DNA of 64,000 bases. It comes from Pirellulales bacterium (GTDB taxonomy: Bacteria; Planctomycetota; Planctomycetia; Pirellulales; UBA1268). The notes under the pieces were generated by a model that was given only the letters and a program-made list of their open reading frames with translations, was not told the DNA's origin and ran no database searches. The stretch is taken from NCBI GenBank assembly GCA_965249545.1, contig CBDFMH010000005.1:897082-961081 (forward strand), given 5' to 3'. How positions within the stretch are numbered: the stretch's first letter is position 1; each line of letters starts with the position of its first letter. This document shows positions 1 to 64,000 of this stretch, one piece after another. A program made the translations under genes and the position numbers.

Positions 1-1
1 C

Positions 2-610
2 GCTTCGGAGTTGAACTGTGAGTGGGAAACCCTTGAAGCAACAGATGCGGCATCATTTGACGCATGTGGTGATAAAGCGGCAGAGAATTTGGAAGGATTA
101 ACGGGTGTCGTTAATTGCGTCGGATCAATTCTTTTAAAACCAGGACATCTCACGAGTTCAGATGAATGGCATGAAACAATCGCAGCAAATTTAACAACCG
201 CGTTTCACTGCGTTCGCACTGCTGGCCGACTTCTACGAGGTTCAGGCGGATCAGTTGTTCTGCTATCTAGTGCTGCCGGCAGGATAGGCCTTGCGAATCA
301 TGAGGCAGTTGCCGCGGCAAAAGCGGGTGTCATAGGGCTTACGCGCTCAGCAGCTGCGACGTATGCACGGGCTAAGATACGGTTTAATTGTGTGGCGCCT
401 GGTCTTGTTCGAACTCCTTTGGCTGCAGGCCTCTTATCAAGTGAGCTTGCCGAAAAAGCTTCCGTCTCGATGCATCCCCTCGGACGGATCGGTGAACCAG
501 AAGATGTTTCGAGCGCGGTTTGCTGGTTCCTTGATCCAAAAAATTCTTGGGTAACAGGCCAGATTTTGGGAGTCGATGGAGGCCTTGCTGATATAAAGGC
601 TAAGAACTAA
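2..610 (+). CDS. Short-chain dehydrogenase/reductase (SDR) family protein, 5' end cut by the window edge
   Basis: The reading frame is open to the left edge. The translation carries SDR C-terminal motifs: NCVAPGLVRTP, PLGRIGEPEDVSSAV and VTGQILGVDGG. The N-terminal Rossmann TGxxxGxG motif is missing, so the gene start lies outside the window. Confidence 0.8.
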   Translation, partial: ASELNCEWETLEATDAASFDACGDKAAENLEGLTGVVNCVGSILLKPGHLTSSDEWHETIAANLTTAFHCVRTAGRLLRGSGGSVVLLSSAAGRIGLANHEAVAAAKAGVIGLTRSAAATYARAKIRFNCVAPGLVRTPLAAGLLSSELAEKASVSMHPLGRIGEPEDVSSAVCWFLDPKNSWVTGQILGVDGGLADIKAKN

Positions 611-700
611 CTCGGCATTCGCTCTGCTTGTTCCCCCGAATCGTTCTGCCACATGTACAATACATGTGTTCCCAAAATAGCCAGTGCCCAAAGAAATCAA

Positions 701-1054
701 ATGGCCACTCCTTTAGAATCAAGTGAATTACCTACTGTAGATCCTCATTCGCCACTCGATGTGATTCATCATGTTGCGATTGCCGTCAGTAATGTCACAA
801 AGGCAGTCGACTGGTACACGAAACACTTTCGCTGCGATATTGAATATCAGGACGAGACCTGGGCACTTCTTGAATTTGGAAACACTCGGCTGGCACTCGT
901 GATTCCAGATCAGCACCCGCCACATATTGGTTTTATCCATCCGCAGGCGGAAGCCTTCGGTGAACTAAAAGCACATCGAGATGGCACGCGGAGTTGCTAC
1001 GTTGCTGACCCTGCTGGAAACGCCGTTGAAGTGCTTGCTCCGATTGGAACATGA
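701..1054 (+). CDS. VOC / glyoxalase-bleomycin resistance family protein
   Basis: HHVAIAVSNVTKAVDWYTKHF...LEFGNTRLALV...PPHIGF is a typical glyoxalase-fold pattern. The ORF is open from 653, but ATG 701 is the more plausible start. Its stop overlaps the next ATG (ATGA at 1051-1054). Confidence 0.7.
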   Translation: MATPLESSELPTVDPHSPLDVIHHVAIAVSNVTKAVDWYTKHFRCDIEYQDETWALLEFGNTRLALVIPDQHPPHIGFIHPQAEAFGELKAHRDGTRSCYVADPAGNAVEVLAPIGT

Positions 1055-1554
1055 TGAAAAGTGTCATTCCGGGTGCTCGAGCTCTCCTCCTTCAGGTACT
1101 TGCAACCAGTTTCATGACTGGACTCATCTGGTTTGTTCAGGTTGTGCATTATCCTTTGATGGAAGGGTGGCCTCACGATGAGTTTGGCAGGTGGGAAGTG
1201 GCCCATCGTGACCGCACTGGGCCGGTGGTTATTCCTCCCATGCTGATTGAAGGAGTTGTTGCTGTCTGGTTACTTGTGCATCGGCCGCGGGGTGTTCGTC
1301 CACTTTTCCCTATCGTTGGCATGACGGCTCTTTTGGGCATTTGGGCAAGCACATTTTTTCTTCAAGTGCCTTGTCATCTGCAGCTTTCAACCGGCTGGGA
1401 TGCTCAAACTCTCCGTTTTCTCGTCAATTCAAACTGGATACGGACTATCCTCTGGTCATTCAGAATGGCCCTTTCTGTGGGTATGTTGTGGCAGTTCTGG
1501 TTGGCATATAAGCCAGATTTGGCCGACCTTGCGTCCCTCCAGCAGGACTCCTAA
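1051..1554 (+). CDS. Integral membrane protein, possibly DUF1772-like
   Basis: The 167-aa ORF has about four hydrophobic helices (LLLQVLATSFMTGLIWFVQVV, VVAVWLLV, IVGMTALLGIWASTFFL, ALSVGMLWQFWL). It is translationally coupled to the upstream VOC gene. The family assignment is from memory only. Confidence 0.6.
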   Translation: MMKSVIPGARALLLQVLATSFMTGLIWFVQVVHYPLMEGWPHDEFGRWEVAHRDRTGPVVIPPMLIEGVVAVWLLVHRPRGVRPLFPIVGMTALLGIWASTFFLQVPCHLQLSTGWDAQTLRFLVNSNWIRTILWSFRMALSVGMLWQFWLAYKPDLADLASLQQDS

Positions 1555-1602
1555 TCTCCCAAACCACAGCCGCTTGGTGGTTCTTTTGTTATGTGTTTGG
1601 TC

Positions 1603-1609
1603 AGGGAGG
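1603..1609 (+). promoter_or_regulatory. Shine-Dalgarno-like AGGGAGG upstream of the lpxD ATG at 1617
   Basis: AGGGAGG lies 7 nt upstream of ATG 1617. This supports that start over the alternative start at 1593. Confidence 0.5.
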
Positions 1610-1616
1610 TTGTTTG

Positions 1617-2693
1617 ATGTCTGAGTCTCTTTCTATGCTTGCGAAGCTGGTCGAAGGTCAGCTTGTCATACCCGATGCGCTCGACTTTCAAGAGCACATA
1701 GCGGCAGCGTCGACTTTGGAGACGGCGACCACAGACGCCATAACACTCGTTGACTCTGCTGAGCGATTGCCGAGTTTAGCCAAAAGCCAAGCAGCGGCTG
1801 CTATTGTTCCAGTAGGTACTGGGACGCAGGATCGACCAACGATTGAGGTTGAAGATGTTCATAAAGCCTTTGCAACAATTATTCAACATTTTCGTCCTCC
1901 GCGTGCTCGACACCGTCAAGGTGTGAGTCCTCAAGCAGTCATAGATCCCTCGGCCCGACTTGCTGGTGATGTTGAAGTCCATCCTTTGGCTCTCATAGGT
2001 CAAGATGTTGAACTTGCGAAAGGAGTTGTTATTCATGCAGGAGCTCGAATTGGTGCGGGCTGCCGAATTGGTGCCGGAACAACGGTCTTTGCAAATGCAG
2101 TTCTTTATGAGGATACCCTTGTTGGTCGAGACTGTCTTATTCATGCCAATGCCGTTTTGGGGGCGTTTGGATTTGGGTATAAGCCAGACGCAAAAGGTCT
2201 AGAGCTTTCCGCTCAACTTGGTTGGGTTGAATTAGGCGATCATGTTGAAGTTGGTGCTGGAACAACTATCGATCGTGGAACATACGGGCCAACAGTAATT
2301 GGTAGTGGCACAAAAATAGATAATCTGGTCATGATTGCTCATAACTGCCGAGTTGGTCGCCATAATATGATTTGCTCTCAAGTAGGTGTGGCAGGAAGTA
2401 CAACGACTGGTGAATGGGTGATCATGGCAGGTCAATGTGGTCTGCGTGATCATATTCACATTGGTGATGGCGCAGTACTTGGTGCACGATCAGGCGTCTC
2501 CAATGATGTTCCACCAAAGCAAACGGTACTTGGTGAACCGGCTATTGATCTGAGACAACGCAAGCTGCAACTTGCATCAATGTCGAAGCTTCCTGAGATG
2601 AGAAAGCAAGTAAAGCACCTACTGAAACGAGTTGAAGAATTGGAACAGACGTCTCAATTGGCAACAAAAGAGTCTTCCTCGAAAGCGGCCTAG
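1617..2693 (+). CDS. lpxD: UDP-3-O-acylglucosamine N-acyltransferase
   Basis: The N-terminal LAKLVEGQL-type domain is followed by a long left-handed beta-helix of hexapeptide repeats (GARIGAGCRIGAGTTV..., VGAGTTIDRGT..., IGDGAVLGARSGV). The size fits LpxD and lpxI lies directly downstream. Confidence 0.88.
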   Translation: MSESLSMLAKLVEGQLVIPDALDFQEHIAAASTLETATTDAITLVDSAERLPSLAKSQAAAAIVPVGTGTQDRPTIEVEDVHKAFATIIQHFRPPRARHRQGVSPQAVIDPSARLAGDVEVHPLALIGQDVELAKGVVIHAGARIGAGCRIGAGTTVFANAVLYEDTLVGRDCLIHANAVLGAFGFGYKPDAKGLELSAQLGWVELGDHVEVGAGTTIDRGTYGPTVIGSGTKIDNLVMIAHNCRVGRHNMICSQVGVAGSTTTGEWVIMAGQCGLRDHIHIGDGAVLGARSGVSNDVPPKQTVLGEPAIDLRQRKLQLASMSKLPEMRKQVKHLLKRVEELEQTSQLATKESSSKAA

Positions 2694-2767
2694 GATCTAA
2701 TTGGAGAGGAACAAGTGTCCTCAATGTGTATTTTGAAATCGCTAGATAAAGAGTAGTTGATAGCACA

Positions 2768-3697
2768 ATGAAAGCCTTGTCCGGGGACGTGAACGAACTG
2801 CCATCACTCGACGGAGAACTGGTCGGTATTCTTGCTGGCTGGGGACGGTTTCCAATTGCTACCGCTGAAGCGATTCAACGACGTGGTGGACGAGTTGCGA
2901 TTTTAACGATCCGGTATCATGCAGAAGAATCACTTGAAGAAATAGCGGATGTCTATGGCGAAGTAGGCGTTGCTGAAATTGGAAAAGCCATCGACTTCTT
3001 TCATCAGAATGGCGTGCGTCGAGCGACGATGGCCGGAAAAATTCATAAGAAGCAACTGTTTCGTCGATTCGGATGGATTCGACATCTTCCCGACTGGCAA
3101 GGGCTCAAGACATTCTGGCCACATTTTGTAACTCGTAGCAAAGACAACCGTGACGATGCGCTTCTTGGAGCGATTGCCGTAGCCTTTGAGAAGTCAGAAA
3201 TTCGTATTTGTCCAGCAACAGATTTTGCTCCTGAACTTTTGGCAACTGAAGGTGTGCTAGCGGGCAAGCCACTCTCAAAACGTCGGATGGCTGATGTGGT
3301 TTTTGGCTGGCGGCTTGCGAAAGAACTTGGACGTCTTGATATCGGCCAGACAGTAGTCGTAAAGAACCAGGCTCCAATGGCACTTGAAGCAATTGAGGGT
3401 ACTGATGAGTGCATTCGGCGGGCAGGTCGGCTTTGCCGTTCTGGTGGCATGACCGTAGTGAAGGTTGCAAAGCCTCAGCAAGATGAACGGTTTGACATGC
3501 CTACGATTGGTATCGGGACGCTTCAATCAATTCGAGCGTCAGGAGGCAAGGTGCTTGTGATCGAGGCCGGTAAGACAATCCTTGTCGATCGGGAGCAGAT
3601 CACTGCGTATGCGAGTCGTTGTGGTATTTCAATTGTGAGTTGTTACGACGTTGCTGGAGTACCATTGTTGGAAAAACCCCGCTATCGCGTTGCCTGA
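2768..3697 (+). CDS. lpxI: UDP-2,3-diacylglucosamine diphosphatase LpxI (DUF1009 family)
   Basis: The motif GQTVVVKNQAPMALEAIEGTDECIRRAG and the start GILAGWGRFP are typical of LpxI. The gene sits next to lpxD. Confidence 0.75.
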   Translation: MKALSGDVNELPSLDGELVGILAGWGRFPIATAEAIQRRGGRVAILTIRYHAEESLEEIADVYGEVGVAEIGKAIDFFHQNGVRRATMAGKIHKKQLFRRFGWIRHLPDWQGLKTFWPHFVTRSKDNRDDALLGAIAVAFEKSEIRICPATDFAPELLATEGVLAGKPLSKRRMADVVFGWRLAKELGRLDIGQTVVVKNQAPMALEAIEGTDECIRRAGRLCRSGGMTVVKVAKPQQDERFDMPTIGIGTLQSIRASGGKVLVIEAGKTILVDREQITAYASRCGISIVSCYDVAGVPLLEKPRYRVA

Positions 3698-3736
3698 CTA
3701 TATCGCTTTTCACTCTATTGCCTGTAGACTTCGTAG

Positions 3737-4528
3737 ATGTCTCATTCACTGGCCTTTCATGTGCGAATAGCTTTTCAAACAGTCATTTGTGCAGTCTGTC
3801 TTTGTGCTCCATTACAGTCTGCGGATGATGTATCTCCTTCAAAAAAATCAGAACGTCCGTCGCGACGTCCACTGACTATTGATCTCAGGATTGATCGTTC
3901 TGTTGAAATTCCACCGCCTCGAACACGATATATGGGTCGGGAGATCGCCCAGACGATGCATTACACGGGAGCCCCATGGCTTGTTCGGGAAAGCCGCCAA
4001 CGGGAAGAAGATTGCCGGTTGCTTCTTGAAGCACTTCAAATCCAGCCAGGTCAAACCATCTGTGATCTTGGGTGTGGAAATGGATTTTATACGCTCGAAC
4101 TTGCGCGACGTGTTGGCCCTGAAGGAACAGTGTATGCAGTTGATATCCAGCCTCAAATGCTTCGACTTCTCGTTGCACGAGCGAGGCAGGAAAAGCTCTT
4201 TAATATCAAACCAATTCTGGGGACATTTATTGACCCGCGTTTGCCCAAGGGAGACGTCGATCTCGTATTTTGTGTTGATGTCTACCACGAGTTCTCCCAT
4301 CCCGAGATGATGCTCAATCGTATCCGGGAGAGCCTTTCTGATGGTGGTCAAATTGTTTTAGCAGAGTTTCGTGGGGAAGACGCTACGGTCCCAATTAAGC
4401 CGCTCCACAAGATGACAAAGTTACAAGTCAAAAAAGAACTTGAGCCAAATGGTTTTATTCTCGAACGTGAATTCGATGAGTTGCCATGGCAGCACCTCAT
4501 GTTTTTTGGCATCCAGAACAAAGAGTAA
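3737..4528 (+). CDS. Class I SAM-dependent methyltransferase with N-terminal signal-peptide-like segment
   Basis: SAM motif I is present (ICDLGCGNGFYTLELA), followed by the acidic loop VYAVDIQ. The N-terminus IAFQTVICAVCLCAPLQSADD looks like a cleavable signal peptide. Confidence 0.8.
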   Translation: MSHSLAFHVRIAFQTVICAVCLCAPLQSADDVSPSKKSERPSRRPLTIDLRIDRSVEIPPPRTRYMGREIAQTMHYTGAPWLVRESRQREEDCRLLLEALQIQPGQTICDLGCGNGFYTLELARRVGPEGTVYAVDIQPQMLRLLVARARQEKLFNIKPILGTFIDPRLPKGDVDLVFCVDVYHEFSHPEMMLNRIRESLSDGGQIVLAEFRGEDATVPIKPLHKMTKLQVKKELEPNGFILEREFDELPWQHLMFFGIQNKE

Positions 4529-4534
4529 AGCCGA

Positions 4535-4939
4535 CTACTTCTGATGTATTTGGCAGCTTGTCGTATCACATCGCCCAGCAATCCAGAGCCTTCGTTTGGC
4601 GACATATGCATACAGCCAATTCCAAAGCGGCAGTGACCCTGGAATGTGTAGAAGAAGAGCGAGCGGCCAAAGGAGTGGTAGTTTACGAGATAGATAGCGA
4701 ACAGCAGTTGCACCACCACGAGCATTTCCATGCGTGTCGATTACGAACATCTGTTCTTGGAGTTGTTCAATCGAAAGTTCGGAGAAATCATTGGCCACAC
4801 TCGGCTCATGGAGCGATTTGTAAATAAAACGTTGTCGTAAATCGAGCCGGCGGAGGATTGCAATCTGGCGTTGGCAGAAACGGCACTCACCATCGAAGAG
4901 AATAGTGTCTCGGTCCGGATGATTTTTGGTACGAATCAT
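4535..4939 (-). CDS. Thiol-disulfide oxidoreductase DCC family (DUF393) protein
   Basis: The N-terminal FDGECRFCQRQI (DGxCxxC) motif and the size of about 130 aa fit the family. Confidence 0.7.
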   Translation of the reverse strand: MIRTKNHPDRDTILFDGECRFCQRQIAILRRLDLRQRFIYKSLHEPSVANDFSELSIEQLQEQMFVIDTHGNARGGATAVRYLSRKLPLLWPLALLLHIPGSLPLWNWLYAYVAKRRLWIAGRCDTTSCQIHQK

Positions 4940-5000
4940 AGTACACGAGAGACATTCAGGGGCTTTGCATGCAGCCTGCTTGAGAAGCCTGACAGCGGGC

Positions 5001-5213
5001 TTATTCCTTGATCAAACCACTAGGAAGTGTACACAAATTTAAAATTGTGATGGCTCCACCAGAAATGAGTAGCCACGGTGCCCATTCAGGTGCTGTGATC
5101 GAACGACCCATGCCACCTGCTAGTGGTACAACAACGGCAGAATCGATGAATAGCAGTTCAATGCCTAGCAGCGTAGCGAATATTCCAATCGCAAGAAATA
5201 TACTTTTCCACAT
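5001..5213 (-). CDS. Small two-helix membrane protein, unknown function
   Basis: The 70-aa ORF has two hydrophobic helices. It resembles the ORF at 28218-28493 (see findings). Confidence 0.5.
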   Translation of the reverse strand: MWKSIFLAIGIFATLLGIELLFIDSAVVVPLAGGMGRSITAPEWAPWLLISGGAITILNLCTLPSGLIKE

Positions 5214-5363
5214 AATGGTGCCTGAAACCGGAATCTAACTCCTGCGCGATGAGCCCCTCGCTATCGCCTCTGTAGAAACATCGACGTACTCGGGAACCTA
5301 GCTAGAGAAGCCACTCACCTCGGGCAACCTAGAACGACTGTGATGATAATTCAGGGAGCAGAA

Positions 5364-7502
5364 CTACTGATTTGCAGCATCAGCTGGCGGTTCGTTCTCT
5401 CTGTCAGGTGGTGTTTGTAACGTACCAGCTCGACGTTCGGCTGTCGTACCCGGTACGAGTTGCGGCTTCCCGTTTGTGGTTTCAATAATATCCTGGAGGT
5501 CACTACCATCAATTACTTCAGCCTCGATTAAGCGACTTGTAATCGATTCAAGTGATGTGCGGCGGGTTTGGAGAATCTGACGGACCTGAACAATCGACGT
5601 GTCAATTATGCGGCGGACCTCTTCATCGATTTCGCGAGCGGTCTCTTCGCTATGGCTGCGAGTCGCGCCAAAGTCCGCGCCTCCACCAGTAAGAAATGGT
5701 GATCGTTGGCTTTCACGATAGTTTACTCTGCCGAGTTGACTCATGCCGTAGTCCATCACCATTGAGCGTGCAATTTCACTCGCTCGCTCTAAGTCGTTTT
5801 GGGCTCCTGTTGAGATGTCGTCATAAATCATTTCTTCTGCAATCGTGCCAGCGAGGAGAACATGAATTCTGCTTTCAAGTTCACTTTGTGTGAGGAGATA
5901 CCGATCATCTTCTGGCCGCTGCATGGTGTAGCCTAAAGCGGCGAGGCCACGGGGTATGATTGACACCTTATGTATGGGATCGGTATTCGGAAGAGAATAT
6001 GCAACTAAGGCGTGTGCTGCTTCGTGATACGCCACTCGTTTCTTTTCATCTTCGTGGATCACTCGCTTCTTTTTTTCAAGGCCTGCAGTGCCACGTTCAA
6101 CAGCCTCGTTGAACTCCACCATCCCCACAGATTTCTTGTTGTTTCGAGCAGCCAGCAAAGCGGCCTCATTCACAAGATTGGCAAGGTCTGCACCACAAAA
6201 ACCAGAGGTAATTCGTGCCACCTGCTCAATATTCACTTTAGGATCGAGTTTCACATTGAGGACATGCACCTTGAGAATAGCCTCACGTCCACGGACATCA
6301 GGTCGGTCGACGAGAACATGCCGATCAAATCTTCCTGGTCGGAGGAGGGCCGGATCAAGTGTTTCCGGTCGGTTCGTAGCTGCCATCACAATGACGCCGG
6401 AGTTGCTACCAAACCCATCCATTTCAACAAGCAACGCATTGAGTGTCTGCTCCCTCTCATCATGACCGCCAACCACACTTGAACCTCGGGTTTTCCCCAA
6501 AGCATCGAGCTCGTCAATAAAAATGATGCACGGGCTCTTTTGTGCGGCCTGTTGAAACATGTCACGGACACGGGCGGCTCCGACACCAACAAACATTTCA
6601 ACAAAGTCACTCCCAGAAAGTCCAAAGAAGGGAACACCAGCTTCACCCGCAATCGCTTTTGCGAGAAGGGTCTTTCCTGTCCCAGGAGGTCCTACTAATA
6701 AAACACCCTTCGGAATATGGCCACCAAGAACCTGATATTTTTCAGGGCTTCGAAGAAACTCAACCACTTCGCGAAGTTCATCAACGGCTTCGTCTATTCC
6801 AGCGACGTCATCAAAACTGATCCCGAGATCTTCTTGGGCATACATTTTTCCTCGGCTGCGACCAAATGCCATTGGGCTTCCAGCTCCTCCAAGGCGACGC
6901 ACCATGAGAAAGAAACCCAACGCCAGTAAACCGGTCAACACCAACATTGGCATATAGTTTCGCCAAGGACTCGGCGGATCTTCATACCGATAATCAACTT
7001 TATTGAGATCGAGTATCTTCGACAGCTGTCCCTCCGAGTTCTCACTTGGGAGTTTCGCAGTCCGAAATCGCAGCTGTTCACCTTGGGCGTTACCACCAGC
7101 CGTTAATCGGCCGTCATCAATAGGTCGCAGTCCACCTCGTCCATTGCCTCCTGGCAAAGGAACTTTTCGCAGTGTTCCAGTCACCTCAAATGCACCGATG
7201 ACTACATCATCGATCGAGCAGAATCGTGAAACCAGTGGAGATCCTTTTGCTGTTTCGCCTGTAATAACCTCTACGAATCGTGGCGAGCCTGACTGATCTT
7301 CTTCTTCACCCGCAGCCCGAATAAGTCGCTCCAGGTCGGTGTAGCTCAATTGAACTTCCTGGCCATTGCTGAAGAGGCTTGCTGCAAAAAGACCAGCGAC
7401 TGCCACGGCAATCAGGGACCAGATGAGATTTGAGCCACCGAAAGCCTGCTTTCGATCACCAGAACGCCGTCCAGGATCTTTTTCATTATTTTTTTGATTC
7501 AT
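5364..7502 (-). CDS. ftsH: ATP-dependent zinc metalloprotease FtsH
   Basis: Present are Walker [24 protein letters not shown], Walker [10 protein letters not shown], the second region of homology, and the zinc motif HEAAHAL. An N-terminal TM and a long periplasmic loop are also seen. Confidence 0.95.
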
Positions 7503-7767
7503 AGACGAAATGTCGCAATCGTTTCTTTATTTTGAGAGGCAGCACCGCAATCCCTCTATCGTAGGCTCGAAAGAAGCCTGCGACAAATGACGTGCATGGC
7601 ATCCGGCGACCGGAGTGCGTAAACTAGATTTCGTCGTATTTTGACATGTTTTCATAGTTTTCCAGATTGACCCGTCCATGATGTTACCCGACCGCACTGT
7701 GGCTTCTGCCACTTCAATGGCCGTTTCGGGTGCGGAAGTGGTGCGTGAGCAATCGACTGATCTTCAA

Positions 7768-8934
7768 ATGTCCTCAGATACCGTTCCTCTTCGTGTTGCG
7801 GTTCTGGGTTCAACCGGAAGTATTGGTAAGAATACCCTTGAGGTTATTGCTGCCTCCGAAGGTCGTTTCAAGGTGCATCTGCTGTGTGGTCACCGCAGCA
7901 TTGATGTTCTGGTTGAACAGGCTCAAGCATGTCGGCCTCGCTGGGTCGTAGTGACCGATGCGACTGCTGCTGAATCACTTGGACCGGGTGCATTCCCAAA
8001 AGGAACAGAACTCGTCGTTGGTCCAGAACGTCTTGAAGAACTACTCGCTGCTCCAGAAGTTGACCGAGTTGTTTCAGCTATTGTTGGGGCTGCTGGTTTG
8101 CGCAGTACGTGGTCAGCACTCGCTGCTGGGAAGACGGTAGCGCTTGCCAATAAAGAAACGCTGGTGACAGCCGGGCCTTTGGTAACACAGTTGGCAGCAC
8201 GTTCTGGTGCTACGATTGTGCCGGTCGATAGTGAGCATTCTGCGATCCATCAGGCGTTACGGAGTGGACGTCGTCATGAATTGCAGCGAGTCGTGCTGAC
8301 TGCCAGCGGTGGGCCTTTCCGAACTCATACCAAAGAGCAGATATCCGAGGTAACGCCAGAGCAAGCGCTCAAGCACCCAACCTGGTCAATGGGACCGAAG
8401 ATTACCATTGATTCGGCAACGATGATGAACAAGGCACTTGAATTGATTGAGGCCCGCTGGCTCTTCAATCTCCGAGCGGACCAGTTGGGTGTCGTTGTCC
8501 ATCCACAATCAATTATTCATTCTTTTGTTGAATTTATTGATGGTTCGGTCATTGCCCAGATTGGGCCACCAGACATGAAACTTCCGATCCAGTATGCACT
8601 TGCGTATCCAGAAAGGTACGATGGTCCGGCTCGGCGGTTCGATTTTGGTGTTGCTCAGCAACTAGAATTGAGCCCCCCCGACCTCGAACGTTTTCCAGCA
8701 GTTCGTCTCGGCTATGATGTTGCGGCTCGGGGTGGTACTGCTGGTGTGGTTTTGAATGCTGTAAACGAGGAGGCAGTCCAGGCTTTCCTCAATGGAGTGG
8801 TAAAGTTTCCACAGATTGCTGAATTGTGTGAGCGAGCAGTGTCGGAACATCCATTTATTGGTGACCCGACACTCGAAGACATACTCAGGCTTGATGCCTG
8901 GGCCAGAAAGGAAGTCCAAACGTGGATGTGTTGA
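7768..8934 (+). CDS. dxr: 1-deoxy-D-xylulose-5-phosphate reductoisomerase
   Basis: Motifs include VAVLGSTGSIGKNTLEV, LANKETLV, DSEHSAI and HPTWSMGPKITIDSATMMNKALE. The ORF is open from 7678, but ATG 7768 gives a canonical N-terminus. Confidence 0.93.
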   Translation: MSSDTVPLRVAVLGSTGSIGKNTLEVIAASEGRFKVHLLCGHRSIDVLVEQAQACRPRWVVVTDATAAESLGPGAFPKGTELVVGPERLEELLAAPEVDRVVSAIVGAAGLRSTWSALAAGKTVALANKETLVTAGPLVTQLAARSGATIVPVDSEHSAIHQALRSGRRHELQRVVLTASGGPFRTHTKEQISEVTPEQALKHPTWSMGPKITIDSATMMNKALELIEARWLFNLRADQLGVVVHPQSIIHSFVEFIDGSVIAQIGPPDMKLPIQYALAYPERYDGPARRFDFGVAQQLELSPPDLERFPAVRLGYDVAARGGTAGVVLNAVNEEAVQAFLNGVVKFPQIAELCERAVSEHPFIGDPTLEDILRLDAWARKEVQTWMC

Positions 8935-10997
8935 TGTCGCTGAGTGCTGTCATTTCACCTAGTGGGATGATAGGAATGTGGATTCTTCAGCCAGCAAGCT
9001 GGCTTGTGATTTTGCAGGTTGCAATTGGTCTTGGCTTTGTCATTTTTGTCCATGAACTCGGACACTTTCTGGTTGCGAAAGCCTGTGGGGTCAAGTGTGA
9101 AAAGTTTTATATCGGCTTTGATATTAACGGTTGGAATCTCGGCAAGTTTACATGGGGTGAGACTGAGTATGGCATCGGTATTCTACCTCTTGGAGGATAC
9201 GTCAAGATGCTTGGGCAGGATGACAATCCCGCGGCCGCAGCTCGTGAAGCCCAGCGGGCGAAAGATATTATTGAGTCAGGTGATTTGCCACCAGAGCCAA
9301 CTTCTGATCCACACCCTGCATGGGACCCGCGCAGTTATCCTGCCCAGTCGGTACCTGAAAGAATGGCAATCATTTCGGCTGGCGTAATCATGAATGTGAT
9401 CTTTGCCGTCCTACTTGCAGCGTGGGCGTTTGGTCTTGGTGTACAAGAGCTGACTTGTGAAGTCTCAAGTGTTCGACCTGGTGGAGCAGCGTGGCGAGCT
9501 GGATTACGTACCGGTGATGAGATTGTTGCCATAGGATCAAAAACTGAACCAGTCTTTACCGATCTGCAGAAAGGTGTGACGCTGGGTGATCCGGCGAAAG
9601 GAATAGATTTCACAGTACGTCGGCCCACTGATGGGAGTGAGCGGACGCTGACGCTGCACCCAGATACAGACCTGGGAATTCCGACAGTCGGCGTGACAAG
9701 TCCATTTTCAGTAACGTTGCCCGAGAGCTTGGAACCCGGGCTTCCTGGGGCTGCTTCTCAAGCGAATCCTGCTTTTGAACCAGGAGATACCATCACGGCA
9801 GTCGATGGAAAAGCTATCTCAAGCTATGCCGAACTGATTGCCTCTCTTGCTGGTAAGGCAGAGGCTTCCATTTCAATTTCGGTGCAGCGTCAAGATAAGA
9901 ATCTATCTATTTCAGTCCCTGCTCAGCCTCGACGTGAAACTGGTTTGGTGATGGTGCCAGGGTTGATTGCGAGTGTTCAAGCGGATTCTCCGGCATCTGC
10001 AGCCAAGCTGAAAGCAGGGGACAGAATTGTTTCTATTGATGGTGAATCATTAGGCAATCCTTTGACGATCGATAACCGACTCAGGAAGCGATCAGGTGAG
10101 GTCGTCTTGTTGGGCGTTCTTCGTACCGATGCAGTTCATAATGCTTCTGGTGAACTAGTTACTGAAACAATCGAAGTCACGCCACGAGACGTTACATGGA
10201 TCGAGCAGGCACGATGGCCCCAAAGTCCGGTAGCTGTTTCAAGTCTCGGTATTGCCTTTAATATCGGGTCCGAGATTGCAAAGGTCATGCCTGGCTCACC
10301 AGCTGCTCGGGCAGGTATTAAAGATGGTGAGTTTGTGACTCGAGCACGATTTGCAAAAAAAGATGAACCTATTGATGAAGATGACCCGGGAGTTGAATTA
10401 TCAGAAGAATCACAGAGCTGGCCATTTGTCATGGCGATGGTTCAGCAGTCACCAAAAGATACACGTCTGCAATTAACAGTGAAGTCATCAGATGGGCTCG
10501 CCAGAGATGTTGAACTGAATCCAATTGATTCAGCCGTTGATTTTGTTATTGATCGCGGACTGGTATTCCGCCCGGTGTACCGTCTTGTGAAAGCTCGTTC
10601 CATCGGTGCTGCGTTGACACAAGGTCTTTCCAAAACCGGTGAAGATCTGTCGATGGTGTATCGATTCTTGCAGAAGATTACGAGTAACCAGATTAGCCCT
10701 CGCCTTCTTGGTGGACCAATTGAAATTGCGAAACAGGCCGGAAAGTCTGCTGAGGAAGGTCTCGGTCGATTATTACTGTTCCTGACGATGTTGAGTGCAA
10801 ATCTTGCCGTCATCAATTTCTTACCCATACCAGTTCTCGATGGTGGGCATATGGTCTTCCTGATGTACGAACTTGTTCGAGGCAAACCGCCAAGTGAAAA
10901 CGTTGTGGCGGCCTTGTCGTACATTGGATTAGTCCTCTTGCTCTCACTCATGCTCTTTGTCTTTGGGCTCGACCTCGGTCTGATTGCTCGACGGTAA
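8934..10997 (+). CDS. rseP: RIP (site-2) zinc metalloprotease RseP family, enlarged PDZ region
   Basis: It has HELGHFLVAKACG (HExxH), the C-terminal NFLPIPVLDGGH, and several PDZ-like segments (GLRTGDEIVAI, PGDTITAVDG, KAGDRIVSIDG, GIKDGEFV). The start ATG 8934 overlaps the dxr stop by 1 nt. The ORF is open from 8922. Confidence 0.9.
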   Translation: MSLSAVISPSGMIGMWILQPASWLVILQVAIGLGFVIFVHELGHFLVAKACGVKCEKFYIGFDINGWNLGKFTWGETEYGIGILPLGGYVKMLGQDDNPAAAAREAQRAKDIIESGDLPPEPTSDPHPAWDPRSYPAQSVPERMAIISAGVIMNVIFAVLLAAWAFGLGVQELTCEVSSVRPGGAAWRAGLRTGDEIVAIGSKTEPVFTDLQKGVTLGDPAKGIDFTVRRPTDGSERTLTLHPDTDLGIPTVGVTSPFSVTLPESLEPGLPGAASQANPAFEPGDTITAVDGKAISSYAELIASLAGKAEASISISVQRQDKNLSISVPAQPRRETGLVMVPGLIASVQADSPASAAKLKAGDRIVSIDGESLGNPLTIDNRLRKRSGEVVLLGVLRTDAVHNASGELVTETIEVTPRDVTWIEQARWPQSPVAVSSLGIAFNIGSEIAKVMPGSPAARAGIKDGEFVTRARFAKKDEPIDEDDPGVELSEESQSWPFVMAMVQQSPKDTRLQLTVKSSDGLARDVELNPIDSAVDFVIDRGLVFRPVYRLVKARSIGAALTQGLSKTGEDLSMVYRFLQKITSNQISPRLLGGPIEIAKQAGKSAEEGLGRLLLFLTMLSANLAVINFLPIPVLDGGHMVFLMYELVRGKPPSENVVAALSYIGLVLLLSLMLFVFGLDLGLIARR

Positions 10998-11120
10998 ACA
11001 GCTTTTGTGCCTGACACGTGCGGTTTTTGCCCCCATTCAATGAGCTAAAAAGGTTTTCCCATACCCGGGTGAACTGGCGGCGTCTATTCTTGTTGAAGTT
11101 CGAAATCGTCGGAGTTCATC

Positions 11121-11822
11121 ATGACAGTCGCAATTTCCCCTAGTCTCCCACATGACCTTTTCACCGGTGTCGACACCGTTGTATTCGACGTTGTAGGGAC
11201 ACTTTTGGAACCAGCACCATCAGTTTCAGAGGCATATAAGAACTCCTCTGAGAAGCTTGGAGTGACGCTCTCGTCAAGTGAAATATCCAAGCGATTTTCT
11301 ATCGCATGGGAAAAGCAGGAATCTCTGGATGCTCAAAATAAACCGGCCTTTTCAACAAGTAGAAGCCGGGAGTACGAACGGTGGCAGCAGATAGTCTGCG
11401 ATGTCTTTGAAGACTCACCGGCTGCAGGCAAAATTTTTGAAGATTTGTGGATTCATTTTGGTAAGCCTTCTTCGTGGCAACCGGTCGAGCAGGGTTGTCG
11501 TCTTCTTGAGGCTGTTCGTGAGTCCGGAATTGATGTGGCAGTAGCCAGCAATTTTGATGAACGATTGCTTCCTCTTGCAAAACATGTCGAACCTCTTATT
11601 AGCATTGAGAAAATTTTTGCATCATCCGAACTTGGTTGGAGGAAACCGGCCCCACAATTCTTTCAGGCAGTGGAGTCACGACTGCAGAAAGAGCCTGATC
11701 AACTTCTTCTCGTAGGAGATGATCCTCGGCTGGATATAGCTGCTGCCAATGCTGCTGGATGGAAAAGTATGCGGATTGGCCAGCCTCCTGCGTATTCACT
11801 GAGATCCTCTGAGATTGCCTAG
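11121..11822 (+). CDS. HAD-superfamily hydrolase (subfamily IA-like)
   Basis: Motif I is VVFDVVGTLLEP, motif II AVASNF, and motif III/IV KPAPQFF...LLVGDDPRLDIAAANAAG. Confidence 0.75.
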   Translation: MTVAISPSLPHDLFTGVDTVVFDVVGTLLEPAPSVSEAYKNSSEKLGVTLSSSEISKRFSIAWEKQESLDAQNKPAFSTSRSREYERWQQIVCDVFEDSPAAGKIFEDLWIHFGKPSSWQPVEQGCRLLEAVRESGIDVAVASNFDERLLPLAKHVEPLISIEKIFASSELGWRKPAPQFFQAVESRLQKEPDQLLLVGDDPRLDIAAANAAGWKSMRIGQPPAYSLRSSEIA

Positions 11823-12151
11823 AAAATCGGGAGCATCGGCGATGGGAAATTATCGAAGTGGAAATAGGCAAGGTGTGTGATCTTTACGGCGATCGGTAGA
11901 CAATTCTCTTAAGAGACGGTTAAACGACTCCAAAAAGTTGTCTTGCTGCTCGTTGGCCGAGAATTGCGGGTATATACCGGTGAACATGTTTATAGACGCG
12001 ACAGATGCATCTATGACTTTGCGGAATAGGTAGAGTTTCTTCGGTAAACCTTGTTTTCGCCCCGCCAGCTTCGAGTTGTGTCGATGGTAACACCTAGAGC
12101 GGTTGTCTGGTTTTCTTGAACCTTTCGTCTCACATTCCTGGGTGGAAAAAC

Positions 12152-12949
12152 ATGGCTTACACACATTCACATACTGGCAACATCAATATGACTGGAACGA
12201 ATCAGTCGTTCAAGCAATGCCAGCTTGTTGTTGTTTTCGCACTGAGTCTGCTGGGACTTACGGCCATCAATTCTGTGCGAGCAGCTAATGACTGCGAATC
12301 GTTTCTCTCATGCTGCGATACTGGTACAAACTGTCGACAGTTTTATCTTGGTGGAATTGTTGGTGCAGACTTTGGCACGCTAAACAAAGAGCCAGGGACG
12401 GTCACTGCTGTGCCACAAACTGCTGTGCCAAACCAGTCACTATTTACAACTGGCGGCACGCTGGGAATACGGTCTCTTCGTGATAACGGAGCGTGGCGCT
12501 TCGAGTTTGAAGGCCGCGGACGCGAGCAAATTTCTGCTACAGATACTATCGCAGGCGGTAGTGCGACTGTTGCTGCCCGTGATGGATGGTCAACGATGGT
12601 TAATATTTGGCGTGACTATAATGTTGTTGGAGACGTTGCTTTGTACGCTGGTGCCGGTATTGGTGCCGGTGGCTATCGATCTGTAGTGAACGCTTCCATC
12701 ACAGGTGTTCCCGGAAGTATTTCAAGCAATGAAAATGTCTCAAATTTTGCCTGGCAGGCTGGTGGCGGGGTTATTTATAATGTTTCAAAACACATAGCCG
12801 TCGATCTCGGGTACCGATTCTTTTCAATTGGTGACAACACTGAAAATATTCAAAACTTTGGTGTTCCGGGTGAATACATCACAAATTATTCTGCGAGTGA
12901 GCTATTGCTCACGGTACGAATTTACGAGCCATTCCGTCGCTGGCGTTAA
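12152..12949 (+). CDS. Outer-membrane beta-barrel (OmpA-barrel/porin-like) protein
   Basis: A signal peptide (LVVVFALSLLGLTAINSVRA) is followed by alternating amphipathic strands with aromatic girdles (WQAGGGVIYNVS, AVDLGYRFFS) and a C-terminal strand ELLLTVRIYEPF. The start is uncertain (12116, 12152 or 12188). Confidence 0.65.
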   Translation: MAYTHSHTGNINMTGTNQSFKQCQLVVVFALSLLGLTAINSVRAANDCESFLSCCDTGTNCRQFYLGGIVGADFGTLNKEPGTVTAVPQTAVPNQSLFTTGGTLGIRSLRDNGAWRFEFEGRGREQISATDTIAGGSATVAARDGWSTMVNIWRDYNVVGDVALYAGAGIGAGGYRSVVNASITGVPGSISSNENVSNFAWQAGGGVIYNVSKHIAVDLGYRFFSIGDNTENIQNFGVPGEYITNYSASELLLTVRIYEPFRRWR

Positions 12950-13014
12950 GCCGAGTATCAGAGGTCAATATCCTAAGGCACTCGCGGCAATCAAAAGAGC
13001 AGAAGAGGGTTTCT

Positions 13015-13046
13015 TCAAGACATGTGCCAGCAACGGCATGTCTTGA
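13015..13046. terminator. Perfect 10-bp stem hairpin between convergent genes
   Basis: TCAAGACATG (13015-13024) pairs with CATGTCTTGA (13037-13046) across a 12-nt loop. It lies between the 3' ends of the barrel gene and lepA. No U-tract is present on either strand, so the terminator role is only inferred. Confidence 0.4.
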
Positions 13047-13081
13047 GAGATTAAAACAGAGTAGGGCATCACATATCGCCG

Positions 13082-14893
13082 TTACTGTCGCTCTGCACCC
13101 GTTTCAAGAACAGCCATAAAGGCCTTTTGAGGAATGTCGACTGAGCCGATACTCTTCATCCGCTTCTTACCCTCTTTTTGTTTCGCCCAGAGTTTTTTCT
13201 TTCGAGAGATGTCACCGCCATAACACTTTGCCGTGACATTTTTGCGGAGTGCAGAAATTGTTTCTCGTGCAATTATCTTTGTACCGATTGCAGCCTGTAA
13301 GGCGACTTCAAACATGTGGCGATCAATCTCACCACGCAGTTTCTTGACAATGGCTCGACCCCTTCTGTCAGCATCTCTGCGGTCACAGATGATCGAAAGG
13401 GCATCCACCTTTTTGCCGCCAACAAGAATATCAAGTCGGGCAAGATCAGCAGGAAAGTATCCCTGTAACTCATAGTCCAGTGTGCCGTATCCACGGGTCA
13501 CGCTCTTAATTTTGTCATGGAGATCGTAAATCACTTCACCTAGTGGAAGATCAAATGAAAGCATAGCTCGTGTTGGAGAAAGATATTCTGTTTTCAGGAA
13601 CACTCCACGCCGATCACTGCACAATTGCATGACAGGACCAATAAATTCCACTGGTACGAGAAAATTACACCGGACAATTGGCTGACGAAACTCTTCAATT
13701 TGTCCTGTGTCAGGAACATCTTGAGGATTCCTTATTTCAAGAGTCTCACCGTTCTTTAAAAGAAGCTGATACGTCACGTTGGGTGCAGTCTGAACGAGGT
13801 CCAGGTCTGCTTCCTGCTCAAGTCGTTGCTGGATGATCTCCATATGCAAAAGGCCAAGGAAACCACAGCGGAAACCAAAGCCAAGTGCCTCGCTACTCTC
13901 AGGCTGAAACTCAAACGAAGGGTCATTGATAGCCAGCCGTTCAAGGGACTCCCGCAATTCCTCAAAGTTTTCACCTTCAGACGGGTAGAGTCCACAGTAG
14001 ACCATTCGCTGCGGCGGTTTGTAGCCAGCAACGGCAGGCGCTCCGTCCTTGCCTGGGACGGTCAGTGTGTCACCGATATGCACATGCTCCACATCTTTGA
14101 TATTACAGACCAGGTACCCCACCTGACCGGCGGCAAGTTGGTCGCATGATCGTCGCTGAGGGACAAACTGTCCAAGATCAAGGACTTCGTGGGTGACACC
14201 GGTTTTCAGAAAGCGAATCTTTTGGCCCTTTGTCACAGTGCCATCAATGATTCGGACATAGGTGATGACACCGCGATAGCTGTCATAGTGACTGTCAAAA
14301 ATTAGTGCCTGTAATACTTTTTCTGGATCACCCTGTGGCGGTGGTATCCGATCAATGATCGCAGCTAACAGGTCGTCGATGCCGATGCCAGTTTTCGCGC
14401 TGGCTCGAATGACTTCTTCAGGTTCAATGGCGAGTGATTGCTCCATCTCGAGAAGGACTTCATCAACCCGTGCATGAACAAGATCAACCTTGTTAATAAC
14501 AGGCACAATTTCAAGATCTTCATTGATGGCGGCATAGGCGTTGGCAACCGTCTGAGCCTCCACACCTTGAAAAGCATCAACAAGCAAAACAGCTCCCTCA
14601 CAACAAGCGAGAGAACGTGAAACCTCGTAGTGGAAGTCGACGTGGCCTGGCGTATCAATCAGGTTAAGTTCGTATAACTCTCCATTATGACGGTATTCCA
14701 TACGAACGGCTCGAGCTTTGATGGTGATACCCCGCTGCCGCTCAAGCTCCATGTCGTCGAGCATTTGTGTCTTCAGTTGACGTTTTTCAACCGTGCCAGT
14801 GTTTTCCAGCAATCGGTCGGCCAGCGTACTTTTGCCGTGATCGATGTGGGCAACGATTGAAAAGTTGCGAATATGCTTGCAGTCGAACGGCAT
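13082..14893 (-). CDS. lepA: Translation elongation factor 4 (LepA)
   Basis: Motifs include IRNFSIVAHIDHGKSTLADRLLE, DTPGHVDF and NKVDL, plus the LepA-specific C-terminal domain (RKNVTAKCYGGDISRKKKLW). Confidence 0.95.
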   Translation of the reverse strand: MPFDCKHIRNFSIVAHIDHGKSTLADRLLENTGTVEKRQLKTQMLDDMELERQRGITIKARAVRMEYRHNGELYELNLIDTPGHVDFHYEVSRSLACCEGAVLLVDAFQGVEAQTVANAYAAINEDLEIVPVINKVDLVHARVDEVLLEMEQSLAIEPEEVIRASAKTGIGIDDLLAAIIDRIPPPQGDPEKVLQALIFDSHYDSYRGVITYVRIIDGTVTKGQKIRFLKTGVTHEVLDLGQFVPQRRSCDQLAAGQVGYLVCNIKDVEHVHIGDTLTVPGKDGAPAVAGYKPPQRMVYCGLYPSEGENFEELRESLERLAINDPSFEFQPESSEALGFGFRCGFLGLLHMEIIQQRLEQEADLDLVQTAPNVTYQLLLKNGETLEIRNPQDVPDTGQIEEFRQPIVRCNFLVPVEFIGPVMQLCSDRRGVFLKTEYLSPTRAMLSFDLPLGEVIYDLHDKIKSVTRGYGTLDYELQGYFPADLARLDILVGGKKVDALSIICDRRDADRRGRAIVKKLRGEIDRHMFEVALQAAIGTKIIARETISALRKNVTAKCYGGDISRKKKLWAKQKEGKKRMKSIGSVDIPQKAFMAVLETGAERQ

Positions 14894-14926
14894 TCAGGAA
14901 ATCTTTCCGTGAGATGATGAGGGTGT

Positions 14927-15985
14927 CTAGGCGTGCGTGTGAGAATGCTGCTGTTTCCAGGCGAGTCGACCGAGTCCGGCTGCACCAATAGAGCCTGCAT
15001 CACCACCAAGCGTAGCGAATCGAAGGGCTGTTTTTTTTGCGAGTGTTGGAAATGTACGGCGGCGGACGGACGTGTCGATACGGTTAAGAAATGCTTGTCC
15101 AACGGGGTGTTTCTCCCGGCCGAACGTCATTGCTCCACCTAGGATGATAGCTGATGGATCAATAGTATGCATGAGTGTCACAATTCCGATAGCAAGCCAA
15201 TCAGCCGTCTCCATGACGAGGCCCATTGCCAGTTGATCTCCTTGTTCAGCATGATTCCCTATCAGGATGGGTGTTAAGGGTTCTCCCTGATTGACAGCAT
15301 CTGCCAGAGTTCCGGTACCACCATTACGAATCCGTTCAGAGGCTATTGCTTTGAGTGCCGTGGCACTTGCGTAGGCTTCAAGATGACCTGGTTGCCCGCA
15401 TGGGCACATGCGAGCAGAAGGTGAGGAGTCGACAATAATGTGCCCACACTCTGCCCCGTGGCTGTGTGCCCCTTCAATAGTCATATCACCAATGATGATG
15501 CCACCACCAACTCCTGTACCAAGCGTCAGGAGAATGAGGCTCGTGTCATCTCGTCCGGAACCCACCCAGAATTCTCCGTATGCAGCCGCGGTTGCATCAT
15601 TTGCATACGTGACGGTATGGCCACAATGCTCTGCGACACGATCACGCACTGGAAAATTCTCCCAACCAGGAAGATTGCCGGGTTTGAGTAAAACGCCGGT
15701 TGAGAGATCCTGTGGGCCTGGAGTGCCGAGACCAACAGCCGCTATGTCAGAGCGAGCAAGACCAACACAACGTGCCAGAAGCTCAACAGAATGTCCCATT
15801 CGGACGGCAGCATCATCGGGCCCGTTTTGGACATTGGTTGGTTCGGTATGAAATGCCACCAAGTGGCCATGGTCATCAACCAGCGCTGCTTTAATATTGG
15901 TGCCGCCTAGATCAATTCCGACAAACAAAGGGCCGGATACATCGGCATCCGGTAGGAGCAGGTGCGGTGATTTAGTTACTGGCAT
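14927..15985 (-). CDS. ROK-family glucokinase
   Basis: It has the N-terminal ATPase motif VGIDLGGTNIKAALV, the ROK signature GTGVGGGIII, and the zinc motif CPCGQPGHLEAYAS. Confidence 0.85.
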   Translation of the reverse strand: MPVTKSPHLLLPDADVSGPLFVGIDLGGTNIKAALVDDHGHLVAFHTEPTNVQNGPDDAAVRMGHSVELLARCVGLARSDIAAVGLGTPGPQDLSTGVLLKPGNLPGWENFPVRDRVAEHCGHTVTYANDATAAAYGEFWVGSGRDDTSLILLTLGTGVGGGIIIGDMTIEGAHSHGAECGHIIVDSSPSARMCPCGQPGHLEAYASATALKAIASERIRNGGTGTLADAVNQGEPLTPILIGNHAEQGDQLAMGLVMETADWLAIGIVTLMHTIDPSAIILGGAMTFGREKHPVGQAFLNRIDTSVRRRTFPTLAKKTALRFATLGGDAGSIGAAGLGRLAWKQQHSHTHA

Positions 15986-16340
15986 CAGAGGGAGGTTCTT
16001 TGGGTTGACTTTTGTCAGCAGCTTCGGATTCTATTGAGCCAGTTGGCTGCTTGTCTGATTGAGAGACTGATTTTTCTGCGGCTTCTATTTCTCGATCAGC
16101 AGCAGCCTTTGCTGCATCAGCTGATTGCCGGGCAGCGCGAGCTTTACCAACTTCTTTTTCAGCAGTACTAGGTTTTACTGCCCCATCATTTTTATTGAGA
16201 TCAAGAATTTCAATAGTCTCAATTTCAATAACTTCACTCGGAGGTGGCTCCTTTGAAGAGCATCCAAGAAACCACGTACCTAGGCTTAAGAAACAAATTA
16301 TATAGACGGCTTTCATTTGATAGTTCTTTAGTCGTTTCAT
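15972..16340 (-). CDS. Lipoprotein, unknown function
   Basis: A lipobox follows the signal sequence (FLSLGTWFLGCSS). The remainder is low-complexity and rich in A, E and K. The ORF is open to 16409, and ATG 16340 or 16316 is the probable start. Confidence 0.55.
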   Translation of the reverse strand: MKRLKNYQMKAVYIICFLSLGTWFLGCSSKEPPPSEVIEIETIEILDLNKNDGAVKPSTAEKEVGKARAARQSADAAKAAADREIEAAEKSVSQSDKQPTGSIESEAADKSQPKEPPSDASN

Positions 16341-16426
16341 GATGATATTCCTCATAAAGGACAGAGAAGCATTCCTTGAGATCGTTACATATTGATTCAC
16401 TATCTTCAAATCAAAGTATGCGGTAG

Positions 16427-16924
16427 CTAAACCGCTGCTTCAATGACTTGTGCTGTGACAAGCCATTGAAGTTCTCCGGGCTGACTGAGCCCATTATCCA
16501 GACAGATTGACGCAATGGCACCTTTTTGCATGCGAATAGAAGCGTTGCCATCTCCAATCGCCTTTGCAACCAGTCGGCCAACGCATGGAGCATGCCCCAC
16601 CCATGCGACCTTGGCGACGTTTTCTTCAGTTGTCCACTCAGCTATTTCTTGCCAATTTGACCCGGGAGCAAGCGAGTCATGAATTTCGAGGCGGGGAGTT
16701 TTGAGCACATCGACCATGATCTCTGCTGTCTCACGGGTTCGCACCAACGGACTTGTAACGATCAGGTCAACCTCCAGTCCAAATGCTTGCATGAAGCGAA
16801 TGAACTGTTCGAATCGTTTACGTCCTTTTTTAGTTAGCCGACGGTCATAATCGTCTTGGTCGAGGCCGCATTCTTCGGCCCACGCATGACGAATAATATA
16901 GAGCTGTGTTGGGAACATGTGCAT
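16427..16924 (-). CDS. sixA: Phosphohistidine phosphatase SixA-like (histidine phosphatase superfamily)
   Basis: YIIRHAWAE (RH motif), LTKKGRKRFE and VTSPLVRTRETAEIM parallel E. coli SixA motifs. The size is about 165 aa. Confidence 0.75.
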   Translation of the reverse strand: MHMFPTQLYIIRHAWAEECGLDQDDYDRRLTKKGRKRFEQFIRFMQAFGLEVDLIVTSPLVRTRETAEIMVDVLKTPRLEIHDSLAPGSNWQEIAEWTTEENVAKVAWVGHAPCVGRLVAKAIGDGNASIRMQKGAIASICLDNGLSQPGELQWLVTAQVIEAAV

Positions 16925-16960
16925 AAAAATATTGTGAATACCTTCTCGTTCTTGAGCAAG

Positions 16961-17950
16961 TCAGGATTTTCTCCATAGGACGTCATCGCTGATACTCATG
17001 CGGTGACGATCTTTTTCTGTCTCGTGCCACCAGCGTCGGGCATCGACTGGATAGCCAGCCGTTGGATGGAGTGATGGTATGTGATCTCTCCAAAAGCTAT
17101 TAAACACATCCATTGCGAGCTCACGTGTGTATTTCGCTGTCATACTTGCAACGGCGACAGGCAGCTGGGATTCACCACCCACAGAAAAATGAATGAATGT
17201 AGGACATTCTCTGTCATGAATACGGTAATGAGAGTAGCGAGTTGTTTCTGATAATGGCTCAACTCGTGCCGCATCGAAGCAGTGTGAGACAACGCCTGCA
17301 TACCGCTTGCGGCCACCATGCCGATCGCACCAGATAACAGCAGGCATATGAGGGTGCTGGTTGCGAAGATCAAAGGCAAGTTGCAGGGATGCTTGTGACA
17401 GGATGTCCGATTTGTTCATTCCAGTGTCGAGTGCAGCATTAAAAGCCTCTGGAAATATCCATCGACACGACAGGCCTGTAAGCCGAATGGCATGGGTTCG
17501 CAATTGTCCGGCTGCCTGGTCAGACTGTTCGATAGCCTGTGGTACTTTCGTTGCAAGCGGCAGTGTCACTGCATTGAGTTTTTTCCAGCAGCCGAGTTCG
17601 GCATCATCAGGTGATTGCAGTGCGAGTAGCGAGAGAAGGCGATCACTGGTTTCGGGCAGTGTGTTTGTCGCTATTTGAACCGCCGCGAACACGCCTCGCT
17701 CTAATGGTTCAAGTGTTTCGGACTTTGTACTTTTCCGACTGAATATTTTTTTTGAATCACCCCAAGGTGGTCCTCGTCCTGCACGATAGTCATCATGAAT
17801 ATCATTTTGTAATTCAATAAACTGTTCCGCTGCCTTTGTGGATATATGATCACTTTGTAGTTCATTTATCTGCCATGATGAGCCACCGATAACAAGTGGG
17901 CCAAGGTTCGGTCCATACCCCGCTTCATCAATGCCAATTACCAAAGTCAT
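16961..17950 (-). CDS. RNase HII-family-like protein with a large internal insertion
   Basis: GIDEAGYGPNLGPLV (compare RNase HII GIDEAGRGPxxGP), GDSKKI (DSK motif), VAVASMTAKYTRE and AGYPVD are present in RNase HII order. They are spread over about 330 aa. ATG 17950 forms an ATGA overlap with the upstream TrmH-family stop. Confidence 0.55.
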   Translation of the reverse strand: MTLVIGIDEAGYGPNLGPLVIGGSSWQINELQSDHISTKAAEQFIELQNDIHDDYRAGRGPPWGDSKKIFSRKSTKSETLEPLERGVFAAVQIATNTLPETSDRLLSLLALQSPDDAELGCWKKLNAVTLPLATKVPQAIEQSDQAAGQLRTHAIRLTGLSCRWIFPEAFNAALDTGMNKSDILSQASLQLAFDLRNQHPHMPAVIWCDRHGGRKRYAGVVSHCFDAARVEPLSETTRYSHYRIHDRECPTFIHFSVGGESQLPVAVASMTAKYTRELAMDVFNSFWRDHIPSLHPTAGYPVDARRWWHETEKDRHRMSISDDVLWRKS

Positions 17951-18537
17951 GAGTCCACACCTGTCGGAGGCTTTGGTGTGCCGTTTGGAAATTGCCGACA
18001 ATACTCATAGATGGCGACAGCAGTTGATGTTGCTGCGTTCAGGCTGTGGGGTAGTCCTGCCATTGGAATTTCCGCAACACGATCGAGTCGGCTGAGGATC
18101 TCTGGGTCGATGCCAAGCCGCTCATTCCCGATGACAAGGACAGTCTTGCTTACAAACGGAAATGAAAAGAGGCATTCAGAACGCGTTGACTGTTCAAGAC
18201 CAACCAGTTCCCAGCCAGAAAGTCTCAATTTATCAAGGACTGGTGCGAGGCTTCGATGAACTTCGATTGAAATTTCCTGCGACGCTTCCCGAGCAATTTT
18301 CTCATCGAGCTTGCTGGAACCGCAGGTAATTAAATGACGGATGCCAAAACATCCACAGGTTCGTACGATGTTAGACAGATTCACTTTGCTACGAAAAGCA
18401 GGGCAGGCTACAACCAGCTCTCGAGGACCAGCCAAGTGATGTGGCGGTCGATGTCGAATATGTTCAAACGAGAGTCCAGTAGGCGATGACATGATCTGTA
18501 GCATGACACGAAACACACAATTTCTAAAGCGGCTCAT
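17947..18537 (-). CDS. TrmH/SpoU-family RNA 2'-O-methyltransferase
   Basis: SpoU motifs are present: NLSNIVRTCGCFG, VLVIGNERLGI and IPMAGLPHSLNAATSTAVAIYE. The true start may be an internal ATG at 18504 or 18492. Confidence 0.8.
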   Translation of the reverse strand: MSRFRNCVFRVMLQIMSSPTGLSFEHIRHRPPHHLAGPRELVVACPAFRSKVNLSNIVRTCGCFGIRHLITCGSSKLDEKIAREASQEISIEVHRSLAPVLDKLRLSGWELVGLEQSTRSECLFSFPFVSKTVLVIGNERLGIDPEILSRLDRVAEIPMAGLPHSLNAATSTAVAIYEYCRQFPNGTPKPPTGVDS

Positions 18538-19111
18538 GTTGTTTGTCGGTGTAATTTTGATTGCTGGCTGTGAACGGTCTTACGACAAATCAGCTAATCC
18601 TGCCCCGCAGACCGTTGTTCAACAGCCGGTCAGTGTTCCTGTGTCCGTTGCCGTTGTTGATCATTCTGCAATAGTGAAGCGGATTGAGTCACATCGTGGA
18701 CAGGTCGTTGTCCTCGACTGCTGGAGCACATCATGTCCACCCTGTGTTAAGGAATTTCCGGGTCTTGTCGACCTTAAAAATGACTATGGTGACACAGTGG
18801 CCTGTCTTTCACTATCGTTTGACTTTGAGGGGTTCGGTGTACCTGAAGACGTGCTCCAGCCAGTGAGAAAATTTTTGGAGCAGGTTTCAGCGGGTGACAT
18901 TGAGAACCTCCTCAATCGTGATGAGGCAGACGCCTTGTATAAAAAAATGAATATTACGAGTGTCCCCGCGGTTATGGTGTGGGATCGAAATGGTACGTTG
19001 ATACAACAGTTTGACGATGAGTATGCCAGCGAAAAACTCGGAAGATCTTTTACCTATGATGACGTACGCCGAGCGGTTGATCAGGCACTCAGTTCCCAGT
19101 CGAAGGAATAA
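18503..19111 (+). CDS. TlpA/thioredoxin-like disulfide oxidoreductase lipoprotein
   Basis: It has a lipobox (LIAGCE) and the thioredoxin motif VVVLDCWSTSCPPCVKEFP. The ORF is open from 18491. Confidence 0.75.
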   Translation: MTRNTQFLKRLMLFVGVILIAGCERSYDKSANPAPQTVVQQPVSVPVSVAVVDHSAIVKRIESHRGQVVVLDCWSTSCPPCVKEFPGLVDLKNDYGDTVACLSLSFDFEGFGVPEDVLQPVRKFLEQVSAGDIENLLNRDEADALYKKMNITSVPAVMVWDRNGTLIQQFDDEYASEKLGRSFTYDDVRRAVDQALSSQSKE

Positions 19112-19117
19112 TGCACG

Positions 19118-20953
19118 ATGGTAGATAGGAAAAGCAAAAAGAACCAACCGGTATCACCAGGTCTTGCAGATGAAACGGCTGATGGGCCAACACAACAAGA
19201 TGTTGTTCGTGGTCCTCTAGGATTTGGAAGAGAAACAGTCGAGTCTCTTGTCATTGCATTTACACTGGCTCTTCTATTCCGTGCATTTGAGGCAGAAGCG
19301 TTCGTCATCCCAACAGGCTCCATGGCTCCAACGCTCATGGGTCGACATAAGGATCTTGATTGCAGTGAGTGTGATTTTAATTTTCAGGCTGGAGCCAGTC
19401 GAGAAGAAGATGATCAATCACACACCCTGCGAACCGAATTAGGTCGAGTGAATCGGGAGATTGAGCGGCTACGACGGTTGGCTGCCGATTCGTCCGCAGG
19501 GCTTCAGCAGCGAGACGTGGCGCAGCAACAGCTTGCTGACCTTGAGTCGCCAAGTGGAAAATTATCTGTGCTAAAAATGCGACTCGCCGGCAAGATGATT
19601 GCCTCAGCGACTTGCCCAAATTGTGGAAATGTGATGAAGCTGATTGAGGGTGAGGGTCCCTCTGTTACGTACGATGCACGCTATCCCTCGTACAACGGCG
19701 ACCGAATTCTTGTTGATAAATTTGCGTACGACTTTCGAGAACCAAATCGGTGGGATGTCATAGTCTTCAAGTATCCCGAAGGGGCAAATACAAACTACAT
19801 CAAGCGACTTGTCGGTTTGCCAAATGAATTGGTGAGCATTGCTGGAGGAGACATCTGGACGAGTCGTGATGGGCAGCCAGCCACGATTGCTCGGAAGCCG
19901 CCGCATGTGATGCAGGCTATGTTACAGGTTGTCCACGACAGTAATTTCCCTGCATCTCTTATGCAGACAGAGGGGTGGCCTTCCGCCTGGACCGACTGGG
20001 CAGATACGAGTGTATGGCAGTCGGAAAAGAACCGGCGGCAATTTACAGCAACATGTTCTGCAGGACAGTCAGCAAGTCTTCGGTATCAGCGATTCAATCC
20101 GACGTCAGATGATTGGAAAGAGGTCCGTCTCGGGATGGGCGTTCGTAAAGCCGTTACACCAACCCTCATCAAAGACTTTCAAGCTTATAACGCGATCAGT
20201 CAGGGGGGTCATTGGGTAGGTGATCTTGCTGTGGAATGTACTCTTGAAAGTAAGTCCGACAGTGGTCTCATCGTACTTGATCTCGTTGATGGTGGGCAGC
20301 AGCATTTTTGTTCAATTGACTTGGCCGACGGTACGGCAAACCTGGTAGCTGCAAGTGGTGTCACAGCAGTAGCGACAACTCCAATTCGTGGCAAGGGTTC
20401 GTGGGAAGTAATGTTCACAAATGTGGATGATGAGTTGAGACTTTTTGTTGATAAAAAACTTATGCCAACAGCTACACCAGTTGCCTGGGGTTCAGAGATT
20501 AAAAAGGAGTCGACCCGTGATCCGATTCTCGAAGTTGTTCAGCCCGGGTCCACTGTGCCATCAGATCTTGCACCTGCTGGTATTACAGTAAAGGCAGAAG
20601 ATGAACCTGTTGCTGTCGTAGTCTCCTCAATCAAAATTCTGCGGGATATTTTCTATATCGGTGCTGTTGGTTTTGGTCGCCGAGGTGAAATACGGGATGA
20701 ACCCATTCTCGAATTTCCGCTTGAGTCAGATCAGTTCTTTGTGTTGGGAGATAACTCGGCTGCCAGTAAAGATGGGCGACTCTGGATTGACGTCCATTAT
20801 GTTGATCGGCGACTGCTTCTGGGCCGGGCAATATCGATTGTTTGGCCGCATATGGTGCCCGCATCCCGGCACGTGACGGTCACCCTCCCTGTACTTGGCG
20901 AGTTGCGATTGCCCTCATGGCCAAACTTCGCGAGGATGAAGTTTATTCGGTAG
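19118..20953 (+). CDS. lepB: Signal peptidase I, unusually long (611 aa)
   Basis: SPase I boxes are present: IPTGSMAPTL (Ser), GDRILVDKFAY, YIKRLVGLPNE (Lys) and VLGDNSAASKDGR. Extra insertions lie between the boxes. Confidence 0.88.
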   Translation: MVDRKSKKNQPVSPGLADETADGPTQQDVVRGPLGFGRETVESLVIAFTLALLFRAFEAEAFVIPTGSMAPTLMGRHKDLDCSECDFNFQAGASREEDDQSHTLRTELGRVNREIERLRRLAADSSAGLQQRDVAQQQLADLESPSGKLSVLKMRLAGKMIASATCPNCGNVMKLIEGEGPSVTYDARYPSYNGDRILVDKFAYDFREPNRWDVIVFKYPEGANTNYIKRLVGLPNELVSIAGGDIWTSRDGQPATIARKPPHVMQAMLQVVHDSNFPASLMQTEGWPSAWTDWADTSVWQSEKNRRQFTATCSAGQSASLRYQRFNPTSDDWKEVRLGMGVRKAVTPTLIKDFQAYNAISQGGHWVGDLAVECTLESKSDSGLIVLDLVDGGQQHFCSIDLADGTANLVAASGVTAVATTPIRGKGSWEVMFTNVDDELRLFVDKKLMPTATPVAWGSEIKKESTRDPILEVVQPGSTVPSDLAPAGITVKAEDEPVAVVVSSIKILRDIFYIGAVGFGRRGEIRDEPILEFPLESDQFFVLGDNSAASKDGRLWIDVHYVDRRLLLGRAISIVWPHMVPASRHVTVTLPVLGELRLPSWPNFARMKFIR

Positions 20954-21004
20954 GTCAGGTAGCGTGCCTCCCAGATGGACACGAAGTGAAATCAAGGACA
21001 GATC

Positions 21005-21757
21005 ATGTCACTGCTAAAAGCTGAAGGACTTGTGAAGGTATACGGACGTCGTCGCGTCGTCGACGGTGTGTCATTTGAAGTTCAGCAGGGTGAAATCGTT
21101 GGTCTTCTTGGTCCCAATGGTGCGGGAAAAACAACAAGTTTTCGGATGACGTGTGGGCTCGTTATTCCAAATGGTGGCCGTGTGCTCTTGGATGATAAAG
21201 AGATTACAAAGTGGCCGATGTTTAAGCGGTCGCGAGATGGTGGTATGGGATACCTTGCTCAGGAGCAGAGTGTTTTTCGCAAACTGACAGTCCAACAAAA
21301 TCTTTTGGCAATTATGGAACTCATTGGCATGCCAGCCAAAGAACGCCGTCGCCGAAGTGAAGAGTTAATGGAACAGTTTGACATCACACGAATTCGAAAG
21401 TCGAAAGCACATTACATTTCAGGTGGTGAAAAGAGACGGCTTGAGATTGCTCGTTGTCTTGTCACTGAGCCCCGGATTATTCTGCTCGATGAGCCGTTTA
21501 CTGGTATCGACCCAGTGACAATTCATTCGATTCAAAAAATTATCATGGGCCTACGAGATGATGGCATTTCGATCCTGATTACTGATCACCGCGAACGTGA
21601 AACATTGGCGATCACGGATCGTAGCTATATCGTGCGGGCCGGAAAAATTCTCTGTCATGGCACGGCGGAAGAAGTATTAAATAATCCGGATGCCAAAAAG
21701 TACTACTTTGGTGAAACACCACCCGGGAATCCTCTGGATTCAACTGAAGCGGCATAG
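21005..21757 (+). CDS. lptB: LPS export ABC transporter ATP-binding protein LptB
   Basis: It has Walker A GPNGAGKTTSF, the signature SGGEKRRLEIARCL and Walker B ILLDEPFTGIDP. The length of 250 aa and the start LKAEGLVKVYGRR are typical of LptB. Confidence 0.85.
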   Translation: MSLLKAEGLVKVYGRRRVVDGVSFEVQQGEIVGLLGPNGAGKTTSFRMTCGLVIPNGGRVLLDDKEITKWPMFKRSRDGGMGYLAQEQSVFRKLTVQQNLLAIMELIGMPAKERRRRSEELMEQFDITRIRKSKAHYISGGEKRRLEIARCLVTEPRIILLDEPFTGIDPVTIHSIQKIIMGLRDDGISILITDHRERETLAITDRSYIVRAGKILCHGTAEEVLNNPDAKKYYFGETPPGNPLDSTEAA

Positions 21758-21972
21758 CAAATCGTTTGATTTGATTGCACGGTGTTTCGCACCAGGTTTG
21801 TTTTCCGACCACATGCAAACGCGTGCAGTGCGGTTTTCGTACCAAGAAGAAATCCTTCTATACCAAAACAACTCGTTTTGAAGAAAAACGCTTGATCTGT
21901 CGAGATAGTTTTTTCAAGATCATATTTCTTTCTTGCATATTTTTTTGGGGAACTTAAAGGGGACGTGGAATT

Positions 21973-23058
21973 ATGAACACAAATTATCGCAGGGGTTTTA
22001 CCCTGATCGAACTTCTTGTTGTCATTGCAATTATCGGTGTCCTTGTAGGGCTCCTTCTTCCTGCTGTTCAGCAGGCGCGTGAAGCGGCCCGCCGTGTGTC
22101 ATGTTCCAACAATCTCAAGCAGCACGGTCTTGCGCTTCATAATTATTACGACGCGAATAAAAAATTTCCTATGTACATGTTTGATGGGAATCCAAAAACA
22201 GGAGAGCGGAGCGTCGACATTGGAAATGGCACAGGCCATCGAGCACCAGCATGGAATATGTGGCTCGGACATAGTTTATGGACCCAGATATTACCGTGGC
22301 TGGAAGAGACAACGACGTACGACGCGATGGATTTAAACAGATGGTCTACCGCAGGCGTCAATGGCTCGGCTGCAATTCGCAAAAAATTCATTACGGCATT
22401 TATCTGTCCATCAGATTTGCCGTACGGTGATCCCAGTTTCGGCGGAATTAATTATGTTGCCAATGCGGGTTCAACAGTCAACATCTACCGTACGGGGGGT
22501 GGAGGGGGACCCAATGGGTTACAGCCCGTTACCCCCGGTATTTATGATGGGCCAATTATGAAGCACAATACAACGACGTTCGAAGAAATAACCGATGGAA
22601 CATCAAACACGATTCTTTTGTCCGAGAGTCTCAAAGGTGATAACGATGATACGCTTCTGAATCTCGAACGAGATACGACGGCCCAGATATCTTTGGTGGG
22701 TAGTGCGAACTTTCCAACAGCCGCAAATCTTGAAACCATGGGTCAGGCAGCTGATGCCGGTGCATTGACGTGGCATCGAAGTAATGCTGGTCGAGATTGG
22801 CAGCGAGGTATACCAACAAAATCAGCATTTAATACAGTCGCCCCGCCTAACTGGAAACATGTGTCTTTTGCGACGGGTGGACGATACGGTGATTCAGCAG
22901 ACCGGAATGGTGTGTACCCCGCTCGAAGCAAGCACCCTGGTGTGGTGAACACAGTGACCGCTGATGGTGCCACGCATACAGTGAGCAACACTATCGACCT
23001 CACAACGTGGCAGAATCTTGGTGCCCGTCAGGATGGGAACGTAGCCAAGCTTCCTTAA
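21973..23058 (+). CDS. DUF1559 protein with prepilin-type N-terminal cleavage/methylation domain
   Basis: The N-terminus [36 protein letters not shown] is the canonical planctomycete DUF1559 / type IV pilin-like leader. Confidence 0.9.
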
Positions 23059-23118
23059 ACTTATTTTGTTGGGTGATACGACAGAAGTCCCTGATGCAAC
23101 TTTTGGAGAAATATAGAT

Positions 23119-23424
23119 ATGCGCAAAGAAATAATATGCCTTGCACTCGGATTGAGCCTGTTCGTTGGATGTGGGGGTGGTGAAAAAGTGATTCGTGTCG
23201 CCCCTCCTTCAGTTACGAATCAACTTCGAGATGTTCTTGAGCAAATCGCCGATGCTGGAATGATTGACAGTTCGATCGAGTATGCCAAAGAACTTGTTGA
23301 CAAGGTTGTGGCAGCTGATCCAGGTAAAGCAGAGTTGGAAAAATCAGTAAATGAGCTTGAGCGTGCTCAAGGGAAAAAAGCGATCTCAAAAAAAGTTGAA
23401 GAGATGCGAAACATTCTTGAGTAG
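23119..23424 (+). CDS. Small lipoprotein downstream of the DUF1559 gene
   Basis: The lipobox LSLFVGCGG is followed by a helical, charged 80-aa body. It lies 60 nt after the DUF1559 stop. Confidence 0.55.
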   Translation: MRKEIICLALGLSLFVGCGGGEKVIRVAPPSVTNQLRDVLEQIADAGMIDSSIEYAKELVDKVVAADPGKAELEKSVNELERAQGKKAISKKVEEMRNILE

Positions 23425-23445
23425 TTAGGAACTCGCGGCGTAGAG

Positions 23446-24891
23446 CTACTCTACCGATGGTGTACCAAGAAAATAGTTGTTTAAAAATTCACGTCGGTCA
23501 GTTTCGCAGCGTGCGTATTCAACCATGGCAAGTAGTTTCTGTTGGTCTCGCCGAAGTTTTTCAGCCAGCAACGTTTCACTTATCAGAGACTCTGGAAGTC
23601 CTCCGTAGTGTGAAATCTGTTTTTCTGTACCGGCGACCTGCTTGCTGAATTCAATTGCCCCAAATCGCTCGAGCATGAGGAGTGCACTCTCTAGACGTCG
23701 GTCATGGCGTGCCTGTCGGCCAAGAATTTTTTCATTCAGCCACTCGATGCCAAACGCATTCACCTTTTCAAGATCATGGTCGAGTACATGATCGATCTGA
23801 CGGTAGAAGTCAACATTCGGATTTGCCCAACGGATGAATTCCATGAGCATAGGAAGATCATTTTGGTCGTAGAGGAGAGTGCATTGTGACGGGAATCCAT
23901 CCCGACCCGCTCGACCAATTTCCTGATAGTAGCTTTCGAGTGAACCAGGAACCTCTGCATGAGTGACTGTGCGAATGTTGGCTTTATCGATCCCCATCCC
24001 AAAAGCATTCGTAGCGAGAACAATTGGCTCTTTGCCACGAAGAAAGCATTCTTGCATTCTCTTGCGATCGACTGGTCGTAGGTTTCCATGGTAACAGCCA
24101 TGAGGAATACCCTCTTCCTCAAGGAGATGGCTAAACCGTTCAAGTGTTTTGATGAGCGTGAAGTAGATAATGTGGCCGCCATCACCGGCCTGAAACTTTT
24201 TGAGGATGTGAAGAAGGTTCTGCAACTTATCGTCTTCGCCCCAGACCTCTTCGACGAGAAGAGCAAGATTCGGCCGTTCAATGCCTTCATGAAAAACGTT
24301 TACATCGTTTTCCTGAAGGCCTAGTTGGTGCACGATGTCTTGTTGCACATCATGTGTTGCCGTAGCCGTGAGTGCGAGTGTAGTTGGATAACCAAGAAAT
24401 TCACGAATTTCACCAACCCGCGTATAGTCTGGTCGAAAATCATGCCCCCATTGGCTTACGCAGTGTGCCTCATCGACAGCGAGTAACGTCACCTTTCGGC
24501 CACCCAGCACACGACGAAACTCAGATTTCTGAAAGCGTTCCGGTGTGACATAGAGCAACCTGTATGAGCCGTTTTCGATTGCACGATAGCGAGCTACCCG
24601 TGCCTCTTTGGTGAGAGACGAGTTGATAAACGTGGCATCGATACCACGAGCGTTGAGCGCATCGACCTGATCTTTCATCAGTGCGATAAGTGGACTGAGT
24701 ACGACCGTCAGGCCGTCCTGCACGAGCGCAGGTACCTGATAACAGAGGCTTTTCCCACCGCCTGTTGGCATAAGAACAAGACTGTGCTTCCCAGCGAGTG
24801 TCCGTTCAATAATCGCTTGCTGCGTACCACGAAATGATTGATAGCCGAAGGTTTCTTTCAAAACATCGTGGGCTGGTGACGAGTTATGCAT
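23446..24891 (-). CDS. RecQ-family ATP-dependent DNA helicase (short form)
   Basis: Motifs are FGYQSFRGTQQAII, motif I MPTGGGKSLCYQ, DEAH (VDEAHCVSQWGHDFRPDY), TATA and the RecQ-type C-terminal helicase lobe. No HRDC region is evident at 481 aa. Confidence 0.85.
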   Translation of the reverse strand: MHNSSPAHDVLKETFGYQSFRGTQQAIIERTLAGKHSLVLMPTGGGKSLCYQVPALVQDGLTVVLSPLIALMKDQVDALNARGIDATFINSSLTKEARVARYRAIENGSYRLLYVTPERFQKSEFRRVLGGRKVTLLAVDEAHCVSQWGHDFRPDYTRVGEIREFLGYPTTLALTATATHDVQQDIVHQLGLQENDVNVFHEGIERPNLALLVEEVWGEDDKLQNLLHILKKFQAGDGGHIIYFTLIKTLERFSHLLEEEGIPHGCYHGNLRPVDRKRMQECFLRGKEPIVLATNAFGMGIDKANIRTVTHAEVPGSLESYYQEIGRAGRDGFPSQCTLLYDQNDLPMLMEFIRWANPNVDFYRQIDHVLDHDLEKVNAFGIEWLNEKILGRQARHDRRLESALLMLERFGAIEFSKQVAGTEKQISHYGGLPESLISETLLAEKLRRDQQKLLAMVEYARCETDRREFLNNYFLGTPSVE

Positions 24892-24997
24892 TCAGTTGGA
24901 GTGGCTGTAAAAGGACATTGTCGAGCAAACGTATCTGTCGTGGTACGGAGAACGTTTTGAATCATTGGAGGTCAACGCATGACTCTCACTAATACGG

Positions 24998-26902
24998 TCA
25001 TTCAGTTGATGCTCGCAAAGCCCGCTTTGCGTAATTCTTCAACTTTGACTTACTTGGCTGTTTTGGATCGAGTACCTCAGGATAGCTGCGTAGAAAGTTG
25101 TTTTCATCAATGACGTTGAGGTAGTAATGCGTTGTGCCTTTTGGGATTTGAGCAATCACTGATCCATCATTCAGTAGTGTAGCCGGCACCCGGAACCACT
25201 CTTCATATTTTTCTCCACCATTTTTTGAGTAAATCAAATCAGCATGTACTACCTCGGCCCCGTTATTTTTCAATTGAAATTCAACACGATCTCCACGTTG
25301 CGTATGGGAGATAATTGTCGGAGTCTTGTTTTTTGAGGCCGGTGCCCTCTCTCCATGGGGGTTGTAGTAAGGGTAACTGGCGTTCATTTCAGACAGCATA
25401 GTAGTTAACCGCTCATTCATGGTGGCTGCTTTTTCAGGCATCGTGGAAACAAGATTCTGCTTCTCTTCAATATCGATGCGCTTTTTCTTCTCTCGATCTG
25501 TTTCATAAAGTTGGTACAGCTCAAGGGGTATATTCTTGGGATTGTTGACATGGTCATAGTTGTGAATGAGTTTGTAGTCACCAATTCGAATAGTGCTCTC
25601 GAGTGCAGCGCTATTCGGAAAATGCCAGACCATGGTATCTCGGATGGCGCCATCACTTTCACGGATAAGTGTAGGATCAGTTGGATCTTGCTTGAGGCAT
25701 GCAGCAAGATCACAGCCATCGAGATGTGTGCCGTCAGGGGGTGATATTCCGGTCAGGGATAAAATTGTTGGGTAGAAGTCGAGGCCATTCACCATGACGT
25801 CTGACTCAACGCCTCGCTGTATGCCTGGACCGGTGATGATCAGCGGAACACGAGTGCCACCTTCCAGGAGCGAAATTTTTCCTCGATCCAGCGGGTAGTT
25901 GTCAGTGATAACCTGTGTAGGGCTTCCCTCCATGCCACCGTTGTCAGATGTAAAAATCACATAGGTATTCTCTATAAGTGCGTGCCCAGGCCAGCGTGGA
26001 TCCTCAGTATTTTCAAGAGATGAAATGAGTGTGCCCACGTAATGGTCGAGTTGTTCGACCATCGCACAGTAGAAGGGATTTGTCTGACCTTTGCCCAGCC
26101 ATTTCTGGTTCGGGTTTTCAGGAAGTGTCACACCAAGTTTCTGTACATATTTCGATAGAAGATTCTTGCTTCGAGTCTGAATCGGTGTGTGCACAAGCCA
26201 GGTTGCGTAATACAAGAAAAAAGGATTTTCTTTTTGATCGGAAATAAATGTGATGGCATCTTCAGTAGTCTGATCTCGCGGAAATCCTTGAGCATCCAAA
26301 CGATAGGCATCATCAATCCTTCTCGTAGCAAAATCACTCATGCGATCCGGTTTCATGGCACGACTGACACCGAGATCGTGTTGTGTCCAATCGAATCCAA
26401 CATCGTGTGGCTGTGGGAATGCATTGTGATTGATAGCGACATGCCATTTTCCAGAATGTCCAGTGACGTATCCAGCGTCAGAGAGAGCACGGGCGATGGT
26501 GTACGTGTCTTCCGGCATGCGACCACTAAACCATGGGGGCATCATTGTCCAGGCACGAAGGTGGTGTGGTGCAGGAGGCGCTCCACCAACAACATGCGTC
26601 TTCTGAGCTCGTGCTGGATGAATCCCACTTAAAATTGCACAGCGTGTTGGTGCACAGGTTGGGGCGGGTGAATACGCTTGCCAGAACTTGACCCCCTTTT
26701 TTGCAAGAGCATCAATATTTGGCGTCTCCATGGGACTGGGCTTGTCAATGTCATAACAGGTGACATCTTGCCATCCGAGATCATCGGCAAGAATCAGAAC
26801 GATGTTTGGAGCCGGTGCAGTGTGTTGCGGATGTGATGAAGCAATACCGCTAAAAATAACGGTAGCAGCTAGAGCGCAGAAGAGCATTCTTATTTTTGTC
26901 AT
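24998..26902 (-). CDS. Sulfatase (S1 family, Cys-type) with C-terminal extra domain
   Basis: It has a signal peptide (MLFCALAATVIFSGIASS), NIVLILADDLGWQD, the FGly motif CAPTR and SGKWH. The ORF is open to 27028, and ATG 26902 gives the signal peptide. Confidence 0.88.
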   Translation of the reverse strand: MTKIRMLFCALAATVIFSGIASSHPQHTAPAPNIVLILADDLGWQDVTCYDIDKPSPMETPNIDALAKKGVKFWQAYSPAPTCAPTRCAILSGIHPARAQKTHVVGGAPPAPHHLRAWTMMPPWFSGRMPEDTYTIARALSDAGYVTGHSGKWHVAINHNAFPQPHDVGFDWTQHDLGVSRAMKPDRMSDFATRRIDDAYRLDAQGFPRDQTTEDAITFISDQKENPFFLYYATWLVHTPIQTRSKNLLSKYVQKLGVTLPENPNQKWLGKGQTNPFYCAMVEQLDHYVGTLISSLENTEDPRWPGHALIENTYVIFTSDNGGMEGSPTQVITDNYPLDRGKISLLEGGTRVPLIITGPGIQRGVESDVMVNGLDFYPTILSLTGISPPDGTHLDGCDLAACLKQDPTDPTLIRESDGAIRDTMVWHFPNSAALESTIRIGDYKLIHNYDHVNNPKNIPLELYQLYETDREKKKRIDIEEKQNLVSTMPEKAATMNERLTTMLSEMNASYPYYNPHGERAPASKNKTPTIISHTQRGDRVEFQLKNNGAEVVHADLIYSKNGGEKYEEWFRVPATLLNDGSVIAQIPKGTTHYYLNVIDENNFLRSYPEVLDPKQPSKSKLKNYAKRALRASTE

Positions 26903-27108
26903 TATGAAATTAAAAGGTTTAGGAAGCGCGCGTTCTGCGGTCCATGTGGCTGAATTGTTGTATATTGCAAAAACTGTGATACCAAGCGATAAGAATCCAA
27001 TAAAAAACAAGAACTCGAAGGCATTCAAGCCAAGAGATCAACTGACTGAGTTGCATGTAGTCCTGTGACATCTGAACTCGAGAGAACAAACTATAAAGGA
27101 AGCGTTGA

Positions 27109-28137
27109 ATGTACAGAGTATTGATGCCTGTTGCTTTCTGTTTTGTCACAGTCTTGGCCGGTGTTGCAACAGTTGAAGCTGGTCAACGGTACGAACTGTC
27201 TCAGCGAGCAAGTGAGATTGATACAGTTGCACAAGAGCATCCAGAGTTAGGATTTGTTTTCTCAGACCCGAAGACAGGGAAGCCTGCTGATATAGAGCAT
27301 GCTATTGTTGATACCCGCGTGCCCTCAAAGCGTCGGCTTGTTATCTGGTTGATGGCATATAGCCCAGAACTTTTTGACAGACTCGCAGGATATGGTCTTC
27401 ATGGAATTCAAGTTCATTATGCCAATCGTTGGTTTGGAACGGTGCCTCCTGAAGTTCGTGATGCGGGGGGTGTTCTTGGTCCGATCCGACTTGAGGCAGC
27501 AACTGGCGAGGACTATAGCCCCCTTGTCAGTATTCCCAAGCCTGATGGAATGAAGGAACGTGCACGACAGTTTCTCCGGTGGCTACAAAAAGAAAATCCA
27601 CAGGGAAGGTGGGGACAATTCCTCACAAACGACCAGAGTGATCTACGATGGGAAAAGGTAATCATGGCAGGGAGTTCTCACGGATCAACGACTGCAGCCC
27701 GATTTTCATTGCATCAGTCGGTAGATCGTGTTGTGATGTTTTGTGGACCTCGTGACAACACAGAAACCTGGCAGGGCGGTCGCTCTGCCACACCGCCACA
27801 CCGCTTCTTCGGTTTTACTCATGTGCTTGATAAAGGATGGCAGGAAGATCATTACTGTCGATCCTGGCAACTACTCAAATTGAATCAGTGTGGTGATGTC
27901 GTCAATGTCGAAAAGTCATCTCCACCGTATGAAAACACTCGACGACTCATCACAGACTGTGACCTCAAAGGGAATGTGCGACAGGCTCATTCCGGCGTTG
28001 TTCCAAAACAGAGTGCTTTTAAAAATGAAGAAGGAACGTTTCGTCACGAAGCAGTATGGAAATATCTGTTCCTTCATCCCGTGGACGAAATTGGTGAATC
28101 CGTTAGTCCTGACACTGATTGTGAGATGACGCCGTAG
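27109..28137 (+). CDS. Secreted hypothetical protein, possible alpha/beta hydrolase
   Basis: A signal peptide is present (VAFCFVTVLAGVATVEA). A single GxSxG-like element, MAGSSHGST, follows a beta-strand-like VIM. No other motif was recognised. Confidence 0.45.
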   Translation: MYRVLMPVAFCFVTVLAGVATVEAGQRYELSQRASEIDTVAQEHPELGFVFSDPKTGKPADIEHAIVDTRVPSKRRLVIWLMAYSPELFDRLAGYGLHGIQVHYANRWFGTVPPEVRDAGGVLGPIRLEAATGEDYSPLVSIPKPDGMKERARQFLRWLQKENPQGRWGQFLTNDQSDLRWEKVIMAGSSHGSTTAARFSLHQSVDRVVMFCGPRDNTETWQGGRSATPPHRFFGFTHVLDKGWQEDHYCRSWQLLKLNQCGDVVNVEKSSPPYENTRRLITDCDLKGNVRQAHSGVVPKQSAFKNEEGTFRHEAVWKYLFLHPVDEIGESVSPDTDCEMTP

Positions 28138-28217
28138 TTGCTTTAAAACATCTGAGCGTGTAGTCCAGCCATCCGACTCTTGAATACAAAAGATCAACAG
28201 CCCGCTACGCAATGCAG

Positions 28218-28493
28218 TTATTGGCCAAAGCCAAGTTTTGGTGGTTTCATGCTTCGAAGTGTCAAGACGGCACCAACTGACATGAGGGCAAGTCCAAGCC
28301 ATCTGGGTGGAGAGACAACCTTTCGGCTTGCGGTACCCTGCCAGGCATTTGGAGTGATTGTTTCCTCAGGAGTGATCTGAGCTGCTACCACCTGGCTTGA
28401 AAAGTCACTTAACGTAAAAGATTCAACCATCCGAAGTTGGATGCCAATAAAAAATACGATAAGACCGACGAGTAGTATTGTGTGACGTCTCAC
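28218..28493 (-). CDS. Small two-helix membrane protein, unknown function
   Basis: The 91-aa ORF has two hydrophobic helices (ILLVGLIVFFIGIQL, WLGLALMSVGAVLTL). It resembles the ORF at 5001-5213. Confidence 0.5.
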   Translation of the reverse strand: MRRHTILLVGLIVFFIGIQLRMVESFTLSDFSSQVVAAQITPEETITPNAWQGTASRKVVSPPRWLGLALMSVGAVLTLRSMKPPKLGFGQ

Positions 28494-28682
28494 AGGAATT
28501 GTTCCACGAGTGGTGGGGAGTGGGGCCCTTGCATTAAGTGAGATCGACCCGAGTTATTTCCTGATTCAATCCAGACTGCAGATTGACGATTATGACGGTT
28601 GATACGGATGCAACAAAAAGGATCAGGATGGCAGATCCGTCGGCGTCTGCTTAGAACTGGAACCAGCAGAAAAGGCAATGAG

Positions 28683-29951
28683 TCAGTCAGCTGTGATTGC
28701 CACAGCAGAGGCTTGTCCCATCGTGCTGAAATTAACTGCAATCGCTGTATTTGGCCGCCCTGTCATCGGCTTTTCATGGATGACGTTGATGGGGCATGCC
28801 GGGTCAGGAGTCTCATAGTTGCGTGTTGGAGGAATCGTTCCAGATTCAACTGCAAGCACGCTGGCTGCTAATTCAAGAAGGCCACTGCCGGCACCTGCAT
28901 GGCCGAAGTTCCCCTTTGGTGCCGTCACAGGCGTGTCACCAACGACAGCGGCAATAGCTTGCGCTTCAGCAGTATCCATAGGTCCGGTACTCAGACCGTG
29001 CGCGTTAATGTGACCAAGTGTCTTGGTATCAAGGCCGGCTTGTTTCAGCACAGTCCTCAACGCCATTTCAACGCCGCGTCCCGTTGGAAGACTCTCTTGT
29101 TTTCTCGGTTCACAGCATGCAGCTGTTGCAAGAATTCGACTACGAATATGTGCACCTCGCTTCTCAGCGTGCTCTCGTGATTCGAGAACAAGAACAGCAG
29201 CACCCTCTCCATTGACAAGCCCATCTCGATGAAGGTCAAAGGGCCGGCATGCCGATTCAAAGTCCTCGCTCCGTTTCGAGAGCGACGCATTTCCTCGTGC
29301 TACCAACGCTGTTGGATGCAATCGACTTCCAGTACCACCGGCAAGCATGACGTCAGCCCAGCCGCGCCGTATGACAGTCGCTGCTTCAGATACAGCCAGT
29401 AAACTTGAAACATCCCCCAAGACAATTGTGTTATTTGGACCGCGAGCATCTTGTGCAATAGCGATATGCGAAGCCGTCATATTCGGCAGGTGCTTGAGTA
29501 GCCAGAGTGGTTGTAATTCCTCTTGTATCGCTTCAGCCCACTGGTCATAAGAAAATGTATCAGCTGCAGTTTTGGCACGGCGATAGGTCGTTTCAAGATC
29601 ATCAAGATCTGCATAGATCATGTCATTCCCAAAGACAACTCCGAATCGCTCTGGATCAAGATGTTCACTTGCTACGCCAGCATCGGCCATGGCGAGGTCT
29701 GCTGCAGCAAAACCAAATTGAATATCCCGACTCATGACCTTCAAACTTTTGCGGGGCCGCACATAGAGTTTGGGGTCGAAACTCGGAACCTGTCCACCAA
29801 AGCGAACGGTAAGACCATGTGCATCAAAAAGATCGATAGGTCGTATTCCATTCTCGCCTTCGAGGAGCGCATGCCAAAAAGTATCAGCACCAATTCCTAT
29901 GGGGCTAATGACTCCGACACCAGTAATGACAACATCCGATTTATTCTGCAT
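28683..29951 (-). CDS. Beta-ketoacyl-ACP synthase II (FabF)-like protein lacking the active-site Cys
   Basis: It is collinear by eye with E. coli FabF. Matching segments are VVITGVGVISPIG, GPNNTIVLGDVSS (FabF [13 protein letters not shown]), ADVMLAGG, INAHGLST (His) and KGNFGHAGAGSG (His). Confidence 0.85.
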   Translation of the reverse strand: MQNKSDVVITGVGVISPIGIGADTFWHALLEGENGIRPIDLFDAHGLTVRFGGQVPSFDPKLYVRPRKSLKVMSRDIQFGFAAADLAMADAGVASEHLDPERFGVVFGNDMIYADLDDLETTYRRAKTAADTFSYDQWAEAIQEELQPLWLLKHLPNMTASHIAIAQDARGPNNTIVLGDVSSLLAVSEAATVIRRGWADVMLAGGTGSRLHPTALVARGNASLSKRSEDFESACRPFDLHRDGLVNGEGAAVLVLESREHAEKRGAHIRSRILATAACCEPRKQESLPTGRGVEMALRTVLKQAGLDTKTLGHINAHGLSTGPMDTAEAQAIAAVVGDTPVTAPKGNFGHAGAGSGLLELAASVLAVESGTIPPTRNYETPDPACPINVIHEKPMTGRPNTAIAVNFSTMGQASAVAITAD

Positions 29952-30038
29952 TGTTTGACTCGCATTAGGTTATCGGATGACGACAAAAAAGAACTCAAGT
30001 CGACTCTCGATTGCCTGCATAAGTCGTCATGAATGGTG

Positions 30039-30554
30039 TTATTGCCGGGGGTGGGTGGCCCGCCAGGTAGCCGGTCGAACGGGATTGGGTGCTTCCCATA
30101 GGCCAATCCGGGCTTTTTTCGCATCCTTCTCTGCTGCCACCAGATCAGCGGGTGGTGAATAGCGATCAAAGACCCAAGCGAGTCCTTCAGCAACAAGTTC
30201 CCGGTTAATATTCCTGTCATCCACCCAGAGAGTTGCAAGAAGACGGTCATATTGATCACGACCGTTTGGTGTCATGTGAAATGGAGTTTTATTTAACTTC
30301 TGAGCGAGTGACTGACGAGCCGCTTGTCCATAAGGTTGCTGGTACTCAGGAGCATCAATATCAGCGAGTCGAACTTTTTCGACATGACCGTTTCGATCAA
30401 TAACTGTTACGGTGTCGCCATCATGGACTTTTCGAACGGTCCATATTGTTTTGGATAGAGAATGTGTGTCTTGCTGGCGACGACACTCACCAATCGTCAA
30501 GATGGGGACAAGAAGAGCAAGTGCACCGAGTAGTTTATAGAGCTTGGAATACAT
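30039..30554 (-). CDS. Thermonuclease (staphylococcal nuclease, SNase) family protein
   Basis: VHDGDTVTV...VRLADIDAPE...QPYGQAA is the SNase OB-fold active-site pattern. A signal or anchor follows ATG 30554. The ORF is open to 30608. Confidence 0.8.
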   Translation of the reverse strand: MYSKLYKLLGALALLVPILTIGECRRQQDTHSLSKTIWTVRKVHDGDTVTVIDRNGHVEKVRLADIDAPEYQQPYGQAARQSLAQKLNKTPFHMTPNGRDQYDRLLATLWVDDRNINRELVAEGLAWVFDRYSPPADLVAAEKDAKKARIGLWEAPNPVRPATWRATHPRQ

Positions 30555-30675
30555 TCGCCGTTGCCACAGAGAAGACTTTGATAGGAAATATGCAGTTCTA
30601 TCTAGCATACCGTCAAACCAAGGTATTCCGTGCTCTTCTACTCACTATGAAGATAGTGGTGTGACCAGAAAATTT

Positions 30676-31473
30676 TTACGAAGGACGTCCACCGGGTGGG
30701 CCCCGACGTCCTGGAGGTCCACCGCCTCGGCCAGGTTCCATACCGAGTTGCTCACGACGTTCGTTCATGGCACGTCTGTATTCTGTTCGAAGAGCTCTTT
30801 CATCCGGAGATGAGTTGTCGAGGCGGCGCTTCATCCAATCGTTCCGGGTGTCTTCCGTTCGCTGTCCGCCACGACCTCCGGGACCTGATTCACCACCGGC
30901 GTTTGGCCCACGCCCTCGGCCTTCCTGTCCACCACCATTTCGACCGTTCTCCGCAGTCTGGCCATTCGCATTAGCTTGCTCACGGGCAGCCCTTTCAGCT
31001 GCCCATCGTTCTCGACGCTCTTTGCTGCGTGCCTCTTCAGCCTTTATTCGTTTGTCCATTTCGGCCCGGCGTTGTTCAGGTGGAAGTGCAAAATATGACT
31101 GGGTTGCTGCTCGTTCACGGGCATTAAAGAGTCGTCCGATATCTTGGCGAATCTGACCACGATATTTTTCAGGTACATCTCGAAATTTTTGGAACCACTC
31201 ACCCATGTCAGGGCCTGAAGATCCATAGGGAATTTCATTTCGAGCTACTCTGGCAAGACGAGCAACTTCCTCATCGACCATTGAATGGATCTCAGCAACA
31301 GCCTGAGGTTCAGTGAATCCACCACTCCACCAGCTGCCGAGAAGACCGAGTAGCACGATACAAGTAACAGTCGCAATGACACGAGGAAGCCACTTTCGTT
31401 TAGACCGCTTGGTGCCAGAATTCTGACTTACAGCGGCACGTATTGAATTGCGAGCTTTCGATGAACCACCCAT
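30676..31473 (-). CDS. Membrane-anchored low-complexity (Arg/Glu/Gly-rich) protein, unknown function
   Basis: There is one TM (VIATVTCIVLLGLLGSWW), then a charged helical region, then G/R/P-rich repeats (GRGGGPPGRRGPPGGRPS). The strand choice rests on the TM and a coherent N-terminus. Confidence 0.5.
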   Translation of the reverse strand: MGGSSKARNSIRAAVSQNSGTKRSKRKWLPRVIATVTCIVLLGLLGSWWSGGFTEPQAVAEIHSMVDEEVARLARVARNEIPYGSSGPDMGEWFQKFRDVPEKYRGQIRQDIGRLFNARERAATQSYFALPPEQRRAEMDKRIKAEEARSKERRERWAAERAAREQANANGQTAENGRNGGGQEGRGRGPNAGGESGPGGRGGQRTEDTRNDWMKRRLDNSSPDERALRTEYRRAMNERREQLGMEPGRGGGPPGRRGPPGGRPS

Positions 31474-31651
31474 GTCCTACTCCTAAAAGAATCTTTCAGA
31501 AAATAAAGAGTGTAACGATATGGACACACCTCTATACCAGTGGTCCAAAGAATGAAACGCTCCAGTAAAGAAGAAGTTCTGATAATTAATAATACCATCA
31601 GATATAGCGAGAAAAGACGATAGTTTAAATTTCTACCGGACTTTGTATTAA

Positions 31652-33475
31652 TTACAGTTCCACAACAAGTGGCTCATTTTCGGCTGAATGAGTCCACATC
31701 TGTGTAACTGAGTTTCCATGTACCGAAACAGTAATTTCATAGTCACCAAAGAATGCTTTGGTTTCCACTTGGCCTTTGGCATCTGTCTGCATGTCGGTAT
31801 TCGTTGCCCACGTGTTGTGTACAAGTTCTCGCCATATTTTGATAGCGGGTCGTTCAGTCCAATCTTTGCGAATCAGCGTCCCCTCAGGTTTCCAATGATA
31901 GCCAGCCCAAAAGCCCCAGTTGATAAAGGCCGTCATCTTGGGATGACTAAACGAAAGCGTGAGTACATCCCGTAGATAATCGGCATGCAGTTCGTCATCG
32001 TTACAAACAAAGTCATACTCAGTTACAACGAGCCTATCGACAAGTGGTGCAAACCGTTGGTACCGTCTCCAGAGATCTTCCATACCTCGCAGGTTGTTAA
32101 TTGAAAAGTGACTCTGAAAACCAATGCCATCAGCTTTGGATGATGCCTGCTGCTGAAGCTTTTTCATAAATTGAAAAAACAGTTCCTCACGATCATTATC
32201 AAAGAGCGCTTCGTTGACTATCAGTTGCGCAGATGTCATCGTCCGCTGTTCAGCAAGAAGTTCTGAATAGATCGAAGCTCCAAAAACATCACGAAGATCT
32301 TTTTGGAATCGAATAGGATGGTTAATGGCGTCCCATTCATGGATGAAATCTTTTGTTTTGTGAAGAATATAGTTTTCATGCTCGTGTATAAACGAGAGGA
32401 TTTTTTCAGGTTCACCTGCTGTGACAAAAGCGTTGCTCCATGGTTTCAAGTTCCCCCAGACAAGTGTGTGCCCTCGCATGGGGAGTCGCCGTCCGTGTGC
32501 CCATTTCAATGTGTTTGTCAGATCAGAGAGAAGCTGATTTGCGTAGTTTCCATCTTTTGTATGAGGGGTATGTTGGGGTATCAGGGCAGGTACAGGAACG
32601 AGAGCGTGAAAGAGTTCTTCAAATGTTTGCCGGTACCGAATGGCATCAGGGCTTATGTCATCAACGAGACGAACCTGAAAAGTGCTCCCAAAACCAAAAG
32701 CATGACGACGCATTCGTATGCGTACGTTAGCTTGCTGAATAGTGTTTCCGTGCGGATCGAGTACACGAACAATTAGCGGTGCTGTTCGGTATTTTGCTAT
32801 TCGTGCGTCCGCATCCTGTCTCCAGGGAGCATCTGGTTCACGGCCCTGATACCCGGCCTCCATCATGGGTAGTCGTGCCATATCAAAACCAGATGGTGCC
32901 ACATAAAGCCGGACATCCTCAATTTCAATACGTTGCGGTTGGACGTCAAAACTCAGGCGAATTCTTCCTGTATCCGCAGCAAGTGATTTGGCTACTCGAA
33001 ACGGGTGAAAGTACCATCCCCACTCGCGACCAATTGTGCCTTTGTGGTAGAGCGCTGTTTGCCGAAGCGTCTCCCGGTCACCGATGTGAATAAGGACTCG
33101 TCCTGGGCGTGGCTCATTTGCATTGTTGTCTGCGTCAACTGTTCGGCATCGAACAGCTACAAAGCCAACATCATCTTCTTTCAGTGGGGCATCAAACGTT
33201 TTTGAGAACGCTAGTTTATTTCCCTTTTTGAGAGTCGCCGTTGACTCTGCCAACCAAACAAAACTATCTCCGGCAGGTAATTTTTTGAAGTGACCAGTTT
33301 CTACCGCCAAGGGCAATGTTTTCGGAAGACCCCTCTCGAGAACCTGAGTGAGTTCATCGGGAAGAAAAGGTAAGGACTGCGCGGTGCAGTAGGTGATACC
33401 CAATGTAAAAAAGTAACTAAGAATCATTACTGCTACGAATGAGCAATGAAGAACGGAGCGACGAGTTTCATTCAT
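31652..33475 (-). CDS. GH10-like glycoside hydrolase with N-terminal accessory domain
   Basis: GH10 motifs occur in canonical order and spacing: RGHTLVWGN, EWDAINHP (compare WDVVNE), LIVNEALF (compare LYYNDY), DGIGFQSH and VVTEYDF (compare ITELD). The N-terminal 300 aa or so are of unknown fold. Confidence 0.65.
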   Translation of the reverse strand: MNETRRSVLHCSFVAVMILSYFFTLGITYCTAQSLPFLPDELTQVLERGLPKTLPLAVETGHFKKLPAGDSFVWLAESTATLKKGNKLAFSKTFDAPLKEDDVGFVAVRCRTVDADNNANEPRPGRVLIHIGDRETLRQTALYHKGTIGREWGWYFHPFRVAKSLAADTGRIRLSFDVQPQRIEIEDVRLYVAPSGFDMARLPMMEAGYQGREPDAPWRQDADARIAKYRTAPLIVRVLDPHGNTIQQANVRIRMRRHAFGFGSTFQVRLVDDISPDAIRYRQTFEELFHALVPVPALIPQHTPHTKDGNYANQLLSDLTNTLKWAHGRRLPMRGHTLVWGNLKPWSNAFVTAGEPEKILSFIHEHENYILHKTKDFIHEWDAINHPIRFQKDLRDVFGASIYSELLAEQRTMTSAQLIVNEALFDNDREELFFQFMKKLQQQASSKADGIGFQSHFSINNLRGMEDLWRRYQRFAPLVDRLVVTEYDFVCNDDELHADYLRDVLTLSFSHPKMTAFINWGFWAGYHWKPEGTLIRKDWTERPAIKIWRELVHNTWATNTDMQTDAKGQVETKAFFGDYEITVSVHGNSVTQMWTHSAENEPLVVEL

Positions 33476-33666
33476 CAGGTTCTTCCAGTGAGCGTGGGGA
33501 AGTGTTTCTCTATCAAGCCTACATGGATTTTTGTGGCAGCATGTGGTTTCCGAGATGGAAGCCATAGAGTTTTTCCAACGCTGTGTTGTTATGGATGACT
33601 TCCGACATTCAAGGTATCATAAGAAACAATGATCCAATGCAATCAGAAATTCATGAAGGAAATACA

Positions 33667-34158
33667 ATGAAATATTATCGTTTAACTCATTGGCTCGTCA
33701 TCTGTCTGGTATCAACAGTTTTTTCGACAACTGGATTCGCTGAGCCGGCAGATGTTGTAAATCAGCGCGAAGTCGATGAAGAAGAAAACGTTCAGCAAAA
33801 GGCCAGAGAAAAATATGCAGGAATCTGGCGGATTGAGACGATTGCTTCCAAGGGTAATACATCGGAGCCAGACAAACGAATTGTCATTAACGATAAGGTA
33901 GATGGGACATGGACCTTATTTATAGACGACGAAGAGTTCAGCAGCGGTACGAATTCTTTTAGCCCTCTTTCGGATCCAAAGGAAATTGATATTTCTATTA
34001 CGGGTGGGGAAGGCCAAGGAAAAATTTTGCAGGGAATCTATGAGGTTGAAGAGTCAGTACGACGACTCTGTTTTCAAGGTGGGACCGGTTCGCGACCAGA
34101 TAGCTTTGAGTCATTCTATGGTGATGAAAGTGTTGTGGTGACTTTTGTTCGTGAGTAA
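33667..34158 (+). CDS. TIGR03067-like planctomycete lipocalin-like domain protein
   Basis: A signal peptide is followed by the pattern GIWRIE...G......PKEIDI......LQGIYEVEESVRRLCF...RPDSF. From memory this fits the TIGR03067 family. Confidence 0.55.
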   Translation: MKYYRLTHWLVICLVSTVFSTTGFAEPADVVNQREVDEEENVQQKAREKYAGIWRIETIASKGNTSEPDKRIVINDKVDGTWTLFIDDEEFSSGTNSFSPLSDPKEIDISITGGEGQGKILQGIYEVEESVRRLCFQGGTGSRPDSFESFYGDESVVVTFVRE

Positions 34159-34190
34159 CTGCTGGCAGATTGTGTTCAAGCTAAATCAGT

Positions 34191-35444
34191 ATGGGACATA
34201 TCAGTGAAAAGAAAGTACGAGTAAGGATGATTCCCAGGCTATTTGTTTCATGTGTGTGTCTTTTGGTTTCTTTCGTTCTCCTTGTTGACAATACACATGC
34301 CAAGCAACTCGATGGATTTGACCTTATAGCTATTGAAAAACCTCGTGTGCTTGGAAAAGCAAACAGCTATCTTTCCGAAGAGCCACGAACAGTCACGTTT
34401 TCACACTGTGAAAGAAGTGCTGGTGGTCGGCACGATTATTACTCAGAGGGTGATTATTGGTGGCCTGATCCAGAGAATCCTGACGGTCCCTTCATTCGAA
34501 GAGATGGTGAGACGTATCCCGAACTTTTTTTGGACCATCGCTTAGCCATGGTTCGGTTGAGTGAAATCGTAGGCACGCTCACGTCAGCATATATTGTCAC
34601 CGAAGATGAACAGTACGCGGCACACGCAGTCAAACATCTTGAAGCCTGGTTTGTGCAAAGCCGCACAAAAATGAATCCAAGTCTTCTTTATGGTCAAGCT
34701 ATTCAGGGTCGCCATGAGGGCCGAAGCATTGGCATTATTGATACGCTTCACCTTACTGAGGTTGCACGAAGTGCAAAACTTCTTTGTTCATCACCGTCAT
34801 TTCCGATTGAATCTCAAGCTCTTGTCAAACAATGGTTTCGAACCTACTTGACATGGATCAATACCCATGAATACGGTGTTCGGGAAAAGAATCATCCGAA
34901 TAATCACGGGGTGTGCTGGTCACTTCAGGCAGCTTCGTTTGCAGATTTCGTAGGCGATGAAGAAATTCTTCAATGGATCCGAGAGCAGTTTCAATCGGTT
35001 TACCTGCAAGAGATGATGAATGACTCGGGTGGGTTTCCAGCAGAACTTGCACGAACAAAGCCCTACGGATATTCACTCTTCGTTATCGATGCTATGGCCG
35101 GAGTGGCTCAAATTGCATCCACAGACGCAAACGATCTATGGGCCTTTCGACTGCCCGATGGACGTGGCATGCACCGCGGCATGAGATTTATTGTGCCATA
35201 CATAGAAGACAAATCTGCTTGGCCATTCCCAAAAGATGTCATGTATTGGCAGGAATGGCCCGTACGACATCCGAGCCTTCTTTTTGCTGGGCTTCATTAT
35301 GGGGATGCCCATTATCTGAATGTCTGGAAAAAACTTGAAGCAGACCCAGAAACATTTGAAGTGAAGAGGAATCTTCCACTTCGCCATCCACTATTATGGG
35401 TCTCAGAAAATGAATTAGACAGTGTTTCTGGAACAGGCTTGTAA
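34191..35444 (+). CDS. Alginate-lyase-family (PF05426-like) polysaccharide lyase
   Basis: After a signal peptide it has YWWPDPENPDGPFIRRDGE and HPNNHGVCWSLQAA (NNH..W). These resemble alginate lyase / PL family motifs. Confidence 0.6.
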   Translation: MGHISEKKVRVRMIPRLFVSCVCLLVSFVLLVDNTHAKQLDGFDLIAIEKPRVLGKANSYLSEEPRTVTFSHCERSAGGRHDYYSEGDYWWPDPENPDGPFIRRDGETYPELFLDHRLAMVRLSEIVGTLTSAYIVTEDEQYAAHAVKHLEAWFVQSRTKMNPSLLYGQAIQGRHEGRSIGIIDTLHLTEVARSAKLLCSSPSFPIESQALVKQWFRTYLTWINTHEYGVREKNHPNNHGVCWSLQAASFADFVGDEEILQWIREQFQSVYLQEMMNDSGGFPAELARTKPYGYSLFVIDAMAGVAQIASTDANDLWAFRLPDGRGMHRGMRFIVPYIEDKSAWPFPKDVMYWQEWPVRHPSLLFAGLHYGDAHYLNVWKKLEADPETFEVKRNLPLRHPLLWVSENELDSVSGTGL

Positions 35445-35474
35445 GGACAGTGTCGATGTATTTGATTCGAGGTG

Positions 35475-36917
35475 CTACTGAGATACGTGGAGTGGACCAT
35501 CAATGTCGAGCTCAACAACAGTAGCAATGTTGTGAAGAAGGGGTTCACCAACAAGAATTGTTGTCTGTTCTGGACCGGATGTAACATGAAGCTCTTTGCC
35601 ATCAGCATGTTGTCGAGCAGTTGCAGTGGTATCGGTTCCAAGCGGCACAATGAGCTTCCCATCAGCGGGCCAATCAAAGATGTGTAAGTACAGCCGAGTC
35701 TTACCACCAGGCAGTGACTTTTGTGAGCATCGGCCCCAGCTGAGTTTTTCAAAAGGGCTGGCCTTTGTGCCGTAGATTGCTTCACCATTGGCCTTCATCC
35801 AGTCACCAATTACTTTGAGTGAGGCAATACTTTCCTCAGGAACGCTTCCATCGCCCGTGGGACCGATATTCAATAAATAGTTTCCACCCTTGCTTGCGAT
35901 GTCAATGAGATTTCGGATAAGTACCTCATCAGATTTCCATGCATGATCATGTTCACTGAACCCCCATGTTGTATTCATGGTCATGCACGTTTCCCAATCG
36001 AGATCCGGGAGGCCAGTGGCTGGAATGTGCTGCTCAGGTGTGATGAAATCACCATACTTTGGGTCCAGTTGATCTGTGACAGCATGAGTTCCCATGCCAC
36101 TAAAACCCGCTTCAGGAATTCGAAAAAGTCTGTTGTTCATGATGATATGGGGTTGTTTTTCTTTGACGCGATCCATGAGTTCAAAAGCTTTCCAGGCTCT
36201 TTCTCCTTGGAAGTCTGTTGAACTGTAGTCCCACCACACAACATCTACTTGTCCATAATTGGACATCAGTTCATTCGCCTGTGCATGCAGGAACTGAATG
36301 TATTTTTCATGATCTCGATGGTCATTCGGATAGGGTTGCCCTTTGAGTGGATAGGGTAACTCCTTCGACAAGAGATATGCATATTGATCATGATGCCAGT
36401 CGATAACGGAGTGATAGAATCCGACTCGCAGCCCTTCTTTGTGGCAGGCATCAACGATCTCCTTCACAAGGTCACGATTGAGTACGGAGCCGGCATCAAA
36501 TTCACTTACCTTTGAATCGTGCAATGCAAAGCCGTCGTGGTGCTTTGTAGTAAAGACAAGGTATCGACAGCCAGCATTCTTTGCCATCTGAGCCCACTGA
36601 GTTGCAAAGCCTTCTTTTGGCTTAAATAGCGGAATTGCATTTTTTGCATAGGTTGCTGTGTCGGCTTTGACGCGTTGCTGTATCCACTCCATCCCGCCCT
36701 GCGTTGCAACAGGCTTGCCTTCCCAGGTGCCAGCCAATCCAGAATAAAGACCCCAGTGCACAAACATTCCAAAGCGTGCGTTCCGCCACCACTGCATGCG
36801 GCCATCTCTTTGTTGAGGCGACTCGGTCGCAGAAGAGGGTTTGTCAGAAGCGTGTCCACGAATAGAAAATGTGAGCACAATGAAAAGGAGAGTCAGTACG
36901 ATGCAACGTTTGATCAT
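35475..36917 (-). CDS. Alpha-L-fucosidase (GH29)
   Basis: WWRNARFGMFVHWGLYS, YLVFTTKHHDGFALHDS and VWWDY are GH29 signatures. A signal peptide follows ATG 36917. Confidence 0.85.
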   Translation of the reverse strand: MIKRCIVLTLLFIVLTFSIRGHASDKPSSATESPQQRDGRMQWWRNARFGMFVHWGLYSGLAGTWEGKPVATQGGMEWIQQRVKADTATYAKNAIPLFKPKEGFATQWAQMAKNAGCRYLVFTTKHHDGFALHDSKVSEFDAGSVLNRDLVKEIVDACHKEGLRVGFYHSVIDWHHDQYAYLLSKELPYPLKGQPYPNDHRDHEKYIQFLHAQANELMSNYGQVDVVWWDYSSTDFQGERAWKAFELMDRVKEKQPHIIMNNRLFRIPEAGFSGMGTHAVTDQLDPKYGDFITPEQHIPATGLPDLDWETCMTMNTTWGFSEHDHAWKSDEVLIRNLIDIASKGGNYLLNIGPTGDGSVPEESIASLKVIGDWMKANGEAIYGTKASPFEKLSWGRCSQKSLPGGKTRLYLHIFDWPADGKLIVPLGTDTTATARQHADGKELHVTSGPEQTTILVGEPLLHNIATVVELDIDGPLHVSQ

Positions 36918-36997
36918 AGGAAAACCTTTTGTGGTTGAAGAGGTGCTCTGACTGAACCGAATTTTCTCTATCTCAGGCACAGCATGTTCGTTTCTAT

Positions 36998-38473
36998 TTA
37001 TTTCTTATCAATTGATTTGGTTGCTGATGGGAATCCGGACTGTTTTGCGGCTTTTGGTACGGCATCACGAAAGAAGTCATCTCTTATTTCATGGTAATAG
37101 GTATAGGTTAGCAAACGGCATGGGACGTTTGACTTATTCCACAACGACCATTTTTTATACAGTTCTCTTGCCTCATCTGGAAAATCATCAAGAACATCGT
37201 GTGCTTCACTGATGTCATTCGGTAAATGAAATAGTTGTGGAGATGAGCTATCCTTATCTTGAACATGTTTTGTTCCGTTTGAGTCAAGAACTGACCAAAA
37301 GCGGCCGTCTGAACCGCGCCAGAAGAGTGCGTCATGGGGTGCTCCCTTCTTTTGACCAGTGAGATAGGGTGTGAGATCAACACCTTCCATGATGGGCTCG
37401 GCAGAAGCGTCTGCACCTGCAACACCAACAGCTGTGGCAGCTATGTCAAGGGCGTTAACCGGCGACTCGAATGTTTGGCCTCTAGCGATCCGTGCAGGCC
37501 AGGACAAAATAAAGGGGACATGAACACCGCCATCGTACATATTACCTTTGCCACCTCGAAACGGTGTATTAGAGGAACCATTCCAATTTGTAGGCTTGCC
37601 GGGAGATGACTGCGGGCCACCATTGTCACTCAAAAAAAACAATAATGTATTCTCCCGAATACCGTGTTTTTCAAGAGCGGCAACAACGTCACCAATGCCA
37701 CGGTCCATTACATCAACCATTGCTGCATAAATACGACGTTTCTTGTCTGGAATGTGTGCGTACCTCGCGACATCTTCATCAGGGGCCTGTTGTGGTGCGT
37801 GTGGTGCGTTGTATGCGAGGTAAAGAAAAAAAGGATTATCTTTATTCGTTTCAACAAACTCAGCAGCATCACCACTGAGTGCAGTCGTGAGATACCCTTT
37901 GAAGTCAGCAGGTTGGTTGTTACGGATGAGGCTCTGAAGGTAGCCCTCTTTCACGGCCTTTGTCAGATCGATGCGAAAATAATCATGTCCACCGCCAAGA
38001 AAGCCATAAAAATAATTGAACCCACGATTGATTGGATTGAACTCCTCGGCTGCTCCGAGGTGCCACTTCCCAATGCATCCTGTGACATAACCAGCTTCCT
38101 TTAGCCTTTCTGGAAATAGTTTTTCATCTGGATCAATTCCCATAACAGAATTTGCTGGATCGTAGGCTGGATTTGTCTCAAATCCAAAGCGGTGCTGATA
38201 GCGGCCCGAAAGTAAGCCGGCCCGGCTTGGACCGCAATAAGGATGGGTCACATAACCTTGTTTGAACACCATTCCCGAAGCTGCGATTTCATCAAGGTTT
38301 GGTGTCTTAATATCTTGTGAACCAGTGAAGCCAGCATCAGCGTAGCCCATGTCATCAGCCATAATGACGATAATGTTGGGCTTCGTTGTTGCCGCGAGAC
38401 AGACTTCCAAACCACAAAACACACATGCGAATAGTGCAACTAGTTTTGTGCAAAAAGTTTTGTAGATTCCCAT
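36998..38473 (-). CDS. Arylsulfatase-type sulfatase (S1 family, Cys-type)
   Basis: Motifs are [40 protein letters not shown] and KGNMYDGG. Confidence 0.9.
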
Positions 38474-38485
38474 AGAAAAAGTGCG

Positions 38486-39370
38486 CTACTCCTTCGAAAT
38501 GTCTTCAAGAATTTTTTGAACCCAATTTCGTACTTCATCTCGATAGATACTTGGTCGGTGCATCCACAAATCGGTGTGTGAATGCAGGTAAGGCCCTTCT
38601 GGAATATTGAACATGCTATGAATTGGAATATCAAGGAATGTGAATGTGGCAAGGTCAAGGTGCTCACCAAGGAAGTCGTCACGAACTGTTGTTGCTTGCT
38701 GTCCACAGACAAGAACTGGTCGTCCTTGTAGTCGTGATAGACGACGAATGGCTGATTCGCGGTCACTCTGTGGATACGGCCATTGCTTTACACCATCAAA
38801 ATGATCATGAGTTACAACCGCCTTCCAAAGGCCGGCAATCTCATCATCAGCCAAGCCGATATAACTTGTTGCAATCGCACCACGCGAGAATCCGCAGATC
38901 AGCAGGTTGTCGAGATCACCGCCAAACTCTTCACAGATGCGACCAACATTTTGTTTGCAGTATTGAACAGTTGCCTCACGGTTTCCCCACCATGTAACAG
39001 CATTGTGGTTTTTATCCATGGCTATATAAGGCATTACAATCCAAATGAACTGGGTGCCACCGCTGATACCGTAGCCAAGGTTGGCGTCCCGTACCTCACC
39101 ACTTCCGTTTCCTGGTGGAAATTTATTGCCGGTGTATTCAACCAGAACAGGGTATTTGTCTCCGGGAACCCAGTTTTGTGGGAGATAGAGTGAGTGATAG
39201 ACATCAGTGCCATGATACTCAGGTGCTTGTTGCCAGACTCGCTTCCCTGCTTCTGGTGCCTCATGAGTCATTGGCGGTGTTACAAGATCGGAGGCGGCAC
39301 CAATTTCTATAACAAGAGCGATTGCAGCAAGAAAAAACATGGTTCGCAGGATCATGTCAGGTTGAGTCAA
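38486..39370 (-). CDS. Secreted alpha/beta-hydrolase esterase
   Basis: A signal peptide is present. YPVLVEYTGN is followed by the nucleophile elbow ICGFSRGA (GxSxG) and a downstream THDHFDG. Confidence 0.55.
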   Translation of the reverse strand: MTQPDMILRTMFFLAAIALVIEIGAASDLVTPPMTHEAPEAGKRVWQQAPEYHGTDVYHSLYLPQNWVPGDKYPVLVEYTGNKFPPGNGSGEVRDANLGYGISGGTQFIWIVMPYIAMDKNHNAVTWWGNREATVQYCKQNVGRICEEFGGDLDNLLICGFSRGAIATSYIGLADDEIAGLWKAVVTHDHFDGVKQWPYPQSDRESAIRRLSRLQGRPVLVCGQQATTVRDDFLGEHLDLATFTFLDIPIHSMFNIPEGPYLHSHTDLWMHRPSIYRDEVRNWVQKILEDISKE

Positions 39371-39530
39371 TCAATGAGTGGTCGAGGCTCCTGGCGTAGA
39401 GTCTACCGTCCTTTTGACTCCTTTTGAATCGGAAGTACCATCATAGAGCAGGTGTCATTTGTTACGCCTTGCAAGAACAGGTTGAAAATCGAGGGAAGTG
39501 GTTGTTCTTTTTGACGAGGAAAAGTTTTTT

Positions 39531-40358
39531 ATGGGTGCTCAAAAACAGCGTCGGTCAATGGCAGAAAAAGCAGATAAGTACAAGTGCTATCTGAAGTCAG
39601 TGCAATCACCTGAGCATGAAGTTGAATTTTTTGATAAAGCATTCAAGGATGAGTTTCATCGTAAGCCAACCACATTGCGTGAAGATTTTTGTGGCACCTT
39701 CTCAGTGTGTTGTGAATGGGTAAAGCTTGGCAGACAACGTACGGCACTCGGTGTCGACCTCGATCCAGAGCCATTGGCATGGGGGGAGAAACACATTCTT
39801 TCAAAGCTGCAATCGGCACAGGCTTCACGGGTTCGCATCCTTGAAAAAGATGTTCGGGAAAAAACCCGGCCAGCTGCCGACGTTCTTGCCGCACAAAACT
39901 TTTCTTTCTGGCTATTCAAGACTCGTAAAGAATTATTGGAATATTTCCGTATTGCCAGATCCAACATGAGTCGGCAGAGCATCATGGTGATGGATATGAT
40001 GGGAGGTGGTGACTGCTACGCAGAAAATACAGTCGAAAAGAAAGTTGTGAAAAAAGGGAAAAAGGGTTTTAGCTATCACTGGAAACAGGTGCAGTTTAAT
40101 CCGGTCACACACGAGGCTGATTTCTCAATTTCATTTAAATTCGGCGATGGCAGCAAATTGCAGGAGGCCTTTCAATACAACTGGAGATTCTGGACGATTG
40201 CGGAGGTTCGAGAACTCCTTGAAGAAGCCGGTTTCAAGAAGTCATATGTCTACTGGGAAGAAGAAGACGAAGATGGCGAAGATACGGGTGAGTGGATCAA
40301 AGCCGAACAGGCTGAAAGCTATCCGAGTTGGTTGTGCTATATCGTTGCTGTAAAGTAG
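39531..40358 (+). CDS. Class I SAM-dependent methyltransferase-like protein
   Basis: LREDFCGTFSVCCEWVKLG...ALGVDLDPEPL resembles motif I and the acidic loop. The ORF is open from 39498. Confidence 0.6.
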   Translation: MGAQKQRRSMAEKADKYKCYLKSVQSPEHEVEFFDKAFKDEFHRKPTTLREDFCGTFSVCCEWVKLGRQRTALGVDLDPEPLAWGEKHILSKLQSAQASRVRILEKDVREKTRPAADVLAAQNFSFWLFKTRKELLEYFRIARSNMSRQSIMVMDMMGGGDCYAENTVEKKVVKKGKKGFSYHWKQVQFNPVTHEADFSISFKFGDGSKLQEAFQYNWRFWTIAEVRELLEEAGFKKSYVYWEEEDEDGEDTGEWIKAEQAESYPSWLCYIVAVK

Positions 40359-40457
40359 ACGCTGGAAGCGATAGGTGCCTTCTTAGACGTTCATAAGGGG
40401 TGTGTCTTGTGGAAGCCCTTTGTCTTCAGTCACGGAGGATGTTCTTCATTGAATTCT

Positions 40458-41339
40458 ATGGGTGACCATCTAGCTATAAAACCTGTCGGAACACATGTTT
40501 CCAAGTGGGGTGAAGGTCCGCGTTTCTGGAAGAACGCACTGTTTTATGTCGATATTGAAGGCCACGCGATCATTCGGCTCTGCCTTGATTCACAAAAAGA
40601 GGACATATGGGACGTTGGTGAACGAATTGGGGCAGTTGCACCAACACACAATGATGTTTTGTTGTGTGTTGGAGATTCGGGGATATTTAGCTTCTGCCTG
40701 CAGGGGGGTGAGAAGAAAAATCTTGTCGACCCCGAATCTGACAAAAGACCAGAGAATCGATTTAATGACGGCATGTGTGATCCTTCAGGGAGGTTTTGGG
40801 CTGGCACAATCAGCACCACAAAACAAACAGGGGATGCGTCGCTTTATATGTTTGATCGTGAGGGGCAGTTGCACAAAAAGATTCCTCATGTAACCAACTC
40901 GAATGGAATCTGTTGGAGTGCTGATGCGTCTTCAATGTATTACATAGATACGCCGACGAAAAAGGTTATGGCATATCCGTTTGAGAGCGAAACAGGAAAT
41001 CTGGGCATTCCAAAAGTTGTTATCGATACACAATCAGCAGACGTCGAGGGGTCGCCAGATGGCATGGCAATCGACGTTGATGGAAATCTTTGGATTGCAA
41101 TGTGTCATGGAGGTGCTGTGATTCAAGTTGAGACGCAAACAGGAAAGATACTCAAGAAGATTTCTTTCCCGTGTGTTGAAACGACCGCCTGTACGTTCGG
41201 TGGTGATCAGTACGACAGACTTTTTGTAACAACCGGACTTCACAAGACTCTGAGCGAGCCTGATGCAGGAAAAGTATTTGTTGTTGACGGTCTTTCGACA
41301 CATGGCTTTCCGGTGGTTCCTTATAAGGGAAGCATTTGA
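40458..41339 (+). CDS. SMP-30/gluconolactonase/LRE-family protein
   Basis: Six-bladed propeller motifs are present: GEGPRFW...LFYVDI, NRFNDGMCDPSGRFW, NSNGICWS and PDGMAIDVDGNLWIA. Confidence 0.8.
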   Translation: MGDHLAIKPVGTHVSKWGEGPRFWKNALFYVDIEGHAIIRLCLDSQKEDIWDVGERIGAVAPTHNDVLLCVGDSGIFSFCLQGGEKKNLVDPESDKRPENRFNDGMCDPSGRFWAGTISTTKQTGDASLYMFDREGQLHKKIPHVTNSNGICWSADASSMYYIDTPTKKVMAYPFESETGNLGIPKVVIDTQSADVEGSPDGMAIDVDGNLWIAMCHGGAVIQVETQTGKILKKISFPCVETTACTFGGDQYDRLFVTTGLHKTLSEPDAGKVFVVDGLSTHGFPVVPYKGSI

Positions 41340-41389
41340 TGGAAACGTATTTCAGGTAAACCTGAGGGAGACGTAGGAGTCGTATAACA

Positions 41390-42955
41390 ATGAGATACAT
41401 ACTATTTGTGTACTCGCTGCTCTTCTTTGCCCACGCATCAAGTAGCACCGCACATGAACTCACACTTGAAACGATTCCTGGACACGGGTGCTGGGTTGAC
41501 ACCCGGGTGAACCAGAACCGTCTTGAAAACTTTCGAGTCACGGCATGGTTTGAGCAGCAATTGCTCGGTGACGGCCTTGCGTATCAGCGGCGAATGGCGT
41601 CATTGAATGATACAGGGCGTCGGGCTCTTCGGGTCGATGTTCGAAACGTTCTGAAAGAGGCCAATCAATTGGCTGTCGAAAAGGCTGGTCCGGCTCTCAA
41701 GGCACTCGAAGCATCCGACGTCATCCAAGACGTTACGTATCATTGGATTGTGAATGGTTTTACCTGTACGACAGATAAGAATGGCGTCGAGGCAATCCAA
41801 CAAATTCCCGGTGTGCGATGTCTTTTCTTCGTCGGTCCTGTCCGCAAGAGAAACACTCCAATTATAAAAAATGTGCAACCAGAACATGAAGATGAACCGG
41901 TACCATTTCAGTTAGATGACGTGACCCCTGCGTGGTATATCAAAGCACTCCGTGCGGATAAGGCTTGGAGTGCATGCAACGCAACGGGCAAGGGCGTGCT
42001 GAATGTCATCCATGATGGCAACTTTGTTGTCTCGCCGACTGTTTGTCCAACTCGTTATCGGAATCAACATGAACAAGCCAATGGAATTGATGACGACGGG
42101 AATGGTCTTATTGATGATCTGCACGGCTTTGACTTTGACCGTCAAACTGGTGATTTGCTTCGAAGAGGATCAGATGACATAAACACAATCGATAGAAAAC
42201 TTCTTCATGGTCACCAGTGTGCTGCCATTATCTGTGGTCGTACAGCGGGAATACCTGCTCGACAGTTTGGTATTGCACCGGATGCTCGGTGGGCGGGTGT
42301 GCTTGCAGGTCAGTGTTTCGAAGAAGCTTTAGAGTGGGCAATCGAACACGATGCCGACACGTATAGCATGAGTTTCTCCCGAGCAAATCTGGGTGAGTAC
42401 CGATCACACTGGAGAAAAGCGTGTGAGCATGCTTCCCTCTGTGGTGTCCACCTTGTCTCAGGCGCTGGGAATTATGCAATGGAAGGATCGGCTCAATTCA
42501 AGCCGGTTCCTATTCAGATGCCCATTCCACAAGACATTCCTTTTGCGGTGTTTGCTGCTGCAGGTGTGCAGCGTGATTTATCAAGAACACCATTTTCCAG
42601 TCAGGGGCCGGTAGAGTGGAAGACGCATCACTATCAAGATGGGCGAGTGAAGAAGCCAGAGGTTGCAGCTTTTAATTTTCGGTTGCCATCCATTCAGCCC
42701 AACGGTCGTGTATTCAATCAAGCAGCAAGTGGAAATTCATTTGCTGGGCCAATGCTTTGCGGAACGATTGCACTCATGCTTTCTGTCGATCCGGATCTGC
42801 ATCCATGGGAAACACGACAGATTCTTATCGATACTGCACGTGATATTGCCGACGAGGGTTACGACTATCAAACGGGGTACGGCTTAATCGATGCAGAGAA
42901 AGCAGTTGCAGTCGTAGTTGAGGGAGCGAAGAAGGGGGCGAGATATGCTGAATAA
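41390..42955 (+). CDS. S8-family subtilisin-like serine peptidase
   Basis: It has a signal peptide, an Asp region NVIHDGNF, the Ca-loop DDDGNGLIDDLHGFDF, the His box HGHQCAAIICG and the Ser box SGNSFAGPMLCG. Confidence 0.8.
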   Translation: MRYILFVYSLLFFAHASSSTAHELTLETIPGHGCWVDTRVNQNRLENFRVTAWFEQQLLGDGLAYQRRMASLNDTGRRALRVDVRNVLKEANQLAVEKAGPALKALEASDVIQDVTYHWIVNGFTCTTDKNGVEAIQQIPGVRCLFFVGPVRKRNTPIIKNVQPEHEDEPVPFQLDDVTPAWYIKALRADKAWSACNATGKGVLNVIHDGNFVVSPTVCPTRYRNQHEQANGIDDDGNGLIDDLHGFDFDRQTGDLLRRGSDDINTIDRKLLHGHQCAAIICGRTAGIPARQFGIAPDARWAGVLAGQCFEEALEWAIEHDADTYSMSFSRANLGEYRSHWRKACEHASLCGVHLVSGAGNYAMEGSAQFKPVPIQMPIPQDIPFAVFAAAGVQRDLSRTPFSSQGPVEWKTHHYQDGRVKKPEVAAFNFRLPSIQPNGRVFNQAASGNSFAGPMLCGTIALMLSVDPDLHPWETRQILIDTARDIADEGYDYQTGYGLIDAEKAVAVVVEGAKKGARYAE

Positions 42956-43015
42956 AAGAAACTGTGTGATCGAGTCTTCAGTGTCTATCACATGAGGAAA
43001 TGAGAGGAAATTCCA

Positions 43016-43774
43016 GTGCGTTTACTATGTCTTATGATGATGTTTTTCGTTCTCTGTTTTACAGGAGTACGACAGGTTGATGCGGAGCAGCCGCACATTG
43101 TTTTCCTGATAGCAGAGAGAGAGTACCAAACGGAACAGACACTCCCCGATTTCTGTAAGCAGTATGTACGTGATGGAAAGAGTAGCTTTGTCCACGCAGA
43201 TCCACATGAGCCCAACAAATTGATTGGTAGTGAGGCAGTTGATACGGCAGATCTCTTGTTTGTGAGTGTTCGTCGAAGGACATTGCCACCACAACAACTC
43301 AATAGAATTCGTCGTTATGTCCAATCTGGTAAGCCAGTCATTGGTATACGTACGGCGAGTCATGCTTTCTGTTTACGGAAGCAAGAGCCAGAAGATGGCT
43401 TTGCTGCATGGCCAGAATTCGACAAAACGGTGTTTGGTGGAAACTACACCAATCATTACAAGAACTCACTCATCGCGACGATCCAGAGAGTGAATCCATC
43501 CTCTACTGTGGCAGAATCTCTCTTGTCTGGAATAAAAGAACTTCCGGTTAAGTCGGGTGGTTCGTTGTATTGTGTTTCACCTCTTGAAGAAAAGGCAGAC
43601 GTTGTTTTGGAAGGTGTTGTTGAAGGGCATGCCCCCGAACCAGTCGCCTGGACTTTTCGTCGTGCTGAAGGAGGCAAGTCGTTCTATACATCGCTCGGAC
43701 ATGTCGATGACTTTCGTGGGCCGGTTCTTCCGCCTCTTTTATTGAATGCCATTGAGTGGTGTCTCCATGACTAA
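43016..43774 (+). CDS. ThuA-domain (trehalose utilisation-like) protein
   Basis: After a signal peptide it has IVFLIAEREY, GKPVIGIRTASHAF and SFYTSLGH, typical of the ThuA-like class-I glutamine-amidotransferase-like fold. Confidence 0.6.
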   Translation: MRLLCLMMMFFVLCFTGVRQVDAEQPHIVFLIAEREYQTEQTLPDFCKQYVRDGKSSFVHADPHEPNKLIGSEAVDTADLLFVSVRRRTLPPQQLNRIRRYVQSGKPVIGIRTASHAFCLRKQEPEDGFAAWPEFDKTVFGGNYTNHYKNSLIATIQRVNPSSTVAESLLSGIKELPVKSGGSLYCVSPLEEKADVVLEGVVEGHAPEPVAWTFRRAEGGKSFYTSLGHVDDFRGPVLPPLLLNAIEWCLHD

Positions 43775-45012
43775 GTTGTATTTGTATCGATCTACGGTTT
43801 TCTTCCTAGTCATTCTCGCTCAGTGCTATGTACCAGTTTTTGGTGCGCCAGAGGTTGAGTGGGTGACTGGGTGGGGAACAGAACACGAAGACCATGTTTT
43901 TGAGGGTGTTCACGCAGAAGGTGGGGGTTTTTGTGTAGTCGGAAAATGTGGTGATCCAGATTCATCAACGGCAAATGGATTTGTGATGAAAGTTGATGCC
44001 AATGGGGAACAAGAGTGGCTGACAGTACTGGGAAAGCAAAGCTTTCATGACGAAGCACGCTGTGTTGTTGAAGCGCACGATGGTTTTATCGTTGGTGGAA
44101 CAACGGGTATCTCTAAAAGAAGATCAAAAGCGTGTCTTTGGAAGATAAGCCTGTCTGGTGAATTTATATGGAAGAAAGTTCTGGATCATAAGAAAAATGG
44201 TGCAATTCGGGGCCTCGATACTCTGGATGCAGAATCATTTGTGGCGACTGGATATGTTGCGAGTGATGAGATACGTGTTCCGTTTATTTCAGATGAGTCC
44301 ACTGGCATTCTTCTCGTTTCGAATCAAAGCGGTGACATCGCCTGGCAGAAAAGAAATGCCATTTTCACAAGGGGCGAAGGTCTCTTGTCGGAAAGAATCC
44401 TCCACCATCACTGTTTGCGGCACAGTCTGGCAGGAATCTTTTGAACGTGAACACCAGGATGCTTTCCTTGTTCAGTTTTCACGCGATGGAGAAAAACTAG
44501 ATCAGCATCTGTATGGAGGCGCTGATATGGAGCAGTGTTTTGACTTTGAGGCGTTACCTGATGGATTTGTTCTTGCTGGACACAAAGCAAGCCATGAGAG
44601 TGGGAATTGGGACGTATGGCTGGTAAGAACCGACACTGAGGGGAATCTGCTTTGGGAGCAAACGTATGACCAGTTGTCAAATGGAACAAGTAAAAACCTT
44701 TTCGATGAGTGTTATGGAGTGAAGCAGACATCCGATGGTGGATTCGTGCTCGCCTGCGGGTCTGGTATCGAGCCAGATCAGGTTTCTGACGAAGACTCAA
44801 TCGACAATCTATGGGCGGCGTGTTTGCTTAAAACTAACGCCATCGGAGAGCCGCTCTGGACGTATATATTTCACCAACCTGAAAGCGGGCACAATGCCTG
44901 CGAATGGGTTATTCCGCACGGTGATGAGAAGTACCTGATGCTCCTTGATAGTGATCACCTCGGTGAGGCAGAACCATCGAATGTTGGATTGGTTTACGTG
45001 TCCGACAATTAA
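43767..45012 (+). pseudogene. Repeat (beta-propeller-like) secreted protein interrupted by a 1-nt frameshift
   Basis: ORFs 43746-44444 and 44158-45012 carry the same repeat unit (GF.V.G......D..L.K....G...W). The sense frames join at the A4 run 44349-44352. Removing one A gives ...GDIAWQK-EMPFSQGAKV.... Confidence 0.65.
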
Positions 45013-45167
45013 GTGATGGTTGTCACATCACACTTGTATTGTGTAACCCTAGTATTAAGCCCGCGATGACATTTTCTGTCCTGGTGAGACACGAGATCAA
45101 AATTGTGTCAACATAGTGGGTGTACATTGCCACATGTTCCGTGCTTGAAACAGGAAGAGAGAACTCC

Positions 45168-46397
45168 ATGCGTATGATGTTTCTACCTAATGATGTTATG
45201 AGACCCAGTACGAGAAACATTTCAAGAAATCTTAGCGTCACGGTTGCCGTTCTACTTTTGATTTCAGCTTCATGTAGTTTTTCATATGCTCAGCGGTCCG
45301 GTGGGCGTCGAGGTTCTCGCGGGCGTTCAGAGGCATCTCTTTCAGAGCCGTATCGTGGCATTCGTTCAGGTGGCACAATTCAAAAGGACCTCTTTCGGAT
45401 TGAGTCTACAGGTGTTTCCACGCAGCCAGTTGTTGATGCAGCAGTTACGTTTTTGAATGGGCTCAACGACGAACAACGAAATCGCACGACTTTTCCGGTC
45501 GATGATATTGAGTGGCGGAGTTGGGATAACAGGCACTTTTATAAGCGACGTGGTGTTGGCTTTGACGAAATGGATGAGCAGCAGAGGAAACATGCTTTCG
45601 CGCTTCTCAGCGCGAGCCTCAGTGCCAAGGGCCTCACATTGTCGAAAGACATTATGAAGCTCAATGGAACCCTCGCTGAACTTGCTGACAATTTTGATGA
45701 ATACGGAGAGTGGCTCTATTGGATAACCATCATGGGAGATCCTTCATCAACAGAACCATGGGGGTGGCAGATCGACGGTCATCATCTCATCATCAATTAT
45801 TTTGTTTTAGGTGATCAGGTTGTCATGTCTCCAGTTTTTATTGGCAGTGAACCAGTCCATGCAGTTTCAGGAAAATTTAAAGGAACTGTTGTTATGCAAG
45901 ACGAACAGGATAAGGGCCTTGCTTTTATGCGATCACTCGACGATCCCCAGCAAAAGAAAGCTGTTCTCAGTCAACTCAAAGAGCAGAACAATGCGGTCGC
46001 ACAGGCGTATCGAGACAACATTGACCTTGAGTATGCGGGCTTGAACGCAGCGACATTATCAAATGATCAAAAGGATTTGCTTCTCGATGTTGTGCATGCA
46101 TATGTCGGGACAATGGATGAGGGGCATGCTGCAATCAAAATGCGTGAAGTTGAAGACCATCTTGATAACACCTGGTTTGCATGGGTTGGTGGAACAGCAG
46201 ACGACAGCGTCTTTTATTACAGAATTCATAGTCCAGTGCTTCTTATTGAGTTTGATCACCAGAGACGGGTTGCACCGTTTCGATCAGACAAACCGTCACG
46301 AGATCACATTCATGCGGTGCTGCGTACACCAAATGGAAATGATTACGGCAAAAATCTTTTGCGACAGCATATCGAGCAGCATCACACGAAAAAGTAG
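45168..46397 (+). CDS. DUF3500-domain protein
   Basis: A signal peptide is followed by [15 protein letters not shown] and [17 protein letters not shown]. From memory these match the DUF3500 family. Confidence 0.6.
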
Positions 46398-46472
46398 CCC
46401 TTGTTCCGTCATTCGTGTTGGTCGTTTGTTTGAATGAATAATTGGTTGAATGAAGCAGTGTCTGCCTTACCG

Positions 46473-47612
46473 TCAATCACCGGATCGCGGCGTCTGTTTT
46501 TCTCGGTAGACATTGAGTTTTTGAACGGTGTCATGCAGACCAGGTCGGCTTAAGAGCCCATCGGCAAAGAATCCTTGTTTCACTCCTGATTTGCCAAATC
46601 CCTTTGGTGTGTCGACTGGGTTGCACCAGAAAACACCAAGTATGTAACTCGTGTTGAGGGCAGCTTTTACATATTCAGCGTACGCTTTCCCGGCAGCCAC
46701 AGAATCATCCGCGAGTTTCCATGCAGAAACATTCTTGTCACCATCCTGAAATCGGATGGCAAAGTCACATAAGAGGATTGGCTTGCCAGTACATCTATGA
46801 ATTTCATCAAGTTTCTGTTGCGGAAATGATTCCATGAAGTATGGCTGCACGGCTATGGCGTCCACATATGGCAGCATTTCCTCGACAATAGCAGGATTGA
46901 ATGTTTGGAATGAAAAACGATCGCCAAAGATCAGATGATTGGGGTCGTACGTTCTGTTCGCTGTGCCAACGATACGAAAGTATTCGCGTGCGATTAAACA
47001 AAGAAACGCTTCGTCCTGTGATATGGTTCCGTCATCTTTCCATGCCTTTACAAAGTCTTGGTACGCCTGTTGCCCAGGTGCATTTGCAGGGAGTGACTTC
47101 ATAAAATCAACCCAGTTGTTGCCGGTCGAATTATCGAGAGGCCAGGCGCCGAGGTCAGTCCAACAATAGCCAATAACGTTTTCAGGATTTTGAAGGCTCT
47201 TTTCGCAACTAGCCTTCACTTCAACCTCGAGCCGCTTTTGTTCTTTTGGATCAAAAATATCAATGAAATGGAAGCTGCCGGCATCTCGATAGGTCGAAAT
47301 AGGAACAAGATGGTTCCAGCTTTCAACGTAGGGCATGTCACCTCGCAACTGAGGAGGACAGCCGTATCCATAGGCGTTGAAACCAAGCCGCTTACAGGCA
47401 GTGGAAAACGCTGTGTAATCAAACGCATCGCGATTGTTGCTGGCATGTGTAATGCCATGAGCAAAGAATGGATTGCCATGTGAGTCCACAAGCCAATCTC
47501 GACCATCAATTGTGGCAAGACTGATGGGTTTTGATTGAGGCGACTCTGCTTGAATGGAATCTGCACAATTGCAAATCAAGATAAAGCTTACGAATGAAAA
47601 GAGAAATTTCAT
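46473..47612 (-). CDS. Secreted hypothetical protein, possible TIM-barrel glycoside hydrolase
   Basis: It has a signal peptide (FLFSFVSFILICNCADS). The size and alternating beta/alpha pattern, with conserved-looking W/D/E positions, suggest a hydrolase. No firm family motif was recognised. Confidence 0.4.
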   Translation of the reverse strand: MKFLFSFVSFILICNCADSIQAESPQSKPISLATIDGRDWLVDSHGNPFFAHGITHASNNRDAFDYTAFSTACKRLGFNAYGYGCPPQLRGDMPYVESWNHLVPISTYRDAGSFHFIDIFDPKEQKRLEVEVKASCEKSLQNPENVIGYCWTDLGAWPLDNSTGNNWVDFMKSLPANAPGQQAYQDFVKAWKDDGTISQDEAFLCLIAREYFRIVGTANRTYDPNHLIFGDRFSFQTFNPAIVEEMLPYVDAIAVQPYFMESFPQQKLDEIHRCTGKPILLCDFAIRFQDGDKNVSAWKLADDSVAAGKAYAEYVKAALNTSYILGVFWCNPVDTPKGFGKSGVKQGFFADGLLSRPGLHDTVQKLNVYREKQTPRSGD

Positions 47613-47749
47613 GATACAAATCAATGATACTGAAGGGACTGATATTGTTTTCTACAAAGCGTGTTACTGTTTCATACGTTTAAGTAACAACAAATTGGTA
47701 TTTGTGTGAATAAGAAACCGTTCGAGCTTCTCGCACTACTCAAGATACC

Positions 47750-49012
47750 CTAAATATCGAGTGTCCCGGTACTTGATCCAAATTGATCGGACTCAATGCC
47801 CATTGATTGAAGAAGGGATACAAACAGGTTGCATAGAGGAACATTGTCTTTTTTGTTGTGCTGAATAAACCGGCCATGCTTGTGCTTCCCACCGGCCAGA
47901 ATGATCGGAAGATTTCTGGGGTCGTGAGCATTTGCATTTCCTAGGTTGCTGCCAAAGAGAACTGAGGTCTGCTCGAGTAAACCCGATCCATTTTCAGATG
48001 GCTGTTTCAAACCATCAAGGAAATTACTCAAGCACATAAGAATTTCCATTTCAATAATCTTGAGCTGTGTGATTCTCTCCGGGTCTTGTCCATGGTGAGA
48101 AAGAGGGTGATGGCCATCGGACACACCATCAATATTGGGAGTCCCATGGTCACTCTGAATAACAACAGATATCACGCGTGATGAATCTGTCTGGAGAATA
48201 AGTGGAATGAGGTTGAGAAGCGACCGTACACGACCAACTAAATCAGATGGGTCGGCAATATTTTCTGGAGGTGCCGTCTGAACACTGGGTTTCGGTCGAT
48301 CGAGCCATACTTCGGAATTATTTAATTCTGTTTCAGCAACCCGAATGGAGTCAAAATATTGTTCAAGTTGATGTTTATCGGTGCTGGGTGTTGTGCGCTC
48401 TATTGATCGTATCTGCTCAATCACACTATCGAGAATGCTATGGCCATCTGCTAGGCGTTGCCTCTGTTGTCTGATTTCTTTTTGACTTCCACGTAAGAAT
48501 AATTTTGTATACACCTGAGACGGCATATCATCAGCAGGAATCATCACACCGTTTCTTGTGAAAGATTGACTTTTCTTTCTGTTACTACTCAGTGAGACAG
48601 ATGGGTATCTTGTCACATTTCCAATTTTTTCGGCAGCAAACTGATCAATTGAAATCGTGTTTCGAAAACCTCCGAGGCCAGGGTTTCTTGCAGATGTGAG
48701 GAAGGTCATCTCGGTATCGTGAGGATCTTTCCCTACCTGGTCTGGATGTGAAAGACCTGCGAATAGCGTGTACTCCTTGCGATGACGTTGAAGAATGTCT
48801 AGGTATTCGGTGCTTTCGTAGTTGTTACCTGTTGTCGCAGGAAATAAGGACGGTGCATGGAGGCCAAGCGTGTTACAGATACACACCATCCGCTTGGGTG
48901 GTGCCACGTTATTCCCACCAATTGCCATGCTCATGGATTCAAGAAGAGGCAAGGCAACTGTAATTCCAGAAGCTTTTAGTGCTGTGCGTCGTGAGAGCGG
49001 TGTGTGCATCAT
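47750..49012 (-). CDS. DUF1552-domain protein
   Basis: The N-terminal LSRRTALKASGITVALPLLESM, SIDQFAAEKIG and VLFGSNLGNANAHDPRNLPIILAGG are DUF1552 hallmarks. The start overlaps the DUF1592 stop (ATGA). Confidence 0.8.
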   Translation of the reverse strand: MMHTPLSRRTALKASGITVALPLLESMSMAIGGNNVAPPKRMVCICNTLGLHAPSLFPATTGNNYESTEYLDILQRHRKEYTLFAGLSHPDQVGKDPHDTEMTFLTSARNPGLGGFRNTISIDQFAAEKIGNVTRYPSVSLSSNRKKSQSFTRNGVMIPADDMPSQVYTKLFLRGSQKEIRQQRQRLADGHSILDSVIEQIRSIERTTPSTDKHQLEQYFDSIRVAETELNNSEVWLDRPKPSVQTAPPENIADPSDLVGRVRSLLNLIPLILQTDSSRVISVVIQSDHGTPNIDGVSDGHHPLSHHGQDPERITQLKIIEMEILMCLSNFLDGLKQPSENGSGLLEQTSVLFGSNLGNANAHDPRNLPIILAGGKHKHGRFIQHNKKDNVPLCNLFVSLLQSMGIESDQFGSSTGTLDI

Positions 49013-51456
49013 CGATTCCTGAACAGGGGACTTGTAACAACGTGGTGGACAAGACTTCGGAGAGGATATCCGTCGCTTTGTGTCGCAGAAAGAATGCGTT
49101 CGACTTCATCACGATCAGAAAATTCAATGTCACCACCCGTCGCGAAAATGATCAACTGCGAGAGAGTATTTCGTGCAATTTGTTTTGTTGATTCACGAAG
49201 TAATTTGCGATAGTCACGAATGTTTTGGAAAACATCGCCCTCGACTGTGACCCCAGACGTGTTTACACGCGGGCCTGAGTTGTAACTCACTCGCTTTAAC
49301 CGTAATCCAGGTTGAAGACTTTGTTTCATATTTTTACCAATGCGATAGTGCTGCCGGTACGTACCAACCGGATCGAAGCCTTCCATTGCGAAACCTGGTG
49401 GATCGATATGCTGATGACATCTAGCACATGTTTCAACCGACTGATGCTTTAAAAGCATCTGACGAATGGTGGTAGTGCCTCGTGTATCTGGTTCAATTGT
49501 GGCAATGTCTGGCGGTGGTGGGTTTGGTGGGAGCCCCAGCACATGCGTAAGGATAAAATTGCCACGTTTGACGGGCGTTGTGACACTCCCATTTGCAGTC
49601 ACTTTTGCAATTGAGGCATGTCCAAGAATACCGCCTCGAGGGCTCGATGCGTCCAAGGAGACTTTCCTCATCGTTTCGCCGAATACGCCTTTGATGTCAT
49701 AGTGTTCAGCAAGACGGCGGTTCAGGAATGTAAAGTCGGAGTCAATCAGGTTATGGATTGGCAGATTTTCTTTCAGCAGATACGAGAAAAAATCTCGTGT
49801 CTCAGCAAGCATTGCTCGACGTAAGACATCATCATATTCAGGGTACAGTTTTATATCAGGTGTCGTTGCATCAATCTGATCGAGTTCGAACCACTGATCT
49901 GTAAAATCATGAATAAAGAGTTGGTTTTTTTTATCAGCCAAGAGTCGATCTACCTGAGTAGACAGCGTGTTTGAATCAGAGAGCCTTCCCTCGCTCGCTA
50001 ATCGAAGTAACTCTTCGTCAGGAGGGCTTCGCCAGAGAAAATATGAAAGTCGAGAGGCAAGCGCATGGTCGGTTAGCTTCGACTTATTTTTCTGCAAATC
50101 GTTCGTCAGAAGGAGCGTATGTGGAGAAATGAGGATCGCTGTTAATGGAATGCGAGCGCTGGCAAGAAACCCACGCTGGGCTTCGAGGCTCGGAATAGCG
50201 AGATTGGTCAGCTCCGTTATTTCTTTCTTAGTGACTGGTCTTCGGAAGGCTCTGGGGGCAAGCGATGCCACAGCGTCACGAATATGTTGGTAATGAGATT
50301 TTGTTGTAACGGGTCTGTACGATCTTCTATTTACAGTCCGTTCCCATTCAACACCTGGGAACAGGGATCGTGTTCGGCGTGGAGGCCACGTAGTTTCCAG
50401 CGGACCTTCAACAAGCACCTCACGAACCCGTACGCCCTCTCCTTTGAACTCACTTGCAGGTTGAGAGTTGTAAATGAGTTTGCCATCAGGTGCCGGTTCA
50501 AGTTCATCAGCACTGACATAAAAGTAATCATCTGGCCGGAAATAGTGAATCGTTGAAACAGTTCGCATTTTCTCTGTCACATCCCATGCGGCAAAGAGTT
50601 CACTATTACCCTGAATATCATTCTGACGCTTGAGGCTCATGGTCACCGACGAGCGCGGCTGATACGCAGAGCCGGTGACCGTAATCCGATATCGTCCAGG
50701 AGCAGAAAATCGCAGGCCATTTGCATCCGATCGCAGGTTGTGGTTTTCACCACGGAACATGATGAGATCATCATTGTCTCGAAACACTGTGCCACCACCA
50801 CGGCGGACGGGTCGTTCAAACCACATTTGCATGTATCGCGAGTTTGCATAATCAAGCTCACGTTTCATATTTGGTTTTGGACCCAACTCAATTGCTTCAT
50901 CAAGAGCGGCTTCGGCTGCTTTGAGAAAACCTTTCACGTGGACGCTGGACATTTCCTGATTCGCCGCCACGACATCAAACGCTCCTGACTCATCTTCTGG
51001 TGGGAGATATTTTGCAATTTCACCACCTATGCCCAGAAGATCATGGAGCGTATGTTCGTACTCACGGCGTGACAGCCGCCTTGAGGGCACTCTTCCATTC
51101 TGTTTTCGTGCCTGTTTATTTATTTGTGAAAGTTCTTTTTTAAGTGTCGATAATGCGGCATGCCTCGCTTCATCACTTGGCACGAAAGAATCTGGCGGAG
51201 GCATTTCTCGACGCTGAATACGATCGAATATGAGTACCCATTGCTGGAACGCTTCCGGTGACGCGTACGGTTTATCGATGGCGTTTAAGTTCAAATGTGT
51301 CGCTGTCTCTGCATCATGACACGAGACACAGGCTGTTTGAACCAGATTTTCAACTGCATGAAAATCATTTTCCGCATGTACAAACGGCATGTGGGTAGCA
51401 AGCAGATACGCCCATGCGACGAAATACTTTCGGAGAAGATATCGAAATAGTCTCAT
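49009..51456 (-). CDS. DUF1587/DUF1592/DUF1595/DUF1588/DUF1585-type multidomain protein
   Basis: It has an N-terminal CVSCHD (CxxCH) and a C-terminal CARCHQHIDPPGFAMEGFDPVGTYR. The size of 815 aa and the partner DUF1552 downstream fit the known gene pair. Confidence 0.8.
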   Translation of the reverse strand: MRLFRYLLRKYFVAWAYLLATHMPFVHAENDFHAVENLVQTACVSCHDAETATHLNLNAIDKPYASPEAFQQWVLIFDRIQRREMPPPDSFVPSDEARHAALSTLKKELSQINKQARKQNGRVPSRRLSRREYEHTLHDLLGIGGEIAKYLPPEDESGAFDVVAANQEMSSVHVKGFLKAAEAALDEAIELGPKPNMKRELDYANSRYMQMWFERPVRRGGGTVFRDNDDLIMFRGENHNLRSDANGLRFSAPGRYRITVTGSAYQPRSSVTMSLKRQNDIQGNSELFAAWDVTEKMRTVSTIHYFRPDDYFYVSADELEPAPDGKLIYNSQPASEFKGEGVRVREVLVEGPLETTWPPRRTRSLFPGVEWERTVNRRSYRPVTTKSHYQHIRDAVASLAPRAFRRPVTKKEITELTNLAIPSLEAQRGFLASARIPLTAILISPHTLLLTNDLQKNKSKLTDHALASRLSYFLWRSPPDEELLRLASEGRLSDSNTLSTQVDRLLADKKNQLFIHDFTDQWFELDQIDATTPDIKLYPEYDDVLRRAMLAETRDFFSYLLKENLPIHNLIDSDFTFLNRRLAEHYDIKGVFGETMRKVSLDASSPRGGILGHASIAKVTANGSVTTPVKRGNFILTHVLGLPPNPPPPDIATIEPDTRGTTTIRQMLLKHQSVETCARCHQHIDPPGFAMEGFDPVGTYRQHYRIGKNMKQSLQPGLRLKRVSYNSGPRVNTSGVTVEGDVFQNIRDYRKLLRESTKQIARNTLSQLIIFATGGDIEFSDRDEVERILSATQSDGYPLRSLVHHVVTSPLFRNR

Positions 51457-53921
51457 TGGTTTGTAGCTGGAATAGCCTTTGAGGACTCGACAAATGCCAA
51501 AAGGTCAAGAATATCTTCAGCCGTAAAGGTATCGAGCAATCCACTCGGCATGCTGGAAACGTCAGCAACCTTTCGTTCCTCAATCGCTGACTTTTGAATT
51601 CGCTCAATGTTCTCCGGTCGAAGCAGGTTCTGTACGATCTCTACATGGTCCGGTGTTTCATTGACTACTAAGCCAGTCAGAAGACGACCATCATCAACAA
51701 GGATCATCTGTGTTTTAAAATCCTTATGAATCTCTTGAGATGGATTCACAAGCTGCAACAGAAGCTTGCCGCCCTGAAAGCGTTTTGAGACCGCTGTTAG
51801 GTCTGGGCCGTATTTTGCACCCTTTCCTTCAATCGAATGGCACCGGCTACAGGCTGCCTGTTCGAAAACGTATCGGCCATTGTCGAGAGATCGATTCTCT
51901 AAATGATTTGCCTGTGTAATCAGCTCTCGATAATTCTGCTTCCATTTTTTTACAAACTTTCTGGTTGGAATAGCATCCGGCTCGGTACTCCCGACGTGTT
52001 CTAGAATACGAATAAACATTTGGCCATCACGGCTTCGCTTTGGATTCTGGCGTCGGAACTGTTGCCACAACTTGTTCACCTGTTGTCGTTGCGATGAACT
52101 GAGTTCAGTCATCCGTACATCAACATATTCTTGATGATTGTTTCCGTGGTAGGCAGCTGGTAATGGAGATTGACTAATTTTTTGAAACAGGCCCTGATTC
52201 GGAGGCCTGCGTTTTGGTACCACAGCAAGATTACCCACATCATGATTCCCGTCGTATGTTTTTGCGATGAGCTGCGTGCCACCATGTGTTGGCAGCGTGT
52301 CAGGGAACGAAATACGGATCACAGCTCCAACGCCTCGTTCCATATGACGGGCTGGTCCAGATGTACTGGTCCAGACATTGCCTTCATCATCAAATTCAAT
52401 TTCACGTGTGTATGAGACGCGGGTTGGTAAACGGAACTCAACAAGTGTTTCAGTGACGGGGTCAAACCTGTTAATTGTGTCGTTTCCAGTACCACAGACC
52501 CAGACAATGCCGTCCTTATCGATATTTAATGCATACGGAATCTGGTTTTCAGCATCAGGCAACTCGTAGACAGTCCAGCGTTCGGTCGTGGGATCAAACT
52601 TTCCAAATACACCCGACCCAAAGCCAGGAACCCAGACCATGCCATCAGGTGCTACATGAAGCCGACGTGGTCCACGAAAAGGCGGGTTCCACTCTTTGAT
52701 CGCGCCATCATCGACCGACGGGTCAATTCGTCCAATCCGGTTGCCATTGAGCTTGGAATACCAGATCATTCCATCGACGGGAGAAAAATCGATGCCATAG
52801 GGTGTAATGCCTCGTGACTCACCACGACCAGCGGCAGTCGCCTGACCAGCATCAAGGAGTTTGTATTCTTTGACGACGTGTGTTGTTGGATGAATCGAAA
52901 AACATGAATTGGAGCCGGCATCGGTGTACCAAATCAATCCTTCAGGATCACTCGGATTGATTCGTAATGTATGTGGGTAATTCCCACGTGTCTTTGGTGC
53001 CTCCGCACTGCTGTAGGTTTCAAATTGCTCAGTATTGAAATCAAAGCGAACCATCTTGCCACTTGCACACATGGTCGTCCACAGGCTTCCATCATTGGCT
53101 GTTTCAATTGAATGAGGGCCGTAGGCTCCTTTCGGATATTTGTACGTTGTTTGCTCACCCGATTCGGTATCAAGTGCAATCAACTTTCCGTTTTGAATGT
53201 TGACCGCATAGACTCTTCCATCACGGCCAAGTTCCAGATCATGAAACGATCCTTGGAGCAGTTCATCCATTTCCCACATTGTTATTGTGGCAGCAGCAGC
53301 AAGCCCTGTTGGAGCTGGTGGTGGCACAAAAGTTGGCCATTGTTTGACGGCGTCTCCTTTGTACGTTTCCATCAGTCGAGGAATGATGGTTTCTTTTGTA
53401 TGTGGAAACAGCCCACCGAATCCATCCATTCGCCTGAGCATGGTCTCCCAGTCAACAGGCTCTTCTGGAGTTCGAAAACCCACGGTTCCAACTTGATGGC
53501 AGTAGGAACACATCATTTTGAAATTGAGCTTGGCATGTGAATCCTCAAAATCCAACATGCTGAAGGCACTGTTTGCCGGTCGCTGTAATTCGAGCTCTTC
53601 ACCAACTGCTGGGCGTGTCTGGATGTGAAGATTATCTGTGTTCGCAGACACGCTGCTCAGCCAGGTATCTGCGAGCCCCATGAGGCGAGTACGGAGCCGA
53701 TAATTACAGTTCCTGAGCCCATCAATGGTAAAAGAGCCATCCGGTTTGGTGAATACAGATGTCCATTTTCGATGCTCAGTGTCAATTGCTGAAACCATGA
53801 CACCTTCAACGGGCATGCTCTTTTCATTGACGACAGTCCCTTGAATCGTTGCTGCTTGGCTGAAAGCGCAACTGAGCAGTACTGTAAGACTAGAGCAAAA
53901 TAGAACCACACTTTTTTTCAT
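51453..53921 (-). CDS. Multidomain secreted protein: carboxypeptidase-regulatory-like domain, CxxCH, beta-propeller (Vgb-lyase-like), conserved ~70-aa module, C-terminal Pirellula-type haem-binding domain
   Basis: Features in order are a signal peptide, TIQGTVVNEKSMPVEGVMVSA, MCSYCH, and repeated propeller blades (DGSLWTT, EGLIWYTD, DGMIWYS, DGMVWVP, DGIVWVC, EGNVWTS). The C-terminal part has ACSRCHSIEGKG...SSMPSGLL...EDILDLLAFV. The ORF is open to 53963. Confidence 0.8.
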   Translation of the reverse strand: MKKSVVLFCSSLTVLLSCAFSQAATIQGTVVNEKSMPVEGVMVSAIDTEHRKWTSVFTKPDGSFTIDGLRNCNYRLRTRLMGLADTWLSSVSANTDNLHIQTRPAVGEELELQRPANSAFSMLDFEDSHAKLNFKMMCSYCHQVGTVGFRTPEEPVDWETMLRRMDGFGGLFPHTKETIIPRLMETYKGDAVKQWPTFVPPPAPTGLAAAATITMWEMDELLQGSFHDLELGRDGRVYAVNIQNGKLIALDTESGEQTTYKYPKGAYGPHSIETANDGSLWTTMCASGKMVRFDFNTEQFETYSSAEAPKTRGNYPHTLRINPSDPEGLIWYTDAGSNSCFSIHPTTHVVKEYKLLDAGQATAAGRGESRGITPYGIDFSPVDGMIWYSKLNGNRIGRIDPSVDDGAIKEWNPPFRGPRRLHVAPDGMVWVPGFGSGVFGKFDPTTERWTVYELPDAENQIPYALNIDKDGIVWVCGTGNDTINRFDPVTETLVEFRLPTRVSYTREIEFDDEGNVWTSTSGPARHMERGVGAVIRISFPDTLPTHGGTQLIAKTYDGNHDVGNLAVVPKRRPPNQGLFQKISQSPLPAAYHGNNHQEYVDVRMTELSSSQRQQVNKLWQQFRRQNPKRSRDGQMFIRILEHVGSTEPDAIPTRKFVKKWKQNYRELITQANHLENRSLDNGRYVFEQAACSRCHSIEGKGAKYGPDLTAVSKRFQGGKLLLQLVNPSQEIHKDFKTQMILVDDGRLLTGLVVNETPDHVEIVQNLLRPENIERIQKSAIEERKVADVSSMPSGLLDTFTAEDILDLLAFVESSKAIPATNQ
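51984..52196 (-). other. Conserved ~70-aa module, copy C (between propeller and haem-binding domain)
   Basis: QGLFQKISQSPLPAAYHGNNHQEYVDVRMTELSSSQRQQVNKLWQQFRRQNPKRSRDGQMFIRILEHVGST. Confidence 0.7.
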
Positions 53922-53991
53922 GGCATCTTTCCCACCAAGGCAAAAAACTCGTTTGGTTTTCATAGTATCCTCTCACAATCAGATAGTGCAG

Positions 53992-56900
53992 TTAGTTGTT
54001 TTTGTTTTCACCAATGCAGTACAGATACTGCCGGCCCCGCAAATAAAGGCAGTCGCCTACTGGTACAGGTGAGGCATTAAATTCATCATCAAGTTTGTTC
54101 GTAGCAACAACATTCAATTCATTTGTGTGTTTGAGTACGACAATAGCACCAGTTCGGCCGGCAAAATAAACATGGCTGTTGGCACCAACAGGAGACGCAT
54201 AGATATTTTGAATATCAGGCAGGCGTGTTCGTTCGATGATTGCTTCACCAGTGGTGACATTTAAAGAAGTAAGAATTCCCTTGTTGGATTGGGTGAAATA
54301 CAACTGGTCATCAAATAGGAGTGGAGATGGAATGTATGGAGTTCCTTTGTCGCCTGACCAAACAACTGCAGAACTTCCAGAAACATCACCCTTCGAATCA
54401 AGTTTTAAAGCCATGACAGAGTGGCCTTCATAGCCGCTCATGCAGATGACCATGTCGTTATAGATGACTGGTGAAGGCGTAACGTTGCCGGTCAATCCAC
54501 TGCATTGCCAAATGACCTCTCCGGTATCAAGGTCGTAGCTGCGAATGAAATTTGAAGCTGCTGTGATAACCTGCGTTCGTTCACCATCTTTTGTAAAGAT
54601 TTTAGGTGTTGCCCATGCATTTTTCTCATCGCGGGTACGTTTCCAGACGGTTTGACCGGTTGCAGCTTCAAGGACCTCTATCGATGATTGGCCAGAATGA
54701 TCACGGACGATAATAATTCGTCCATGATGAAGGACAGGAGAGCATCCTTCACCGAGGCTGGCTCCGACGCGAACTTCTCCAAGGTCCCGTTTCCAGAGCA
54801 ATGTTCCATCAAGGCTGTAGCAGTACATCCCTGCAGAGCCAAACCAGCAGTACAGTCGTTCTCCATCAGTCACCGGTGATGCACAGGCAAAGTCGGCATG
54901 GTGATGAGAGCCTTCATGGGGAACTTTTTCAGTTGCAGTCTGTTGCCAGAGCGTTTTTCCAGTGAACCGGTTCAAACAAAGAACTTCAAACCGAAAAACA
55001 GTATTCGGGAATGTAATGCCGAAAACCCGCTCAGGCTGTTCTTCTGGAGGTGGCAGGCTTGGATCAACAACTTTGGTATCAACGGCTGTCAGAACAAATA
55101 TCTTGTCATCCCACACAATGGGAGAAGCGTTACCCTGTCCTTCAATCGGTACTTTCCAGCGGATGTTGTTTTCTTCACTCCACGTGACAGGAGGTGAAGC
55201 AGTTGCACTCATGCCAGTAGCTTCTGGCCCTCGCCATTGATGCCAGTAGCGTTTTGTTTTCTCAAGAAAAGCTTTTTGTTCGCGAGGGAATTGGTAATTG
55301 CTGTCTGCAAACGTGTCATTTCTTGTCAGCGTATCTTCACTTTTGTGCTGTTTTCCTGATGACTGGACGTAATCCAATATTTTGACAAAGAGCTGTCCTT
55401 TATTGACGCCCTCATTCTGTTCGGTGCTGGCCTTTTTCCAAAGTTCTCCCAGACGTGTTCGTTGCTTCGGTGACAATTTTTTCATTCGTTCATCAACGTA
55501 GGATTGATGATTTGAGCCACGGTAGCCACGAGGAATTGGGCGTTGCGATATCTTCTTGAGAATGTCTTGAGATGATGATTGAACACGCTGACCTTTCTCA
55601 GGATTCTGTTTCGCTTTTCCCTGTTTGTTTTCTGTTCCAGTTTGAGCAGACCAGTCCGGTGCATCGGCCATAATATCCTTGTAGAGCGCCAGCAGCTTTT
55701 TCTTGAGACGCTCAGTGACTTTCGGACGTTGCTTTGAGATGTCCTTCTTTTGTTGCGGATCAGTTTTTAAGTCGTACAGTTCGAACCGGCTAAACCCGCC
55801 TGCCTTGATCGTTGGAATCCACGCTTCCTGGAAGGTCCGTGCACGAACGAACTCACTCTTCAGCCGGTTGTATTCGGGGCTGGAGAAGGTGGTGTTGGTG
55901 ACGCGGGAACCCAGGTTGGGCGCCCGCGGATTGATGCCTGCCAATCTGGCCAGCTTCTGCTGCAATTCATTTTTCTTGGCATTATTCGCGTAGGCAATTT
56001 GTAATCAGAGTAGCCCATCAGCGTGTAATCCCCTTCACGCAAGGTAGCGAGATGACCCGATGACGGTGAAAGCCACAACAGGGGTTGCGATCGATTCAAG
56101 TCACCTTTCTCGATGAGCAACGGTGAAAGGTCAGCGCCATCAAGGTGCACGCCTTTGGGTTTATCGATACCGGTCAGGCCGCAAATCGTTGGCAGTAAAT
56201 CAACCGAGCCTGAAGGTGTGTCTTCAGTACGACCGCCTCGAAAACCATTCGGCCAGAAGAAAATACCCGGAGATCGTAATCCACCTTCAAATTTCGATCC
56301 TTTGGCACCAGTCAATCCACCATTTCGATCAGCCCGATAACTTCCGTGGTCTGAGGAGTAAATAATGAAGGTGTTGTCCAGCTTGCCTGTTTCTTTGAGC
56401 TTTGCAACGAGTCGTCCAATGGCTCGATCGGTGTTATCGACTGTGGCCGAATAGATTGCGGCTTCATCCTTGAGGTCGCCGTAGATCGAGGTGATCTCAT
56501 CAGGCGCCGCCAGTTTGGAGTGAGGCTCATTGAACCACATGTTCATGAAGAACGGTTGATCCGGATTCTTCTTCTCGTCTAACCAGCGGATCGCATCGTC
56601 CACGATCAACTGACACGAATAGCCTTTCAGCGGTCCGACTCGTTTGCCGTTGCGCATAAAGTTCGTAGGATCCTTATGGCTTGGGTTGGCTCCGTTGGAG
56701 AGCCCGAACCAGTAGTCAAAACCGTGCTGCTGAAGCGTAGGTTTTTTTCGTTTGCCTGAGGTCATCCCGACGTGCCACTTGCCGAAGTGGGCCGTTCCAT
56801 AACCAGCCTGTTGCAACACTTCTGCGATCGTCACTTCGCGTTCCAGCAGATGCATGTCGTGCATGTGATCCTGCAGAACGCTGTAAATACCAGTGCGGAG

Positions 56901-57158
56901 ATTCTGCCTTCCGGTAAGGAGAGTCGCCCGCGATGGCGAGCAGACTGCTGCCCCGGCGTGAAAGTCGGTGAACTTGACCCCACGCGCTGCCAGGTTGTCG
57001 AGCACTGGTGTTTTGACTGGCCCGCCATAACAGCCGAGATCCTTTGATCCAAGATCATCGGCCAGCAGAATGACTACGTTGGGCTTGGATTGCTTTTCTT
57101 CAGCTGAAGCAAACGTAGCCAGCATCAGGAAGCATAAAAATGTGTGGATAGGTTTCAT
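53992..57158 (-). pseudogene. Sulfatase, ~70-aa module and PQQ-like beta-propeller fusion gene, disrupted by a frameshift near 55990-56000
   Basis: ORF 55860-57158 encodes a sulfatase catalytic domain (signal peptide, CSPSRATLLTGR, GKWHVG). ORF 53992-55965 begins with the missing sulfatase C-terminal subdomain (FSRFELYDLKTDPQQKKDIS), collinear with the paralog at 57168-59069. It continues into an 8-bladed PQQ/BamB-like propeller. Confidence 0.7.
55357..55569 (-). other. Conserved ~70-aa module, copy B (between sulfatase and PQQ-like propeller)
   Basis: QDILKKISQRPIPRGYRGSNHQSYVDERMKKLSPKQRTRLGELWKKASTEQNEGVNKGQLFVKILDYVQSS. Confidence 0.7.
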
Positions 57159-57167
57159 AGTATTTAC

Positions 57168-59069
57168 TCAGTTCGTGTTTCCTTTTTCAACGTCTCCGGT
57201 CTCTCCCTTACCTCCGGAAATGTAAGTGAGAATTTTGACGAAAGAGGCTCCCCGATTGGTCATGTTTGGATAGAGAATGCGTTTTTCTTTCCAGAGTTTA
57301 CCGACCCGTGCGCGTTGTTTGGGTGTGAGACCAGCCATGACCTTGTCAACGTAGGCCTGGTGGCTGCTTCCTTGGTAGCCGTCTGGAAGGGAATTCTTTT
57401 CGATGCGAGCCAAGAGGTCCGCGGTTTTCGAACTCGATGTCTCGGCGATGGGCCGTTGTAACGCGTTTCCCCGGGGCTTCTTCGCTGCGGTCAGATCCTC
57501 TGGGGTGACATATTCCGGTCCATCGGTCATGACACTTGTGTGGATGAGGTTGGCCTGCTTTTTCATGTGTGCGATGAGCCTGGGATGCTTTTTCGAAATG
57601 TCGTTTTGCTGACCGATATCCTTCGAGAGGTCATAGAGCTCAACCCGATCGACACCTCCTTTTTTCATGAGAGGGATCAAAGCTTCATTAAAGTAGAACA
57701 AGGACCGAAATTCATCGCGCAGCCGGTTGGCTTCTGGATTGGCAAATCGGCCGTTGAACATGCGGGACCGCAGATCCAATCCGCCCAGTTCCTTTTCAAT
57801 GTTGTCCCCAAGAGCAGTCTTGGTCTGCTGCAGCAAACGGTTCGCCTTGGCACTATCAAAAGGGAGTCTGACTGTGCTCGGCGCCAAAAGGGTGTGGCTA
57901 CCCATTCGAAGCGCCATGGTGGAGCCGTTCATCCAGAAAAGCGGCTGATGACGTTCAAAATTACCTGTTCCGGTGAGCAAAGGAGTGAGGTCTGAACCGT
58001 CGAGGAAGACGTTCTTAGGTTTCTCGATGCCAAGAAGCCCACAGATGGTGGGAAGCAGGTCAACGGCTCCAGCAGGCTCTTTCTCAACGCGACCACCAAT
58101 GATCTTTCTTTTCCAGTAGAAGATCCCCGGCACTCGGTGGCCGCCTTCATAATGTGATCCCTTTTTGCCGCGCAGTTCCCCGCTGCGCTCTTGTCGGTAG
58201 CTACCGTTATCGGAGGAGTAGTGAATGATCGTGTTATCGAGCTCGCCGAGTTCTTTGAGCTTGTTGATGAGTCGCCCGATGGCACGGTCTGTATTGTCGA
58301 TGGTGCCGTTGTAGATGGCAGCCTGATCGTTCAGCGAACCATATTCGGAGACGATCTCGTCGGGGGCTGCAATGACGGCGTGAGGTTCATTGAACCAAAT
58401 ATTGATGAAAAATGGTGCGTCGGTTCCATGTTTGTCGATCCAGTCAATAGCTTCATCGACAACGAGCTGGCAGGAGTAACCTTTCATGGGCCCAACGGGT
58501 TTACCGTTGCGCAGAAAGTTGGTGGGATCTTTGTGACTCGGATTAGCACCATTGACCAGGCCGAACCAGTAGTCGAATCCATGATCGGACGGGGTGGGAT
58601 TGCTGCGCCCGTTAACAGGCATGCCGAGATGCCACTTGCCAAAGTGAGCGGTGCCGAAGCCTTCGCCTTTCAGGACCTCGGCGAGTGTCGTTTCACTCCG
58701 AAGGAGATGCATTTTGTGACGCTGTTCACTGAGGACGGAATAGACTCCGGCACGGATGTGGTTACGGCCAGTGAGAAAAGTGGCACGGGAAGGAGAGCAG
58801 ACCGGTGCCCCGGAGTGGAAGTCAGTGAAGCGCACGCCTTCGGCAGCCAACGTGTCAAGTACCGGTGTATTGACTGGCCCCCCGTAACAGCCAATGTCGC
58901 GGTAGCCGAGGTCGTCAACGAGGAGGGTGATGACGTTTGGTGGTTTTCGGTTGCTCTTTGTAGTGGAAAACGTCTTTCCATTTTGTTTCTGAGATGGCCG
59001 AGGTAGTCGGTCATTTTTGTTCCAGTCGCATAGCTTCCGGACTGTGTGTTTTTGTTTTTTGGGAGCCAT
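57168..59069 (-). CDS. Sulfatase (S1, Cys-type) with C-terminal ~70-aa conserved module
   Basis: Motifs are VITLLVDDLGYRD, CSPSRATFLTGR, GKWHLG, SSDNGS and VELYDLSKD. A C-terminal extension ends in the shared module. Confidence 0.9.
   Translation of the reverse strand: MAPKKQKHTVRKLCDWNKNDRLPRPSQKQNGKTFSTTKSNRKPPNVITLLVDDLGYRDIGCYGGPVNTPVLDTLAAEGVRFTDFHSGAPVCSPSRATFLTGRNHIRAGVYSVLSEQRHKMHLLRSETTLAEVLKGEGFGTAHFGKWHLGMPVNGRSNPTPSDHGFDYWFGLVNGANPSHKDPTNFLRNGKPVGPMKGYSCQLVVDEAIDWIDKHGTDAPFFINIWFNEPHAVIAAPDEIVSEYGSLNDQAAIYNGTIDNTDRAIGRLINKLKELGELDNTIIHYSSDNGSYRQERSGELRGKKGSHYEGGHRVPGIFYWKRKIIGGRVEKEPAGAVDLLPTICGLLGIEKPKNVFLDGSDLTPLLTGTGNFERHQPLFWMNGSTMALRMGSHTLLAPSTVRLPFDSAKANRLLQQTKTALGDNIEKELGGLDLRSRMFNGRFANPEANRLRDEFRSLFYFNEALIPLMKKGGVDRVELYDLSKDIGQQNDISKKHPRLIAHMKKQANLIHTSVMTDGPEYVTPEDLTAAKKPRGNALQRPIAETSSSKTADLLARIEKNSLPDGYQGSSHQAYVDKVMAGLTPKQRARVGKLWKEKRILYPNMTNRGASFVKILTYISGGKGETGDVEKGNTN
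57210..57422 (-). other. Conserved ~70-aa module, copy A (C-terminus of sulfatase 57168-59069)
   Basis: ADLLARIEKNSLPDGYQGSSHQAYVDKVMAGLTPKQRARVGKLWKEKRILYPNMTNRGASFVKILTYISGG. Confidence 0.7.
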
Positions 59070-59078
59070 TTTTTTAGT

Positions 59079-60527
59079 TCACATATCTGTGTATCGCGTG
59101 TCATTGGCGAGGTTCTTCCACTGATTGGGGTCTTTGGTGGCATCGTAGAGCTCCTCATCACCGGCGCTATAACGAATGTAATGCCAATGCTTGGAACGGA
59201 CTGCGTGGTCTCCACGTAGGCTGACTACGGCCGGATTGGGCCATTTTGTTTTCGGATGAAGAAGGAGTGGTGCGATACTACGTCCATCGAGTCTGTCGCG
59301 GGCTGGCAATCCACAGAGCTCGACCAGTGTGGGGTAGAGATCTACGAGGCTGACCGGTTGCTGGCATTGTTTGCCACCAGTCGCTGCCAAGTCTGGAGTG
59401 GAAATGATAAGCGGCGTTTTCGAACCTTGTTCCCATAGCGTTAGCTTGGAGATGCGGTCTTTTTGGCCAATGTGAAAGCCATGGTCGCCCCATAAGACGA
59501 TGATTGTATTATCGGCGTACTTACTTTTTTCCAATGCATCCAGAACAACTCCAACACAGGCATCCGCGAATGAGCACGAAGCGAGGTACCCTTGAACCGC
59601 TTTTTTCCATTCCCCATGTTCACGGATAACGCCAAAGGCCTGGCTTCCACCAGAGCTTTGTCGACGTCCACTTGGCGGCACGTCAGCTAAATCATTTTCA
59701 AGGGTGGCCGGTAGCTTTATTTTCTCCAAGGGATGCATGTCGAAGTATTTCCGCGGCGCATACCAGCGGAGGTGCGGGCGAAAGATACCGCAGGCCAGGA
59801 AGAAGGGCTTGTCGTGATCGCGCAGCAGGAACGCAGCGGCGCCTTCGGCGGTCTTTCTGTCGGCTGTCTCCCTGTCCGGAATGTCAAGTGGCTGCCAATC
59901 TGCCCAATCTTGGTAATACTCTTGTGCCATCTTGTCACTCAATCCATGCAGGAGACGACCATTTTTTGGAAACGGTGTTCCATGCTTGGTCGAATATTGA
60001 TGATTCCAAGAGACAGGGTCAGAGAACTTGCCACTGGGTTTATGAAAGATCTTGCCTCCCATTACCGCTGTGTACCCATGCTGACGAAAGTACTGTGGGA
60101 TCGTCACCAAGTCATGGAATTCTGGCTTGTCGCGGAACCATGAAATAGCATCGCCTTGACCATACCTGCCTTCGTTACTCCAGATATCGATTGTTGATGA
60201 CCGCAAGCCTGTCATCGTCGCCATTCGTGAAGGGTTGCACAAAGGCGCCGAGCAATAGGCCTGTTCGAACAGCATTCCGCGTGATGCAAGCCGATCTATA
60301 TTTGGAGTTTTTGCTTGAGGATGTCCTCCTAAACAACCAATCCAGTCATTTAAATCATCGACGGCGATAAACAGGACGTTCGGCCTGGCTGTTTTCGCGC
60401 CAGCATAAGCCTGTTGCTGAAAAGAAACAAACATGAAGAAGTGAAGTGCGATCAACAGTTTCGGAGCGAATTGCCTTGTTTTCGCTGTGATCTTGATAGA
60501 AAAACGTTTCATTTCACTTCTCAGCAA
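59079..60527 (-). CDS. Sulfatase (S1, Cys-type)
   Basis: Motifs are PNVLFIAVDDLNDW, CNPSRMATMTGL, GKIFH, WGDHGFHIG and DEELYDATKDPNQWKNLA. Confidence 0.9.
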   Translation of the reverse strand: MLRSEMKRFSIKITAKTRQFAPKLLIALHFFMFVSFQQQAYAGAKTARPNVLFIAVDDLNDWIGCLGGHPQAKTPNIDRLASRGMLFEQAYCSAPLCNPSRMATMTGLRSSTIDIWSNEGRYGQGDAISWFRDKPEFHDLVTIPQYFRQHGYTAVMGGKIFHKPSGKFSDPVSWNHQYSTKHGTPFPKNGRLLHGLSDKMAQEYYQDWADWQPLDIPDRETADRKTAEGAAAFLLRDHDKPFFLACGIFRPHLRWYAPRKYFDMHPLEKIKLPATLENDLADVPPSGRRQSSGGSQAFGVIREHGEWKKAVQGYLASCSFADACVGVVLDALEKSKYADNTIIVLWGDHGFHIGQKDRISKLTLWEQGSKTPLIISTPDLAATGGKQCQQPVSLVDLYPTLVELCGLPARDRLDGRSIAPLLLHPKTKWPNPAVVSLRGDHAVRSKHWHYIRYSAGDEELYDATKDPNQWKNLANDTRYTDM

Positions 60528-60547
60528 TGTGTTGGAGACAAAGGTGC

Positions 60548-61504
60548 TTATTTTGGTGCATCTTCAAAATGTGGATACCGATAGTCTGCTTTGTCATTTG
60601 TCGAAACCTTATGCGTTGACCCATCTTCGGGTTTGTAGATATAAAGTTTGCCGCCTGCGTGATAAACGATTGAGGATTCGTCTTTCGACCAACGCGGGTA
60701 TGCAAACCAGACCTGTTTCTCTTGCTCGTTTGCAAACGGCTGTGCGTTGGTTATCGTGCAGCTCGTTGCATCAAAATCTGCAACGTATAGCGTGCGTCCG
60801 GGGACTTGCCGCTTGAAGCCTCGTTGAAACTCAAAGCAGACTCTTGTTTCGGTTGGTGACAGACTGACTCGGTCAAGTACCCCCGTTTGTGCCAAGTCAC
60901 ACTCGATGCGTTCGAATGTCGGATTGGTATTCTTTCCGGGTGTCATCAGGTAGTACCCCATGCCTTGGTCGGTCGGATTCGATCGAACGAGAATCCGTCC
61001 ATCAGTAAGACACGTGTAGGCCCAGGTGTGATGTCCTGTGCTGGTGAGAGCGACTTCTTCTCCTGGTTTTGCACCAACCTTGCTGGCCATCACCACGTAA
61101 CCACCCGTTTGTGGTCTCTTTCGATTCCAGATCGGTGTATTTGTCCCGTCGCGGGTCCAGGTTTGATTGAAGTCCGTATGGGTACCGTCGGTCAATTGAT
61201 GCAGCCCGGTTCCATCGGCATGAATGATGTGTATTGCAGTTTTCCATTTCGAAACGTCAGGATCGTTTTTCAATCTCCGAAAAAAGACCAGCATGTCTCC
61301 CGTCTTCGACCACGAAGGCTTGAAGTCGTTGTGTCCATCAGTCAGTGGCTTATTCTCTAACGCACCATAGGTGTTCACATGGATTTCACCATTCACGTAA
61401 TACGAACCTCGACTAGTTGTCTCATCTGCTGTTGCTTTGTTGCATACGGTGATCTGCATACAAATCAGTGATAGGAAGCAGAACATTGTGAATATGGATT
61501 GCAT
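60548..61504 (-). CDS. PD40/TolB-like beta-propeller protein
   Basis: After a signal peptide there are repeated PD40-like units: FKPSWSKTGDMLVFF, FNQTWTRDGTN and AYPRWSKDESSIVYH. Confidence 0.55.
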   Translation of the reverse strand: MQSIFTMFCFLSLICMQITVCNKATADETTSRGSYYVNGEIHVNTYGALENKPLTDGHNDFKPSWSKTGDMLVFFRRLKNDPDVSKWKTAIHIIHADGTGLHQLTDGTHTDFNQTWTRDGTNTPIWNRKRPQTGGYVVMASKVGAKPGEEVALTSTGHHTWAYTCLTDGRILVRSNPTDQGMGYYLMTPGKNTNPTFERIECDLAQTGVLDRVSLSPTETRVCFEFQRGFKRQVPGRTLYVADFDATSCTITNAQPFANEQEKQVWFAYPRWSKDESSIVYHAGGKLYIYKPEDGSTHKVSTNDKADYRYPHFEDAPK

Positions 61505-61513
61505 GGTTATTTT

Positions 61514-62434
61514 TCAGTCACTGCTTTTGATGTTTTGTTCTTTCATTTCACATACAACTCGAAAGCCGGCAAGATACTCGGGCCTAAAGTGCGATCCTCC
61601 AGAAATGTGTCGCGTTGCCGAGCGAACATCCTGTGCGTTGCTACTAAATCCCCCACCACGCCAAACGTGTAAGCGTCCTTTCTCAGGCCCCTTTGGGTCG
61701 GTGGTGACTTTCTTTATCAGTGTTGTGGGATAGAGGTCGTACTTGTCACTGCACCACTCGCACACGTTGCCGTGCATGTCATAAAGCATCCAGTGATTCG
61801 GTTTTTTTAAACCCCATGGATGCGGATACTGCTCCTTGGCCTTATAGGCATTGTTGAAATACCAGCCATAGTCATCAAGCTTGAAGGGTTTGTTTCCAAA
61901 GTAAAACGCTGTTACCGTGCCGCCGCGGCAGGCATATTCCCATTCGGCTTCGGTTGGCAGCCGGTAGACCCTGCCTTCTTTTTCACTCAAGCGTTTACAA
62001 AATCCTGTAGCTTTTTTGTGAGAAACATACGTAGCAGGAGTGTTTACCGATTCTTTTGTCAAAGGTTCGTCAAGCCAAGGCGTTTCATCCATCACCATGA
62101 TGTAGTGTTCTTGAGTTACCTCAGAGACACTCATGAAAAATGGTGTCGAAATCTGAACTCGATGCAGTGGAGATTCATCTTTCGTGTTGGACCACTTCAC
62201 TTTGGTGTCTGAAGACGTACCCATCTGAAACTCACCAGATGGAATTGGAACAAAAATGAGACCAATTGAATTCTCAAATGCTTGACCGGTCTCACGCTGC
62301 TCCGGTGCTAATGAAGATGCAATAAAACTGAGGCTTGGCGAGGGCTCAGAGCATCCCGCAAGTAAACTAACGGTGAAGCAGAGTGAAACGAGTCCACTCG
62401 TGCGTTGAAGAGTACACCTTTGGAAGGGAGCCAT
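61514..62434 (-). CDS. Formylglycine-generating enzyme (FGE/SUMF1) family protein
   Basis: YRLPTEAEWEYACRGG, HGNVCEWCSD and VWRGGGFSSNAQDVRSATR are FGE-sulfatase domain signatures. A lipoprotein-like signal is present (LLAGCS). Confidence 0.88.
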   Translation of the reverse strand: MAPFQRCTLQRTSGLVSLCFTVSLLAGCSEPSPSLSFIASSLAPEQRETGQAFENSIGLIFVPIPSGEFQMGTSSDTKVKWSNTKDESPLHRVQISTPFFMSVSEVTQEHYIMVMDETPWLDEPLTKESVNTPATYVSHKKATGFCKRLSEKEGRVYRLPTEAEWEYACRGGTVTAFYFGNKPFKLDDYGWYFNNAYKAKEQYPHPWGLKKPNHWMLYDMHGNVCEWCSDKYDLYPTTLIKKVTTDPKGPEKGRLHVWRGGGFSSNAQDVRSATRHISGGSHFRPEYLAGFRVVCEMKEQNIKSSD

Positions 62435-63420
62435 TAAAACTCTCCTACAACTTCACCACTATTTCGGGTATGAATTTTTTGCCATATTCCTCGTTGCTCT
62501 GCGGGTCCACAATTATTTTGAGCGCCTTTGAAATCAATACTTTCTGTCACATATCTGGTAGAGGCATCGGCCATCAAAAACTGTGTTCCACCTGGGTGTT
62601 GGCTTCGCGCCGTCATCTGTCCCGTTGACTGACTGTCGTAGCAGCCCATGGGTGGCGTGCCAAGTGATCCAGATACAGCACAGTTTTCCATATCATCTGA
62701 GTATGGCTGGCGGCTGTTTGGTCGGCTTGCATCGTTGTACATGGCGGCGGTTCCGCTCCCTAACCCCGGCATGGCCCAGCATCCCCGAAGATCATTTTTG
62801 TTCAGGCCTGCTCGCAATTCATTGATCGCTACCGTGTTCGATGTGCCATCACGAAAATCTCGGATACGGATCGAAGAATTGACTGCACCAAACCCACCGT
62901 CAGACTGATTGTCTTGTATGCCATGATGACACGGTGAAACATTCATTCCATAATTTCCACGAGCCCAGTTGCCACCCGCATAGGCACATAGTTCACCGCT
63001 CGAACTCGAATCAGATGGGCAAAGAAAGGCAGTGATTTGTTCCGATCGCTGAGGATTTTGATGTGGGGGGAGATCAAAGTCCCACTGATCGTAGATCACG
63101 CTTTGTTCCATATAGGGAAGAATAAGAACGCACCAATTTGCACTCTTACCAGTTTGATCAGCGATTCGTGTATCGTTTCCTCCTGAGCTGGTAAAAAACG
63201 GAGGGAATGAACGATTTGCATCATGGTAGTTATGAAGCGCGAGACCGATCTGCTTTAAATTATTTTTGCATGACAGCATTCGAGCAGACTCACGTACTTG
63301 CTGTACGGCTGGTAGAAGAAGGCCTATAAGAACTCCAATAATGGCAATAACAACAAGGAGCTCAATGAGCGTGAATGCACGATGATGCGTCATGCGTGAA
63401 TCATTGTTGGTAGATCTCAT
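62434..63420 (-). CDS. DUF1559 protein with prepilin-type N-terminal cleavage/methylation domain
   Basis: [55 protein letters not shown] is the DUF1559 leader. The ORF is open to 63453, and ATG 63420 or 63393 are likelier starts. Its stop overlaps the FGE ATG by 1 nt (TAATG). Confidence 0.88.
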
Positions 63421-63487
63421 TTCGGATACGTGCCTTTTTTCATGAGTAAGCATCTGTTGATATAGATATTTCTAGATGATGCTCATC

Positions 63488-64000
63488 TTATTTCCCCGGA
63501 ATTAATTCTACTTCATGGACCGTGAGCCCACTTGAGCTCCCCGTATTTGTAAATACCCAGAGCCGATCGAGATAGAGCCCATCAGGCGTGCGTGCCAACG
63601 AGTCTTGTTTTTTACGAACACATGGATCAACGGTAAAGTTGCTGAGTTGATAGATGACCTCAAACTCTTTTTGTTCAGCGATTTCAGAAACAGGTTGTTT
63701 TTTCAATAAGTCTCCACGAAACATTCCGGCAAATTCACCATTGCCATATGACACAGCAATACCAAAGTGAACTTGTGCCGAATCATGCAGTCGACCACGA
63801 ACACGGAACGTAGCATGCGGAGTGAGAACAACAGGTGGTCCGCTCCGCCCAGAAACAGGAATTGATAAGAGCGACAGGCTCACGTTTGGATTGTTAACTG
63901 GAATGAATGGAAGAGCCTTTTGAGCAGCTGGTCTTTTTTTTGTTGCCGAAAGCCACTTTCCAAACCCTCCAGCCTGTACATCCAGCTGACTCTTCCAATA
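63488..64000 (-). CDS. Hypothetical protein, 5' end beyond the window edge
   Basis: The reading frame stays open from 63883 to the right edge; I translated it by hand and found no stop. No motif was recognised. It lies on the same strand 34-94 nt upstream of the DUF1559 gene. Confidence 0.5.
   Translation of the reverse strand, partial: YWKSQLDVQAGGFGKWLSATKKRPAAQKALPFIPVNNPNVSLSLLSIPVSGRSGPPVVLTPHATFRVRGRLHDSAQVHFGIAVSYGNGEFAGMFRGDLLKKQPVSEIAEQKEFEVIYQLSNFTVDPCVRKKQDSLARTPDGLYLDRLWVFTNTGSSSGLTVHEVELIPGK

Follow-up and report, generated by a model that had tools for sequence, protein, structure and literature searches.

Within the 64,000-nt window, the whole stretch of DNA that we analysed, all large ORFs from position 47750 to the right edge lie on the minus strand and form an array of ten genes (Table 1). 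The first-pass annotation had described ten tightly packed consecutive ORFs with operon-like spacing, and both points were reproduced: read from the sequence, the junctions run from -4 to 34 nt with a median gap of 9 nt, below most other same-strand gaps in the window (typically ~40-120 nt). No promoter-like or terminator-like site was found inside any array gap, and the minus-strand promoter-like or terminator-like matches in the array were all intragenic and fewer than expected from shuffles.

Pfam recovered DUF1559 with N_methyl, FGE-sulfatase, three Sulfatase domains, PQQ_2, Vgb_lyase/SGL with Cytochrom_C, PSD3/PSD5/PSD4/PSCyt3/PSD2 and DUF1552. A motif scan returned the three Cys-type (CxPxR) sulfatases counted earlier; CxxCH occurs exactly four times, with the haem/propeller protein and the DUF1592 protein each contributing two. 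Three propellers had also been proposed; PQQ_2 and Vgb_lyase/SGL stood in the Pfam search, but the PD40 assignment came down to one sub-threshold repeat. Apart from the damaged sulfatase B, all array products have an export signal, whether Sec, lipobox, prepilin leader or Tat, so the chemistry would take place outside the cytoplasm.

Table 1. Features of the array and its surroundings, in window coordinates; the junction is the distance to the next array gene downstream.
Feature	Position	Strand	Junction	Remarks
ECF-type promoter motif	~65669 (window-equivalent)			upstream of sigma gene
ECF sigma gene	start ~65409 (window-equivalent)			beyond window; placed from near-identical contig
FecR-domain anti-sigma factor, C-terminal 170 codons	63488..64000	-	34 nt	gene runs past window edge
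DUF1559 / H-X9-DG prepilin-type protein	62434..63453	-	-1 nt (TAATG; FGE-like start overlaps DUF1559 stop)	Pfam SBP_bac_10 1e-54, N_methyl; TIGR04294, TIGR02532
FGE-fold lipoprotein	61514..62434	-	9 nt	lipobox LAGC; Pfam FGE-sulfatase 1.6e-39
Secreted PD40/TolB-like protein	60548..61504	-	20 nt	Pfam PD40 E 0.003
Sulfatase A	59079..60527	-	9 nt	Cys-type (CNPSR), SGSH_C domain; Pfam, motif scan
Sulfatase B	57168..59069	-	9 nt	Cys-type (CSPSR); C-terminal HQxYVD module ~57219-57416
Sulfatase C-propeller	53992..57158	-	28 nt	CSPSR; HQxYVD module ~55366-55563; BamB/PQQ_2-like propeller; one gene, ~1,054 codons; overlapping ORFs 55860-57158 and 53992-55965
Haem/propeller protein	51453..53963	-	-4 nt (ATGA)	signal peptide, CarboxypepD_reg, 7-bladed Vgb-lyase-fold propeller, TIGR02603 cytochrome c domain
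Haem/propeller CxxCH 1	53496-53510	-
Haem/propeller CxxCH 2	51837-51851	-		in TIGR02603 domain
Haem/propeller HQxYVD module	~51993-52190	-
DUF1592-family protein	49009..51456	-	-4 nt (ATGA)	Pfam PSD3-PSD5-PSD4-PSCyt3-PSD2; two CxxCH sites
DUF1552 (HXXSHH) protein	47750..49012	-		Pfam; twin-arginine leader
GH50-like eleventh gene	46473..47624	-		secreted, remotely similar to GH50 beta-agarases; 125 nt downstream of DUF1552
ABC ATPase	21005-21757
ROK protein	14927-15985

Individual array proteins

The solved structures nearest to sulfatase A are 6HHM and iduronate-2-sulfatase; those closest to sulfatase B belong to carrageenan sulfatases and also to aryl- and steryl-sulfatases. The N-terminus of sulfatase B has no signal peptide, which all of its orthologues possess. 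The sulfatase C-propeller protein had been annotated as one protein; its frame is broken into two overlapping ORFs by a 2-nt insertion near 55986-55988, while the counterparts in L006 and L011 are free of the insertion and read through in frame, in agreement with a single gene. Two of these three window sulfatase genes thus look impaired, C by the frameshift and B by the loss of its signal peptide. Over its whole length the window has five sulfatase genes, one of which falls into two ORFs, together with two DUF1559 genes.

The FGE-fold lipoprotein had been taken for the sulfatase maturase. Ser265 and Val270 occupy the positions of human FGE Cys336 and Cys341, and the catalytic pair is missing from the window protein and from all eight readable cluster orthologues; there is therefore no basis for the maturase name, and we rejected it as a label. 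The protein shares the FGE-sulfatase domain with SUMF1 and with non-FGE relatives (PvdO, T. denticola Tvp1, GldK/PorK), but unlike SUMF1 it lacks the copper-binding Cys pair and bears a lipoprotein signal. Among solved structures it is closest to the non-FGE proteins 2Y3C and PvdO, and the T9SS ring protein GldK/PorK is one of its weak relatives. The PD40 protein is 65-81% identical across PVC bacteria and elsewhere is often fused to Ank.

The propeller domain of the haem/propeller protein matched Vgb (2Z2N, 2QC5) in Foldseek with an E-value of 2e-16 and a target TM of 0.85-0.88 over seven blades; in the best sequence register, Tyr389 and Thr387 stand where Vgb has its catalytic His270 and Glu268. 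Its C-terminal 127 residues matched residues 189-315 of 7ZS0 (E 1e-16), and the C-terminal domain scored 102 bits against TIGR02603 (cut-off 68). Two CxxCH motifs are present in 68 of 68 haem/propeller orthologues and in 42 of 44 DUF1592 orthologues. In the DUF1552 twin-arginine leader the RR residues are invariant. The structure model of DUF1552 reached a pLDDT of 41, hhalign gave a 1.2% probability of relationship to sulfatases, and a comparison with the PDB returned no match.

Regulator and promoter motif

The right-edge ORF, previously listed as unknown, encodes the C-terminal end of a FecR anti-sigma factor (461 aa at full length in L002), and a regulator is therefore present. In a 99.5% identical contig, an ECF sigma gene (Sigma70_r2/r4) and FecR lie directly upstream of the array. 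The earlier statement that there was no regulator arose only from where the window ends: the ECF sigma/FecR pair stands at the head of the array, and in other genera the cluster is marked by its promoter motif. The FecR gene was found in 19 of 36 loci outside the close clade. The same statement had excluded TonB-dependent receptors, SusC/D and ABC transporters; we likewise found no SusC/SusD or TonB-dependent transducer in the window, but it does contain an ABC ATPase.

Copies of the conserved motif, TGTCCACGAT-N13/14-GGTT, stand ahead of the sigma gene, the haem/propeller gene, PD40 and sulfatases. Searching with the pattern GTCCA[CT][GA]A-N13-16-GGT[AT] gave 42 matches, 39 of them on the gene strand, compared with 4.3 +/- 1.7 in the shuffles used as background. 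Nineteen lie just upstream of the haem/propeller gene, eight of sigma, three of PD40 and at least two of sulfatases. Most genera have a further copy immediately ahead of the haem/propeller gene. The window lineage has its sole good copy upstream of the sigma gene, which suggests that the ~17.6 kb from sigma to DUF1552 are probably transcribed as one unit.

Conservation of the core

The first-pass annotation had tied its reading to conserved gene order in relatives, and in more distant genomes the core order of sulfatase, haem/Vgb-like propeller, DUF1592-family dihaem protein and DUF1552 was indeed kept across genera. In these loci outside the close clade the haem/propeller protein is 63-80% identical and the DUF1592 and DUF1552 orthologues are 56-76% identical; such values (56-80%) are higher than random paralogues would give. 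Upstream of the haem/propeller gene, 50 of 54 loci have a sulfatase B-like gene; DUF1592 follows the haem/propeller gene in 37 of 44, and DUF1552 comes next in 36 of those 37. The BamB/PQQ-like propeller recurs at variable positions, between sulfatase and haem/propeller (10/54 loci) or after DUF1552 (17/33).

Among 36 distant loci, sulfatase A was found in 12, PD40 in 10, DUF1559 in five and the FGE-like gene in four; by this comparison the four genes are accessory. PD40 and two sulfatase genes are absent from L002, a 99.5-99.8% identical strain. Of the proposed dedicated machine, then, the core order held, and a fixed assembly of all ten genes did not. No recurrent glycoside hydrolase, lyase or transporter was found in the clusters.

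The HQxYVD module is a rare helical segment of 66 aa: in 1.84 billion proteins it accounts for only 126 representative clusters, and it is almost confined to sulfatases and haem/propeller proteins. It is present in every haem/propeller orthologue that extends to its region and in ~35 upstream sulfatases, and is missing from many others (the class at roughly 50% identity). Natural fusions join sulfatase to PQQ in the window and in L002, and PQQ-module to the Vgb-like propeller in P0331. Module and fusions independently back the functional tie of sulfatase, propellers and haem proteins proposed in the first-pass annotation.

Comparison with known systems

Planctomycete-specific cytochrome and domain families were reportedly first defined in Rhodopirellula baltica by Studholme et al. 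in 2004. In freshwater Verrucomicrobia MAGs, PSCyt3 and PSD2-5 proteins (DUF1588, DUF1585, DUF1587, DUF1592 and DUF1595 domains) are paired with DUF1552 (He et al. 2017, PMC5615132); PSCyt3 genes adjoin an unknown gene family and often have sulfatase genes close by, a general tendency only, with nothing known on function (PMC5615132). The association of sulfatases with planctomycete-specific cytochromes is thus already known and unexplained, and the window array is a variant of it. Its pair has the same domain architecture and the same immediate adjacency and overlap, with sulfatases nearby, but belongs, as a pair that is orthologous and conserved, to a defined cluster that has a specific dihaem propeller partner, an ECF sigma/FecR regulator and a recognisable promoter motif.

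Cellvibrio japonicus Cbp2D (CBM2, X158, FN3, X183 cytochrome c, DUF1587, X132) transfers electrons through its cytochrome domain, its proposed acceptor is an LPMO, and its knockout grows markedly more slowly on cellulose (PMC8981238). Like the DUF1592 protein it is exported and multi-domain with DUF1587/PSD3, a likeness that rests on this common Pfam domain; Cbp2D has two single-CxxCH cytochrome domains. It also differs in its CBM and YceI-like domain, and Pfam found no LPMO, CBM or YceI-like domain in the window array. Compared with Vgb, a virginiamycin/streptogramin B lyase, the haem/propeller protein has the same seven-bladed fold and blade sequence motif but is ~2.8 times longer and exported, with two haem c sites, CarboxypepD_reg and the HQxYVD module. 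Only one of its two haem domains matches the TIGR02603 'PVC-type' domain and 7ZS0, the Kuenenia stuttgartiensis dihaem cytochrome c with haem potentials of ~+350 mV (PMC11791136). As in Bacteroidota PULs, an ECF sigma and FecR-like anti-sigma head co-directional exported sulfatases and degradative proteins; in contrast to PULs, the array has no SusC/SusD pair or TonB-dependent transducer, and the conserved core has haem proteins instead of glycoside hydrolases.

Interpretation

The cluster is conserved across marine Planctomycetota (Pirellulales, Planctomycetales) and is probably switched on by its own sigma factor; Stieleria bergensis SV_7m_r, strain SH139 and Rubripirellula tenax Poly51 are carriers in culture. 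We somewhat favour the reading that the window lineage has, in this array, its own form of an exported module under ECF control that combines desulfation with haem proteins and acts on a sulfated, probably algal substrate. The ECF sigma and membrane FecR-type anti-sigma at its head would control expression in response to a presumed inducing signal. The Cys-type S1 sulfatases would strip an organic substrate of its sulfate esters. The likeliest candidate is a glycan or oligosaccharide from algae; since no glycoside hydrolase, lyase or transporter recurs, a polysaccharide is a guess. The desulfated product might pass to the BamB/PQQ-like propeller and the Vgb-lyase-fold dihaem propeller protein, both putatively tied to the sulfatase through the common 66-aa module and, in other genomes, gene fusions. 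The dihaem DUF1592 protein and the translationally coupled, Tat-exported, His-rich DUF1552 would complete a four-haem relay linking the substrate to a metallo-enzyme or respiratory chain, with a direction of electron flow that we infer, as we do whatever DUF1552, the propellers, DUF1559 or the FGE-like lipoprotein might catalyse. Counting against this reading, close strains differ in gene content and window sulfatases B and C look impaired.

It is rather unlikely that one regulon does two jobs, the ECF sigma co-inducing a desulfation set (sulfatases, PD40, PQQ-like propeller) and a haem set (haem/propeller, DUF1592, DUF1552) that act on different molecules, uncoupled both physically and chemically. 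The repeated motif makes the haem/propeller gene a transcription unit separate from the sulfatase in most genera, many upstream sulfatases lack the module, and PSCyt3/DUF1552 pairs occur without sulfatases throughout these genomes, including a second pair in L002. Set against this are the nearly constant upstream sulfatase, the near-confinement of the module to these two partners and the fusions of the PQQ-like propeller with each of them. Less probable still is that the regulon serves envelope maintenance or stress and not nutrient catabolism; the sigma factor would then be triggered by envelope damage, and the exported enzymes would reshape sulfated glycans on the surface of the cell itself, or its holdfast. 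Envelope stress responses are the classic control target of ECF sigma/anti-sigma pairs, the array includes a pilin-like DUF1559 protein and the weakly GldK/PorK-related lipoprotein, and the lack of a recurring transporter or glycosidase fits. However, FecR-type anti-sigmas are typically sensors of specific ligands, most loci lack DUF1559 and the FGE-like gene, and the window surroundings are rich in catabolic CAZyme genes: besides the GH50-like protein they encode a GH29 fucosidase and additional sulfatases, and they contain genes resembling lyases and GH10.

That the array is no functional unit but a chance run of hugely expanded families, tight only from a compact genome, we consider very improbable. 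Planctomycete genomes have very large numbers of paralogous sulfatases, DUF1559 proteins and PSCyt pairs, as the window's own copies illustrate, so the accessory genes may be mere neighbours, and gene content differs between near-identical strains. For the core this explanation is already largely refuted by orthologous synteny across genera, by a common promoter motif ~ten-fold enriched and almost confined to the gene strand, and by the cluster-specific module and fusions. A chance run may still explain DUF1559, the FGE-like gene, PD40, sulfatase A and the GH50-like gene; the last adjoins DUF1552 only within the window's own clade.

Gene order and packing of the array

The large open reading frames (ORFs) from position 47750 to the right edge of the window form an unbroken run on the minus strand in the ORF map, and the junction distances reported in the first-pass annotation agree with our direct reading of the sequence (-4 to 34 nt). 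A gap of 34 nt separates the edge ORF from the DUF1559 gene, which overlaps the FGE-like gene by 1 nt (TAATG). The gaps that follow are 9 nt from the FGE-like gene to PD40, 20 nt from PD40 to sulfatase A, 9 nt each from sulfatase A to sulfatase B and from sulfatase B to sulfatase C, and 28 nt from the PQQ-like propeller to the haem/propeller gene; the last two junctions, haem/propeller to DUF1592 and DUF1592 to DUF1552, are both 4-nt overlaps (ATGA). Because most other same-strand gaps in the window measure about 40-120 nt, the array is packed more tightly than its surroundings. A consensus scan of the array detected no sigma-70 promoter-like or intrinsic-terminator-like sites in any gap, and promoter and terminator consensus matches were fewer than in shuffled sequence. 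Pfam upheld the family labels of the first-pass annotation, and regular-expression counts bore out its CxPxR sulfatase signatures, three in number, and its CxxCH motifs, of which there are exactly four.

Positions in the window of array features, module copies and neighbouring genes
Feature	Position	Strand	Remarks
Edge ORF	63488-64000	-	FecR-domain anti-sigma factor, C-terminal end
Edge gene as given by the ORF lister	63488-63883	-	131-aa GTG ORF
Start of sulfatase B	58920-59069	-	no hydrophobic leader
Sulfatase C-PQQ, first ORF	55860-57158	-	106-nt overlap with second ORF
Sulfatase C-PQQ, second ORF	53992-55965	-	
Module copy	57219-57416		C-terminus of sulfatase B
Module copy	55366-55563		between sulfatase and propeller, fusion gene
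Module copy	51993-52190		haem/propeller protein, between propeller and C-terminal cytochrome domain
Eleventh gene, GH50-like	46473-47624	-	125 nt downstream of array
Glycan-degradation island	31652-46397		neighbouring the array
SGL lactonase-like gene	40407-41339		glycan island
Sulfatase	36998-38473		glycan island
GH29 alpha-L-fucosidase	35475-36980		glycan island
Alginate-lyase-domain gene	34191-35444		glycan island
GH10-like gene	31652-33565		glycan island
Additional sulfatase	24998-27028		
Second DUF1559 prepilin-like gene	21973-23058		
ABC ATPase	21005-21757		adjoins second DUF1559 gene
Long signal-peptidase S26 protein	19118-20953		near second DUF1559 gene

Conservation across Planctomycetota

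Full-length homologues of the haem/propeller protein, at 64-73% identity, number more than 900. A scan with one genome per species yielded 80 loci in Pirellulales and Planctomycetales, including Stieleria bergensis (with two copies), strain SH139, and metagenome-assembled genomes of Rubripirellula, Fuerstiella, Mariniblastus, and Rhodopirellula. Among these, Stieleria bergensis SV_7m_r and strain SH139 are cultured carriers of the cluster, and a DUF1552 orthologue is found in the cultured Rubripirellula tenax Poly51. For the synteny counts, window proteins were mapped to the loci by tblastn, and the near-identical clade was left out.

Genes accompanying the haem/propeller gene in related loci
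Arrangement	Loci
Sulfatase B-like gene upstream, same strand	50/54
PQQ-like propeller between sulfatase and haem/propeller	10/54
DUF1592 orthologue downstream	37/44
DUF1552 after that DUF1592	36/37
PQQ-like propeller after DUF1552	17/33
FecR upstream	19/36
ECF sigma upstream	14/36
Sulfatase A in the locus	12/36
PD40 in the locus	10/36
DUF1559 in the locus	5/36
FGE-like gene in the locus	4/36

The conserved core consists of a sulfatase, a BamB/PQQ-like propeller, the haem/propeller protein, DUF1592, and DUF1552, usually with sigma and FecR genes at its head and with a variable shell around it. The core gene order is thus kept in related Planctomycetota, as the first-pass annotation had predicted, and no further gene family recurred inside the clusters of 72 related loci. 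Next to DUF1552, the GH50-like gene is limited to the clade of the window; its product, a secreted protein of 383 aa with no Pfam match, bears a remote resemblance to GH50 beta-agarases (4BQ4, E 5e-11).

The shell varies even between close strains. L002, a 662-kb metagenome contig 99.5% identical to the window, carries DUF1559, the FGE-like gene, haem/propeller, DUF1592, and DUF1552 along with one sulfatase-PQQ fusion that is intact (1,053 aa). PD40 and two sulfatase genes are absent from it, near-identical though the strain is. The N-terminal part of its hybrid fusion is 93.5% identical to window sulfatase B and the C-terminal part is that of the window fusion. L002 11950-15111 versus window 53992-61504 represents a structural polymorphism between strains 99.5-99.8% identical.

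In many Rubripirellula-type and other distant loci (L013, L016-L018, L024, L028-L029, L033, L036, L046-L047, L051, L057, L060-L061, L070, L079, and L082), the gene immediately after haem/propeller encodes a second PQQ-like propeller, a divergent one with 24-33% identity; it precedes DUF1592 in most of these loci. A 3-kb contig labelled Gammaproteobacteria (L010, JAAGZL010000428.1) is 97% identical to the window haem/propeller gene, and its label is almost certainly a binning error.

An ECF sigma factor and a candidate promoter motif

The first-pass annotation had left the edge ORF unassigned and had reported no regulator. The ORF in fact comprises the final 170 codons of a 461-aa FecR-domain anti-sigma factor: the C-terminus of the FecR protein in L002 is identical to it, and the NCBIfam anti-sigma and FecR matches lie below their cut-offs. 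In L002 the FecR gene, encoding a membrane protein (8581-9966), is preceded by an ECF sigma gene (Sigma70_r2 and r4, 8045-8584). The GTG start given by the ORF lister is not real, because the frame is open to the window edge. Nor is the window free of transporter and regulator domains, as had been stated, since an ABC ATPase and a ROK protein are present, both far from the array. Divergently upstream of sigma, L002 3856-7427 encodes a second PSCyt3/PSD protein with CBM60 and another DUF1552, followed by ThuA.

Comparison of the sequences upstream of sigma genes revealed a two-box motif, TGTCCACGAT-N13/14-GGT(T/A). Using a moderately strict pattern over 1.29 Mb of loci, with shuffled sequence as control, we found 42 copies of TGTCCACGAT-N13/14-GGTT, 39 of them on the gene strand, against 4.3 ± 1.7 in the shuffles. 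The ECF sigma gene is preceded by eight copies, at distances of 35-260 nt, and the haem/propeller gene by 19, at 37-219 nt; three are upstream of PD40, and at least two are upstream of sulfatases. Many genera are represented (instances include L019 9558, L023 2276 and 9875, and L040 2553). Such a distribution is the pattern expected of an autoregulated ECF sigma factor and its putative targets.

In the window lineage, the only good copy lies upstream of sigma (L002 7785, ~1.67 kb past the right edge of the window), and the array inside the window contains no good copy, only intragenic matches with two mismatches. Combined with the short gaps, this speaks for a single putative transcription unit from sigma to DUF1552 in this lineage. 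In other genera the motif stands before the haem/propeller gene, which implies at least two transcription units there; the cluster is divided into several putative sigma-dependent units in those genera.

A helical module shared by sulfatases and haem/propeller proteins

A 66-residue segment, (L/I)P..Y.G..HQ.YVD..M..L...QR.....LW...G..F..IL, occurs in three copies in the window and is predicted to form a confident helical bundle in the structure model of the haem/propeller protein (pLDDT about 80-86). Among the loci compared, this HQxYVD module is found in every haem/propeller orthologue that reaches the region and in ~35 upstream sulfatases; no other protein there has it. When 1.84 billion representative proteins were searched with its profile, only 126 clusters were returned, the longer matches being sulfatases, PQQ_2 propellers, and CarboxypepD_reg+Vgb_lyase proteins. 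With no Pfam match, the module looks like an undescribed domain specific to the cluster.

In one of these matches, P0331 (1,661 aa), a PQQ_2 propeller is fused with the module and a Vgb-like propeller protein. Gene fusions of sulfatase with PQQ-like propeller, and of the latter with haem/propeller, indicate that these three proteins act together. In P0260 and P0288, ankyrin repeats are fused to module-bearing sulfatases.

Putative redox proteins of the core

The haem/propeller protein begins with a signal peptide, CarboxypepD_reg, and an invariant CSYCH; a seven-bladed propeller follows, and after it come the module and, at the C-terminus, a cytochrome c domain. The two CxxCH sites are kept in 68/68 orthologues, and invariant His, Asp, Glu, and Arg residues abound in the propeller. 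The modelled propeller region (pLDDT about 75-88) matches the seven-bladed fold of virginiamycin (streptogramin) B lyase (Vgb), with target TM values of 0.85-0.88 against 2QC5 and 2Z2N in Foldseek. The catalytic residues of Vgb are His270 and Glu268 together with His228. In the best register, in which His331 corresponds to His228, Tyr389 and Thr387 of the next blade take the places of His270 and Glu268, the repeat registers being ambiguous. The C-terminal cytochrome domain matches TIGR02603 above its cut-off and also the second haem domain of a dihaem cytochrome of Kuenenia (7ZS0), for which haem potentials of about +350 mV have been reported (PMC11791136).

The PQQ-like propeller matches PQQ_2/BamB-type models in Pfam (4.5e-23), and its NCBIfam matches are BamB. 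In quinohaemoprotein dehydrogenases an eight-bladed PQQ-binding propeller and a cytochrome c domain are united in one enzyme. The cytochrome domain and the PQQ_2/BamB-like propeller of the window are on separate polypeptides, although the PQQ_2-Vgb-like fusion P0331 occurs elsewhere.

The DUF1592 protein has the architecture PSD3-PSD5-PSD4-PSCyt3-PSD2 with an N-terminal CxxCH, and two CxxCH motifs are present in 42/44 orthologues. With DUF1552 immediately after it, the window holds a PSCyt3/PSD-DUF1552 pair. DUF1552 has a twin-arginine leader, SRRTALK, in which R8 and R9 are invariant in 25 sequences (the pattern recurs in 31/38 locus orthologues), and many invariant histidines. It may be alkaline-phosphatase-like; hhalign against the window sulfatases gave a probability of 1.2%, with the first strand region alone aligned. 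A PDB profile search with DUF1552 returned only noise, and an AlphaFold2 model built on a 25-sequence alignment was unusable (pLDDT 41).

Sulfatases and damaged genes

All three array sulfatases match PF00884 (1e-44 to 1e-65) and have the C-x-P-x-R signature that, with N-terminal DD metal ligands, marks S1 formylglycine-dependent sulfatases; their motifs read CNPSR, CSPSR, and CSPSR. Sulfatase B-like orthologues are Cys-type, with Cys at the signature position in 58/58. The nearest solved relatives of sulfatase A are 6HHM and iduronate-2-sulfatase; those of sulfatase B are aryl-, steryl-, and carrageenan sulfatases, and an exact-match look-up of sulfatase B gave no record.

Export and an intact frame are needed for function; two of the three lack one or the other, and sulfatase A looks intact. 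The "sulfatase-propeller" gene of the first-pass annotation is not a single ORF: it is frameshifted into two by two extra bases near 55986-55988 relative to the related loci L006 and L011, which read YKLPANNAKKNELQQ in frame, the L006 ORF running uninterrupted for 1,099 codons. We rejected a programmed frameshift at 55986: the sequence there is not slippery, and L006 and L011 lack the extra 2 nt. The insertion is either a strain-specific pseudogenising lesion or an assembly error. Sulfatase B, in turn, has no signal peptide and starts with MAPKKQKHTVRKLCDWNKND..., whereas every orthologue starts MK(P/T/S)ILTLL...FAN, a classical signal peptide. Its 5' end looks replaced, perhaps when a rearrangement inserted PD40 together with sulfatases A and B. 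The window copy of the cluster may be partly decayed, given the frameshift and the loss of the signal peptide, or both may be sequence errors.

Possible function of the cluster

No SusC or SusD domains (TonB-dependent transporter and lipoprotein) were found among the window proteins scanned. The array differs in this from Bacteroidota polysaccharide utilisation loci, which have the pair. To our knowledge, marine planctomycetes have no SusC/D systems. PSCyt/PSD proteins and their DUF1552/DUF1501 partners are highly expanded families in Planctomycetota and Verrucomicrobiota. In Verrucomicrobia, sulfatase genes are often near PSCyt3 genes, which also adjoin a family of unknown genes (He et al. 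2017, PMC5615132). Our cluster is another form of this already known but unexplained association of sulfatases with PSCyt/DUF1552 proteins. A protein combining DUF1587 with cytochrome domains, Cbp2D, is known from Cellvibrio; the knockout grows markedly slower with cellulose, and Cbp2D can reduce LPMOs through its X183 cytochrome domain (Branch et al. 2021, PMC8981238). Our literature search found no description of the cluster, its regulator, or the module.

The best-supported reading is that the cluster is an ECF-sigma-controlled exported module joining desulfation to a putative haem-based step carried by haem/propeller, DUF1592, and DUF1552. The observations of the first-pass annotation largely held and its interpretation did so in part, the synteny being borne out and the statements on the maturase and the missing regulator being wrong; its idea of coupling gains new indirect support. 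The substrate is probably a sulfated algal compound, judging from the neighbouring GH50-like, GH29 fucosidase, lyase-like, GH10-like, and further sulfatase genes; as the conserved core has no glycosidase, this neighbourhood serves only as context.

A more specific version, which we offer tentatively and consider rather unlikely, is an undescribed extracytoplasmic pathway. In it, the HQxYVD module would join the sulfatase, the BamB/PQQ-like propeller, and the dihaem Vgb-fold propeller into one complex. This complex would act on a sulfated algal compound, first removing its sulfate and then oxidising it or cleaving it oxidatively. Electrons would pass through the four c-type haems, with the substrate at one end and, at the other, either DUF1552 as a Tat-exported metallo-enzyme or the respiratory chain. 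Such a pathway, if real, would be the first functional assignment for PSCyt3/DUF1552 pairs, among the most expanded uncharacterised families in Planctomycetota and Verrucomicrobiota. The cluster offers a defined handle on them, namely one orthologous pair keeping company with a dihaem propeller protein and a sulfatase, and its dedicated ECF sigma/anti-sigma switch with a recognisable candidate promoter would make PSCyt/DUF1552 function approachable in cultured strains. In addition, it would reveal how the degradation of sulfated organic matter is organised and controlled in marine planctomycetes.

Accessory genes and surroundings

The FGE-like protein has the FGE-sulfatase fold (PF03781, 1.6e-39) and a lipobox, LAGC. 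It had been taken for a sulfatase maturase; the catalytic copper-binding Cys pair is, however, absent, Ser265 and Val270 aligning with human Cys336 and Cys341, and eight readable cluster orthologues lack it too (WRGGGF[SA]xN..RSAxR). Among solved structures it comes closest to two that are not FGEs, T. denticola Tvp1 and PvdO, and on its residues the protein should not be called a maturase. The DUF1559 protein deserves its type IV pilin-like label, with a prepilin N-methylation motif (PF07963, TIGR02532) and a DUF1559 body bearing the H-X9-DG motif at its C-terminus (PF07596, TIGR04294), and together with the FGE-like lipoprotein it is an accessory pair.

The PD40-like protein is one of a large family found across PVC bacteria, in which fusions to ankyrin repeats are frequent and whose members carry only names such as "PD40 domain-containing"; a PDB sequence search gave no meaningful match. 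Many of the homologues of window 60548-61504 (P0418-P0484) have the ankyrin fusion; here as in the module-bearing sulfatases, the repeats are an unexpected recurring partner for exported proteins. The neighbouring glycan-degradation island also contains subtilase, ThuA-like, and DUF3500 genes.

Follow-up and report, generated by a model that had tools for sequence, protein, structure and literature searches.

The window, the whole stretch of DNA analysed, is 64,000 nt long and comes from a Pirellulales bacterium. A row of sulfatase genes lies on its minus strand, and one of these genes is interrupted (Table 1). As assembled it is read as two ORFs. ORF 55860-57158 encodes 432 aa and ends in ...GYSDYKLPTRIMPRKMNCSRSW...NTTG. 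ORF 53992-55965 encodes 657 aa. Frame B is open upstream as far as a TGA at 56007 and reads LQIAYANNAKKNELQQKLARLAG, giving an overlap of the two frames of 148 nt (56007-55860). The switch between the ORFs is located at AAATTGCC-TAC-GCG (55992-55990). An initial annotation had described both ORFs and had placed the meeting of the frames at 55985-56000, away from any homopolymer, and this was borne out. The string quoted there, AAATTGCCTACGCGAATAATGCC, corresponds to 56000-55978 of the minus strand. The window reads KLPTRIMPRK across the junction. Neither ORF was present in the protein collection by exact-sequence look-up.

Table 1. Features of the interrupted gene and its neighbours (positions in the window).
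Feature	Coordinates	Strand	Remarks
Whole interrupted gene	53992..57158	-	signal peptide, S1 sulfatase, helical module, 8-bladed propeller
N-terminal coding part, frame A	55992..57158	-	389 codons
C-terminal coding part, frame B	53992..55989	-	665 codons and stop
Metal-binding ADDLG	57062-57048	-	intact
Formylglycine motif CSPSR	56942-56928	-	intact
GKWH	56783-56772	-	intact
SSDHG	56357-56343	-	intact
2-nt insertion	55990..55991	-	'AC', following Pro codon CCT; 2 nt fewer in all 18 homologous loci
Out-of-frame tail of the 432-aa ORF	55860..55989	-	TRIMPRKMNCSRSWPDWQASIRGRPTWVPASPTPPSPAPNTTG and stop
Remainder of the sulfatase fold beyond the break	55657..55989	-	helices, FELYDL strand (from 55785), C-terminal helix ...LLALYKDIM
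Shared module, ~75 aa	55348..55578	-	four predicted helices, small HMM
8-bladed PQQ-like / BamB-like beta-propeller	53995..55245	-	Pfam PQQ_2, structure model
Tandem paralogue, sulfatase and module	57168..59069	-	633 aa, no signal peptide of its own
Second private lesion	59022..59081	-	compared with L005 and L006, more distantly with L018, L021 and L036
Upstream sulfatase ORF	59079..60527	-	482 aa as listed
Formylglycine-generating enzyme (FGE) gene	61514..62434	-	cluster members so named by their sources

The two ORFs are halves of one gene, made up of the sulfatase, the shared module and the propeller. Removal of 55991-55990 gave an ORF of 1054 aa with the reading KLPANNAKK. This matched protein P0001 (1055 aa), which covers the repaired protein completely (100%) at 98% identity. 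The repaired protein aligned to the tandem paralogue with 55% identity over 596 residues (E = 0). The alignment crossed the junction, which is far beyond chance, and the collinearity across frames proposed initially was recovered in it. All 18 homologous loci, from independent assemblies, were in frame and 2 nt shorter at the junction. Two separate genes in the orthologues had been put forward as the outcome that would argue against a fusion. The opposite was found, with one uninterrupted frame at 18 of 18 loci. A 1-nt correction had also been proposed, and a 1-nt insertion does restore one ORF, of 1055 aa. However, the 18 loci show the lesion to be a gain of 2 nt and not a loss of 1 nt. The historically correct repair is therefore the 2-nt deletion giving 1054 aa. 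The out-of-frame tail is no real domain; not one of 5.8 billion proteins shared even three 5-residue words with it.

Pfam Sulfatase (PF00884) matched residues 26-331 with 219.2 bits against a cut-off of 25. A Sec-type signal peptide was predicted at approximately residues 1-19 (...FASA/EE). In addition to the motifs in Table 1 a GAKGS motif was present, and the columns of the sulfatase motifs were invariant across 42 homologues. In the AlphaFold model of P0001 the last sulfatase strand was at 458-463 and the C-terminal helix at 479-499. Foldseek with the full-length model returned matches to sulfatases only, with approximately 500-530 columns aligned to complete S1 sulfatases (E about 1e-23). 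The frame breaks at residue 389, ahead of both elements, and the gene as assembled does not encode a complete S1 fold on one polypeptide. All 18 orthologous loci do. The region beyond the break was collinear with the tandem paralogue. The closest S1 structures were the putative arylsulfatase 3ed4 of E. coli, the S1_19 carrageenan sulfatases 6psm, 6prm and 9hh2, and the S1_16 structure 9fo1. The closest PDB sequence match had E = 4e-53. The CSPSR motif and the DD, K-x-H, D-H and K residues are conserved between these enzymes and the window protein. In contrast to them, the window protein has about 550 extra C-terminal residues (helical module and propeller) and an insertion of several helices (approximately residues 393-453) ahead of the last strand, and its fold is split in two by the frameshift.

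The shared module followed the pattern PxGYxGsxHQxYVDxxM..L.pkQR...g.LW...G..FvkIL.Yv. A small HMM found three copies in the window, in the interrupted gene, the paralogue and an 836-aa protein. The module helices corresponded to 530-601 in the P0001 model. No Pfam family matched the module at E values up to 10.

A separate propeller-only model was made because the full-length Foldseek query returned sulfatases alone. The model of 53995-55278 had a pLDDT of 85, a pTM of 0.87 and about 32 strands, in agreement with the eight blades claimed initially. Pfam PQQ_2 matched residues 725-972 with 79.7 bits. The motifs PHEGxHH (from 54921; PHEGSHH in the window) and GEGCSP (from 54753) were conserved in the family. 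Many His, Glu, Cys, Arg and Asp residues were invariant in the homologue alignment, which suggests that the propeller has a site of its own.

The propeller was compared with three known systems. BamB (YfgL), the 8-bladed propeller lipoprotein of the BAM complex, has the same PQQ-like fold and a PQQ_2 match. BamB structures gave target-normalised TM-scores of 0.72-0.79 with an identity of just 16-19%. The BamB equivalog TIGR03300 scored 37.8 bits against a cut-off of 285. BamB is a stand-alone lipoprotein, whereas the propeller here is the fused C-terminal domain of a sulfatase. Tetrathionate hydrolase is an enzyme with an 8-bladed propeller that works without a cofactor, and its substrate is a sulfur oxyanion. 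The enzyme of Acidithiobacillus ferrooxidans (6l8a, 7cqy) was the best Foldseek match (E = 1e-16, TM 0.60-0.68), with an identity of 14-16% and a likeness no better than that to BamB. In the structure comparison this likeness may serve as a lead, not as a classification. Quinohaemoprotein alcohol dehydrogenases such as 1kv9 have PQQ-like repeats and, as in the long homologues of the window protein, a propeller followed by cytochrome c. The propeller here is about 415 residues long compared with approximately 550-600 (560-600) in quinoprotein dehydrogenases. 1kv9 was at rank 50 in Foldseek (TMt 0.46). The dehydrogenase model TIGR03075 gave 19 bits against a cut-off of 480 for protein P0004 and no match for P0001.

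The closest relatives were metagenomic proteins named 'sulfatase-like hydrolase/transferase' or 'arylsulfatase A / BamB' (P0001, P0002, P0004, P0046, P0079, P0086, P0093 and others). These are uncharacterised, originate from the same marine sources (Planctomycetota and Verrucomicrobiota), and have the same domain order and 52-98% identity to the repaired protein over 97-100% of its length. Unlike the gene in the window they are intact. Most are 1230-1300 aa long with an extra C-terminal cytochrome c with a CAACH motif, both of which the short form in the window lacks. P0001 heads a cluster of 191 members and the P0002 cluster has 250. Of the 120 90% clusters with the best scores, about 66 had both Sulfatase and PQQ_2, and many of these were 1030-1300 aa. 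The fusion had been described initially as an unusual architecture, and these counts do not uphold that description. The family is large and conserved in marine Planctomycetota (Pirellulales) and Verrucomicrobiota. A search of the literature found no description of a fusion of a sulfatase and a PQQ-like propeller, and a search of the fusion against NCBIfam gave nothing above any curated cut-off.

It is conceivable, but rather unlikely, that the family is a new kind of bifunctional enzyme. This would combine an S1 sulfatase, a recombination-prone ~75-aa module and a catalytic 8-bladed propeller, mostly passing electrons to a fused cytochrome c. In such an enzyme the propeller could be tetrathionate-hydrolase-like or quinoprotein-like, with the invariant motifs PHEGxHH, GEGCSP, RD and GYEG. 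The module could be a joint for shuffling sulfatases onto DUF1501, DUF229, esterase, Vgb-lyase-type propeller and PSD/PSCyt partners.

The neighbouring genes carried further lesions. In relatives the tandem paralogue does not stand alone: it forms the second half of P0132, a di-sulfatase of 1116 aa, or is contained in P0122, a tri-sulfatase of 1560 aa. The upstream sulfatase ORF runs on into it in L005, L006 and P0132. Against its relatives the window lacks 5 nt at 59081 and 1 nt at 59022. As a result 19 codons, a TGA among them, are out of frame and the di-sulfatase is split in this genome only. The private lesion in this neighbouring gene fits decay of the array and assembly error alike. A third gene was frameshifted at approximately 44349; this lesion is also private to the window and the gene is intact elsewhere. 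One of these two further lesions is a classic A3-to-A4 homopolymer change. A crude scan of 1-41 kb of the window for adjacent same-strand ORFs in different frames, made there without close relatives for comparison, showed no further obvious split genes. The structure of the neighbourhood varied among strains, with P0002-type recombinants and di- and tri-sulfatase forms. The FGE gene shares the minus-strand row with the sulfatases, and FGE is the maturase that Cys-type sulfatases require.

The window allele at the junction, with the 2 extra bases, was CCTACGCGAAT. The placement of the insertion is ambiguous within 55992-55987, where it may equally be given as TA, as AC or as a duplication of CG. 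It was the sole window-private difference from 47711 to 57116 (9.4 kb, at least 5 loci covering). Compared with L003 or L004 over 9-10 kb, the only other indel was one in-frame 3-nt difference. Both halves are under purifying selection, with a pN/pS of 0.11-0.23 to either side of the break. No further stop or indel was present in the 665 codons downstream. A gapped pattern for the junction, run against JGI metagenomes, matched four contigs, all with in-frame alleles, and the frameshift allele was not seen. The insertion was found in no other assembly and is therefore either an error of assembly or a knock-out of very recent date.

We infer that the insertion is probably a consensus or assembly error, although this is well short of certain. 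The agreement of the 18 independent loci argues for error, as do the in-frame JGI alleles and the absence of the frameshifted tail from the protein database. The lack of any other private difference over 9.4 kb, the low pN/pS and the clean downstream codons point the same way. Such an error would arise in a long contig assembled from a mixed natural population, and the source contig, 3.04 Mb long, belongs to an uncultured marine planctomycete. Error is further favoured by the two other private frame-breaking lesions in the window, which lie in genes that are intact elsewhere and of which one is the homopolymer change. The junction also looks like a join between two alleles of the population, CCTACG|GAT (found in L006, the nearest relative) and CCCG|CGAAT. 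The hybrid (CCTACG and CGAAT) does not settle the case for a chimeric consensus, because an ACG-AAT intermediate haplotype with a CG duplication explains it equally well. If the consensus is in error, reads should be split between CCTACGGAT and CCCGCGAAT or should support the shorter alleles.

There is a smaller but appreciable chance that the lesion arose in this strain by real mutation, as a 2-bp insertion or CG duplication that abolished function very recently, and that the gene is a fresh pseudogene. The insertion is present in the sequence as given. The assembly is not generally noisy, as no other out-of-frame indel was found against L003 and L004, and a 2-nt insertion outside a homopolymer is atypical of long-read error. 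The change from CG to CGCG on the ACG-AAT haplotype is a plausible slippage mutation. The null allele possibly belongs to an incipient decay of the sulfatase row. The three lesions in approximately 15 kb, including the split di-sulfatase and the gene frameshifted at ~44349, could equally mean genuine relaxed selection on the gene cluster in this strain, and the structural variation between strains means that the neighbourhood genes may be dispensable. However, the two other disrupted genes are intact elsewhere, and three private lesions in approximately 17 genes is high for a main contig of just 3.04 Mb. Relaxed constraint was not seen in the interrupted gene, with no private substitutions or secondary stops and pN/pS as above. 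The allele itself occurred in no other assembly.

Two further explanations keep the gene functional as assembled and are together very improbable, as a slippery heptamer is lacking and the frame is broken inside the sulfatase fold. The first, for which only a minimal probability was allowed, is that programmed -1 ribosomal frameshifting or transcriptional slippage yields the full-length protein. The overlap of the frames would permit this. An A5 run (AGA AAA ATG, 55974) lies 15 nt downstream, where one tRNA-Lys slip would bring the ribosome back into frame at the cost of 7 aberrant residues. The stretch from 56007 to 55860 holds no X XXY YYZ heptamer, though, and none of the 18 orthologous loci requires a shift; there the A-run is an ordinary in-frame Lys-Lys-Asn. 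A recoding signal confined to one assembly would be unprecedented. Programmed frameshifting was rejected on the missing heptamer and the missing conservation. The second, of equally slight probability, is fission into two working genes, a 432-aa sulfatase and a module-plus-propeller protein. Both ORFs are long and open, and domains are frequently shuffled within the family. Against this, the sulfatase loses its ELYDL strand and C-terminal helix, elements to which full-length S1 structures align, and has 43 unrelated residues in their place, so that separate expression of the two halves, as suggested initially, is functionally unlikely. The downstream ORF starts with TTG and has neither a Shine-Dalgarno-like sequence nor a signal peptide. 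The same boundaries were found in no orthologue.

If the insertion is an error the real gene would be intact and would work like its orthologues, with which the intact catalytic motifs and the nearby FGE gene are consistent. Its product would be an S1 sulfatase-propeller protein of approximately 1054 aa, exported by the Sec pathway. The neighbouring FGE would convert Cys73 to formylglycine. The sulfatase would then take sulfate off a sulfated glycan, and the propeller would have a putative role in substrate binding or a second catalytic step.

The frameshift is ordinary whether it is an error or a null allele, and has little weight as a finding. For annotators, 53992-57158 should be recorded as one gene, frameshifted or mis-assembled, and not as a truncated sulfatase with an orphan propeller. 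Several private lesions break reading frames in this contig, so apparent pseudogenes in it need confirmation at the read level. Marine PVC bacteria carry the wider family in abundance, but it has no characterised member and would be a reasonable target for biochemistry independent of the frameshift. Domain shuffling was common in this sulfatase-propeller family.

The window carries two overlapping minus-strand reading frames which together form one gene, encoding an S1 sulfatase, a shared module of ~75 aa and a PQQ-like propeller. The propeller frame is open upstream as far as a TGA at 56007 and its translation there reads ...YANNAKKNELQQKLARLAG...; the string quoted in the initial annotation was located at 56000-55978. 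With the frame restored, the repaired protein aligned to its 633-aa tandem paralogue over 596 residues at 55% identity, unbroken at the junction. Pfam domains Sulfatase (residues 26-331, 219 bits) and PQQ_2 (residues 725-972, 79.7 bits) were predicted in it. The initial observation of a sulfatase-propeller gene split by a frameshift was confirmed.

Positions in the window of the fusion-gene reading frames, the other private lesions and the copies of the shared module
Feature	Position	Strand	Length	Remarks
Sulfatase ORF	55860-57158	minus	432 aa	signal-peptide-like N-terminus, sulfatase domain, Pro/Ser/Trp-rich tail at the end
Propeller ORF	53992-55965	minus	657 aa	TTG start; -1 frame relative to the sulfatase ORF
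Hypothetical gene	43746-45012	plus	421 aa	lesion at ~44348-44352; intact in five loci (L039, L012, L023, L031, L009)
Di-sulfatase lesion	59081 and 59022	minus		between ORFs 59079-60527 and 57168-59069
Shared module	55348-55578		~75 aa
Shared module	~57190-57420		~75 aa
Shared module	~51966-52196		~75 aa	residues 590-666 of the 836-aa protein

Homologous DNA was obtained from JGI metagenomes (L001-L005), an NCBI MAG (L006), GTDB species-representative genomes (L007-L038) and an ENA assembly (L039). Eighteen loci, 77-99% identical to the window, covered the junction. All were in frame, and at the junction each had exactly 2 nt fewer than the window. The commonest allele was CCC GCG AAT. CCT GCG AAT, CCA GCG AAT and CCT ACG GAT also occurred, the last in L006, the nearest relative of the window on either side of the junction, while more distant loci had CCT TCG, GAG or GAA. 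In the window the sequence is CCT AC GCG AAT. Removal of 55991-55990 gave a 1054-aa ORF containing KLPANNAKK, the same at the junction as the homologous proteins P0001, P0043 and P0102. Because this deletion restores the peptide and all 18 loci are 2 nt shorter, the lesion is a 2-nt insertion. A 1-nt correction had been proposed initially; a 1-nt insertion does restore the frame arithmetically, but the historical state has 2 nt fewer. Programmed frameshifting is most improbable, with no slippery heptamer and no conservation.

The frameshift allele was private to the window (0/18 junction loci). It was not found by a gapped-pattern scan of metagenomes, and the frameshift tail peptide had no match among 5.8 billion proteins. 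Besides the insertion, no private window difference was present in 47711-57116 (9.4 kb, at least five comparison loci). The pN/pS was 0.11-0.23 for both halves of the gene. Given the private allele, the lack of other private differences over 9.4 kb and these ratios, the insertion is either extremely recent or non-biological. Private substitutions within the gene were limited to codons 5-16 (signal peptide), with none downstream of the break. These six substitutions, together with an in-frame 3-nt shortening of a T run, fell within 44 nt (57116-57159, minus strand) beside the 9.4 kb with none. Either gene conversion from another signal peptide or a locally poor consensus might account for this cluster.

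Two more private frame-breaking lesions were found in the window. In the 421-aa gene a single additional A in TGGCAGAAA[A]GAAAT (~44349) extends a homopolymer from A3 to A4, leaving two ORFs, 43746-44444 and 44158-45012. At the di-sulfatase lesion the window is short by 5 nt (GTGAAAAATGAAC to ATGTGAAC) and 1 nt relative to L005 and L006. This leads to a TGA within 19 out-of-frame codons, between a 482-aa sulfatase and the 633-aa paralogue, which has no signal peptide. The two are a single protein in L005, L006 and P0132 (a 1116-aa di-sulfatase), and in the relative P0122 they are joined within a 1560-aa tri-sulfatase. The 3.04-Mb contig comes from an uncultured organism, and with three private lesions in ~17 genes, one of them in a homopolymer, the insertion is probably a consensus error. 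A genuine recent null allele is the less likely reading, although the window shows no other indels relative to L003 and L004 across 9-10 kb and a CG duplication is a credible real mutation. P0102 (582 aa, ENA), from a 98%-identical assembly of the gene, switches to unrelated sequence past ...NNIRWKV, within the propeller; the window is therefore not the only assembly in which this gene has a frame break or chimeric join.

The AlphaFold model of P0001 (pLDDT 72.5) placed junction residue 389 in a loop following strand 379-384. The modelled sulfatase fold extends ~110 residues past the junction, with helices, the FELYDL strand (458-463) and a C-terminal helix (479-499), so the frameshift truncates the sulfatase fold and does not fall between domains. 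Foldseek aligned ~500-530 columns of the model with the complete S1 sulfatases 3ed4, S1_19 and S1_16. The shared module formed four helices (530-601). After the break the propeller ORF has neither a signal peptide nor a convincing start, and functional gene fission is very unlikely.

The window propeller segment (53995-55278) was modelled with pLDDT 85, pTM 0.87 and ~32 strands, and therefore eight blades. The best structural matches were tetrathionate hydrolase (6l8a and 7cqy, E = 1e-16). BamB was also among them (TMt 0.72-0.79), whereas a quinohaemoprotein dehydrogenase ranked only 50th (TMt 0.46). No curated NCBIfam cut-off for BamB or PQQ dehydrogenases was reached. Alignments of homologues of 53995-55245 showed family-invariant PHEGxHH (PHEGSHH in the window), GEGCSP, RD and GYEG motifs and several conserved Cys. 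These polar motifs, the tetrathionate hydrolase match and a cytochrome c domain in most homologues suggest that the propeller is more than a passive scaffold and may be enzymatic.

The repaired protein was searched against the 5.8-billion-protein collection. P0001 (1055 aa, 98% identity, 100% query coverage) and P0002 (1052 aa, 78% identity) represented clusters of 191 and 250 members. PF00884 and PF13360 occurred together in about 66 of the 120 best clusters by our count of those listed. These came from marine Planctomycetota (Pirellulales, Planctomycetaceae, Fuerstiella, Rubripirellula) and from Verrucomicrobiota/Opitutales. Most fusion homologues are 1230-1300 aa long due to an additional C-terminal cytochrome c domain with a CAACH motif. 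Conservation was strong in both halves, which had many invariant columns across 42 sequences, including the sulfatase catalytic set and a series of propeller His, Glu, Cys, Arg and Asp. The fusion, initially considered unusual, is not an unusual architecture; it is undescribed in the literature searched, yet abundant and annotated in sequence databases. This multidomain sulfatase is common but uncharacterised, and the window gene is an ordinary copy of it that has been interrupted.

The gene lies in a single minus-strand row, listed as DUF1559 (prepilin-type), formylglycine-generating enzyme (FGE), a PD40-like protein, the di-sulfatase, the fusion gene, an 836-aa protein, DUF1592/PSD and DUF1552. 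The 836-aa protein has carboxypeptidase-regulatory-like, Vgb-lyase/SGL propeller, shared-module and cytochrome c domains. As is established for S1 sulfatases, the fusion protein would be exported, FGE would oxidise Cys73 of CSPSR to formylglycine and the enzyme would hydrolyse sulfate esters. In marine PVC bacteria, sulfated polysaccharides are the most probable substrates.

Three adjacent window genes carry the module (PxGYxGxxHQxYVDxxM...QR...LW...FvkIL.Yv), which matches no Pfam family and lies at joints between domains in multi-sulfatase relatives. P0002-type genes (L010, L011, L013, L039) join a paralogue-type sulfatase (window 58937-57514) to the C-terminal part of the fusion gene from 55671 on, with the breakpoint at ...VM/ADAPDW. 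This arrangement resembles the product of unequal recombination between the tandem paralogues; alternatively, it represents the ancestral state with a single gene. Other genomes encode proteins (P0005-P0037 and P0104-P0117) in which a sulfatase domain with 74-85% identity to that of the fusion gene is joined to DUF1501, DUF229, esterase, Vgb-lyase-type propeller, DUF1592/PSD or DUF1552. The last three partner types match separate neighbouring genes in the window, and this variety of partners suggests that domains have been shuffled extensively. Lateral transfer or mis-binning is hinted at by the ~80-85% identity of sulfatases from Planctomycetota and Verrucomicrobiota MAGs.
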